A DNA stretch of 33,191 nt from Alphaproteobacteria bacterium (lineage in GTDB: Bacteria > Pseudomonadota > Alphaproteobacteria > Micavibrionales > Micavibrionaceae), in assembly GCA_023141075.1 (NCBI GenBank), contig JAGLKL010000001.1, positions 1-33,191 on the forward strand, written 5' to 3'. The notes beneath the pieces were generated by a model. That model was not told the origin of the DNA. It did not search any database and saw nothing but the letters and a program-made list of their open reading frames with translations. This document shows positions 1 to 33,191 of the stretch, piece by piece. A program made the translations under genes and the position numbers. Position 1 is the stretch's first letter. Each line of letters starts with the position of its first letter.

Positions 1-915
1 GGGTATCTGGATGCCTTAAAAAACGGCGAGGTTGTGGCAAACGGTAAAATATCGTTTATTCGTGACAATCAAAATCTCTGTGTTGCTGACGGAAAACAAG
101 GGTTAGGGCAAGTTCTTATGCCTGAATTTTTGGATATTTTATCCAAAAAAGTATCTGAAATTGGTGTTGTCACCGGAACAATGCGCAACTGTGGTCATAT
201 TGGAAGATTAGGAGAATGGGCGGAAAATATTGCAAAAAGGGGTTTTGCCGGATTTGTTACAGTGAATGATAATGGTGCTTTACAATGTGTTGCACCACCT
301 GATGGAAAAGAAGCATGTACAAGTACAAATCCCATAGCTTTCGCCATCCCAACATCTGATGACGAACCGTTCATATTGGATATATCTACGAGCGCGGCTG
401 CAATTGGAAAAATAAGATTATCTCATATTTCCGGTGAGGACTGTGCCCCATATCTGATCCAAGATTCTAAAGGTAAAATGACAACAAATCCGGCAATTCT
501 CTTTGAAGAGCCAAAAGGTGCTCTTATGCCAATGGGTGGTGAGCAAGGGTATAAGGGCTTTGGAATTTCCATGTTTATTGATCTTTTGGTAGCGGGGCTG
601 TCTGGTGGTTTTACACCGCCCGCACCGGAAGGTACGCCACTCCTTAATAATGTTCTCGTTGTAATGTGGAATCCTGAATCATTTTCAGGGCTAGATCATA
701 TGCAAAAGCAAGCACAGAAATATGTACAACACGTAAGGAATGTATCTCCAAAAACACCGGATAAGCCTGTTCGAATAGCTGGAGAGAAATCCAGAAAAGA
801 AAAAAACATTCGAATGAAACAGGGCATTCCGCTTAGTGCCGGGTCATGTCAGCAATTAGCTTTTAAAGCTAAAGATTTAAATATTGCTGTTCCTCAAGAA
901 CTCATTTCAAAATAA
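1..915 (+). CDS. Ldh_2-family (malate/L-lactate/ureidoglycolate dehydrogenase-type) oxidoreductase, 5' end outside the window
   Basis: Frame 1 is open from base 1 (GYLDALKNGEVV precedes the tracked GTG at 34) to TAA at 913-915. Family-typical segments are NCGHIGRLGEWAE, STNPIAFAIP, SAAAIGKI and PMGGEQGYKGFGISMFIDLL. Confidence 0.7.
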   Translation, partial: GYLDALKNGEVVANGKISFIRDNQNLCVADGKQGLGQVLMPEFLDILSKKVSEIGVVTGTMRNCGHIGRLGEWAENIAKRGFAGFVTVNDNGALQCVAPPDGKEACTSTNPIAFAIPTSDDEPFILDISTSAAAIGKIRLSHISGEDCAPYLIQDSKGKMTTNPAILFEEPKGALMPMGGEQGYKGFGISMFIDLLVAGLSGGFTPPAPEGTPLLNNVLVVMWNPESFSGLDHMQKQAQKYVQHVRNVSPKTPDKPVRIAGEKSRKEKNIRMKQGIPLSAGSCQQLAFKAKDLNIAVPQELISK

Positions 916-976
916 CCTATTCTCCAAAATTTTCTACCTCTCATACCCATTAATTTGGGAGGATTACCCTACCAAT

Positions 977-1001
977 GCTATGGGTTTAGACTCTAATAAG
1001 C
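977..1001 (+). repeat. Motif C copy (GCTATGGGTTTAGACTCTAATAAGC), degenerate at one core base
   Basis: Shares GCTATGGGTTTAGAC.CTAA with the reverse strand of 13779-13800, and the GTTTAGAC core with 24524-24545 and 27835-27854. It lies in the convergent spacer and overlaps the stop codon of the Tas-like gene. Confidence 0.7.
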
Positions 1002-2033
1002 CATTGGAAACTTCTTGCGCAAAGCGGCGATGTCGTTAATACATGCCTGAGACAGCGTAATATCGATCGAAGCAATGTCAGATTTAAGCTGCTCCATCGA
1101 GGTGGCACCGATGATATTGACCGTAACAAAGGGCTGCATATTCACAAAGGCCAGTGCCATCTGACACACATCCAGCCCGTGTTTCTCCGCCACAGCTATA
1201 TAAGCACGCACAGCGTCATTGGCTTGCGGCGTATCGCGATGAAGAGGGCGCTTATCTATCGCCCAGCGTGTGCCCGGCGGGCGGACACCATCCAGATATT
1301 TGCCGCTAATCATCCCTCCCCCCAAAGGCGAGTAGGCTAGCAGGCTAATATCTTCACTTAAAGCAATCTCTGCCATATCAGGTTCAAACAAACGATAGAG
1401 TAGGGAATACTCATTTTGAATGGAAACCATACGCGGTAAACCATGTTTTTCGGATAGCTGCAAATATTTCATTGCGCCCCATGCCGATTCATTCGAAAGA
1501 CCTGCATGTCGGATTTTCCCGTCTTTGACTAGTTCATCAAGCGTTTCCAAAACTTCAAAAAAGTTTTCCTCTTGCTCTTTTGCTGAAAAGTTAGGGTTAT
1601 ACCCCCAATATTGCCCGAAATGATAAAATTCACGGTTTGGCCAGTGAAGCTGATACAAATCAATATAATCGGTCTGCAGGCGTTTTAGCGACCCTTCTAC
1701 TGCCTCAAGGATATTTTTACGGTCAATTTTGCTCTTGCCTTCGCGCACCCAAGGTATGCCTGACCCGACAACTTTTGAAGCCAGAATAATATCTTGCCGT
1801 TTTCCGGTTTTTGCAAACCATTCACCGATAATCGTTTCCGTCTTACCGTAGGTTTCAGGTGTAGGAGGTACCGCGTACATCTCTGCGGTGTCAAAAAAAT
1901 TGATTCCCTGCTCAACAGAGTAATCCATCTGGGAGTGAGCTTCTTCAAGGGTGTTTTGCCGCCCCCATGTCATAGTGCCCAAACAAATCAGACTAACGTC
2001 CAGATCGGTTCGACCAAGCTTTTTATATTTCAT
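993..2033 (-). CDS. tas: NADP(H)-dependent aldo-keto reductase, Tas-like
   Basis: The 346-aa ORF has the same length as E. coli Tas and is collinear with it as I remember it: LGTMTWG, GINFFDTAEMY, LQTDYIDLYQLHWP, GKIRHAGLSNE, LLAYSPLGGG, QMALAF. Confidence 0.8.
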   Translation of the reverse strand: MKYKKLGRTDLDVSLICLGTMTWGRQNTLEEAHSQMDYSVEQGINFFDTAEMYAVPPTPETYGKTETIIGEWFAKTGKRQDIILASKVVGSGIPWVREGKSKIDRKNILEAVEGSLKRLQTDYIDLYQLHWPNREFYHFGQYWGYNPNFSAKEQEENFFEVLETLDELVKDGKIRHAGLSNESAWGAMKYLQLSEKHGLPRMVSIQNEYSLLYRLFEPDMAEIALSEDISLLAYSPLGGGMISGKYLDGVRPPGTRWAIDKRPLHRDTPQANDAVRAYIAVAEKHGLDVCQMALAFVNMQPFVTVNIIGATSMEQLKSDIASIDITLSQACINDIAALRKKFPMAY

Positions 2034-2057
2034 ATCTATATTTCAACCGTGTTTTGA

Positions 2058-2087
2058 CTATTCTTAAGTGAAACTACTACACTATAA
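2058..2087 (+). repeat. Motif A copy (CTATTCTTAAGTGAAACTACTACACTATAA)
   Basis: 20/21 identical to 24612-24632 over TATTCTTAAGTGRAACTACTA. It ends one base 3' of the orf197 stop codon and lies 25-54 nt upstream of the tas start. Confidence 0.8.
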
Positions 2088-2088
2088 A

Positions 2089-2682
2089 TTAATGCGATTT
2101 CTTTTCAGGATCGATCTTAATTTTTCTATACGACTCAGGATCAAATTGAAGGTCTGCCAAACTGTCAGGCAGTGGTACCGGGTAGTTTTTAACCAACGGA
2201 AAGGCAACAAAATAAGGCATGGCATTGTTCAGGAAAGCAAGCTGCTCAGGACCTACAGTTACTTTATTAAACTTCAATTCTGTAACTCTTGGTAGATTAA
2301 CATTTGTATTCGGATCGGGAAAAAATTCAACCCTGCAAATGAACGGCTCCATCCGGTATCCTCCAAAAGCATCTGTATGTGTGTACCACAACTTCATCGC
2401 GCCATCACGCTTGATCTTCATCTCGCTGACATAAAGTGAGTAAGGATAGGTAATATGGAGTTCCAGCAGTGTATGGCATATTCCATATTCAGCAGAAGCT
2501 TTAAAGGGTTTAAACAAAAACCACGTAGAATACGAAAAGAATAAAAGAATAATCGCCAGAAGCGAGCGCTTAATAAATTTTTTGCGTTGATGCTTTTTCT
2601 TTTTCTTAAGTTTTTCGGCGAGGCTAATTTTAGGCTCGTCTTCAATAATCGTCTGTTGTGCAATTTCTTTTTTCTGATCCAT
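2089..2682 (-). CDS. Hypothetical single-pass membrane protein encoded immediately downstream of dotO
   Basis: 197-aa ORF that starts 20 nt after the dotO stop. It has a Lys-rich N-terminus (KKKKKHQRKKFIKR), one hydrophobic helix (SLLAIILLFFSYSTWFLF) and a soluble domain of about 140 aa. No family recognised. Confidence 0.55.
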   Translation of the reverse strand: MDQKKEIAQQTIIEDEPKISLAEKLKKKKKHQRKKFIKRSLLAIILLFFSYSTWFLFKPFKASAEYGICHTLLELHITYPYSLYVSEMKIKRDGAMKLWYTHTDAFGGYRMEPFICRVEFFPDPNTNVNLPRVTELKFNKVTVGPEQLAFLNNAMPYFVAFPLVKNYPVPLPDSLADLQFDPESYRKIKIDPEKKSH

Positions 2683-2702
2683 TGTCTTAATAAGCCGGTT
2701 AA

Positions 2703-5700
2703 CTATGAGACACGTAATTTTATTCGCTTGGCGTCTTCATGTTCCTGAGACGCTTTACTTTCGATGACAAGTTCGTCAACAATTTTTGCAATCACACCAC
2801 TAATCATTGATTGCCGGGAATCTCCGTCTTCACTATTTGCCAAGACGCGGCGACGAATTTCGTTACGCGCACTACCGCCGGGATATTTCATTGCCAGCAT
2901 CTGCCGGGCCCGGGCTGCGCCCAATATCGAATAAAGACGGTTACGGATAGAGACGTCTTCAGCTGAAGTAGAGAACGCCCACAGCTCAATAGGACCGAGT
3001 GTGTTATAAATATGCTGCTCGTAACGTCCCGATGTCGAACCGATCACGACCAGTGCCGGTGCTCCGATTGATTTCGGACCGGTCAACTTATAACGCATAA
3101 CATGACGCGCAGTATTGGACAGACCAAAGCGCTCGACCACATCTTGTACGGCTTTATCGGAAATCGCCGTACCCAAAATCCAAACACCGGTTGCCAGATC
3201 AACCATGTCTTTATCAAAGTCGTCAATAAGCTGGGAGGTTAAAACGATTTGCACACCGCGTTTCCGTCCTTCACGCACGTCCCGGATAACCTGTGCACGC
3301 ACGGCCTTAGATTTACTGGTACGGTGAAACTCATCAAAGTTCATACGTTTTGGAGTCTCTGTAATATCCTGCAATCGCAATTCATGGTATTCGCGGAACT
3401 TCTCGGGGACATTTTGCAATGTATCGACACTCATCCACCACGAACGCACAAGAGCATGGCGTGCCAGCATGTACATAATAGACGTTTGCCGGTCAGCCGC
3501 TTCGTCCCCTTGTGGTGCCACGTCCATTAAATCCAGAGAACAGAGCCGTGTATCGGCAATATCAAACTGTGTTACCGAAGACAAAATAGGGTATTCACGA
3601 ATAGCTGAGGTAATCATCCTCTCAAATGCACCGACTACACTTTCCGCGCTTACACCCACCGAAGTTTCTTCGAGAAGCGTACGGATTTGTGGTCTCCTGG
3701 CAGCCGTAATCGAGTCGTTCAAAGTCGGTACAGCATGGCGCTGCGCCAGATTGGCTAAGTGCGGCTGGTCAAGTTCAAACATTTTATCAACAATATCCCA
3801 CCAGAATGGATCAAACGGCAAGTGGATATTAAATTTTTGGATGGCAGCATCAATCTCCGTTTCAAGACGAGGCAGGTAAGGACGCGCTTCGGCATTTGAC
3901 GACGCGTCATCACGCCAGCGATACATCTCATCAACTACGAGACCACAAAGCTGTTGCATACCGTCATAGGGCTTATCATAGCCTGGTGGTGTGGTAAGTA
4001 AGGTCATAAGCTCGACCAGAAAGCTACGCTCGTCAAGAAGCGGGTAGCGGCATCCAAGCTGTGTATCAAATGGGTTAATCGCATATTGGTGTGCCATTTG
4101 CAGGCGATAATAATTAGCAAGATATTGTTTGCTCAGGGGCAAGGCCTCCTTAATGAGGGAAATCAATCCGGAGGAAGAAGGGCCAATGTCAATCACCGCA
4201 ACATAAGGCAGGTTGCTCAAACCTGGTGTGATACAGGTTCCGAAATTAAGCGTGTTCAAAAGCACGGACTTACCACCGCCAGGTTGCGCAAAAATCAGGT
4301 CGAACCACGTCGTTGTCAAAGTTGTTCCTGTTTGATACGGCCATATTTTTCCGTCAGGTGTCCTGAAAATCATTGCCCCCGTTTCAAACGGACTGGACGG
4401 ACGCTGCCACGGCAACAGACGCATAATATCGATCATCGGTGCTATACCTGATGGTGCAGTGCCTCCGCAATGAATCCCCATTGCCGAAGACATGACACAA
4501 TCCAGAGGATCTCCAGAGTGTTCACTCACTTGGCAATAACCCCAACTCTCAAAAGACTGTAAAAGAACGGAAAGCTGATCCAGAATTTTTTCTTTTTCGT
4601 CAATTTTGCACCAGGTAGCAAAAGAAATACGGACTTTCACCACAGGTTCACTACGACCAAGCGCGACCAAGTTTTCCAGTGAATACTTAATAGGCTTGTT
4701 ACCGGCATTTGTCGGCCCCAGAATCGTTGCACCAAATGTCCTAAACGCAATAGCTGAAGCGCCCCCTCCTTCAATCAGAAAAGAAATACGGAATGGAATA
4801 TCGGCCTCAACAAGACGATTCAAAAATACCGGGAACGGAGTAGGATCCATAGGGCCAAGAGTCATATCCGCACCCGCCCATAGCAGATTGCCAATACGCA
4901 CGACGGATTTACCCAGAACTTTGGCATCAGCAGCGGTAATCTGATTAGGCAGGCTCGGCCATAAAATATCAGACATATCAACCGCACTTTGTGGTGCGCG
5001 CGGCGGAATAGGATCACCCGGCAGACAGGCACGCCATTTTTTGTTGGCCCGGTCGGGGAAGAGGTTACAGCGAATAGAATTCAAGGCCTCATGTACTTCA
5101 AGAAGCTGACATTCAATGTTCAACTCATCAAAAGCAGTCATCATCGCGCCAATAAAACTTTTATGCCGGGTTTTGAGCGGTTCCAGAACACCGTACGGAT
5201 ATTGTGACCCGGCTGCCGGAACCCAGTTTTTACCCTCTTCTTTCGCATTCTTACCTGCACGCTTAACTTCGCTTTTGGTCAGAGCCGACGGACGGGTCCA
5301 TAAAACAAAATATTGCTCTTCATGTGTGAGAAATTTTTCGAGGTGTGAAATTTTTTCTTCAAACAAATCATTCAGATCTATGCCGATCATCTCGGCGCTC
5401 TGACGGCTGGGTTTAAGCTGATCCTCCAGTACTTGTCTAATGCGCGAAGGGTCGCGCACAAAATATACTTGCATCGCGTGGCCAAGGCGATCAAAACGCG
5501 CCCCGATTTTAATGTTGGAGGTCTCAACAATATTTTTGTATTCTTCGTCACCAATAATCTGTTTACTGCCATAAACGCGCACATAAGACACTAAAGAGCC
5601 TTCTGTCGCAACAAGCGTTGTTTCATTTTGCGCAGTTTCCAAACGGATGAAAGAGGAGACGGTAAAGCGCATCGCTTTTTGAAATGGGGCTGTTAATTTA

Positions 5701-5714
5701 TCGATGAGTTTCAT
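2703..5714 (-). CDS. dotO: Dot/Icm T4BSS ATPase DotO/IcmB (TraU-like, VirB4-class)
   Basis: 1003 aa, close to the roughly 1000 aa of Legionella IcmB. Walker A FAQPGGGKSVLLNTLNF, followed by VAVIDIGPSSSG. Sits directly after the icmJ-like gene, as in known Dot/Icm loci. Confidence 0.9.
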   Translation of the reverse strand: MKLIDKLTAPFQKAMRFTVSSFIRLETAQNETTLVATEGSLVSYVRVYGSKQIIGDEEYKNIVETSNIKIGARFDRLGHAMQVYFVRDPSRIRQVLEDQLKPSRQSAEMIGIDLNDLFEEKISHLEKFLTHEEQYFVLWTRPSALTKSEVKRAGKNAKEEGKNWVPAAGSQYPYGVLEPLKTRHKSFIGAMMTAFDELNIECQLLEVHEALNSIRCNLFPDRANKKWRACLPGDPIPPRAPQSAVDMSDILWPSLPNQITAADAKVLGKSVVRIGNLLWAGADMTLGPMDPTPFPVFLNRLVEADIPFRISFLIEGGGASAIAFRTFGATILGPTNAGNKPIKYSLENLVALGRSEPVVKVRISFATWCKIDEKEKILDQLSVLLQSFESWGYCQVSEHSGDPLDCVMSSAMGIHCGGTAPSGIAPMIDIMRLLPWQRPSSPFETGAMIFRTPDGKIWPYQTGTTLTTTWFDLIFAQPGGGKSVLLNTLNFGTCITPGLSNLPYVAVIDIGPSSSGLISLIKEALPLSKQYLANYYRLQMAHQYAINPFDTQLGCRYPLLDERSFLVELMTLLTTPPGYDKPYDGMQQLCGLVVDEMYRWRDDASSNAEARPYLPRLETEIDAAIQKFNIHLPFDPFWWDIVDKMFELDQPHLANLAQRHAVPTLNDSITAARRPQIRTLLEETSVGVSAESVVGAFERMITSAIREYPILSSVTQFDIADTRLCSLDLMDVAPQGDEAADRQTSIMYMLARHALVRSWWMSVDTLQNVPEKFREYHELRLQDITETPKRMNFDEFHRTSKSKAVRAQVIRDVREGRKRGVQIVLTSQLIDDFDKDMVDLATGVWILGTAISDKAVQDVVERFGLSNTARHVMRYKLTGPKSIGAPALVVIGSTSGRYEQHIYNTLGPIELWAFSTSAEDVSIRNRLYSILGAARARQMLAMKYPGGSARNEIRRRVLANSEDGDSRQSMISGVIAKIVDELVIESKASQEHEDAKRIKLRVS

Positions 5715-5807
5715 ATTACGATACGGTTATCTCGCTCACTAAAAAATTTCGACAAAAGAGTCTAACGTATAATCAAATAAATTCATACAGCAGAATTAGA
5801 GCAATCT

Positions 5808-5838
5808 ACTATAGAAACCAGTTACAGGCTTATTTCAA
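5808..5838 (-). promoter_or_regulatory. Candidate sigma70-type promoter for dotO (TTGAAA-N19-TATAGT on the minus strand)
   Basis: The minus strand reads CCCGATTGAAATAAGCCTGTAACTGGTTTCTATAGTAGATTGC, about 95 nt upstream of the dotO ATG. The spacer is longer than optimal. Confidence 0.3.
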
Positions 5839-5990
5839 TCGGGGTAAAGACATTATCATTTTACACCTAAATTACACCAGAAAAACGCTCACGCCAATAT
5901 TGCAAGAATACCATTACAAAGAATACACAAAAAATTCCAGCACAAAAAGCACCGAAAGCATCAAAAAGACCAATTCTAAGAGATTTGGAA

Positions 5991-6017
5991 GGTTATAGTA
6001 GTTTCATTTAAGAATAA
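5991..6017 (-). repeat. Motif A copy (minus strand: TTATTCTTAAATGAAACTACTATAACC)
   Basis: Reverse complement matches 24611-24636 with 2 mismatches over 24 nt. It abuts the dotN stop codon at 6018-6020. Confidence 0.8.
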
Positions 6018-6752
6018 TCAAGCCGTTTCTAAAACCTGATGATATATATCGAACCATTTTTGTGGTGTTTTACCGCCAAAAGGCCCATCTTTTGAACGCC
6101 AGTAAGCCAGAATCTGAGGAAACTGGTTAAACTCCAGATCCGCTTCTTTAATGATACGTCGGTCAAGCGGGAATAAACGCACGCCGGCTATTTTTTTGTC
6201 ACGGTTGTGATAATGGCGGTTTGTAAGATAATCCTGCAACACCATAGCCAGAATATACGGATCATCAGTACCGATACGTGTCCTAACTTCTTCACGGCGC
6301 TGCATGAGCGTATCAAGGGACTTACGTGCGGCATCGGCCATAGAACCCTGAGAAATACGTGCTACATATATCGCACGTGCAATATGGTGTAAATCAGCCT
6401 GTGATACTTCCGGGAGCCATAGTAAAACGCCGGATCGCATAACACTGACCTTATCAAGGTTGAAGCATTGGTGACAAAAAATGCAGGTTGTTTTCAGGTT
6501 ACCTTCTGACAGATCATTATGATCACCGTCTACGAAGAGAACTTCCTGATATTTTTTGGACTTAAAACCGCAGCACTGACATGTGTCATTGTCACGGGAG
6601 AAGATCTTTTGTTTCAATTCTTTGGTTAATATTTTACCTTCGGCAGAAACAGAAGAGGCGGAGCCAGATTTGCTGGCTCCGCTTTTTATTTGTCCGACTC
6701 CTAGGCGCTGCCTTGGGAGTCCTAGTGATATGGATAATAGTTCCACAGTCAC
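6018..6752 (-). CDS. dotN: DotN/IcmJ-like zinc-binding T4BSS protein
   Basis: 244 aa. The Cys pairs CQCCGF and CIFCHQC flank DGDHNDLSEGNL. The gene lies between icmD and icmB exactly as icmJ does in Legionella. Confidence 0.7.
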   Translation of the reverse strand: MTVELLSISLGLPRQRLGVGQIKSGASKSGSASSVSAEGKILTKELKQKIFSRDNDTCQCCGFKSKKYQEVLFVDGDHNDLSEGNLKTTCIFCHQCFNLDKVSVMRSGVLLWLPEVSQADLHHIARAIYVARISQGSMADAARKSLDTLMQRREEVRTRIGTDDPYILAMVLQDYLTNRHYHNRDKKIAGVRLFPLDRRIIKEADLEFNQFPQILAYWRSKDGPFGGKTPQKWFDIYHQVLETA

Positions 6753-6770
6753 CTTTTTCTGCGTTAGGTA

Positions 6771-7160
6771 TTAGATAGTACCGAAAGTTACAGAGCGAAG
6801 ATTCGCTGAAGAAGCACCTGAACCTGTGTCTGCAGTGTTCAGTGTTTCTGTCATAGCTTCGAGTAAGATCGGAAGACCGAACAACATACCACCTGCCATC
6901 AGGCGAATAGCGCCGTCTTTCAAAGGTGTTTGTGATGGGTTTTCAACGTGATCTTTAATTTTCATCACACCAAGAACAGCAAGAAGCAAACCAGCAAGGT
7001 ACGCAATAGCCGCGATCAAGCCAGGTAGAGATGCGATGGATGTGTTGATACTATTAGCAATGGAACCAAAGTTGTTAGCAGCATGTGCATTACCTGCCAG
7101 CATTCCAACGGTCATTGCCGCACCCATAGTGTAGTATGTAGTTTTTGATTTTTTGAACAT
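6771..7160 (-). CDS. dotP: IcmD/DotP small inner-membrane T4BSS protein
   Basis: 129 aa with signal-like N-terminus and the module SLPGLIAAIAYLAGLLLAVLGVMKIKDHVENPSQTPLKDGAIRLMAGGMLFGLPILLEA. Strong RBS GGAGG 6 nt upstream of the ATG. Synteny supports the call. Confidence 0.8.
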   Translation of the reverse strand: MFKKSKTTYYTMGAAMTVGMLAGNAHAANNFGSIANSINTSIASLPGLIAAIAYLAGLLLAVLGVMKIKDHVENPSQTPLKDGAIRLMAGGMLFGLPILLEAMTETLNTADTGSGASSANLRSVTFGTI

Positions 7161-7197
7161 TAACGTTCCTCCTCATTATCAATTTAGTAATTTACCT

Positions 7198-7227
7198 ACT
7201 ATATCAAGCCTAGCACCTTTGCCATAA
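7198..7227 (-). promoter_or_regulatory. Candidate extended -10 promoter for dotP (TGATATAGT)
   Basis: The minus strand reads TTATGGCAAAGGTGCTAGGCTTGATATAGTAGG, about 40 nt upstream of the dotP ATG. The -35 element is weak. Confidence 0.3.
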
Positions 7228-7332
7228 AGTTGCCACATTTTTTTTCACAAAAAATGAAAAAAATGTAACTACCTAAAAAAACACGAAAATAATCAGGGAA
7301 ATAGCAAGAAAAGCACTTATGTTTTTCTTTTT

Positions 7333-8982
7333 TTACAGACCAAAGCTCACGCCAAAAGCTGTGATACCTAATGTTTCTTGGATAGAGTTAAGTAATGGCC
7401 CCATATTCACTGCTAACGCACCACCTATCAGGTGGGTCATACCGGCCATTGTCGAGGCATTTCCTTTACCTTCAGCAACGTCACGCATAATAAACAGGCC
7501 ACGCACGAAACTGATCATCCCTAAAACAATCAGGAACTGCAAAACAGCGGATATAACGTTGTGTATTGCCTCTATTTCTGCCGGAGCCATACCGCCTGTA
7601 AACTGCAGAGTAGCCCACGTATATGTGACTGGGCTGACAAACATCGACGAAGAAAACGCACGTAAAAGGGTAGATGCCGATAAAAGCATACCGCCAATGA
7701 CAAATGTTCCGAATGTTCCTATGCCTCCAGGACCACGCGCACCTTCCTGCGAGGACTTAATAAGTCTTGAAATACCGATCATAATAAAGATCGTACCAGC
7801 CATAAAGGAGAAGAAATTCAAGGCTACGTGCGCAGGTCCCATAATATCGAGCATGAAACAGCCCATAGCTTCATCAAGCGAGTTTGCCCCCAATCCACAA
7901 CCTGGTCCAATTGTCGAGTTAAACCCGGTATTGGTAGTAAACATAGTCACTCCCATAAGGATGGGAGTCAAGAAGGATGACTGAAGAACTGTTATTAGAT
8001 AAGGCAAGGAGAAGAAACAACCACCGGCCAGCAAGCGCATCACGCCTTCACTAACAGCTGTACGCGAAGGTTCGATTACATGATCTCTTATCTTCAAAAC
8101 ACCCCACACGCCCAATACCAGACCCATCAAATAAGATATGGAATTGAGGAAAACAGGCATGGCACTGGAAGTAAGCAAACTATTACAAATTACCGCGCCA
8201 AGAGTGTCTCCAAGCCCCAAGAATATACCCAGACACTCAAAATTAGATGTTTCCGTAGAATAAAGGAAACCGGTTCCGGCAAAGATAGCGGTAATTGTGC
8301 CCAAAAACCCCATACCCGTACCGAAAATGGTGGTATACATGGCGTCAAAGACAGTCGGCATAGCAAATAAGGCACCGGCCGTCAGATAGCGGATGACAGC
8401 GTCTTTCAACGGAACCCTGCTTGGATCTTCGACATGATCACGTGTTTTATACAAAGCCGATACCGATATCACTATACCGAGTAAATAACCGACAGCCGCG
8501 ACCAAGCCCGGCATTCCCTCGACGGAAGCCATGATTTGACCAAGTATGGAGTTGAAGGTTATTCCCACCCATGTTGTTAAGGTCATTGTACCGAGAAACG
8601 CCCAAAACGTTATGAAGGTGTGTGCATTGTCATTAGAAATCGGGTCAAAGTCCGTTTCTGCACCCGGGCCGTTAATGGTAACCCAAGCAGCTTCAAAAAT
8701 AATAGGTAGGCCAAACAGGGCACCGGCCAAAAGATAGCGTATCACAGGGACACTAAGTGGCGTCTGTGTCGGACTATTAACATGATCAACTGTTTTAAAA
8801 ATAGCTATTACTGCGACAATCAGGCCACCTAAATAACATAAAGCAGCAAGAAGACCGGGAAGAGAAGCGGCACTGTCAACTATATTTTGACCAACATCGT
8901 CAACCGTCTGAGCATAACCAAGCTTAGAGAAGAGTAGAACAAAAAACACTCCAAATATAAGTGAATATAGGCTCTTTTTCAT
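7333..8982 (-). CDS. IcmC/DotE-like polytopic membrane protein made of five tandem IcmD/IcmC-type modules
   Basis: Start chosen at the ATG at 8982 (MKKSLYSLIFGVFFVLLFSKLGYA, a signal-like sequence) because AAGGAG lies 9 nt upstream. Three modules closely resemble IcmD (KTVDHVNSPTQTPL, KTRDHVEDPSRVPL, KIRDHVIEPSRTAV, each between two hydrophobic helices). Two further modules are more divergent. Confidence 0.75.
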   Translation of the reverse strand: MKKSLYSLIFGVFFVLLFSKLGYAQTVDDVGQNIVDSAASLPGLLAALCYLGGLIVAVIAIFKTVDHVNSPTQTPLSVPVIRYLLAGALFGLPIIFEAAWVTINGPGAETDFDPISNDNAHTFITFWAFLGTMTLTTWVGITFNSILGQIMASVEGMPGLVAAVGYLLGIVISVSALYKTRDHVEDPSRVPLKDAVIRYLTAGALFAMPTVFDAMYTTIFGTGMGFLGTITAIFAGTGFLYSTETSNFECLGIFLGLGDTLGAVICNSLLTSSAMPVFLNSISYLMGLVLGVWGVLKIRDHVIEPSRTAVSEGVMRLLAGGCFFSLPYLITVLQSSFLTPILMGVTMFTTNTGFNSTIGPGCGLGANSLDEAMGCFMLDIMGPAHVALNFFSFMAGTIFIMIGISRLIKSSQEGARGPGGIGTFGTFVIGGMLLSASTLLRAFSSSMFVSPVTYTWATLQFTGGMAPAEIEAIHNVISAVLQFLIVLGMISFVRGLFIMRDVAEGKGNASTMAGMTHLIGGALAVNMGPLLNSIQETLGITAFGVSFGL

Positions 8983-9272
8983 TAGTATATATCTCCTTAC
9001 GCAATCGCTCTGCATTAATTACAACATATTTAGTGAGCATCACGCAAATTTAAAACACATTCACCGCATTGTGTAACAATCATACCGGAATTTAGTTAAA
9101 ATTTTATCAATAATTATAGGTTTCCTAACCATATTCCTCTATGCGGTCAGTACAAAAAGCACAGCCACATGATCATTGCCTAATATAATTATCTCATTTT
9201 CTATCTATAGCCGGAATTATCCATCTATTTATTTAAGGTATGTTTTACGCCAATTTACTTAATAATTCAATA

Positions 9273-10604
9273 TTATTGAGTAACATTTCCTTCAGAACCA
9301 AACACACCCCAGCCCTCTTTTTTCTTGGCCACCTCTTTAATGCGTCCTAATCCCCTGATTTTGTTTCCAGGTTCTACAGCTTCTATATTGCCGGAAACCG
9401 TGTCATACAAGACAGCACGTCCCGGACGGATGCTGCGAATCTCCCATTGTGGTTTTGGCACCGCTTTTTCAATTTTTTGCACTGTAACAGCAGCAGTGTC
9501 GGCGTTAGTTTTTTCTTTTTCAGCTTCAACAGCCTTTATCTCAGCAGCTCTACGAGCGGCTTCTTCCTGTGCTTTAGCTCTCGCTTCAGCTTCAGCCTCT
9601 GCCTCTATTCTCCGGTGTTTCTCTTCCAGAATATCTTGTGATTCGGTCTCATTTTCGTCATTTGCTCTATTTATCAGTTCAACTACCGAAGCCATATCAT
9701 CCGAATCGTCTGGTTCATCGAAAAGAAAACCATCATCAAGAACCTGTAATTTCTGCATTTCAGATGATTCTATGATAGTGACATCTTCCCCATCCGTTTC
9801 GTTTTCACTGACCACTACCGGCAAGGACGCATCTTCCGGCTCTTCGTCAAATAAATTATCCTCAGAAAACGGGTTGGTAACGCTCTCACTATCCATAAAT
9901 TCCGAATTATTAGATAATTCAAGCCCTTCAACCCCCTTATCACTTAATTGCGCTTGCTCAAGAGGGGGGCGCTCGGTTTTCATCTCATCAAGATCAAAAG
10001 GCAGCGGGGTCAATACAGAGGTATCGCTAAGCTCTTGCTCTACAGGCTTTATTTCATCAACCCGTTTTTGCGCCTCATCAATGAAATTATCGTCATTTTG
10101 CTCTTCTGGAGAACCTGTCAGTTTAACAATGGGGATTGGAGTAGGTGCCAATGACTGGCGCAATGTATTATAGACTGTAAGGCCAACGATTAGAAGAATA
10201 GTCAAAACAATGCCTAATAAAATAAAAGGCTTTTTCTTTTTCTTTATTCTTGGCGGTTGTTTGGATTCCGGTTTCAGATCTTCGTCCGGTATTTGCTCTA
10301 AATTTTCTTGTATCTGAGTTTCCTGTTTTGTCCCGAGGGCTTCTTCAACAATGGCGGATGGCGAAACAGGAGGAGAATCGACTGGGATAGCTTCCTCCGT
10401 GGTGCTGTCCATTTCCCCTTTTTCTGTATCGGCAGCAGGACCCTGATCTTCTTGGAGGGGGGCATCATCTACGGGACTTTGTTCCAGATATTCATCATCG
10501 TCCCATTCTTCATCAAAACCGAACTCGTCTTCAAATTCGAGATCATCGTCAAATTCTTCTGGGTTGTTATCGGAAACGTCTGAATTTTTGCTGGAACCAG
10601 GCAT
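9273..10604 (-). CDS. dotF: DotF/IcmG-like bitopic T4BSS protein with expanded acidic regions
   Basis: 443 aa. It has a single TM helix (FILLGIVLTILLIVGLTVY), long D/E-rich stretches and an AEAEAEARAKAQEEAARRAAE helix. The C-terminal domain is WEIRSIRPGRAVLYDTVSGNIEAVEPGNKIRGLGRIKEV. It occupies the position between dotG and icmC. Confidence 0.6.
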   Translation of the reverse strand: MPGSSKNSDVSDNNPEEFDDDLEFEDEFGFDEEWDDDEYLEQSPVDDAPLQEDQGPAADTEKGEMDSTTEEAIPVDSPPVSPSAIVEEALGTKQETQIQENLEQIPDEDLKPESKQPPRIKKKKKPFILLGIVLTILLIVGLTVYNTLRQSLAPTPIPIVKLTGSPEEQNDDNFIDEAQKRVDEIKPVEQELSDTSVLTPLPFDLDEMKTERPPLEQAQLSDKGVEGLELSNNSEFMDSESVTNPFSEDNLFDEEPEDASLPVVVSENETDGEDVTIIESSEMQKLQVLDDGFLFDEPDDSDDMASVVELINRANDENETESQDILEEKHRRIEAEAEAEARAKAQEEAARRAAEIKAVEAEKEKTNADTAAVTVQKIEKAVPKPQWEIRSIRPGRAVLYDTVSGNIEAVEPGNKIRGLGRIKEVAKKKEGWGVFGSEGNVTQ

Positions 10605-10683
10605 AAGAATTATCCCATTTTTAGACTTTGCTTTTTACAAATTTTAAAAAAGGGGACACGAAATCAACCGGAACCCGTTTTTG

Positions 10684-11946
10684 CTAAATGTCTCCGCTAT
10701 CTTCGACGTTTTCTGCAAAGAAAAGACCAATTGGTGTACCGGCAGCAATAACGATTTTGATTTCAACATCAGCTATATCATCGACGATCCCCGAAATTTT
10801 TGAACCAACCATTGCTACACCGGCAGCGATTTCCTGTTCATCGGTCGATTCTTCTTCTCCCTCAACCACAGCATCGCCGTCTACATACACGGTTGTTGCA
10901 CCGGATTCCTCAATTGCCTCAGAATAACCTCGAATAAATTCGGCAGCAGCAGGAAGAATGATCCGCTTGAAATAACGGTGGTCAATATCTGTTCTCATAG
11001 CGGGCAGGCCACTGTCAGGATTAAGCATAATGGCTTCAACTTCATACTGCTTTCCCTCGTCGTTCACAGCCATGTCAAAAGTAATAGCAAGCATGTCTGC
11101 ATCATCCATGACCGTGAAACTACCAAGAAGTTTCCAGCCTTTCAGAGGGCCGCTGACCACTTGTGCCATAACCTTCATAGGAATATCAGAATTAGCCTCC
11201 AGCAAAAGCTGGCCATAATAAATACTACCGGCAGCGATAATTATTTCGATATCATCCACTTCGTTAAAAGGCGCGTCTCCGCCGCCACTGCCGCCACTCC
11301 CGTTCGCCTGCTGTCCATTCAAATCGACATCATCATCATTATAAGTAATGAGTGTCTTACTACTCATCGTCACTGTTCCCGATGTCTTGGAAAGAACAGA
11401 CTGCATCTGCTTGGACATGGAGTCTGCCATATTTCTGACAGCCTCGTCTTGTTGCTCAGCGTCAAGCACTGTGACCGGTTCTCCTTCAACCTTGTGCGCC
11501 CTAATCTGACGTTCCACACGTTCTTCTTGGAGCATACGCCATCTATGCAGAGGGTCTTCAGTCTCTTCCTCTATCTCAGGCACTTCAAGACGTGTATCTG
11601 GTGTTTCAATAGGCACGGGGATCGCACTACCGCCTTCGGCGATTGCGCGGTCAAGGTCGGCTTCGTTTTGCTGTTCCACAGCTTCAATATATGCCGGGGC
11701 GATTTCTTCATCCGCACCCGGGATTGAGGTCACCTGAGATCCACCGGGCACAACGGAGTGTCTCTCTTTTTCTTCTTCACCGCCGAAGAACATCATAACG
11801 CCGATAATAAAAGCCAAAACAACAAAAACGACACCAACTTTTGCAAGAGCGCTTCGTCTAATAGCATTACCCAAGCCGGATTTCTGAGAAAACTCATCAA
11901 AACCTTCGTCAGAATCGATTATATCTTCGTCTAGATCATCATTCAT
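10684..11946 (-). CDS. dotG: DotG/IcmE (VirB10/TrbI-like C-terminal domain), short form
   Basis: 420 aa with one TM helix (VGVVFVVLAFIIGVMMFF). The C-terminal block AAGSIYYGQLLLEANSDIPMKVMAQVVSGPLKGWKLLGSF...DSGLPAMRTDIDHRYFKRI is typical of VirB10/TrbI. The start overlaps the dotH stop by 8 nt (ATGAATGA). Confidence 0.75.
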   Translation of the reverse strand: MNDDLDEDIIDSDEGFDEFSQKSGLGNAIRRSALAKVGVVFVVLAFIIGVMMFFGGEEEKERHSVVPGGSQVTSIPGADEEIAPAYIEAVEQQNEADLDRAIAEGGSAIPVPIETPDTRLEVPEIEEETEDPLHRWRMLQEERVERQIRAHKVEGEPVTVLDAEQQDEAVRNMADSMSKQMQSVLSKTSGTVTMSSKTLITYNDDDVDLNGQQANGSGGSGGGDAPFNEVDDIEIIIAAGSIYYGQLLLEANSDIPMKVMAQVVSGPLKGWKLLGSFTVMDDADMLAITFDMAVNDEGKQYEVEAIMLNPDSGLPAMRTDIDHRYFKRIILPAAAEFIRGYSEAIEESGATTVYVDGDAVVEGEEESTDEQEIAAGVAMVGSKISGIVDDIADVEIKIVIAAGTPIGLFFAENVEDSGDI

Positions 11947-12973
11947 CTAACAAATCCTCACGCGCAGTAAGATGGGCACGAACCATACGTCCCCGATCAG
12001 ATAGTAAAATCACAGGTGTTTCTTCCAGAGCGTATATTTTTGTTCCATCCGCAGATGTTACAGAGCTATCCCAGCCTGGTGACAGAAGTGTTAAAGGTGT
12101 TCTTACATAAGTCATACCATTATACACATACGCAGTTGTGCGCCCGTCAACACCAAAGACATCCAGTATATTAGCTCCATCGGGGACAACACCGCCCAAA
12201 GCAATAGACATATCCGGATCGCCGGAGGACAGAGTAACACCATTACTTATCAGTGGCATTTTGGCACCCGGACCCCGTTTGGGGACAACAGCATCAAAGC
12301 GGTAATGAACAACATCTCTTCCTGTTTCAAAAGTCATAATAACAGGAGCATCCAGACCGACCAGACGCATGGAAACATTCCCATGAGCAAATTTACTCTT
12401 CGGTGAAAGTCTCAACATGTGTGTTACTTCATAAACAGTTGATTCTTCAACGTTAAAATCACCAACCCAGCTAATATCTTCGATTGGCCATGGTGCGCCG
12501 GTGGAATCTAAAATGCTAAGTGTTGTCACATATCCGAATGCAAGCTTTACGATCAAAGGAGCAACGCCCGGATCAAGAGAAATATTTTGCACAACCGACT
12601 CAGGACGCGGATACGGGTGAACAGGAAGCTCAGTCGATTCCACGGTTCGGTCATAACGCTCAAGCACGGATCTGATTTCCGAAGGTTTCAAAGGCATGAG
12701 CCGTTTTAAAGCCTGATCAAAAGCCTCTTTTCTGAAAGAGTCTTCGAGCTCGTCAGCAGACTTCTCAAATTCAAACCCGTTATCATCGAAACCGAATGTA
12801 TCGGCTTCTAATGTATCATCGGGCAGGACGTCTATTTTCGGCATGTCAGAGGTTTCAGGTTGAGCCAGTGCAGGGACAGCTAACGCAACTGAACATGCCA
12901 ACATAAGGCCGAAAGTCACAATTTTAGTGTCAAAGGTTGACCTCATTGTGTAAAAAAAGTTTGTATAATGCAT
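11939..12973 (-). CDS. dotH: DotH/IcmK outer-membrane-associated T4BSS core protein
   Basis: 344 aa with a signal-like N-terminus (LMLACSVALAVPALAQ). Conserved core: PYPRPESVVQNISLDPGVAPLIVKLAFGYVTTLSILDSTGAPWPIEDISWVG. The start is uncertain; an alternative ATG lies at 12946. Confidence 0.8.
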   Translation of the reverse strand: MHYTNFFYTMRSTFDTKIVTFGLMLACSVALAVPALAQPETSDMPKIDVLPDDTLEADTFGFDDNGFEFEKSADELEDSFRKEAFDQALKRLMPLKPSEIRSVLERYDRTVESTELPVHPYPRPESVVQNISLDPGVAPLIVKLAFGYVTTLSILDSTGAPWPIEDISWVGDFNVEESTVYEVTHMLRLSPKSKFAHGNVSMRLVGLDAPVIMTFETGRDVVHYRFDAVVPKRGPGAKMPLISNGVTLSSGDPDMSIALGGVVPDGANILDVFGVDGRTTAYVYNGMTYVRTPLTLLSPGWDSSVTSADGTKIYALEETPVILLSDRGRMVRAHLTAREDLLDE

Positions 12974-13078
12974 GAATCTTTTTAACCCAGATACTCATAA
13001 AAACGTGTCAAGGGTACATGGAATTTTCAAGGTTGTCACGTATTATCCACAGAAAGTACAAAAAAACCTTGTAAACAT

Positions 13079-13732
13079 CTAACGCGCCATAGCAATCCAC
13101 TGTTCAATTCCCACCCCGTTAGAACTTTCAAGGCGCGGAACTCGTACGACGATAACCGTTACAAGAAGTCCCGTATTGGAAGTTTTTGTCCCTGACCTGT
13201 ATGTCAGAACCAGCGGAATTTGTACGACCCACTGATACCGTCCGGCCACCAGACCTTCCGATTGCAGAATCGGGGCACCTTTAGGTGCAGCAGTAATAAG
13301 CTGCTGATGCACTTCAACCATTTCAATAATACGCGAGCGTTGTAGCGCCTGAGTAAAACTTTCCCACCCTCGCTTGGTAAAATTACGGGAAGATTCTTGC
13401 AGCCGACGCCGATAATCGTTAAAGCCAAAAGTCATCACCTCGGTCGTGGCCTGTGCCACCCAGGACATCAGCGCGGGCGTACTCAAGTTTGGTTCACCCA
13501 ATGGTACCATCGGCACCAGACGCCCATCTTCGGTCGTAGCAAAATAGAAGTTCTGAGGCTGATTTACTTTAATAGTGTAATACATAGCTCCAACTAACCC
13601 GAGGATTACAATACTCTGTATTAGGGTCATCTTTAGAAGACTTCTATATCCATCCCTGTAAAACTCATTGCGAATAACAACGGTTCCCAACCCGGAGATG
13701 GACTTTTTTTTATCGGATTCTTTTTCTGTCAT
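13079..13732 (-). CDS. dotI: DotI/IcmL inner-membrane T4BSS protein
   Basis: 217 aa containing VIRNEFYRDGYRSLLKMTLIQSIVILGLVGAMYY (the IcmL-type N-terminal helix) and a periplasmic domain. It is the first gene of the block, as with icmL-icmK-icmE in known loci. Confidence 0.85.
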   Translation of the reverse strand: MTEKESDKKKSISGLGTVVIRNEFYRDGYRSLLKMTLIQSIVILGLVGAMYYTIKVNQPQNFYFATTEDGRLVPMVPLGEPNLSTPALMSWVAQATTEVMTFGFNDYRRRLQESSRNFTKRGWESFTQALQRSRIIEMVEVHQQLITAAPKGAPILQSEGLVAGRYQWVVQIPLVLTYRSGTKTSNTGLLVTVIVVRVPRLESSNGVGIEQWIAMAR

Positions 13733-13778
13733 ATTGCCTTCTTGATCGTGTTAAAAAAATTACGAACTTTTCACCATT

Positions 13779-13800
13779 GCTTAGGGTCTAAACCCATAGC
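13779..13800 (-). repeat. Motif C copy (minus strand: GCTATGGGTTTAGACCCTAAGC)
   Basis: Contains the small hairpin-capable core GGGTTTAGACCC, 47-68 nt upstream of the dotI ATG on the coding strand. Confidence 0.8.
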
Positions 13801-13993
13801 TTTTACCAATTCTGTATATAACTGATCTTTGAGCACAAAACTCAAAACAATCGCTCACACTTTAAAGATGCATTGTGTCGCAAAAAAACTTTTTACACAA
13901 TAACCCTGTGACGATATTTGCTCAAAAATTATCAAAAAACCCCAATTAATTTTCACTCAATATCATTATCCGTATTTCAGAGCTGGACATAAC

Positions 13994-14012
13994 ACGTGAC
14001 TACACTACCTAA
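13994..14012 (+). promoter_or_regulatory. Motif B copy 1 (ACGTGACTACACTACCTAA)
   Basis: The 19 nt are exactly identical to the reverse complement of 24384-24402. It lies 164 nt upstream of the first paralogue gene, in the same orientation relative to that gene as copy 2 is to icmT. Confidence 0.75.
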
Positions 14013-14175
14013 GTATAAGAAATATTTAGTGCCTTTTTTAAATAGCCTGTGATAAGCTACCACGCGATGTTACAAACGATTAACTTCAATACGATCTAGA
14101 TTTTAAAATTCGTTGAAAAAACATCGAAAATAAGGCAGCATAAGACACGATACTTACCGATTTAAGAGTTTTTTG

Positions 14176-15738
14176 ATGATTGATGCAGGTGATGCAAAAC
14201 AGACAAATAAGCCAATATGGTATGAATTCGGAAGTCTTTTTGTAAAGCTTTCGCTTTTTCTGGCCGTATTTTCTTTCAGCTTGACGGCAGTTCCACGAGT
14301 TACTTTAGCGTGCTGTACCGGGTGTCCGGATGTCGGTGCGGCAGTAGCGTATGTTGCTCAGTCTCATGTTGATTTGATTAATAACACGTGGCAAGAGTGG
14401 GATGATGACACAGACGCCTATGAAAACTGGCTGATAGACACGTTTCTTAATAAGGAAGTCGCTGTCGCGTCGGCTCTGATGGTTACTCAGATGTCTGCCA
14501 TAGCCATGCAATATACCCAGATTATCGGAGCATTTCTGGATGCGCAGACGCAACTCGAGACGCAGCGTGTTCTACGCCATCTTCAATATGAAGCGCACAG
14601 AGATTATATTCCCAGCGAAACCTTTTGTTATTTTGGTACAAACGTCAGAAGTCTAGGTGGATCAGAAGAAAAAGGGCGCTTAAATGCATTGATCTTATCG
14701 AGTATGTCTTTAGATCGGCAAATGGGTAATGTACATATGGCCGGAAGCATTGACTTTGGAGATGATCGAAAGTCCCGCTGGCATCAGTTTGTCCACACAT
14801 ATTGTGACCCTCTGGACAATAACTTTCAAGATGAAGTCGGTAACGCTGCGCTTGTAATGACGCTGGTCAGCCCTCTTAATTTAGCTGCAGGCACCATGTC
14901 CAGAACAGGGTTGGTTCTGGCATGTGATCATAACGGATCAGGCTCTGGTAACGATATCGGTGCGGATGATGAGCATCGCTTTAACCGCGACATCAACTAC
15001 ACGCGCTTGATTGAAAAACCGCGGACTTTGGAAATTGATTTATCGGATGATACAATGGACAGCTCTATAGATCCGGTAGACATGTTTTACGTTGGCCCGA
15101 TTAACCAGCCGGGCGATGAAGAAGATATTATTGCTATGTCCAAAAACCTTTACGGACACAACATTTTATCCCGTAGACTAACAAAAGTGCCGTTATCACG
15201 GTATGATGCAAGAAGGCTATATCTTGCATTGCGCGGTGTCGCTGCAAAAAGGAACGTTGCGCAAGCTAGTTACAACGCTATCGTGGCTCTGAAATCTGCG
15301 GGAACGGCACATGAGATGGAAAATGGCTTCGTTCCGGTTATAGTGCCGCCGTTTTCAGCAACCGTGTTGGAAACAAAACAAAGTCGGCGTTTTTTGGCAG
15401 CGGTTATTGACCAGCTTTTACCGAAGGATCCCGCATTGAGTGGATCAAATATATTCAGCCTGATCGGCTATAGTCCAAGTTATTTCTCACAACTGGAAAT
15501 ACTTGCCAAGCGCATCTATCAGAATCCGAGCTTTTATGCCGACTTATATGAATCGCCGACGAACGTTGCACGTAAAAAAGTGGCAATGAAGGCTATTGAA
15601 CTTATGGTCGACCGGGCAATATATGAAAGCCAGGTTCGCCGGGAAATGAGTATCTCTGTTTTATTGTCCAGCAAACTAAGGGCGTTACATCGTGATGCAA
15701 ACAAAGCCCTGTCAGGGGCGGTAGGACAAGAGGATTAA
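14176..15738 (+). CDS. T4BSS-linked secreted Cys-cluster protein, paralogue 1 of 5 (possible IcmX/TraW-like; family not recognised)
   Basis: The tracked ORF starts at TTG 14173; the ATG at 14176 is preferred, with AAGAG upstream. A hydrophobic N-terminal segment ends in TLA-CCTGC. All seven conserved blocks of the paralogue family are present, including SPSYFSQLEILAKRIYQNPSFYADLYESPTNVARKKVAMKAIELM. Confidence 0.8.
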   Translation: MIDAGDAKQTNKPIWYEFGSLFVKLSLFLAVFSFSLTAVPRVTLACCTGCPDVGAAVAYVAQSHVDLINNTWQEWDDDTDAYENWLIDTFLNKEVAVASALMVTQMSAIAMQYTQIIGAFLDAQTQLETQRVLRHLQYEAHRDYIPSETFCYFGTNVRSLGGSEEKGRLNALILSSMSLDRQMGNVHMAGSIDFGDDRKSRWHQFVHTYCDPLDNNFQDEVGNAALVMTLVSPLNLAAGTMSRTGLVLACDHNGSGSGNDIGADDEHRFNRDINYTRLIEKPRTLEIDLSDDTMDSSIDPVDMFYVGPINQPGDEEDIIAMSKNLYGHNILSRRLTKVPLSRYDARRLYLALRGVAAKRNVAQASYNAIVALKSAGTAHEMENGFVPVIVPPFSATVLETKQSRRFLAAVIDQLLPKDPALSGSNIFSLIGYSPSYFSQLEILAKRIYQNPSFYADLYESPTNVARKKVAMKAIELMVDRAIYESQVRREMSISVLLSSKLRALHRDANKALSGAVGQED

Positions 15739-15838
15739 TTACAAATCAAGTAATATAGTTATTGATACCGAATTATGAGTTCAACAGCACGTTAGAAAAA
15801 AAGAAGTATAAAAGGTAAAATTTAGTAGGACGAAAACA

Positions 15839-17284
15839 GTGTTTATCTGGAGCAAACATAAAAAAGAGACAGGCGAGCAGGGCGATCAACGTAAACCCGG
15901 AGGGCGTACGTTCAGACGTTTCGTCAGTACGCTGCTTGTTATCTCGCTACTATTTGGTTCTGCTCTAACAGTAAAACCGGAACCTGTGTACGCGGCGTTG
16001 TGTATCCCTTGTGCAGGATGCACGCCAGGGGATTTAGTGCTTACACTGGCAGGGCTGGTTATCCTTAATCTTATATGGGAGCCCATCATCGTCGACGATA
16101 TTACTTATATCATTAACCTTGAATATGAATTTCTCAATGAGACCTTTTTTGAGGATTTTTGGATTAAAGCTATGGCCGAGCTAACAGAGTATTTGAGCGC
16201 TTATGGTCTATATCAGGCAGAAATGGTTGGTTCTTTTTTCGATGCTAAAAATCAGCTTGAAACCAGCCGCTTGATATTCAAACTACAGGCCGAAGCGCAT
16301 AGAGACTATCATCCAAGCGACGATTTTTGCTGGATCGGAACCAATGCCAGAAGCCTCGCATCGTCAGAAAGCCTGTCACGTTTGAATATGTTAGCTATGT
16401 CAAAAATAGCTATGGATCGTCAGTTAGGTAAGCAAAACACGTCTTCCGGACATGATGATATCGGCGACCCGACAGGCCGTTGGCACCAATTCGTTGATAC
16501 ATTCTGTGATGAAAAAGACAATGCTTGGGATGAACCTGATTCCGGGCTGGAGCGTGCTTGTGATCATGACGGTAGCGGAGTCGGTGTGATTCTGGGTGCC
16601 AATGACCGCTCAAAGGTTAACATAGATCTGGATTATACCCGGTTAATAGAAATCCCGCGCACTCTGGAGATCAATTTTACGGATGCGACCATTCCGCCGG
16701 CAGTACCTGTTCCGTCCACGCTTGACGAAGAAGCCATACTGGCGATGTCTTCAAACCTGTATGGGAACGTAATATCTTCACGAACGATCAATTATGACAA
16801 AATGCATGACTATACAGCCGCCCGCAGTTTGTATCTGGATCAGCGTGCTGTCACGACCAGACGCGGCATAGCCCAAAACAGTTTTAATGCGATTGTGTCA
16901 ATGAAATCATCTGGCACAAGCAGTGCGACTACGGGCGCGGACACAGCCTCTTTTATGGCAGCAATATTACAGGAGCTTATGCCGGTCGGTACTCCGGATG
17001 ATGAGATTTTCGAGGTTCTTGGCGAAAACCCAAGCTATTATGCACAATTGGAAATGCTCTCCAAAAAAATATACGAAAACCCGAAATTCTTCGCAAAATT
17101 GTATGATACACCAGCGAACGTAGCACGTAAGGGAGTAGCAATGAAAGCAATCGAGCTTATGATCGATAGAGCTTTATTTGAAAGTGAGCTGCGTCAGGAG
17201 ATGTTGCTTTCTGTTATGTTGTCTACGGAGCTGGATCAGAAATTCCGTCGTGTTAACAAAGGCATGACAGGGAAGGATGATTAG
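15839..17284 (+). CDS. T4BSS-linked secreted Cys-cluster protein, paralogue 2 of 5
   Basis: GTG start with AGGA 9 nt upstream. N-terminal anchor followed by VYAALCIPCAGC. Contains QLETSRLIFKLQAEAHRDYHPSDDFC and NPSYYAQLEMLSKKIYENPKFFAKLYDTPANVARKGVAMKAIELM. Confidence 0.8.
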   Translation: MFIWSKHKKETGEQGDQRKPGGRTFRRFVSTLLVISLLFGSALTVKPEPVYAALCIPCAGCTPGDLVLTLAGLVILNLIWEPIIVDDITYIINLEYEFLNETFFEDFWIKAMAELTEYLSAYGLYQAEMVGSFFDAKNQLETSRLIFKLQAEAHRDYHPSDDFCWIGTNARSLASSESLSRLNMLAMSKIAMDRQLGKQNTSSGHDDIGDPTGRWHQFVDTFCDEKDNAWDEPDSGLERACDHDGSGVGVILGANDRSKVNIDLDYTRLIEIPRTLEINFTDATIPPAVPVPSTLDEEAILAMSSNLYGNVISSRTINYDKMHDYTAARSLYLDQRAVTTRRGIAQNSFNAIVSMKSSGTSSATTGADTASFMAAILQELMPVGTPDDEIFEVLGENPSYYAQLEMLSKKIYENPKFFAKLYDTPANVARKGVAMKAIELMIDRALFESELRQEMLLSVMLSTELDQKFRRVNKGMTGKDD

Positions 17285-17286
17285 CA

Positions 17287-18780
17287 ATGAGAAAGCCTAT
17301 GAACAGGGATACAGCCAAAGAAGCCTCATTGTTTAGCAATGCTAAGGCAAGAATTGCGTGGGAGGGGAGAATTCTTGCCGGGAGGGTTATATGGTTACTG
17401 CACCCGGTTTTGATATGTTGTCTGGTATTTTCTTTGGCCTTTATTATGCCGCGTCAGGCCAAGGCGTGTGTGCCTTGTGTAACGTGGCTCGGGATGTGGG
17501 ACAACGCGCTGTTATGGGACAAAACGGAAGATGTGCTTGATGAACACATTAATGATGAGTTCATGGAGCTTGAGCAATATATTTTAGGACATATATGGAT
17601 GAACACTGTTTTACCGGCAATGATGTTGTCCACTGAACAGCTTTCAGCGGTTGCAATACAGCAGGCAATGGCCATCGGTATGTTTCTTGATGCGGAGATA
17701 CAACTGGGGTCGCAAAGATTATTGCAGGAAATTCAGGCACAAACCTACAAAGATTTCCAACCAAGTCTTGGTATGTGTGAATTTGGCTCTTTATCAAAAG
17801 GTCTGGCTAACGCCGATATTCATGGAGATACATATGCTGTCATTTTCAGCGAGCGTTCTCAGGATCGCCAACTGGGTAAAGGAGACACGGCAGGGACATA
17901 TGGTCATGATCTGGATCAGAACAATCGTATTGTGCATTTCAAACAGCTGTTCTGTAACCAGAAAGACAGAGATGCCGCACTGGAAACTGTCTGCGCTAAT
18001 GTCACAGCGTGGGACAATGATGCTGACTTTAATGCCGCTGCGCGCAAACGCATGAACATGGACATTGATTATTACACACTTGTTGATAAGCCATGGACTC
18101 TCAAGATCGACTTTTCGAATCAGGAAATTCTAGACATAGCTGCAATCCCGGAAATACATAATGAGGATGAAGAGCATATTCTGGCCATGGTCGCTAATTT
18201 GTTCGGCCACGTTACGTTTGCACGACCCCCGGCAAAGCTCCTGGCCAATAAACCGGATAAAAAAGACTTGAACATTATGCAAGAACTATATCAGGATATG
18301 CGTGCAGTTGTTGCAAAACGCTCTGTCGCAGAAAACAGTTTGTTTTCTATTGCGTCCATGAAGGCTCAATCACCGCGCGTACTTGACAAATATGTCAGTG
18401 GCCCGGCCACGACTGACAGGATCCAGACAAGCGCAAGGCTTTATATGGAGAACATTTTGATAGGACTAGGTGTTCCCGTTACTGAGCTGTTATTGTTGAT
18501 GGACGAAAATCCCAGCTATTACGCCCAGATGGAAATATTGACGAAAAAGATATATCAGAACCCGAATTTCTTCACTAATCTTTATGATACACCGGCGAAC
18601 GTGGAGCGGAAAACAGTGGCTTTGCAGGCCATTAAACTTATGCAAAAATTTGATATGCTCAAAAGTCATTTGCGCGGTGAAGCCAATGTCTCGATATTAC
18701 TGGAAATGGCTGTAGAGGAATTACAAAGAGAAGTGGAAGATGAAATTCAGGCTATAAGTAAAAATGAAACCAACCAATAA
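17287..18780 (+). CDS. T4BSS-linked secreted Cys-cluster protein, paralogue 3 of 5
   Basis: The ATG lies 2 nt after the paralogue 2 stop, with GGAAGGA upstream. N-terminal anchor followed by AKACVPC. Contains NPSYYAQMEILTKKIYQNPNFFTNLYDTPANVERKTVALQAIKLM. Confidence 0.8.
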   Translation: MRKPMNRDTAKEASLFSNAKARIAWEGRILAGRVIWLLHPVLICCLVFSLAFIMPRQAKACVPCVTWLGMWDNALLWDKTEDVLDEHINDEFMELEQYILGHIWMNTVLPAMMLSTEQLSAVAIQQAMAIGMFLDAEIQLGSQRLLQEIQAQTYKDFQPSLGMCEFGSLSKGLANADIHGDTYAVIFSERSQDRQLGKGDTAGTYGHDLDQNNRIVHFKQLFCNQKDRDAALETVCANVTAWDNDADFNAAARKRMNMDIDYYTLVDKPWTLKIDFSNQEILDIAAIPEIHNEDEEHILAMVANLFGHVTFARPPAKLLANKPDKKDLNIMQELYQDMRAVVAKRSVAENSLFSIASMKAQSPRVLDKYVSGPATTDRIQTSARLYMENILIGLGVPVTELLLLMDENPSYYAQMEILTKKIYQNPNFFTNLYDTPANVERKTVALQAIKLMQKFDMLKSHLRGEANVSILLEMAVEELQREVEDEIQAISKNETNQ

Positions 18781-18815
18781 GGCTGAACAAGAAAGTCACA
18801 AGGCTGTTAGGAACT

Positions 18816-20177
18816 ATGGGTAAACTGTTTGATAAAATGCGATATGCGAAAACCTTAAAGATCATATTGATTTTTATGATCTTTATGGGATCTGTCGTTA
18901 CCGGCATTATCGTTAATCCACCGTCGACACAAGCAGCCTGCTGTCACTGTCCTGATTGCGAGCAGCCTTCCTTCGATGAAGACCTCGATAACTGGCCCCA
19001 TACGGAATTTATGATTACCATCTATATCTGGATGCAGCTTTTATTTCACCAGATGATATGGTTTGACCTTGTATACTGGCAACAACATATGCTGCCCATG
19101 TTTATGCATATTGGTAACCATTTGGCCGGTGTGGGCGCACTTCAAGTCATGATTATTGGACAATTTATCGACGCCCAGCAACACCTTGAAGCGCAGCGTG
19201 ATTTACAAATTATGCATGCACGGGCTCATAAAGATTATCACGCTAGTACAGGCATGTGCGAATTTGCTACACGTATCCAGAGTTTGGCGGCCAGCGAAAG
19301 AAAAGGCGAGGCAAATGCACTTATTTTAAGTGAACGTTCAACAGATCGGCTTTTGGGAAATGTTGATACCGGTGCATGGAGTGGTACAAAAGGAGATGTC
19401 ACAATTCGCCTTGAATTATACCAAAGAGAATTCTGCAATAGTTTTGATAACAATAACAGTTTGTCTGCAATGTGCTCCTCAGGACTGACGCCGCCACTTA
19501 CGGGAGCAAAAAAAGAGCGCCTCAATAAAGATATTGACTATCAAAGAGCCATTGAAGATCCTTGGACCATCGGATTTGATTTAACCGGGGGCGGTGTGCC
19601 GTCACACGGGGATGAGGGAGTGGCTTTAATGGCGAATAACCTTTATGGATATGAATCATTTTCGCGCGTGGATCAGGTGTCTTTGCTTAATTCTCCAGAT
19701 GATGAGACTACGAATGCACAGCAGGCTTATTTAGACCTGCGAGCCATCGTTGCAAAAACCAAAGTCGCGGAAAACAGCTTTAACGCTCTTATGGCGATGA
19801 AAGGGGAAGGAACGGCAGGGTCTCGTGATTATTTGGAATCATATCTGAAAGAGTTGGGCGTTTCCCCAGCTTATGTAACAAAGTATATTGGTGCAAACCC
19901 TAGCTATAACGCACAGATGGAAGTACTGACCAAGAAAGCTTACCAAAACCCGCTCTTTTATACGAATTTATACGGTAAACCGGCAAACGTGGAACGTAAA
20001 GGTGTTGCCATGCAAGCGATTGGACTGATTCAAAAGTTTGATTTGCTCAAAAGCTATTTACGCACCGAAGCGTCGATGTCAGTGCTTTTGGAATTATCGG
20101 TATTTAATCTGCAGCGTCAGGTCGAAGCAAATATCCACTCCTTTGATGAGCAGAGTATGGTGTTAAAACAGAATTGA
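18816..20177 (+). CDS. T4BSS-linked secreted Cys-cluster protein, paralogue 4 of 5
   Basis: N-terminal anchor followed by TQAACCHCPDC. Contains HLEAQRDLQIMHARAHKDYHASTGMC and NPSYNAQMEVLTKKAYQNPLFYTNLYGKPANVERKGVAMQAIGLI. An alternative start is possible at ATG 18837. Confidence 0.8.
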   Translation: MGKLFDKMRYAKTLKIILIFMIFMGSVVTGIIVNPPSTQAACCHCPDCEQPSFDEDLDNWPHTEFMITIYIWMQLLFHQMIWFDLVYWQQHMLPMFMHIGNHLAGVGALQVMIIGQFIDAQQHLEAQRDLQIMHARAHKDYHASTGMCEFATRIQSLAASERKGEANALILSERSTDRLLGNVDTGAWSGTKGDVTIRLELYQREFCNSFDNNNSLSAMCSSGLTPPLTGAKKERLNKDIDYQRAIEDPWTIGFDLTGGGVPSHGDEGVALMANNLYGYESFSRVDQVSLLNSPDDETTNAQQAYLDLRAIVAKTKVAENSFNALMAMKGEGTAGSRDYLESYLKELGVSPAYVTKYIGANPSYNAQMEVLTKKAYQNPLFYTNLYGKPANVERKGVAMQAIGLIQKFDLLKSYLRTEASMSVLLELSVFNLQRQVEANIHSFDEQSMVLKQN

Positions 20178-20198
20178 TGAGAAAACGAGGTATTTATT

Positions 20199-22103
20199 GT
20201 GCACTTAGTTAAGTCAGCAAAACCGGTATTCATAGTTATAGCTATCGTTTTAACGCTGGCCATGCTGTTTGGCGTTCTAACTTTAGGAAAAACGGGAAAT
20301 ATTTTTAAACCTCATAACAATGTTGCCAAGGTTACGTTGCGTAACTTCACTCCCGGAGCACAGGTAGATTACCGTATTTTATCGAGTGCCGGGGTTATTG
20401 CGGAAGAACAGACACAAGTTGATAAGCAAGGAACCTTGTCTCTTCCCATTGATAAAAATGTATTCGCAAAAAATAAGGGCAAAGAAGGAATAATCAAATA
20501 TGAGCTAAATGTTGAAAAACCCGAAATCCTGCAAAAGGGAAAACAAAAAGCCACAGCACTGGAAGAAAGTTCTAAGCCCGATCCTGCGGAACTGCTGAAC
20601 CTCATGCTTGCCCTTAACCCACGTGATGGCGAGATAGATGTTTCGATAAAAGGGCTGGGAGAATTTACGAGCGTCATATCAAAGAAAAATAATCAGGAAC
20701 AACAGCAACTAAGTGCTGACTGGGGCGGAATTTTTAAAACAACCTTGGGCGATTCGAAGGATCAGGGACAAATAAATCCCGATGAGTACAACAAACTGCA
20801 ACTTGTTTTCCAAGGCGCGGGCATACAAAGTGATCTACCGCTTGACTCGACGGGTATGCCTTTGGTCGAGGTGTTTGCACTAACCGGTGCAATTCTTGGT
20901 ATCGCTGGCAGAGACAAGCAAACGGCACAATGGGGCAGCCCGTTTTCTATGATGACCGAAGAGTTTTCGGCAGTTATGGTGCAGCAAACTACAATGATCG
21001 GGATGTTTATTGATGCAAGTGTACAACTGGAAACTCAGCGCAAATTACAAGAACTTCAGGCCAGAGCACATAAAGATTACCATCCCAGCGAGCAAATGTG
21101 CCGCATCGGATCTTACGTGCGCAGTGTTGCCCTCGCCGAAAGTAAGGTAGAATTGGAAAAAACAGCCTTAAACAAATATCTAATTAATCAGTATATGGGT
21201 GTTGTCCATTCATCCACAGCAGGGGGGCCGGATGTTTACGAACCGTTAAAAATACAAAATTATATTGACGATTACTGTCACACTGTAGATAACGGTTCGG
21301 CAATTGAGGCAATATGTGATGCAGTAATTGGTGGGACGACGGCTGCTACATTAGAGCGCATTAACAAAGACATTGATTATACACGCGCAGTGGAAACCAG
21401 GCTGACACTGGACATTAATTTTACGGACGGCATATTGGAGAATGACGAGGAAGACGTTCTTGCTATGGCGCGTTACCTATATTTTCCTACGACATTTAAT
21501 GCCCCCAAACCCGGGGCGCTGACAAAAGACCTCCGTCCTCATTATGAGTCGCGTAGCTTTGCCGCGCAAATGGGCGTAGCTCACAACTCTTTCATCAATA
21601 TCATTGGGATGAAAGCTTCTGCCCCGGAAGGACAGCCGACCACCACCACAGGTGTAGCGCCACCGGCTGCACCATTTGGGACAGGCCCTGCAAATAATAC
21701 GCCGTTTCTCACAACGCGACCGGTGCCTACAGTTTATGCAGAAGATTCAGGATGGGCATATATGAAGGCCATGCTACGCGATGAATTTGGTTTGGCTACA
21801 GTAGATATCGATAAAATACTGGGCGAGCGTCCAAGCTATTACGCACAAATGGAGGTTCTTACCAAAAAGATATATCAGAACCCGAATTTCTATGTCAATT
21901 TGTACGATAAACCAACCAATGTTAAACGAATCGGTGCAGCAATGGATGCTATTTTGCTTATGAATCAACGTGACCGCTTTGAGTCATTGCTACGCCGGGA
22001 AATGCTTACCGCAACATTGATCGAAAACACTCTTTATGACAAAGTTTCTGAAATCAACTCAGGTCTGCTTGAAGAAATGCAGCGTTCCCAAATTAGACAG
22101 TAA
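20199..22103 (+). CDS. T4BSS-linked paralogue 5 of 5, with an extra N-terminal region of about 244 aa and no Cys cluster
   Basis: GTG start with GAGG 9 nt upstream. A signal-anchor (VFIVIAIVLTLAMLFGVLTL) is followed by a unique region, then the family blocks from residue 245 or so (QLETQRKLQELQARAHKDYHPSEQMC ... RPSYYAQMEVLTKKIYQNPNFYVNLYDKPTNVKRIGAAMDAILLM). Confidence 0.8.
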   Translation: MHLVKSAKPVFIVIAIVLTLAMLFGVLTLGKTGNIFKPHNNVAKVTLRNFTPGAQVDYRILSSAGVIAEEQTQVDKQGTLSLPIDKNVFAKNKGKEGIIKYELNVEKPEILQKGKQKATALEESSKPDPAELLNLMLALNPRDGEIDVSIKGLGEFTSVISKKNNQEQQQLSADWGGIFKTTLGDSKDQGQINPDEYNKLQLVFQGAGIQSDLPLDSTGMPLVEVFALTGAILGIAGRDKQTAQWGSPFSMMTEEFSAVMVQQTTMIGMFIDASVQLETQRKLQELQARAHKDYHPSEQMCRIGSYVRSVALAESKVELEKTALNKYLINQYMGVVHSSTAGGPDVYEPLKIQNYIDDYCHTVDNGSAIEAICDAVIGGTTAATLERINKDIDYTRAVETRLTLDINFTDGILENDEEDVLAMARYLYFPTTFNAPKPGALTKDLRPHYESRSFAAQMGVAHNSFINIIGMKASAPEGQPTTTTGVAPPAAPFGTGPANNTPFLTTRPVPTVYAEDSGWAYMKAMLRDEFGLATVDIDKILGERPSYYAQMEVLTKKIYQNPNFYVNLYDKPTNVKRIGAAMDAILLMNQRDRFESLLRREMLTATLIENTLYDKVSEINSGLLEEMQRSQIRQ

Positions 22104-22116
22104 AGCGCTATTTTAT

Positions 22117-23754
22117 CTAGTCTTCTTCTTTTTGCACAGAGAGGCCATAAGGCGTCTCGCTTAGTACATATTCCGGAGCGCGTTTCAGCCCTTTCTTAAA
22201 CAAGATATCAACAGCATTTTTATACGTTCCGCTAATAAAGACATCATAATCGAGGGCATATTCTTTTGTTGCTTTCCAAGCCAAGGGCACGCGTTCTTTT
22301 GCACTCCACTCTTCGATTATCGTCTGCAAGCCGGATTTGCTTTTGGCTTGCCAGATACGGATTTTGTTACTCGGCTTTTCGAGGTAATGAGAGACTTGCT
22401 CCGGCGCTTCTACCACATCTTCTTTAGACACATCAGAAGAAATAGTGATTTGATCCTCGGCATTGCCCATAGAAGAATAATCCGGGATAATTTCGTTTAC
22501 TTGCGAAACGGAGGCTTCCTCTTCCTCAACTAAAGGGACGGAAAGCGGAGCGCTGGTGGCCTCTCCGTCGCTTACCGTTTTCATAGCGGAATCCTTAGAA
22601 TCAGACAGCACTATCTCATCCGTAGCACTTTTTTCAAATGGATTAGCCTCTTCCGGTTTCATCAAATCATCAACCAAAGCAGAAACTGTATTATCATTAT
22701 CTGCTATTTCACTGCCGGTAGCTGTTTTGTCGAGGACAACAGAATTGGTTGTTGTGGGAGCAGAAAGAATACTTTCGCTGCTCACTATTACTTCCGGCAT
22801 TTCTTCTGCATCGATAATTTCCTCAATAAAAAAAGCCTCTCCTTCTATCGAAGGGGTCTTTTCCTCAAGAGCGGCGCTCATAGCCTGTTCAGGCGAAACG
22901 GCAAGTTCTCTCGCGCCGTCTTCTCCAAGCTCTGCTACGGCAAGTTTTTTTATAGGCTCCGAAAATTCATTTTTTTTTTGCGCCGCCTGAGGGGCAGCGG
23001 CTTGTTCAGAATTTTCAGTGTCAGTCTTCAGGACTACCTTTTTATCATGTATGACGGCCTTTATCCCAAGCGGCGAAAGCGCATCATTTAGAACCTCATT
23101 CCACGGTTTTCCGCCCTCCCATGATACACGAGCCCCAAGATTGACACTGTCACTGAAAGAATAGGCATACTTCGCCGGAACAATCTGGCTAAGCGCCAAG
23201 GCCAAAGGTATTTTCATACCAAAGCCTTCTATAACCTCATAAGAAACACCTACACTGACCGGCGGCGAATGCATTTGTACATCAACCTGCCGGTCTTCTT
23301 CCTCAGATGCTGATCCATCATCTTTCACCGATCCATCATCTTTCAGAGGATAGGGGTCAAGGACAAGAGAGCCGACTTTGTTTTGAGGCGCTTCGGTCTC
23401 AACAGCCTCTTCTTTCTTATCTGAGAAATTGATTGTTTTGATTTCGACAGATTTTTCACCATCCCGGTCTGTATCTTGCTCAAGTATTTTAACCTCAATG
23501 GGAGGTTCATCCTCAAAAACAATTTCTTCAAGCCGGATGTCATAATATTCCGGCAACGCACTATCGAGAGCCACGTCCGAAGACATGGCCTCATCATCAA
23601 CTATGAAAACATCCGGACCCGCATCTTCCACATAATCGGGCTCGTCAGGCGGCGTCCATTTAAACTCCGCATGTGCCGGGTTGTTTGTAAATGTACCAAA
23701 AGCAAAAATTGAAATACATGTCGAAAGAAGTAAGCGGTTATATTTTGAACACAT
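22117..23754 (-). CDS. Secreted acidic protein with C-terminal TcpQ/PilL-like domain
   Basis: Start placed at ATG 23754 (MCSKYNRLLLSTCISIFAFGTFTNNPAHA, a signal peptide) rather than the tracked 23835. The C-terminus IRIWQAKSKSGLQTIIEEWSAKERVPLAWKATKEYALDYDVFISGTYKNAVDILF fits the TcpQ-type pattern as I remember it. An internal domain reads GFGMKIPLALALSQIVPAKYAYSFSDSVNLGARVSWEGGKPWNEVLNDAL. Confidence 0.55.
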   Translation of the reverse strand: MCSKYNRLLLSTCISIFAFGTFTNNPAHAEFKWTPPDEPDYVEDAGPDVFIVDDEAMSSDVALDSALPEYYDIRLEEIVFEDEPPIEVKILEQDTDRDGEKSVEIKTINFSDKKEEAVETEAPQNKVGSLVLDPYPLKDDGSVKDDGSASEEEDRQVDVQMHSPPVSVGVSYEVIEGFGMKIPLALALSQIVPAKYAYSFSDSVNLGARVSWEGGKPWNEVLNDALSPLGIKAVIHDKKVVLKTDTENSEQAAAPQAAQKKNEFSEPIKKLAVAELGEDGARELAVSPEQAMSAALEEKTPSIEGEAFFIEEIIDAEEMPEVIVSSESILSAPTTTNSVVLDKTATGSEIADNDNTVSALVDDLMKPEEANPFEKSATDEIVLSDSKDSAMKTVSDGEATSAPLSVPLVEEEEASVSQVNEIIPDYSSMGNAEDQITISSDVSKEDVVEAPEQVSHYLEKPSNKIRIWQAKSKSGLQTIIEEWSAKERVPLAWKATKEYALDYDVFISGTYKNAVDILFKKGLKRAPEYVLSETPYGLSVQKEED

Positions 23755-23956
23755 TTTATCTAATTCCCTAACGGAGTGACAATGCGCACAGCATTCCCAA
23801 GAAAACCATATGCCTCGTGAGGCACAACCAGCCATAGAAGGATATCTTTGTACAAGGCATAATTCAAGAGTTAAGTCATTTTATGACGCTATGTTAAGGC
23901 CATGCGCACTTATTTTCATGCTGGAGAGCTGTAAAATTCGAAAAAGCAGCCCTGTT

Positions 23957-24259
23957 TTATTGTCCGTAATCGACAAATTCATGCAATCTAAAGCCAATGG
24001 TGCTCGGACGGGAACTCCCGATGAGCCAGCAACGAAGTGCCCTTATAGCGGAAGGGAAGGTCAGACCTTTATTTTCAAGAAAATTAAAAACGTAGAAAAC
24101 CATAATGGAGAGAATAATGGTCGACCATCTAAGATATAAAAGCCACACGGGAATCAGGAAAGCCACGCGTGCATCAAAACTCATAAACCGGATGGTACGC
24201 ATGGTATCACGCCAGTGCCAGTTCAGTTTGGCTTCAATGTTTTCAATTTCTTTAACCAT
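23957..24259 (-). CDS. icmT: IcmT (TraK-like) small membrane T4BSS protein
   Basis: 100 aa. HWRDTMRTIRFMSFDARVAFLIPVWLLYLRW...FLENKGLTFPSAIRALRCWLIG matches the IcmT/TraK signature (WRDS.R..RF..D.RA.FP ... G.....L.R.L.G). Confidence 0.8.
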   Translation of the reverse strand: MVKEIENIEAKLNWHWRDTMRTIRFMSFDARVAFLIPVWLLYLRWSTIILSIMVFYVFNFLENKGLTFPSAIRALRCWLIGSSRPSTIGFRLHEFVDYGQ

Positions 24260-24316
24260 AAATCTTTATTACCTCAAAGCTTTGTTTTTACACCGCCTAA
24301 GGGCAGTATAATGCTG

Positions 24317-24343
24317 TAATTGTTAATGAAGCGTTAACAATTA
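24317..24343. promoter_or_regulatory. Perfect 10-bp inverted repeat TAATTGTTAA-N7-TTAACAATTA (operator-like)
   Basis: Read directly from the sequence. It lies 58-84 nt upstream of the icmT ATG and has no flanking T-run, so it is not terminator-like. Confidence 0.5.
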
Positions 24344-24383
24344 ATACAATCGGTTCTTAAGAATATCAAGGAAAGAAAAAAGA

Positions 24384-24402
24384 TTAGGTAGTGTAGTCAC
24401 GT
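24384..24402 (-). promoter_or_regulatory. Motif B copy 2 (minus strand: ACGTGACTACACTACCTAA)
   Basis: Exact 19-nt reverse complement of 13994-14012, 125 nt upstream of the icmT ATG on the coding strand. Confidence 0.75.
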
Positions 24403-24523
24403 ATTACGTACAATTCTTTTTCATTTTACAGAAAAAGAATCAATTTTCTGGCACGCAGGACATGGCACAGCATATTCAAGAGTCAAAAAAGATAATAATT
24501 TGCCTAGCGCAGAATGGATAAAA

Positions 24524-24545
24524 GCTGTGAGTTTAGACCCTGAGC
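24524..24545 (+). repeat. Motif C copy (GCTGTGAGTTTAGACCCTGAGC)
   Basis: Shares GTTTAGACCCT with the 13779 and 27835 copies. It is followed by the 12-bp palindrome CCGTAGCTACGG at 24550-24561. Confidence 0.75.
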
Positions 24546-24610
24546 ATAGCCGTAGCTACGGTGATAAAATTATGCGAAGATAATCAAGAAAATTCCTCAA
24601 GCAAAATGTA

Positions 24611-24636
24611 TTATTCTTAAGTGGAACTACTATAAT
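24611..24636 (+). repeat. Motif A copy (TTATTCTTAAGTGGAACTACTATAAT)
   Basis: Matches 2058-2087 and the reverse complement of 5991-6017. It lies 16 nt 3' of the dotB stop codon. Confidence 0.8.
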
Positions 24637-24638
24637 AT

Positions 24639-24655
24639 GTGACGGCACTACCTAA
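24639..24655 (+). repeat. Motif B-like copy 3 (GTGACGGCACTACCTAA)
   Basis: 15/17 identical to motif B and inverted relative to 24384-24402. Its last 4 nt overlap the dotB stop codon (CTA at 24652-24654). Confidence 0.7.
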
Positions 24656-25809
24656 GCACCCGTGCTCGAAGACAGCATCAAATAGGCTCGTCGGTCGACC
24701 AATCCGTCATCAAAAGCGAGGGCGGCGGATTTTTCCATGGTTCGCCCATATTGGGGAATAAAGCGCTGAATTTCGTTCGGCCATTTGGTAAAATGCATGT
24801 CCATGAGTTTCTCGCGCACCTCATCAGGAAACTTCATCCATTCGCGCACACCGCAACGTCCTCCGCCTATGCGCTGGACAAGGGCTTGTGTGACAATAAG
24901 GCGCAAGGTTTCCATCAAAGCAACGGCGCGTTCTTCACGTTCATCCATTTCATAAGTCGAGAGCATCCGTTGTACTGTGTTAGCAACACCAAGCGTGTGA
25001 GTAGTTGTATACACGGCATGCCCGGTTTGTGCCGCTTCAATCGCGGCGTTGATGGTTTCACGGTCACGAGCCTCTCCGACCAAGATGATTTCAGGCTTAC
25101 GGCGTAAGGCATTACGTACGCCATGCGCAAAATCAGGCAGGTGACGCGGAATTTCTGTTTGCGAGACCAGCGAGCGCGGACTTTGGATCGTGTCATACAC
25201 ATACTCGATAGGCGCTTCGTAAGTCAGCATTTTACCGCAGCCGCGCGGACGTTCCAATAGCATGCGGTTGCCTGCTGCCAGCAACGTGGTTTTACCGGAG
25301 CCTGTCGGGCCTGTTATAATAACAAGTCCTTGGCGCGGTGCCCAATTATCACAGATTTCTTCCTCAATATTCAGATCTTTCATGGTCGGCGGTTCACTGG
25401 GAAGACTACGCATAGTGATCTGTGCACCATCGCGCCCTTTGACCAAAATCGCTGTGATATTCACACGAAAGCGAATACGGACATAACGGTCGGGGCGAAG
25501 TTCATAGGAAACGTCTAAGTCTCTACCTGAAGCCAAACGAGCCCGCGCCTCAGCGCCATAGAGCCTTTCCAAAAATACGGACATATCAGCGGCATCTAAT
25601 TTACGGAAGGTCGCCGGATAAAGATCACCGCCGATTTCACTATAAACCGGGCGCTCGGATTGGATCGTAATATCAGACGCGTTTTGTTTGACACACCAGA
25701 GAAGAAACTCATCGACGTCATCGGTTGTAAATCTTTGCGGTTCATTTGGCCAGGTTTGGGCGCTAGAATCCTCGGCTTTTACAAGACTTACCGGCTTGCG
25801 GGCTTCCAT
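24652..25809 (-). CDS. dotB: DotB, PilT/VirB11-class hexameric secretion ATPase
   Basis: 385 aa. Walker A GPTGSGKTT, Walker B-type ILVGEARD, the N-terminal DITIQSERPVYSEIGG pattern, and HAVYTTTHT. The start overlaps the dotC 3' end by 22 nt. Confidence 0.9.
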   Translation of the reverse strand: MEARKPVSLVKAEDSSAQTWPNEPQRFTTDDVDEFLLWCVKQNASDITIQSERPVYSEIGGDLYPATFRKLDAADMSVFLERLYGAEARARLASGRDLDVSYELRPDRYVRIRFRVNITAILVKGRDGAQITMRSLPSEPPTMKDLNIEEEICDNWAPRQGLVIITGPTGSGKTTLLAAGNRMLLERPRGCGKMLTYEAPIEYVYDTIQSPRSLVSQTEIPRHLPDFAHGVRNALRRKPEIILVGEARDRETINAAIEAAQTGHAVYTTTHTLGVANTVQRMLSTYEMDEREERAVALMETLRLIVTQALVQRIGGGRCGVREWMKFPDEVREKLMDMHFTKWPNEIQRFIPQYGRTMEKSAALAFDDGLVDRRAYLMLSSSTGA

Positions 25810-26663
25810 GTATCTGCTCCAGTCATCAGCTCAGGAACACCAGTGATTTGGACGGCGCGATCGCCAATACGCATTTCATCGCCGCCACCGGTAATACCGC
25901 GATCAACTTGTAGTGCATAGGGTGGGGAAATCATACCTTGCGCAAGTAACATCTTGTATCTGATCATACCTTGATAATCAGATTCTAAACGCGCAAGATC
26001 ATCTTTAAATATATCATCGGCTTGTTCATAACCAAATTTCCATCCTTTACGCACATGCTGTCCCCATATTCTGCGTTCCTCAGCATCACGTGGGGTCAGG
26101 ATATCAGGTGGCGGCATCACTTCACCCCATTCGCGTTCCAGATACTGACGCCATATTCTAGGAGCCGAAACGATGCGTGCGTTGCGGATAATATTATAAA
26201 TTTTATCGGAGACAGCCGCAGTTTGTCCGTCTACATCAATAAGCATCGCATTCATTGATTCGGTAATAATCGGAGGCTCGATCATAAAACCGGATGGTGC
26301 AGCCATCAAAAGCTGGGCAAAATCATAAACACGGTCAAGGTAGCGTGTTTTAGTGCTAAGTTCATCGCGGATTTCATAAGTGCGCTTGGCCAAACCGCCA
26401 CGTGCTCCGAAAGATGTTGCTGCTTCCTTAATAGCATCCATACGAATATCTATGGGCAGGCTGTCATCACTCTCGTCAACGCCTCCGATGGGTTCATATT
26501 TTATCAGAGCGCGAAGCTCTACAGGCTCTTCTTCTGAAGTCGTCAAAGGCGCATCGTTATCGGTTGGAAGTTTATACTTTCCGGCATAAGAATACCCGGG
26601 TGCGCCGACGATAAACGACAATCCGATAAGTGAGCAAATGCCCGATGTCAGAAGAAAACGCAT
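25788..26663 (-). CDS. dotC: DotC (TraI-like) outer-membrane-associated T4BSS core protein
   Basis: 291 aa with a signal-like N-terminus. Contains FMIEPPIITESMNAMLIDVDGQTA, GWKFGYEQADDIF, ESDYQGMIRYKMLLAQGMISPP. It sits between dotD and dotB. No canonical lipobox was seen. Confidence 0.8.
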   Translation of the reverse strand: MRFLLTSGICSLIGLSFIVGAPGYSYAGKYKLPTDNDAPLTTSEEEPVELRALIKYEPIGGVDESDDSLPIDIRMDAIKEAATSFGARGGLAKRTYEIRDELSTKTRYLDRVYDFAQLLMAAPSGFMIEPPIITESMNAMLIDVDGQTAAVSDKIYNIIRNARIVSAPRIWRQYLEREWGEVMPPPDILTPRDAEERRIWGQHVRKGWKFGYEQADDIFKDDLARLESDYQGMIRYKMLLAQGMISPPYALQVDRGITGGGDEMRIGDRAVQITGVPELMTGADTWKPASR

Positions 26664-26689
26664 GATCTAAAACCCTTTAAAAACCTTTT

Positions 26690-27202
26690 TTAACCACCAA
26701 CCCCGGCATTGGGAACATAGTAAATTTCAACCATACGGGATTTGGCATCGACTTTTACATCACCGCGATTACCAAGCTGTAGGCCGATGTCACGCAAAAC
26801 ATCAACAACTCGGGAGTTTTCTGCATCAACAGAAACAACAACAGGAACGGAAGGTTCATTACCCAAGACAAGGAAACTGTATCCGGCACGATCAGTCAAA
26901 GTTTTGGCAATCGGTTCTATCGGACCGACCCAGTTTACAGTGATTGTACGGCGCAACTCTTGCGGAACATTGCCGAGAGGGGACATTGAAGTGGCTGGTG
27001 TGCGGGCTTGTTCAACTGCAGCCAGCGTTTCCAGAGCCAATGATGCACGGTCAGCAGATTCTGCCAGCATTACAGAAACACTGTCAGGAGAAGCCACAAT
27101 TTGCGGACTACCTGCACTAAACGCATTTGATGTGTCGAGAGAACAACCAGAAATTAACGCCAAACCACATAACAATGGTAAGATAAGAAAGTTACGAGAC
27201 AT
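26690..27202 (-). CDS. dotD: DotD (TraH-like) lipoprotein with secretin-N0-like domain
   Basis: 170 aa. Lipobox LALISGC at residues 14-20. C-terminal TITVNWVGPIEPIAKTLTDRAGYSFLVLGNEPSVPVVVSVDAENSRVVDVLRDIGLQLG. Confidence 0.85.
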   Translation of the reverse strand: MSRNFLILPLLCGLALISGCSLDTSNAFSAGSPQIVASPDSVSVMLAESADRASLALETLAAVEQARTPATSMSPLGNVPQELRRTITVNWVGPIEPIAKTLTDRAGYSFLVLGNEPSVPVVVSVDAENSRVVDVLRDIGLQLGNRGDVKVDAKSRMVEIYYVPNAGVGG

Positions 27203-27406
27203 AATAATTTAAAACCCTAATACGAAGACAAACTAGTCTGCTAGAAATACTAGACAATATTTCGAAGCAAATCAAGAAATATAGATAAAATTATGAATAT
27301 CTTTGCGTATTTTTATTGATCCACAAACATATAAACAGCTTGTATTGAGGTAATTTTGAACTGCACAAAACCGTGCTATGTCGTACTGAGCTTGACCTAG
27401 GGGAAT

Positions 27407-27820
27407 TCAACGCCGAGTTTTCAACAGCCCATATCTCTTCATCTCATTAATAACACGTTTTTTGTATTTTTTTCCATATTCGGGGGTTCGCGAATGATAA
27501 TGTTCAAGTGCTTTTGCTAAATCATGGGTCTCATTTAAGTGCTGACGCAAAATCCAGGCAGCAACATCAACATTGGCACAAGTGTCGTCACGAACCACTT
27601 GTTTGGCCTTTTCTTCGCTGATTCCCCATTGCCGAGCCAGTTCCGGTAGCCAGATTGTATTAATTTGCATAGGACCTAGATCATAGCTTCCATTCGTGTT
27701 AGCGACTTCCTGCCCGGATTTTCCGCCTTCAGCGCGGTATATCCCGGCCAGTAAGGCAGGGGGGACATCGTGTGCTTGAGCGGCCATCATAATGCATGCA
27801 GCCAGAATTTTTGTTCCCAT
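27407..27820 (-). CDS. Small SLT-domain lytic transglycosylase (VirB1/IagB-class)
   Basis: 137 aa with a signal-like N-terminus. Contains IYRAEGG (candidate catalytic Glu), YDLGPMQIN, ANVDVAAWIL. Confidence 0.75.
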   Translation of the reverse strand: MGTKILAACIMMAAQAHDVPPALLAGIYRAEGGKSGQEVANTNGSYDLGPMQINTIWLPELARQWGISEEKAKQVVRDDTCANVDVAAWILRQHLNETHDLAKALEHYHSRTPEYGKKYKKRVINEMKRYGLLKTRR

Positions 27821-27834
27821 GAGATCACTTCCTA

Positions 27835-27854
27835 CTAGGGTCTAAACCCACAAT
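27835..27854 (-). repeat. Motif C copy (minus strand: ATTGTGGGTTTAGACCCTAG)
   Basis: The core GGGTTTAGACCC lies 15-34 nt upstream of the transglycosylase ATG, directly before its AGGAAG RBS. Confidence 0.8.
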
Positions 27855-27924
27855 GCCTTAGAATATACAAGTCTACTATGTAATACAAAAAGGCTTGAGG
27901 AAAGGCAGCATGCTTTATACAAAA

Positions 27925-29199
27925 TCAATCAGAAGAGAAGAAAGACATAGGGCTTCCGGCATTACCGGAAGACTTTTCTTTCTCATCTTCCCCATCTTCC
28001 TCATCCTTTTCATCAGCGGGCGGGGCAGATTGTCCTTGTTGAGGTTCTTCATCAACAGGTGCGGAAGAAGCCGGTCTTGTCGCACTTAACATCGCGTCCT
28101 CTCCTCCAGAAGGCTCTTTATCAACAGGTGCAGAAGAAGTCGGTCTTGTCGCGCTTAACATCGCTGCCTCTTCGCCGGAAGGCTCTTTATCCTCTTTTTC
28201 TTCCTCATTGCCTGAAAAGAATCCCATGGGGCTGGATTTTGTTGAGGTTTGTTGAGGTTTTTCTTCTTCAGCCTCTTTCTGAATATCCGGCACAGTCGCA
28301 TTTTCTTCTGTTGCAGCTTCGGCGAGCGGTTTATCCGGCGCGGAAGCCACATCTACAAGCCCGGATCCATCAGTAAATAAGTTCTCGATCTTGGCAATAT
28401 CCTCATCTGTGAAATGATTTGGCATAATATGTTTGCCCAAAACGGTAAGCATGCTCAGGCGTTTTTCAAACAACAACCAGATGTTTTCAATCTGGGTCTT
28501 GTTATCTTCCTCAGCGCGTACATCTTCATCCAGCGCCATTATACGGTTTTTCTCGCGAATGTGACACGAACAATAAAGCGGGATAAGACTACTCAAAATA
28601 AGGAGTTCACTCGATTTTTGTTCCGCTACTGATAGCTCCGTTCCCATTAATGCATGAGTAATTTCAGAGGCTTTTGTGCGCAGCTTTTCTGACACGTCTT
28701 GTATCATCCGCGCTTCATCCTGCCCATAGGAGAAATCTGCTACGGCATCAACAAGCGGTACATAATATTTAAGGTAAACAAGATTAGCCACAGTTCGCGA
28801 TAATGGCGAAAGGCCGCGGATATTCTCCGGGAATACTCCTTCCAGACGCTCCATAGGAATGTAGTTCTCGGAAAATGTTAAGAGCTTGTCAACCGAGCCG
28901 ACTGTACGCTTAAGCTCTGCTTGAGTAGGCAAGCTTCCTGAACGTTTATAATGGGCGGCGATAATGTGACAGGACAGCGTCGCAAGGTTAAGGCGTACTG
29001 ATACGTCTTTTTCTTCTTCTTCAATCAAATCCAGAAGGCCGCGAATATCATCGGCGTTATCGATAGTCTGACGCAACAAACGGGTCACATCTTCAATGAC
29101 CTTTTCTTCCGGCTCGTTCAGGGCAACCTGAATGACACCCTCAATAACAGGCAATCCGATATCATGCATTATTACGGTTAGAAGTTCTGCGCGCTTCAT
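27925..29199 (-). CDS. Hypothetical soluble protein with a folded N-terminal region of about 290 aa and a disordered acidic repeat-bearing C-terminus (candidate T4BSS substrate or adaptor)
   Basis: 424 aa with no hydrophobic helix. The C-terminal third is E/D/S/P-rich and carries two 23-aa repeats (DKEPSGEEAAMLSATRPTSSAPV and DKEPSGGEDAMLSATRPASSAPV). It also has two SPMGFFS / SPMSFFS motifs, the second at the extreme C-terminus. Confidence 0.6.
   Translation of the reverse strand: MKRAELLTVIMHDIGLPVIEGVIQVALNEPEEKVIEDVTRLLRQTIDNADDIRGLLDLIEEEEKDVSVRLNLATLSCHIIAAHYKRSGSLPTQAELKRTVGSVDKLLTFSENYIPMERLEGVFPENIRGLSPLSRTVANLVYLKYYVPLVDAVADFSYGQDEARMIQDVSEKLRTKASEITHALMGTELSVAEQKSSELLILSSLIPLYCSCHIREKNRIMALDEDVRAEEDNKTQIENIWLLFEKRLSMLTVLGKHIMPNHFTDEDIAKIENLFTDGSGLVDVASAPDKPLAEAATEENATVPDIQKEAEEEKPQQTSTKSSPMGFFSGNEEEKEDKEPSGEEAAMLSATRPTSSAPVDKEPSGGEDAMLSATRPASSAPVDEEPQQGQSAPPADEKDEEDGEDEKEKSSGNAGSPMSFFSSD
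28051..28188. repeat. Two tandem copies of a 69-bp coding repeat
   Basis: 28051-28119 and 28120-28188 align with few mismatches (ATCAACAGGTGCRGAAGAAGYCGGTCTTGTCGCRCTTAACATCGC...GGCTCTTT). They lie in frame within the 424-aa ORF. Confidence 0.9.
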
Positions 29200-29245
29200 T
29201 TGCGTATTCCCATTTCTTCAAAATAATCTATAAACACCCAGCGAT

Positions 29246-30139
29246 TTAAGAGCGCACTCCCAGATCTGCAATCAGACCTTTAAGATCTTTGGGCATACCG
29301 CGGATAATCTTCACTTTGCCATCTTTTCCGCGATAGGCAATAAGCGGGGTAACGCTCAGTTTCCATGATTGCATAACGGACAAATTGCGTTGTATGCCTT
29401 GTTTACTGATCTCAGGAGAAGCCGGTAAGGCTTCTTTATCGCCTTCAAGATAACGCCAGAACAAATCTACGGGAGCAGGCGCCGCTAACATATAAGCTGC
29501 CTGTGCCTGTGTTTCGTCACGAAAACCGACGGGAATTATACGCACTTGTACCTTGCCGCTTTCAATATAAGGTTTAAGCGCAACCATCATATTGTAGCAA
29601 TGAGAGCATTGTATATCGATAAAACTGTAAAACAGTGGTGTACCGGCTTGTCCCACGGGCAGCCAGTTACTATTTTCCAGATCAAAATAAAGCTGTTCGG
29701 AAGGAGTTTTGAACTCATATCTATCTGCTTTACCCGCTTCTTGTACATGAGTGGGCATCGGGGGCACATCAGCGGCCAACGAGTCAAGCAATTCCCCACT
29801 TTGTTCGCGCAAACGCCTTACCTGATTAACGGTCACGGCTTTGCCCTTAACATCAAACAAAATGCCGCTAAGAAAGCTGCCATTTGGCAAAACATAGAAA
29901 TACTGTTCCTGCCCGTTTTTAATAGCAATCCATCCGTCAACCCCGTTATCTTTTCCCAAAAAGCGGATTTGTGCGCCCTCATTAGCCAGATTTTGTATCG
30001 GATCCGGCATTTTCGGCAGCAAAGTATCGTTGCTATTTTGTGCAAAGACAGGATTCCCGGCAAAAGACAAGATTGCTATTCCGGCGCAAAGGGACAGGAA
30101 TTTTCTAAAAAGTCTGTAAAGCATAATTCTGTAAGTCAT
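29246..30139 (-). CDS. Periplasmic thioredoxin-fold thiol:disulfide interchange protein, DsbC/DsbG-like
   Basis: 297 aa. Signal peptide (LSLCAGIAILSFAGNPVFAQ), an N-terminal domain, then FIDIQCSHCYNM (CxxC active site) and a C-terminal TPLIAYRGKDGKVKIIRGMP (cis-Pro loop region). GAGG lies 9 nt upstream of the ATG. Confidence 0.75.
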   Translation of the reverse strand: MTYRIMLYRLFRKFLSLCAGIAILSFAGNPVFAQNSNDTLLPKMPDPIQNLANEGAQIRFLGKDNGVDGWIAIKNGQEQYFYVLPNGSFLSGILFDVKGKAVTVNQVRRLREQSGELLDSLAADVPPMPTHVQEAGKADRYEFKTPSEQLYFDLENSNWLPVGQAGTPLFYSFIDIQCSHCYNMMVALKPYIESGKVQVRIIPVGFRDETQAQAAYMLAAPAPVDLFWRYLEGDKEALPASPEISKQGIQRNLSVMQSWKLSVTPLIAYRGKDGKVKIIRGMPKDLKGLIADLGVRS

Positions 30140-30363
30140 AAATAATAACCTCGGACGTCATTACGTTTTGTATATTATTAGATCGCCATGTTCTAATGAC
30201 CGCCCAAACATAGCGATATTAGAAGGTAAGTACAATAACTTTTGAAATTAGAATTTTTGCGGCTTTACTCTTGTCATCTTGAGAATCTCAAAAACATATT
30301 ACTCAGGTCGTTCCTGTAAGAAAAACGGCTACACTTAAAAGGGTTTGCATTATGCAAGAGAGC

Positions 30364-31704
30364 TTAGAAAAACAGTGTAATGACACCGGCATAGCTGTAA
30401 AAGCGGGCGTTATTAATCTCTCCACCGGCGTAAAAGCCGCAAAGCGGGATATCACCGATAATGTCGCGGATAAGAGCAATCTCATCTGCCGCTACAGCAG
30501 GATTTTGCGCAAAACCACGTGCAATACATGAAATATACAAAGCGCCTTTAGGCTCAAACGTGCCGCGATCAGCCATAACCCGATTATGCAAAGTTATAAG
30601 GGCTTTGGATAAATCGCTGGAGATATTTTTTTCATCACGCTCAACAAAAAATATGCGTTGTCCTGTCTGCACGGTTTCTCCAAGTGCGATGGAACCTTCA
30701 TTCACATCAATGCCCTCGATATTACGCACCAGAAAATCATTTTGGTCGGACTGGTTCAAAGGCAATGCGGCATGGATTTGTCCGCGGAACAAACTCATAA
30801 ACTCCGGGGGTATTTTATCGCTGGATTCAATCACATCAAATGAGCCGGCAAAGCTCTGCTCGTCTTTCCCGGTTTTTTTACAGGCCAGTTTACGAAGATC
30901 ACTTTGCAGCACGTCAAGCGCACGCTCATCATCCATCTCTAAAATAACGTTATTATCGGCCTTGGTTACAATGTGAAACTCTCCGACAGGGGCACAGCCT
31001 TGTGATAGAACAGTAGCTACAGGCACATTATCGGAAAAAAACGCGCCGCACAGAGAGTTGCTACACACACCGTCAGCGATTTGAAGGTGATGGGATCGCG
31101 AAGAGGTCAACCCGCCGACAAAAAAACAATTCGTGCTACGTTCCAAATCGGACAGGAAATCCTGAGGATTATGTGGTGCGAGCGGGTCAATATGTACCAC
31201 GCCCAACATTGGGGTATGCTCAATCAGCCATTGCTGGACTACGTCTTCCGATAAATAACGCGGGCCTTGTTTCTCAAGATCTTCTTCCAGATAACCGGTG
31301 TCTATTCTCTCTGCCTCTTCTTCCGTTTCTTCCGCTTCTTCCGATTTTACAAACTCCGTATCGGTTTCACGATTATTTTTGGGAAAGATACAAAAAGACT
31401 CCTCAGGAAAACGCCCGATCATGGCCGATATAGCTGGCTGATCAACCAGAGACTCCTGCGTGCCGATCACACCCATTCCAATAGAACCGATCCAGTTATC
31501 GATCTTAAGCACCGAACGGAACAAATTATAAATACTGGTTGCGTCATCGGCCAGATAATCTGAGATATACAAAAATCCAAAATTAAACCCGTCATCTTCT
31601 GTGCGAATAGAATCAAGCTTCTCCAGCACGGCCTTAGATGTATCCCGCCAGTCGGTTCCGCTGGCACTGGCGCTGGCAAAGTCTGTTGAGGTAAGCAAGG
31701 GCAT
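30364..31704 (-). CDS. FIST-domain (FIST_N/FIST_C) sensory protein
   Basis: 446 aa. Contains FGFLYISDYL, CFFVGGLTSS, GALYISCIARG and LCGFYAGGEI, typical of FIST proteins, with an acidic insertion (EEAEETEEEAE). Confidence 0.7.
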   Translation of the reverse strand: MPLLTSTDFASASASGTDWRDTSKAVLEKLDSIRTEDDGFNFGFLYISDYLADDATSIYNLFRSVLKIDNWIGSIGMGVIGTQESLVDQPAISAMIGRFPEESFCIFPKNNRETDTEFVKSEEAEETEEEAERIDTGYLEEDLEKQGPRYLSEDVVQQWLIEHTPMLGVVHIDPLAPHNPQDFLSDLERSTNCFFVGGLTSSRSHHLQIADGVCSNSLCGAFFSDNVPVATVLSQGCAPVGEFHIVTKADNNVILEMDDERALDVLQSDLRKLACKKTGKDEQSFAGSFDVIESSDKIPPEFMSLFRGQIHAALPLNQSDQNDFLVRNIEGIDVNEGSIALGETVQTGQRIFFVERDEKNISSDLSKALITLHNRVMADRGTFEPKGALYISCIARGFAQNPAVAADEIALIRDIIGDIPLCGFYAGGEINNARFYSYAGVITLFF

Positions 31705-31806
31705 GATTAAAAGCTACTGGTAATAAATAACAAATAAAACTTAGAGACAAAAGTGATTCTTCATTTTAAGATAGCTCAGGCTAAATAAGAGGAAAAGGAA
31801 ATAATT

Positions 31807-32370
31807 ATGGGATTTTGGACAATCTTACTTATTTTAGGTGTTGTCGTCGGCTTGTTTGTGTTGCTGTACAACCGCCTTGTTGCGCTCAGACAGTCGCGTG
31901 AGAACGCGTTTTCTGACATTGATGTGCAATTAAAGCAACGTTTTAATCTGGTGCCCCAGCTTGTGGAAAGTGTAAAAGGTTATGCAGCACACGAGAAACA
32001 AGTGTTTGAAAATGTTACGCAGGCTCGTGCGCAAGTCGGAGCGGCCAAAGGCGCAACCGGCGAACGTGTAGCAGCAGAAAACGTGCTGGGTGGTGCTTTG
32101 ATGGGCTTATTGGCAGTGGCTGAGAATTATCCCGATCTCAAGGCTGATCAGAATTTCCAGACTTTAATGAGGGAGCTTTCGGATATCGAAAACAAAATTT
32201 CCGCTGCACGGCGCTTCTTTAACAATGCAACGGCAGAATATAATACGGCTACGGAACAATTTCCCGCAGTGCTGATTGCAAAGAACCTCGGTTTCGATAA
32301 GGAGGAATTCTTTGAATTGGATGAAGCTCATGCTGAGGCCGTTCAGCAAGCCCCGGAAGTGAAATTTTAA
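31807..32370 (+). CDS. lemA: LemA family membrane protein
   Basis: 187 aa. N-terminal TM helix, then YNRLVALRQSRENAFSDIDVQLKQRFNLVPQLVESVKGYAAHEKQVFENVTQAR, YPDLKADQNFQ and ARRFFNNA. Confidence 0.85.
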   Translation: MGFWTILLILGVVVGLFVLLYNRLVALRQSRENAFSDIDVQLKQRFNLVPQLVESVKGYAAHEKQVFENVTQARAQVGAAKGATGERVAAENVLGGALMGLLAVAENYPDLKADQNFQTLMRELSDIENKISAARRFFNNATAEYNTATEQFPAVLIAKNLGFDKEEFFELDEAHAEAVQQAPEVKF

Positions 32371-32390
32371 CCTGATTTATAAATATAGCC

Positions 32391-33191
32391 ATGACTACGC
32401 ACGCCATCGGATTGAACAGCCATATCTGGCGCAATAATACGCGTAGCATAATGCTGCTCGCATTTTATCCGGTATTGTTGATGGGCGTATTCTGGCTGGG
32501 GAGCTTGGCACTGAGCATGTCGATGTCATCGAGTGTGTCTTATGCGCCCTCTAGTACCGCGAGCATAAATCCGAGCGCTTCTATCGGTTTTGCTAATGCG
32601 GTTGCTATTGAATACGCACCCCTCATTATCACGGCGGTTGCCATATGGTTTGTGATAGCATGGTTTTTTCACACAAGAATGATTCGCAAGCTCTCCCACT
32701 CGCATCCCATTACCCGAAAGGATGAGCCGGAACTATATAATTTGCTGGAAAATTTGTGTATCTCACGCGGCATAAGCATACCCAAACTAGAGATAATAGA
32801 AACCCACGCTCGTAACGCTTTTGCCAGTGGAGTCAATGAAAAGACATACTCTATTACAATTACGCGCGGACTTATGAATTCTCTTGCCAAAGACGAACTT
32901 GAGTCCGTTTTGGGACATGAACTCACTCATATTCTCAATCGCGATGTGCGTTTGCTTATTATCACAATCATTTTCACCGGCCTGTTTGGATTTCTTGCTC
33001 AGTTAGTCTGGAGCAATCTCCGTTATACAATGTTCTATTCACGAGGCCGCCGTGGACGTAATAGCGGCGGGATTGTTATTGCGATGATTATTATTGCTGT
33101 TGTGCTGTGGCTAGGCTATATGGCTAGCCTTCTCATGCGCTTTGCTCTATCGCGCCAGCGCGAATATATGGCAGATGCCGGCTCGGTAGAA
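32391..33191 (+). CDS. M48-family (HtpX-like) zinc metalloprotease, 3' end outside the window
   Basis: Not in the supplied ORF track because it runs off the window. The ATG at 32391 opens a frame to base 33191 (267 codons). It has TM helices, the HEXXH motif in LGHELTHILNRD, and REYMAD near the end. A LemA-M48 gene pair is a common arrangement. Confidence 0.75.
   Translation, partial: MTTHAIGLNSHIWRNNTRSIMLLAFYPVLLMGVFWLGSLALSMSMSSSVSYAPSSTASINPSASIGFANAVAIEYAPLIITAVAIWFVIAWFFHTRMIRKLSHSHPITRKDEPELYNLLENLCISRGISIPKLEIIETHARNAFASGVNEKTYSITITRGLMNSLAKDELESVLGHELTHILNRDVRLLIITIIFTGLFGFLAQLVWSNLRYTMFYSRGRRGRNSGGIVIAMIIIAVVLWLGYMASLLMRFALSRQREYMADAGSVE

Follow-up and report, generated by a model that had tools for sequence, protein, structure and literature searches.

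A probable vertically inherited chromosomal type IVB secretion gene cluster in an uncultured Micavibrio-like alphaproteobacterium

The closest described systems are the type IVB secretion system (T4BSS) of the IncI1 plasmid R64, which is the MPF_I prototype; the Dot/Icm systems of Legionella and Coxiella, which are chromosomal and non-conjugative, as the locus here is read to be, but whose hosts are Legionellales rather than an alphaproteobacterium; and the T4BSSs of alphaproteobacterial megaplasmids. Plasmids of the latter kind, including Roseomonas mucosa pSKB0092-2, Bosea pBSY19_1, and those of Methylorubrum and Rhizobium, carry the nearest annotated relatives of the IcmB described below, and the Roseomonas plasmid is typed MOBP and mobilizable. 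The X-T4SS of Xanthomonas and Lysobacter offers a functional analogy only: it is chromosomal and used on contact against other bacteria, but belongs to a different class (VirB/D4, MPF_T), and bacteria as a target would be hypothetical here. Those members of the Micavibrio lineage that have been cultured prey on bacteria as obligate epibionts. No type IV secretion system was reported in the genome paper of the cultured M. aeruginosavorus ARL-13, and we found no paper connecting the Micavibrio-like lineage with a T4BSS.

We analysed a 33,191-nt stretch of DNA (hereafter the window), in which positions 2089-30139 are read, with a probability of about 0.7, as the main locus encoding a chromosomal, vertically inherited type IVB (MPF_I) secretion system of an uncultured Micavibrio-like alphaproteobacterium. 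The following genes were identified:

2089..2682, minus strand: orf197, single-pass membrane protein with two invariant Cys, adjoining icmB
2703..5714, minus strand: IcmB/DotO/TraU, VirB4-class ATPase (BLASTP to R64 TraU, 25% identity over 957 aa, E 4e-83)
6018..6752, minus strand: IcmJ/DotN/TraT, Cys-rich coupling-complex subunit (NF038221, 103 bits, above the cut-off of 100; R64 TraT, E 4e-6)
6771..7160, minus strand: IcmD/DotP/TraR-type small membrane protein, VirB2-like module (cluster position; weak TraQ and TrbC/VirB2 matches)
7333..9015, minus strand: 560-aa polytopic IcmC-type protein, IcmD/IcmC-module fusion (NF033883; internal repeats)
9273..10604, minus strand: DotF/IcmG/TraP-like bitopic protein, weak assignment (NF038218, C-terminus)
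10684..11946, minus strand: DotG/IcmE/TraO, short form with VirB10-like C-terminus (NF033900, 142 bits, E 1.7e-41 on the C-terminal part; TraO, E 4e-17)
11939..12973, minus strand: DotH/IcmK/TraN, outer-membrane core component (PF12293, 240 bits)
13079..13732, minus strand: DotI/IcmL/TraM, VirB8-like (PF11393, 213 bits; NF038072, 195 bits)
14173..15738, plus strand: predicted IcmX/TraW-fold paralogue 1, class A (paralogue comparison)
15839..17284, plus strand: predicted IcmX/TraW-fold paralogue 2, class A (paralogue comparison)
17287..18780, plus strand: predicted IcmX/TraW-fold paralogue 3, class B (AlphaFold model, PDB match to IcmX chain)
18816..20177, plus strand: predicted IcmX/TraW-fold paralogue 4, class B (model; BLASTP to Roseomonas TraW-family protein)
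20199..22103, plus strand: predicted IcmX/TraW-fold paralogue 5, class C, N-terminus extended by a further ~200 aa
22117..23835, minus strand: periplasmic protein with TcpQ-like C-terminal domain (PF10671, 25 bits)
23957..24259, minus strand: IcmT/TraK (NF038220, 79 bits, cut-off 40)
24652..25809, minus strand: DotB/TraJ, PilT-like ATPase (TIGR02524, 382 bits, below the curated cut-off of 463; T2SSE, 122 bits; R64 TraJ, E 4e-61)
25788..26663, minus strand: DotC/TraI lipoprotein (PF16932, 265 bits)
26690..27202, minus strand: DotD/TraH lipoprotein (PF16816, 119 bits; NF033882, 109 bits, below its curated cut-off of 140)
27407..27820, minus strand: lytic transglycosylase, TrbN/VirB1-like (SLT Pfam; PRK13888 TrbN, E 1e-28)
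27925..29199, minus strand: orf424, lineage-specific soluble acidic protein (27 homologues)
29246..30139, minus strand: DsbG/DsbC-like periplasmic thiol:disulfide interchange protein, 297 aa (NF008657 DsbG, 118 bits, cut-off 124)

The blocks dotD-dotC-dotB-icmT and dotI-dotH-dotG-dotF-icmC-icmD-icmJ-icmB, all on the minus strand, were found where the sequence-only reading had placed them, with a dotB-icmT spacer of exactly 392 nt, and profiles and BLAST against R64 support their genes. The proposed edges, an aldo/keto reductase gene (tas, 993-2033) and a FIST protein gene (30364-31704), are likewise in place. The identification as a T4BSS, here of the MPF_I class, was borne out, as was the IncI1 tra order cited for it: R64 traH-I-J-K corresponds in order and orientation to dotD-C-B-icmT, and traM-N-O-P-Q-R-(S)-T-U to dotI-H-G-F-icmC-D-J-B. 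Both systems also have a gene of ~200 aa after the VirB4-like ATPase and a thioredoxin-fold accessory protein. Unlike R64, the locus is chromosomal and vertically inherited, and lacks a relaxase (NikAB), oriT, primase (Sog), exclusion gene and thin-pilus genes; the cluster has no traX, traY or trbA/trbC, and traW gives way to the five diverged paralogues, which lie between the two blocks and are read from the opposite strand. The contrast that had been drawn with the two separated Legionella regions was overstated: the order dotI-H-G-F-dotE-dotP-dotN-dotO is that of Legionella region II, both from the locus tags and as established knowledge. Legionella and Coxiella share DotB, C, D, F, G, H, I, N, O, IcmT, DotE/DotP and the IcmX fold with this locus, which differs from them in that (i) dotDCB is joined to the icmT block; (ii) IcmX occurs as 3-5 paralogues, not one; and (iii) DotG has 420 aa versus roughly 1000.

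The cluster encodes the outer-membrane core in full (DotC, DotD, DotH and DotG, with DotF as a probable member), DotI and IcmT as inner-membrane scaffold and ATPase receptors, the two ATPases IcmB/DotO and DotB, and IcmJ/DotN, together with VirB2-like IcmC/IcmD modules, a lytic transglycosylase, a DsbG-like oxidoreductase and an operon of five proteins of predicted IcmX fold. IcmB had no Pfam or NCBIfam match in the profile scan; it matches 3782 plasmid records and is 37-42% identical to IcmB of alphaproteobacterial plasmids. Orthologues of DotG have a TrbI Pfam match. The weak DotF-like assignment draws on the C-terminus, to which NF038218 is limited (E 0.0018) and which matches a Roseomonas plasmid protein at the TraP position (BLASTP E 0.002; in relatives down to 2e-8 by tblastn). 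IcmD is 40-46% identical to three modules of the adjoining 560-aa protein (internal repeats versus IcmD, E 1e-19 to 1e-23), whose residues 432-551 match NF033883 TraQ (E 3.6e-15) and whose orthologues have 541-740 aa. This "icmC" product is a fusion in which three IcmD-like modules in tandem are joined to a further, weaker module and to a C-terminal IcmC/DotE/TraQ module. The gene for orf197 adjoins icmB in 53 of 57 loci and belongs to a family of 177 representative clusters with no named relative; it occupies the traV position of R64, but hhalign against R64 TraV (E 0.24-0.34) established no homology. For the TcpQ-like protein, PF10671 is clear in the orthologues versus 25 bits here, the Roseomonas T4BSS plasmid has a 143-aa protein that matches residues 183-262 (E 3e-12), and the true start is probably 23754, which gives 545 aa, as does the database gene call. 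The transglycosylase is 43% identical to that of the same plasmid, which also has a DsbG-like protein related to the 297-aa product (E 6e-17). The latter, whose gene is kept at the cluster edge in relatives, would by analogy be the functional counterpart of IncI TrbB. The alphaproteobacterial megaplasmid T4BSSs likewise have a DsbG-like protein, a transglycosylase and a TcpQ572-related domain, but there TraW is single-copy, DotA/TraY is clear (402 bits), and the cluster includes DotM and DotL.

The five plus-strand paralogues (mutual identity 31-40%) begin with a signal peptide and a long N-terminal helix, followed by an extended domain and a long helix at the C-terminus, the same architecture as published for IcmX, the Dot/Icm protein with the least conservation. 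The AlphaFold model of paralogue 3 (pLDDT 82.3) gave a single significant PDB match, the IcmX chain 9ngy_AP1 of the Legionella DotA-IcmX protochannel (E 4.9e-5, probability 1.00; next match only E 1.5), and the first model of paralogue 4 (pLDDT 66) also had the IcmX chain of 9ngy on top (probability 0.90), with low TM-scores (0.26-0.30) for the IcmX-chain matches. Sequence-profile links to TraW/IcmX were marginal (E 0.01-0.06), and the TraW profile does not recover IcmX by sequence. Paralogue 4 matched a Roseomonas TraW-family protein (BLASTP E 0.011) in the region that hhalign pairs with TraW, and that protein matches R64 TraW as well as paralogue 4. On these models, the five paralogues are predicted to be diverged IcmX/TraW (VirB5-like) homologues. 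They fall into three ancestral classes (A, B and C), two of which are duplicated (A and B), and evolve fast, with 3 to 5 copies in relatives; together with the release of IcmX by Legionella and its reported link to pore formation, this could also suggest secreted diversifying effectors, toxins or pore-formers sharing an all-helical fold with IcmX. We consider this very improbable, as one-to-one orthologues of every class recur across genomes between dotI and the icmT block with their order and position unchanged, 123 sequences show little or no variation in the last ~100 residues and in five cysteines, a pattern typical of an assembly interface, and no canonical single-copy IcmX is left in the cluster for the structural role. 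With the paralogues IcmX-like and the 297-aa protein DsbG-like, the idea that novel genes substitute for missing parts was not upheld. The related expectation that no uncharacterised ORF would prove to be a conventional DotA, DotL or IcmX homologue held for DotA and DotL; IcmX is present, in a non-conventional form.

DotA/TraY, DotL/TrbC, DotM/TrbA, relaxase, integrase and transposase were not found in any ORF of the window or in its six-frame translation, by NCBIfam models that do recognise such proteins on an alphaproteobacterial plasmid, in agreement with the sequence-only reading. Nor were DotA, DotL or DotM found in the 2 and 16 kb flanking the window or, across 57 genomes, in the 10-kb vicinity of icmB, and DotA/TraY was not found in any other locus examined. 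IcmS/IcmW/LvgA, IcmQ/R, DotU/IcmF, DotK, DotJ and IcmV were not found in the window either; the scanned library includes models of IcmW, IcmV and DotJ, and for the others absence denotes no match of any kind. These same parts, most of those listed as missing, are also absent from the R64 annotation and, to our knowledge, from IncI systems. In a single relative (L077), the cluster itself includes DotM (180 bits; DotM_C, 172 bits) and a coupling protein of TrbC/DotL type (388 bits; 42% identical to that of Bosea), encoded directly after the TcpQ-like gene, so DotL and DotM are probably encoded elsewhere in the genome analysed here. Divergent relatives have their T4BSS genes dispersed between housekeeping genes; absence from the cluster is therefore not absence from the genome. 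The other option offered, a reduced or variant T4BSS that dispenses with DotA and, in this genome, with a coupling protein too, is unlikely. Such a system might export periplasmic substrates like Bordetella Ptl, serve mainly for adhesion or contact, or provide an uptake conduit like ComB, the DotA channel being replaced by the IcmD/IcmC fusion and the several IcmX-like proteins. It would accord with the absences around icmB, the unusual expansion of VirB2-like modules and IcmX-like proteins, and the existence of T4SSs without a VirD4-type protein, but is opposed by the coupling genes of L077, the scattering in divergent relatives, the retention of the DotL partner IcmJ/DotN, and the profile comparison of the 560-aa protein with R64, Roseomonas and Bosea proteins, in which every match was weak and DotA/TraY did not rank with the best.

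The locus had been described as an island. Its composition, compared with the flanks as had been proposed, shows no shift (GC 0.446 versus 0.451; tetranucleotide r 0.94), the window contains no tRNA or Rfam match, and synteny is kept through orf197 and the flanking tas in dozens of species-level genomes, with parAB among the chromosomal neighbours. Given this flank-like composition, the synteny and the lack of tRNA, integrase and relaxase, the locus is not an acquired island. All its ORFs are intact and IcmB is 67-91% identical across 57 species-level genomes (labelled Micavibrio or Alphaproteobacteria by the MAG submitters), pointing to purifying selection over long periods in the chromosome. 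A conjugative element or its decaying remnant, in the form of a chromosomally integrated IncI-like ICE or plasmid, is hence the least probable reading considered: the R64 gene order, the plasmid-borne nearest annotated IcmB relatives and the L077 coupling protein, of the TrbC family used by IncI plasmids, speak for it, but relaxase, oriT protein, integrase, transposase, tRNA and compositional shift are all lacking, and the flanking genes are conserved across species.

Under the preferred reading of a chromosomal secretion system, the machine would assemble as in Legionella and R64, with the IcmX-like proteins, probably in one mixed oligomer, as its central cap or tip in the periplasm; their invariant cysteines would be oxidised by the DsbG-like enzyme. 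DotM and a DotL/TrbC-type coupling ATPase, from elsewhere in the genome, would feed protein substrates to the channel. Legionella IcmX requires DotA; a DotA/VirB6-type channel protein is assumed to be encoded elsewhere, none having been found in any relative. The system would serve contact-dependent delivery into target cells, which may be prey bacteria or eukaryotes, not conjugation. The remaining product, orf424, had no family or PDB match and is missing from the cluster of one relative (L078). Conservation covers its N-terminal ~290 aa, whereas the C-terminal tail varies and includes a 69-nt tandem repeat (28042-28191); the 27 homologues are all unnamed proteins or MAG hypotheticals, and all four contigs inspected place them in Micavibrio-type T4BSS clusters. 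It is possibly a substrate or accessory factor.

Six-frame ORF listing and translation placed 22 consecutive genes between positions 2089 and 30139 of the window, and the Dot/Icm gene names that had been assigned from the sequence alone were backed by Pfam and NCBIfam profile matches. Overall, the observation made in that sequence-only reading was confirmed, and its interpretation was supported in part only.

Features of the cluster named in the text
2089-2682 (-), orf197, a 197-aa gene
2703-5714 (-), 1003-aa IcmB/DotO/TraU-type ATPase
6771-7160 (-), IcmD, by weak similarity and position
7333-9015 (-), 560-aa IcmC-type protein
9273-10604, DotF/TraP-like, by a weak C-terminal match only (E ~0.002) and cluster position
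14173-22103 (+), five paralogues, par1 to par5
22117-23835 (-), gene with a TcpQ-like C-terminal domain
24260-24651, spacer between dotB and icmT
27407-27820, TrbN/VirB1-type lytic transglycosylase
27925-29199 (-), orf424
29246-30139, DsbG-like protein

Profile matches of the core components
DotH/TraN, PF12293, 240 bits
DotI/TraM, PF11393, 213 bits; NF038072, 195 bits
DotC/TraI, PF16932, 265 bits
DotD/TraH, PF16816, 119 bits
DotB/TraJ, TIGR02524, 382 bits, under the curated cut-off of 463 for this model; the TraJ model scored lower, 252
IcmT/TraK, 79 bits
IcmJ/DotN/TraT, 103 bits
DotG/TraO, C-terminus, 142 bits, E 1.7e-41

The outer-membrane core of the MPF_I class, of which the IncI1 plasmid R64 is the prototype, was thus found to be complete by profile (DotC/TraI, DotD/TraH, DotH/TraN, and DotG/TraO). 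The MPF_I markers DotI/TraM, IcmT/TraK, DotB/TraJ, and IcmJ/TraT were all present in the profile searches, and the small membrane proteins TraQ/TraR (IcmC/IcmD) were recovered by profile and repeat matches. The IcmB ATPase had no match in Pfam-A or NCBIfam; compared with R64 TraU it was matched at E 4e-83 over 957 residues, and 3782 plasmid records match it. The signature ATPase of this system would therefore escape profile-based annotation pipelines, though the BLAST match to TraU is unambiguous, and this profile silence may be the reason that the locus has gone unnoticed. The 560-aa protein was found to be a tandem fusion of three IcmD-like modules and a further, weaker one, with a C-terminal TraQ/IcmC module (E 3.6e-15 for the C-terminus against TraQ/IcmC). 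The modules at residues 13-121, 154-230, and 276-350 share 40-46% identity with the neighboring IcmD of 129 aa and were detected as internal repeats at E 1e-19 to 1e-23; orthologues of the protein range from 541 to 740 aa. Such an architecture accords with published work in which TraQ and TraR were found to be homologous and indirectly linked to VirB2. The fusion was also considered as a substitute for DotA/VirB6 and rejected, as its best profile matches, every one of them weak, did not include DotA/TraY and no PDB match was found.

Gene order was examined next to that of R64, which is annotated as traH-I-J-K, nuc, sog, traL-M-N-O-P-Q-R-S-T-U-V-W-X-Y, with trbA-B-C and nikAB further on. The IncI-like order that had been proposed held, as the window is collinear with traH-K and traM-U of the annotated R64 record. 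Relative to R64, orf197 occupies the place of traV. The order of Legionella region II from dotI to dotO is established knowledge. There, dotI-H-G-F-dotE-dotP-dotN-dotO are found in the same order as in the window (locus tags Lpp0515-0520), so the internal order of this block is not specific to IncI, and the IncI-like trait that stands against the Legionella arrangement is the joining of dotDCB-icmT to the dotI-dotO block. The spacer between dotB and icmT is 392 nt in the window versus 70-91 nt in relatives, and no ORF, tRNA, or Rfam match was found within it. At the same site a related locus, L072, has two extra ORFs of 133 and 451 aa (9147-10928), the longer with hydrophobic N-terminal stretches, and the window's spacer can be aligned with L072 over its final ~75 nt only; the spacer looks like a variable insertion site. 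At 22103-22117, the convergent par5 and TcpQ-like genes have stop codons only 13 nt apart, which leaves no space for a terminator hairpin. Scans for promoters, terminators, Rfam families, and tRNAs yielded nothing further.

The description of the cluster as an island was not borne out by composition: GC content is 0.446 inside and 0.451 in 14 kb of flanks, and the tetranucleotide correlation between cluster and flanks (r 0.94) is like that between the two halves of the cluster (r 0.92). The absence of a relaxase, integrase, and transposase from the window was upheld by profile scans of the ORFs and a six-frame search; no MOB or NikB match was detected in the ORFs or the six-frame translation, and no tRNA in the window. 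None of the marks of a conjugative plasmid or ICE (relaxase/oriT, integrase, tRNA/att borders, atypical composition) was found. The cluster is edged by genes for an aldo/keto reductase and a FIST protein, and downstream of it lie htpX-like, parB, parA, and other chromosomal genes. When the species representatives of GTDB were scanned with IcmB, 57 loci were recovered at 67-91% identity, all from MAGs labeled Micavibrio sp., Alphaproteobacteria, or 'Pseudobdellovibrionaceae' (the legacy NCBI family of Micavibrio), with marine, groundwater, and sludge samples as their origins. The order from DotI through IcmB, orf197, and tas is conserved in these loci; orf197 adjoins icmB in 53 of the 57, and tas comes next in 34. 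In a few divergent genomes icmB-orf197 stands alone among housekeeping genes (PBP1A, dnaB, pyrF, trpFBA), and a check of the icmB neighbors in these relatives revealed housekeeping genes only and no hidden T4BSS gene; therefore, T4BSS genes can be dispersed in this lineage. The T4BSS is a core-genome feature of a predator-related, order-level Micavibrio-like alphaproteobacterial lineage. Intact genes, strong conservation in 57 species-level genomes, and a chromosomal context free of DNA-processing genes point to a machine that has long been maintained for protein delivery, and not to a conjugation system.

The components that had been listed as missing were sought more widely. DotA/TraY, DotL/TrbC, and DotM were indeed absent from the window, both from its proteins by profile and from its six-frame translation, and no DotA/TraY, DotL/TrbC, DotM/TrbA, or NikB was detected in 16 kb of extra flank or within 10 kb on either side of icmB in the 57 genomes. 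For DotA/TraY, neither TIGR04346 nor BLAST gave a match in the window, the flanks, or the 57 related loci. The same models scored 402 bits for DotA, 120 for DotM, and 44 for TraW on a T4BSS-bearing Roseomonas plasmid, so the absence of DotA and DotM is not a problem of sensitivity. A scan of metagenome contigs with DotC yielded one relative, L077 (DotC 71% and DotB 86% identical), in which the TcpQ-like gene is followed by DotM (NF033890, 180 bits; PF23127 DotM_C, 172 bits), a 186-aa gene, and a 1016-aa TrbC/DotL-type coupling protein (NF041447, 388 bits; 42% identical to the coupling protein of a Bosea plasmid). In Legionella, dotM and dotL are located between icmT and dotI, and their placement in L077 is the same. 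The system of this lineage therefore includes a coupling complex, with which the retention of IcmJ/DotN in the window fits, and the DotL and DotM genes most likely lie elsewhere in the window's genome, outside the main cluster. DotA was detected in none of the relatives' loci examined. In that contig, the 186-aa protein between dotM and dotL (16229-16789) is membrane-anchored, and dotL is followed by a 307-aa protein with a hydrophobic N-terminal stretch (19680-20603); neither matched a family. L069, a complete relative, carries an insertion behind the TcpQ-like gene (16815-18926) that encodes an acidic protein of 703 aa, aromatic at its C-terminus and with F as its last residue; this protein was rejected as a DotA candidate, since it lacks transmembrane segments and does not resemble DotA. 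Among the window proteins scanned with NCBIfam (orf424 and the flanking genes left out; IcmW, IcmV, and DotJ models confirmed in the library), IcmS/IcmW/LvgA, IcmQ/IcmR, DotU/IcmF, DotK, DotJ, and IcmV gave no match, the sole DotJ signal being the expected cross-match on DotI. These Legionella-specific adaptors are likewise not annotated in R64.

The five paralogues share 31-40% mutual identity, a highly conserved C-terminal region of ~100 residues, and five invariant or near-invariant cysteines, of which two form a CxxC after the signal sequence. They belong to a family of at least 707 members, all unnamed and free of Pfam domains. No match was found in Pfam, in NCBIfam, in PDB by single sequence or profile, or in plasmids by tblastn, and for 40 members NF033888 (conj_TraW) and PF28212 gave no match at E <= 10 and none precomputed. 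Such silence is to be expected, since IcmX is the least conserved Dot/Icm protein and a genuine TraW profile also misses IcmX in PDB by sequence; a search with R64 TraW returned close enterobacterial relatives only and added little profile power. Only fold comparison gave the paralogues a match. A first AlphaFold model, of par4 (40 sequences, pLDDT 66), had 9ngy_AP1 as its top PDB match at a suggestive probability of 0.90. A second, of par3 (123-sequence alignment, pLDDT 82.3, pTM 0.66), had the same chain as its sole significant match (E 4.9e-5, probability 1.00, 249 columns; next E 1.5). Entry 9ngy is the Legionella DotA-IcmX protochannel, and because DotA is chain FP1 (1048 aa), chain AP1 (417 residues) is IcmX by elimination. 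In the par3 model, a signal peptide and an N-terminal helix of 83 residues precede a mixed middle domain and a C-terminal helix of 61 residues, in agreement with the published description of IcmX. In addition, a Roseomonas plasmid protein matches the TraW model at E 2e-11, R64 TraW at E 3e-4, and par4 marginally at E 0.011 by BLASTP; the par4 region concerned is the one that hhalign aligns with TraW, also marginally (E 0.04-0.06), and it carries three conserved cysteines in both families. On this evidence, the paralogues probably belong to the IcmX family, to which we assign a probability of about 85%; the low TM-scores (0.26-0.30) are a caveat, though plausible for a monomer model set against a chain from a pentamer.

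The paralogue number was found to follow a pattern. Two relatives, L008 and L071, have five paralogues each, in the same order and of the same sizes as in the window and as one-to-one orthologues (47-62% identity on the diagonal versus 30-40% off it), and two others, L068 and L070, have three each. A neighbor-joining tree resolved three ancestral classes: A (par1 and par2), B (par3 and par4), and C (par5, with an N-terminal extension). Classes A and B were each duplicated once in the five-gene clade and C was not (2+2+1 = 5). Their fixed order, their orthology, and the conservation of their termini speak for structural roles without redundancy. As Legionella IcmX is a homopentamer, the 2+2+1 pattern invites, without proving, a heteropentamer, and it is the outcome expected if an A2B2C pentamer became a ring of five different subunits. 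The DotA-IcmX protochannel was described only in 2025, and a conserved set of three to five IcmX-fold paralogues would be a natural experiment on it, raising the question of whether a pentameric gate can consist of different subunits. In every relative examined, the flagellar hook-junction genes flgK-flgL come directly after the long class-C paralogue, on the same strand; they are missing there in the window.

Positions of flgK-flgL in related loci
L008, 14902-18517
L068, 13310-16976
L070, 13350-16965
L071, 13284-16899
L069, 18939-21113

Cultured Micavibrio live as obligate epibiotic predators, and how they kill is not understood. Type IVB systems have been described in IncI-type plasmids and in pathogens inside eukaryotic cells. 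A conserved T4BSS is a concrete, testable candidate for the means by which epibiotic predators kill their prey and drain it, and contact-dependent delivery into prey bacteria or eukaryotes is its candidate function. The fuller reading, in which the central cap would be an IcmX-fold hetero-oligomer and the T4BSS the long-sought device with which epibiotic predators such as Micavibrio attack or feed on contact, is speculative, and we consider it rather unlikely as a whole. The first Micavibrio genome paper reported no type III or IV system, and our literature searches found no paper connecting Micavibrio or Micavibrionales with a T4BSS. What is new here is the core-genome T4BSS, the expanded and diverged family assigned to IcmX, and the fused VirB2-like modules.

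Among the accessory genes, the DsbG-like protein (118 bits, cut-off 124) is matched by a protein of the Roseomonas T4BSS plasmid (E 6e-17), and TrbB of IncI plasmids also has a thioredoxin fold; the cysteine-rich periplasmic parts are likely its clients. Orf197 is a single-pass membrane protein tied to icmB; its equation with TraV is unproven (BLASTP E 0.11; hhalign E 0.24-0.34), and no named relative was found among 177 representative clusters. An internal domain of the TcpQ-like protein also occurs in a small Roseomonas plasmid protein. The longest ORF of this gene (572 aa) probably starts too early, and database calls place the ATG at 23754, giving 545 aa and a signal peptide. In L069, L075, L076, L077, and L078 the gene is present as two ORFs (about 480 and 145-151 aa), with TcpQ in the second. 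Orf424 is lineage-specific, with only 27 close homologues, and is missing from the cluster in L078; a PDB match to TraK (E 0.09) was treated as noise. A 69-nt tandem repeat at 28042-28191 (2.2 copies, 87% matches) gives its acidic C-terminal tail a recurring unit of 23 aa; the tail is variable among the homologues, and with its acidic character it makes orf424 a candidate substrate.

Follow-up and report, generated by a model that had tools for sequence, protein, structure and literature searches.

At the level of sequence profiles, the five tandem paralogues located between the dotI and icmT operons of the window (by which we mean the whole 33,191-nucleotide stretch of DNA analysed here) are homologous to the IncI TraW family across ~320 residues. 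We consider it likely that the five genes encode very divergent TraW/IcmX proteins, the type IVB equivalent of VirB5, acting as exported stalk or tip subunits of a chromosomal type IVB secretion system (T4BSS) and probably cooperating with one another. The leading idea of the original prediction, an expanded IcmX/TraW-like component, is supported by profile–profile alignment (hhalign) and by a TraW-family HMM, and weakly by a Foldseek match to IcmX; its description of the family as ‘unrecognised’ needs amending, the array proteins forming a highly divergent branch, missed by curated models, of a family already known.

The array and its genomic setting

The five ORFs lie on the same strand and span positions 14173–22103, with gaps of 100, 2, 35 and 21 nt between consecutive members (Table 1); coordinates, lengths and gaps had been given exactly in the original prediction. 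The ORF of paralogue 1 opens with a TTG at 14173 (521 aa), the public gene call of 520 aa corresponding to the ATG at 14176. In a MAFFT alignment of the five paralogues, identity to paralogue 1 is 29–43% and 50 columns are invariant, 29 remaining so once 80 homologues are added. The conserved blocks are collinear, and those picked out originally are found among the 50 invariant columns; they include G.F.DA..L...R, D..PS...C, N.D..Y and PSY..Q.E.L.K..Y.NP.F...LY..P.NV.R. Paralogues 1 and 2 cluster together (subfamily A), and most of the divergence between paralogues falls in the N-terminal and middle regions.

Table 1. Coordinates of the array and of selected neighbouring features in the window.
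Feature	Coordinates	Strand	Assignment
dotI/icmL	13079..13732	-	Pfam PF11393, E 3.6e-63; first gene of the divergent dotI-H-G-F-E-P-N-O operon
intergenic dotI/array	13733..14175	.	presumed promoters of both operons, from position only
paralogue 1, subfamily A	14176..15738	+	TraW/IcmX-like, 520 aa from ATG
paralogue 2, subfamily A	15839..17284	+	TraW/IcmX-like, 481 aa
paralogue 3, subfamily B	17287..18780	+	TraW/IcmX-like, 497 aa
paralogue 4, subfamily B	18816..20177	+	TraW/IcmX-like, 453 aa
paralogue 5, subfamily C	20199..22103	+	TraW/IcmX-like core at ~residues 235-634, 634 aa
DsbG-like periplasmic thiol:disulfide interchange protein	29246..30139	-	NCBIfam NF008657, E 3.2e-34, below curated cut-off

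All five proteins carry one N-terminal hydrophobic segment. In copies 1–4 this ends in a small-x-small signature (small residues at −3 and −1), with a cysteine cluster directly after it: the Sec-type signal of paralogue 1 ends TLA and is followed by CCTGC, that of paralogue 2 ends VYA (then ALCIPCAGC), that of paralogue 3 AKA (then CVPC) and that of paralogue 4 TQA (then ACCHCPDC). Across the wider family, 58 of the 107 A proteins and 95 of the 121 in subfamily B have such a cluster after the signal. Paralogue 5 instead begins with an uncleaved-looking membrane anchor, followed by a small beta-looking domain and a linker before the core is reached; it has an additional N-terminal extension of ~200 aa and lacks the cysteine cluster. 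The single architecture originally ascribed to all five therefore holds for copies 1–4 and not, strictly, for copy 5. Hydropathy and the −3/−1 rule were the only basis for calling signal peptides, a heuristic by which the export signal originally described is predicted to be present throughout, that of copy 5 being signal-anchor-like. Sec signals are atypical of T4BSS substrates, which counts against a reading of these proteins as dedicated cargo (see below).

On either side of the array we find dotI (divergent) and a TcpQ-like/icmT/dotB operon (convergent), confirming the proposed T4BSS setting. DotI, DotH, DotB, DotC and DotD of the window are confirmed by Pfam and IcmT via the precomputed PF28014; for DotG, DotF, DotN and a TraQ-like protein there are NCBIfam matches, most of which lie below curated cut-offs, and phmmer pairs a 1003-aa protein with TraU of IncI, the counterpart of DotO/IcmB (1.5e-86). 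A neighbouring 560-aa protein consists of five fused IcmD/TraR-like (VirB2-equivalent), pilin-like DotE/DotP modules. The DsbG-like protein may assist the Cys-rich exported subunits; its gene was seen in 3 of 77 species loci (L001, L070 and L076), most of the 10-kb flanks stopping short of its position. Neither the window nor the 10-kb flanks of the 77 loci yielded the coupling protein DotL/IcmO, TraX or TraV, and a promoter and terminator consensus scan gave nothing above chance. Beyond the window, the contig carries housekeeping genes only (M48 peptidase, parB, parA, M23 peptidase).

Relationship to TraW and IcmX

A profile of the array family aligns with one of the TraW family (built from a diverse 74-sequence alignment) over 323 columns, with an hhalign probability of 97.6% and an E-value of 2.8e-12; the score of 98.7 compares with 11–18 (E 0.2–0.9) for reversed and column-shuffled controls. 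Each of the three subfamilies (A, B and C) also matches the TraW profile singly (96–98%, E 3e-9 to 4e-14): subfamily A at about 98.1–98.2%, B at 97.6% and C at 96.1% (E 2.9e-9). Significance was reached only with the diverse set of TraW representatives, hhalign against a single TraW sequence or 20 close TraW sequences giving E ~0.1. When run against 8,664 ORFs with hmmsearch, the TraW-family HMM gave 208 matches, all of them array members and 161 at E<1e-3, with E-values of 9e-5, 0.013 and 8.6e-6 for paralogues 1, 2 and 4, respectively. In a merged alignment, identity between the two families is merely 11–16%; two cysteines (C148 and C220 in paralogue 4) are nonetheless shared by all 119 sequences drawn from the two families, and D239, N275, Y305, S363 and N378 are nearly invariant. 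The link to TraW that had been suggested is thereby supported by profile searching, with no match to any unrelated family.

Scans of the five proteins against Pfam, NCBIfam and PHROGs returned noise only, with nothing at E<=1; the Pfam set searched was without PF28212 and misses E. coli TraW too, making the Pfam negative uninformative on TraW. The curated model NF033888 (a conj_TraW equivalog with a cut-off of 100 bits) likewise gave no match to the five at E<=1. This model scores E. coli TraW at 556 bits and divergent TraW-family representatives at 62–104 bits; the five proteins fall below it, and so represent a distant branch rather than IncI TraW equivalogs. Adding the array branch to curated models would improve T4BSS annotation, NF033888 missing it as tested. 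Searches of PDB sequences with the family, TraW-family and merged profiles, with E. coli TraW and with one representative found nothing relevant, the IcmX chain not being retrieved by any of the three profiles; tblastn of paralogue 4 against plasmids gave no match.

The AF2 models of paralogues 1 and 4 (pLDDT 74.5 and 76.8) are all-alpha; in each, long N- and C-terminal helices flank a middle region rich in loops. Foldseek ranks Legionella IcmX (PDB: 9ngy) first for paralogue 1 (E 0.19, probability 0.66) and third for paralogue 4, where it nevertheless has the highest probability (0.57, E 0.69); the matches are individually non-significant (E 0.19–0.69, TM only 0.18–0.25, pLDDT ~75). For the type IVA proteins VirB5/TrbJ there was no Pfam match and merely weak Foldseek matches to CagL (probability 0.08–0.09; ranks 7 and 20 in the paralogue 4 list). 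A tripartite ClyA-type alpha-pore-forming toxin (AhlABC, MakABE) was also considered and was rejected on the Foldseek probabilities together with the TraW homology: for paralogue 4, AhlC reaches 0.11, and MakA and PaxB <=0.04, all with an RMSD above 28 Å, and the paralogue 1 model gave no AhlC/MakA/PaxB-type match.

Legionella IcmX has a signal peptide, an N-terminal helix, a loop-rich extended domain and C-terminal helices, and forms a pentamer (bioRxiv 10.1101/2025.06.23.660953), whilst the VirB5 row of a T4SS component table holds both R64 TraW and IcmX (PMC12624023). As our profiles miss IcmX and the Foldseek matches are non-significant, the link to IcmX rests on this literature equivalence of TraW and IcmX combined with weak fold evidence.

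Three subfamilies and their possible assembly

All 77 species loci in which we found the array family belong to Micavibrio-like alphaproteobacterial MAGs; its position is the same in each, and every one of these occurrences falls within a T4BSS locus. T4BSS genes lie beside the array wherever enough flank is available, in keeping with the tie to the secretion system that had been proposed; dotI adjoins the array wherever that flank was recovered, and the TcpQ-like/icmT/dotB operon lies on the other side in 54 of the 77. A Roseomonas plasmid carries a single TraW-like gene, likewise in an operon divergent from dotI; a Bosea megaplasmid, its T4BSS genes scattered, is uninformative.

The genes fall into three old subfamilies in the fixed order A-B-C. 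Complete arrays read AABBC (30), ABC (21), AABC (6), ABBC (4) or BBC (2); that is, at most two A, at most two B and exactly one C, the C gene being always last and always single. Several independent duplications lie behind the variation in copy number between species (3 to 5), and five copies are therefore not universal; the notion of ‘five genes because of five-fold symmetry’ was rejected as a universal rule, 21 complete arrays having three genes. Orthologues in the window and in locus L001 are 62–72% identical, a conservation similar to that of DotG (69%) and far above that of the TcpQ-like neighbour (39%).

We envisage that copies 1–4 would be exported by the Sec pathway and their signals cleaved, leaving the cysteine cluster at the mature N-terminus, with copy 5 remaining tethered to the inner membrane via its predicted anchor. 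The subunits may then take up a position on the axis of the machine as its stalk or tip, gating the channel and touching the target cell; A, B and C could do so in one mixed ring or in stacked rings. In Legionella, the IcmX pentamer caps a central DotA–IcmX protochannel, and the DotA–IcmX pentamer has been proposed as a channel gate extending to the host membrane (bioRxiv 10.1101/2025.06.23.660953). Since essentially every species keeps A, B and one C, the likeliest reading is that the three types function jointly and are not spares for one another.

The pattern of up to two A, up to two B and one C would be compatible with a 2+2+1 heteropentamer. Taken further, the central five-fold cap might be obligately heteropentameric, having two A positions, two B positions and one C position; a proposal that, with all of its parts taken jointly, we regard as doubtful. 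Three-gene species would supply all five places with their three products and five-gene species, this one included, would devote one gene to each; the lone membrane-tethered C subunit would break the symmetry, and might substitute for DotA, should this be missing or relocated, or dock onto it; the 560-aa five-module protein could be the inner-membrane counterpart, a pseudo-pentamer made of one chain.

Alternatively, each paralogue could form its own homo-oligomeric VirB5/IcmX-like tip, with the caps swapped between machines or over time to give distinct target-cell or prey specificities, for which the Bartonella Trw system, with its amplified surface components, provides an analogue. The VirB5 class is exposed, contacts the target and is entered as stalk/pilus (PMC12624023), and both the independent duplications with their differing copy numbers and the concentration of differences in the N-terminal and middle regions would suit such a role; but it is made unlikely by three subfamilies that recur, identically ordered, in essentially every species, C as a single gene and none exceeding two copies, and by orthologues that are well conserved rather than hypervariable. 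The distinct architecture of C, with its anchor and extra domain, argues for a division of labour.

That anchor, which looks non-cleavable and is found together with a long linker in C alone, could also point to a stacked assembly that replaces DotA, in which C forms a base near the inner membrane with B and A rings above it; a VirB6-like platform and VirB5-like cap in one. The fixed gene order A-B-C would fit, as would the result that no homologue of DotA/TraY, the established partner of IcmX/TraW, was found by phmmer (queried with E. coli TraY and a Roseomonas TraY-like protein) in the window or in the 10-kb flanks of the 77 loci. The search, however, spanned ~10 kb per side, such that DotA may be encoded elsewhere (cf. 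the two-region layout of Legionella), and C has one predicted transmembrane segment where DotA and VirB6 carry several hydrophobic helices (bioRxiv 10.1101/2025.06.23.660953); we judge this stack quite improbable. Very improbable is that the array encodes a dedicated cargo and no machine part, namely an alpha-helical pore-forming toxin or translocon of three components that is discharged onto prey: one operon with three ancestral paralogues, all-alpha models with long helices, the low-ranking AhlC, MakA and PaxB matches of paralogue 4, Micavibrio-like hosts whose namesake M. aeruginosavorus is a predator, and the release of Legionella IcmX itself into culture supernatant (bioRxiv 10.1101/2025.06.23.660953) could be enlisted for it, but pore-forming-toxin matches have probabilities <=0.11 against 0.57–0.66 for IcmX, and the TraW homology is statistically strong.

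Returning to cooperating TraW/IcmX-like subunits, IcmX and VirB5 represent the ‘business end’ of type IV secretion machines, and a lineage that retains three differentiated versions, duplicated to five genes in many species, offers a natural experiment on the five-fold cap: on how it is built, on whether it can depart from symmetry and on which of its faces meet the core as opposed to the target. To our knowledge, every type IVB system characterised so far relies on a single IcmX/TraW gene. A further outcome of our survey is a conserved Dot/Icm-like system on the chromosome of Micavibrio-like bacteria, for which a literature search found no paper tying Micavibrionales to T4BSS; M. aeruginosavorus, an epibiotic bacterial predator, is reported to lack a T4SS (PMC3189940). 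The Micavibrio-like T4BSS is a candidate contact-dependent delivery device against other cells.

Comparison with known systems

In Helicobacter pylori, CagL, CagI and CagH are related exported, co-operonic proteins around a VirB5-like protein, and are thought to cooperate at the surface of the machine. The array resembles them in comprising several related, exported and co-operonic proteins and in its weak Foldseek match to CagL, itself entered as a VirB5 equivalent (PMC12624023). The cag system is, however, of type IVA, its proteins differ in size and domain content, and no sequence relationship to the array was detected.

The Bartonella Trw system, also type IVA, carries tandemly amplified trwJ (VirB5), trwI and trwH, along with trwL (VirB2); the copies there are recent and alike, and VirB6 and VirB7 have been amplified along with them. 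Here too a surface-exposed component of the VirB5 class has been multiplied in tandem, as has the DotE/DotP module of the window, whereas the array paralogues are ancient (29–43% identity), ordered and capped at 2+2+1.

Legionella IcmX, a component of a Dot/Icm-type locus as the array is, provides the highest-probability PDB match for both AF2 models, albeit with weak scores, and in these models the order of signal peptide, long N-terminal helix, loop-rich middle and C-terminal helices appears alike. No sequence-level match was detected, and a single-gene homopentamer seated on DotA contrasts with three subfamilies, one membrane-anchored, with no DotA seen.

Closest is R64-type TraW of IncI1 plasmids (NF033888, PF28212). 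TraW is single-copy as opposed to three to five copies, is called a lipoprotein by one source where the array proteins have Sec-type signals, and is encoded in traU-V-W-X-Y by TraY/DotA rather than by dotI with TraX/TraY not found nearby. Both TraW and the array proteins are exported, and the genes of both lie in MPF_I/T4BSS clusters; common to the ~320 homologous residues are a conserved C-terminal block, the ETQR...EA(H/R)K..xP..xC motif and two cysteines that never vary.

The array genes and their setting

The array consists of five same-strand ORFs with gaps of 100, 2, 35 and 21 nt between them, at positions in exact agreement with those of the original prediction (see table). The public gene call for copy 1 is 520 aa, placing its start at the ATG at 14176. 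Identity to copy 1 is 29–43%, and a MAFFT alignment of the five copies contains 50 invariant columns, which reproduce the conserved blocks picked out beforehand. A common N-terminal signal or anchor had also been proposed; each protein does carry one hydrophobic segment, but copy 5 departs from the shared pattern. In copies 1–4 this segment is closed by a small-x-small site (TLA, VYA, AKA and TQA, respectively), directly followed by a cysteine cluster (CCTGC, CIPCAGC, CVPC and CCHCPDC, in order); in copy 5 the anchor is stronger and lacks such a site, the N-terminus is extended by ~200 aa, and it carries no cysteine cluster. Copies 1 and 2 cluster as subfamily A and copies 3 and 4 as subfamily B, with copy 5 in a third subfamily, C; across the related loci, signal plus cysteine cluster is usual in members of A and B, and anchor plus extra domain in members of C.

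Genes of the array and the flanking type IVB locus
Feature	Position	Strand	Length (aa)	Basis
DotI, DotH	left flank	-		Pfam, confirmed
DotG, DotF, DotN	left flank	-		NCBIfam models, mostly below curated cut-offs
IcmD/TraR-like protein	6771-7160	-	129	NCBIfam, mostly below curated cut-offs as a group
'DotE-like' protein, TraQ-like C-terminus	7333-9015	-	560	NCBIfam, mostly below curated cut-offs as a group
DotO/IcmB equivalent	left flank	-	1003	IncI TraU match, 1.5e-86
Copy 1	14173-15738	+	521	ORF
Copy 2	15839-17284	+	481	ORF
Copy 3	17287-18780	+	497	ORF
Copy 4	18816-20177	+	453	ORF
Copy 5	20199-22103	+	634	ORF
TcpQ-like C-terminus	22117-23835	-	572	Pfam E 1.7e-5, below cut-off
IcmT	right flank	-		precomputed PF28014
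DotB, DotC, DotD, SLT transglycosylase	right flank	-
Acidic protein	27925-29199	-	424	no family match
DsbG-like thiol:disulfide interchange protein	29246-30139	-		NF008657, E 3.2e-34, below cut-off

The left flank follows the gene order of Legionella icmL-K-E-G-C-D-J-B. Because an M48 peptidase, parB, parA and an M23 peptidase lie beyond the locus on the same 46-kb contig, the type IVB system, sited near parAB, is chromosomal.

Several neighbours have features of their own. The 560-aa protein comprises five tandem copies of a two-helix module (residues 32–117, 148–233, 275–346, 401–458 and 492–552; phmmer iE 1e-23 to 3e-3) found singly in the adjacent IcmD/TraR-like protein, and its homologues in other loci (547–716 aa) have 3–5 detected modules. 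R64 TraR is entered as a VirB2 equivalent (PMC12624023); with five fused modules, a pilin-like component is therefore also multiplied, through fusion and not through additional genes. Very acidic, and 545 aa long according to the public gene calls, the TcpQ-like protein resembles TcpQ only over its C-terminal ~60 aa; this domain matches a 143-aa protein heading the TraW operon of a Roseomonas plasmid. The 424-aa acidic protein, detected only in L001 (the closest related locus) and L076 among the related loci, has no predicted transmembrane segment and contains a C-terminal duplicated segment (KEPSGEEAAMLSATRPTSSAPVD / KEPSGGEDAMLSATRPASSAPVD). At the edge of the locus, the DsbG-like protein fits with the Cys-rich exported subunits; five disulfides per protomer are reported for Legionella DotA (bioRxiv 10.1101/2025.06.23.660953).

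Relationship to TraW and IcmX

Scans of the five proteins against Pfam, NCBIfam and PHROGs gave no relevant match, nor did PDB sequences searched with the array-family profile at E<=10. A homologue search returned at least 390 clusters, all unnamed or labelled hypothetical and none with a Pfam domain; the few with a source name come from MAGs labelled Alphaproteobacteria, Micavibrio or Rhodospirillales, and one Zetaproteobacteria.

Compared with one IncI TraW sequence (E. coli plasmid NZ_CP122641.1), or with 20 close relatives, the array-family profile reached an E-value of only ~0.1, these weak alignments bringing ETQRL..EA(R/H)K..xP(D/S)xxC, as well as additional cysteines, into register. 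An exhaustive HMMER search from the TraW alignment yielded 177 representatives at 50% clustering, from which 74 full-length ones were aligned to give a TraW-family profile. Against this, the whole array family aligned over 323 columns, spanning TraW model positions 81–427 of 432, with a probability of 97.6%, E 2.8e-12 and a score of 98.7; reversed or column-shuffled controls gave probabilities of <=0.3% (E 0.19–0.9) and scores of 11–18. Taken separately, subfamily A gave 98.1–98.2% (E 4e-14 to 9e-14; 316–318 columns), B 97.6% (E about 3e-12; 332–333 columns) and C 96.1% (E 2.9e-9; 312 columns). Of 8,664 six-frame ORFs taken from the window and related loci, the TraW-family HMM matched 208 at E<=10, every one an array member (208/208), with 161 below 1e-3; E-values in the window were 8.6e-6 for copy 4, 9e-5 for copy 1 and 0.013 for copy 2. 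Aligned together (119 sequences), the two families share two invariant cysteines. On the strength of these profile alignments, the HMM search and the invariant cysteines, the five proteins form, at the level of sequence, a remote branch of the TraW family. NF033888, the curated equivalog model, reaches divergent TraW-family representatives and none of the five proteins.

An AF2 model of copy 4 (pLDDT 76.8; 80-sequence alignment) is all-alpha, its loop-rich middle flanked by helices of 77 residues at the N-terminus and 60 residues at the C-terminus. Foldseek returned no significant PDB match for it, the highest-probability (non-significant) one being 9ngy chain AP1 (probability 0.57, E 0.69, 239 columns). 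For copy 1, modelled independently (pLDDT 74.5), this chain ranked first (E 0.19, probability 0.66, 301 columns), with all remaining matches at probability <=0.07. We take this 417-residue chain to be IcmX of the in-situ DotA–IcmX protochannel. In published IcmX, a signal peptide and N-terminal helix are followed by a loop-rich extended domain (residues 90–290) and C-terminal helices, and the protein forms a pentamer above DotA structurally related to VirB5 (bioRxiv 10.1101/2025.06.23.660953); the copy 1 and copy 4 models have the same layout. PDB sequences searched with the TraW-family and merged profiles did not yield the solved IcmX chain as a direct match, and the probable step to IcmX draws on the two Foldseek results and on the literature equivalence of TraW and IcmX, R64 TraW and IcmX sharing the VirB5 row of a T4SS component table (PMC12624023). 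The original prediction of an IcmX/TraW-like component was right; IcmX is the best, weakly scoring, fold match.

Distribution and composition of the array

Taking one genome per species, a distribution scan gave 77 loci, nearly all from MAGs titled Micavibrio, Alphaproteobacteria, Rhodospirillales, Pseudobdellovibrionaceae or Bdellovibrionales, plus one Alcanivorax and one Verrucomicrobia. Wherever enough flank was recovered, T4BSS genes lie beside the array, which adjoins dotI and is transcribed divergently from it. The TcpQ-like/icmT/dotB operon lies on the other side in 54/77.

Among 63 complete arrays the composition is AABBC in 30, ABC in 21, AABC in six, ABBC in four and BBC in two; the order is always A, B, C, with exactly one C and at most two each of A and B. 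In neighbour-joining trees the window belongs to a clade of ~30 species in which A and B each appear to have undergone a single old duplication; several later duplications were independent, AABBC having arisen independently in loci L067 and L071. In L071 (7220–8568) the second A copy is broken into ORFs of 267 and 190 aa, either a frameshift/pseudogene or an assembly error. The array genes are conserved rather than hypervariable; orthologue identity between window and L001 is 62–72% for the five array genes, 69% for DotG, 79% for DotC and 91% for DotB. The TcpQ-like protein diverges much faster, at 39% compared with 62–95% for its neighbours.

Most loci interpose a flgK-like gene and an ORF of ~404 aa (possibly flgL), absent from the window and L001. 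These ORFs lie on the array strand between the C gene and the TcpQ-like gene (L002, 13226–16931; L005, 13354–16999; L029, 13257–16919); the first, of ~800 aa, has a FlgK-like N-terminus (MGLSSLSSALSGLRVNQQQIDV...ANV.T.G..RK), and the pair resembles flgK and flgL by eye.

With E. coli and Roseomonas queries, no DotA/TraY, TraX, TraV or DotL was found in the window or in the 10-kb flanks of the 77 loci; DotM, a relaxase and an IcmS/W-type chaperone were likewise absent from the locus (window 1–33191; 77 loci). The missing coupling protein and other parts point either to a second locus elsewhere or to a reduced, non-conjugative type IVB machine. On the Roseomonas plasmid, the operon divergent from dotI runs from a TcpQ-like gene through two small genes, only one TraW-like gene and a 478-aa gene to TraY/DotA; the array operon is therefore its positional equivalent, with DotA lost or relocated. 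Our literature search found no paper linking Micavibrionales to a type IVB system, and no T4SS is reported for M. aeruginosavorus ARL-13 in its genome paper (PMC3189940).

Possible assembly and comparison with known systems

TraW homology, residence in the locus, a conserved subfamily order and the helical-plus-loop architecture of the AF2 models are established; the scheme proposed here is as follows. Copies 1–4 would be exported via Sec and copy 5 would remain tethered to the inner membrane; the DsbG-like protein may service disulfide-rich subunits, and the array subunits would assemble on the machine axis as a stalk or tip. TraW, IcmX and VirB5 are entered as periplasmic stalk/pilus pentamers (PMC12624023), and IcmX is a pentameric cap closing the channel over DotA, for which an outward move on activation has been proposed (bioRxiv 10.1101/2025.06.23.660953). 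Since all three are retained in essentially every species, A, B and C most likely function together, whether in a single mixed ring, in stacked rings or in rings that alternate with one another; the 2+2+1 copy ceiling fits a heteropentamer, as a circumstantial point.

IncI TraW, homologous to the array family, is single copy, adjoins TraY and is a lipoprotein according to one source; Legionella IcmX forms a homopentamer on DotA. Multiplied VirB5-class parts have type IVA analogies in Bartonella Trw, where the copies are recent and similar, and in CagL/CagI/CagH of H. pylori. What is new here is the conserved organisation of three subfamilies in three to five genes, together with the lineage that carries it.
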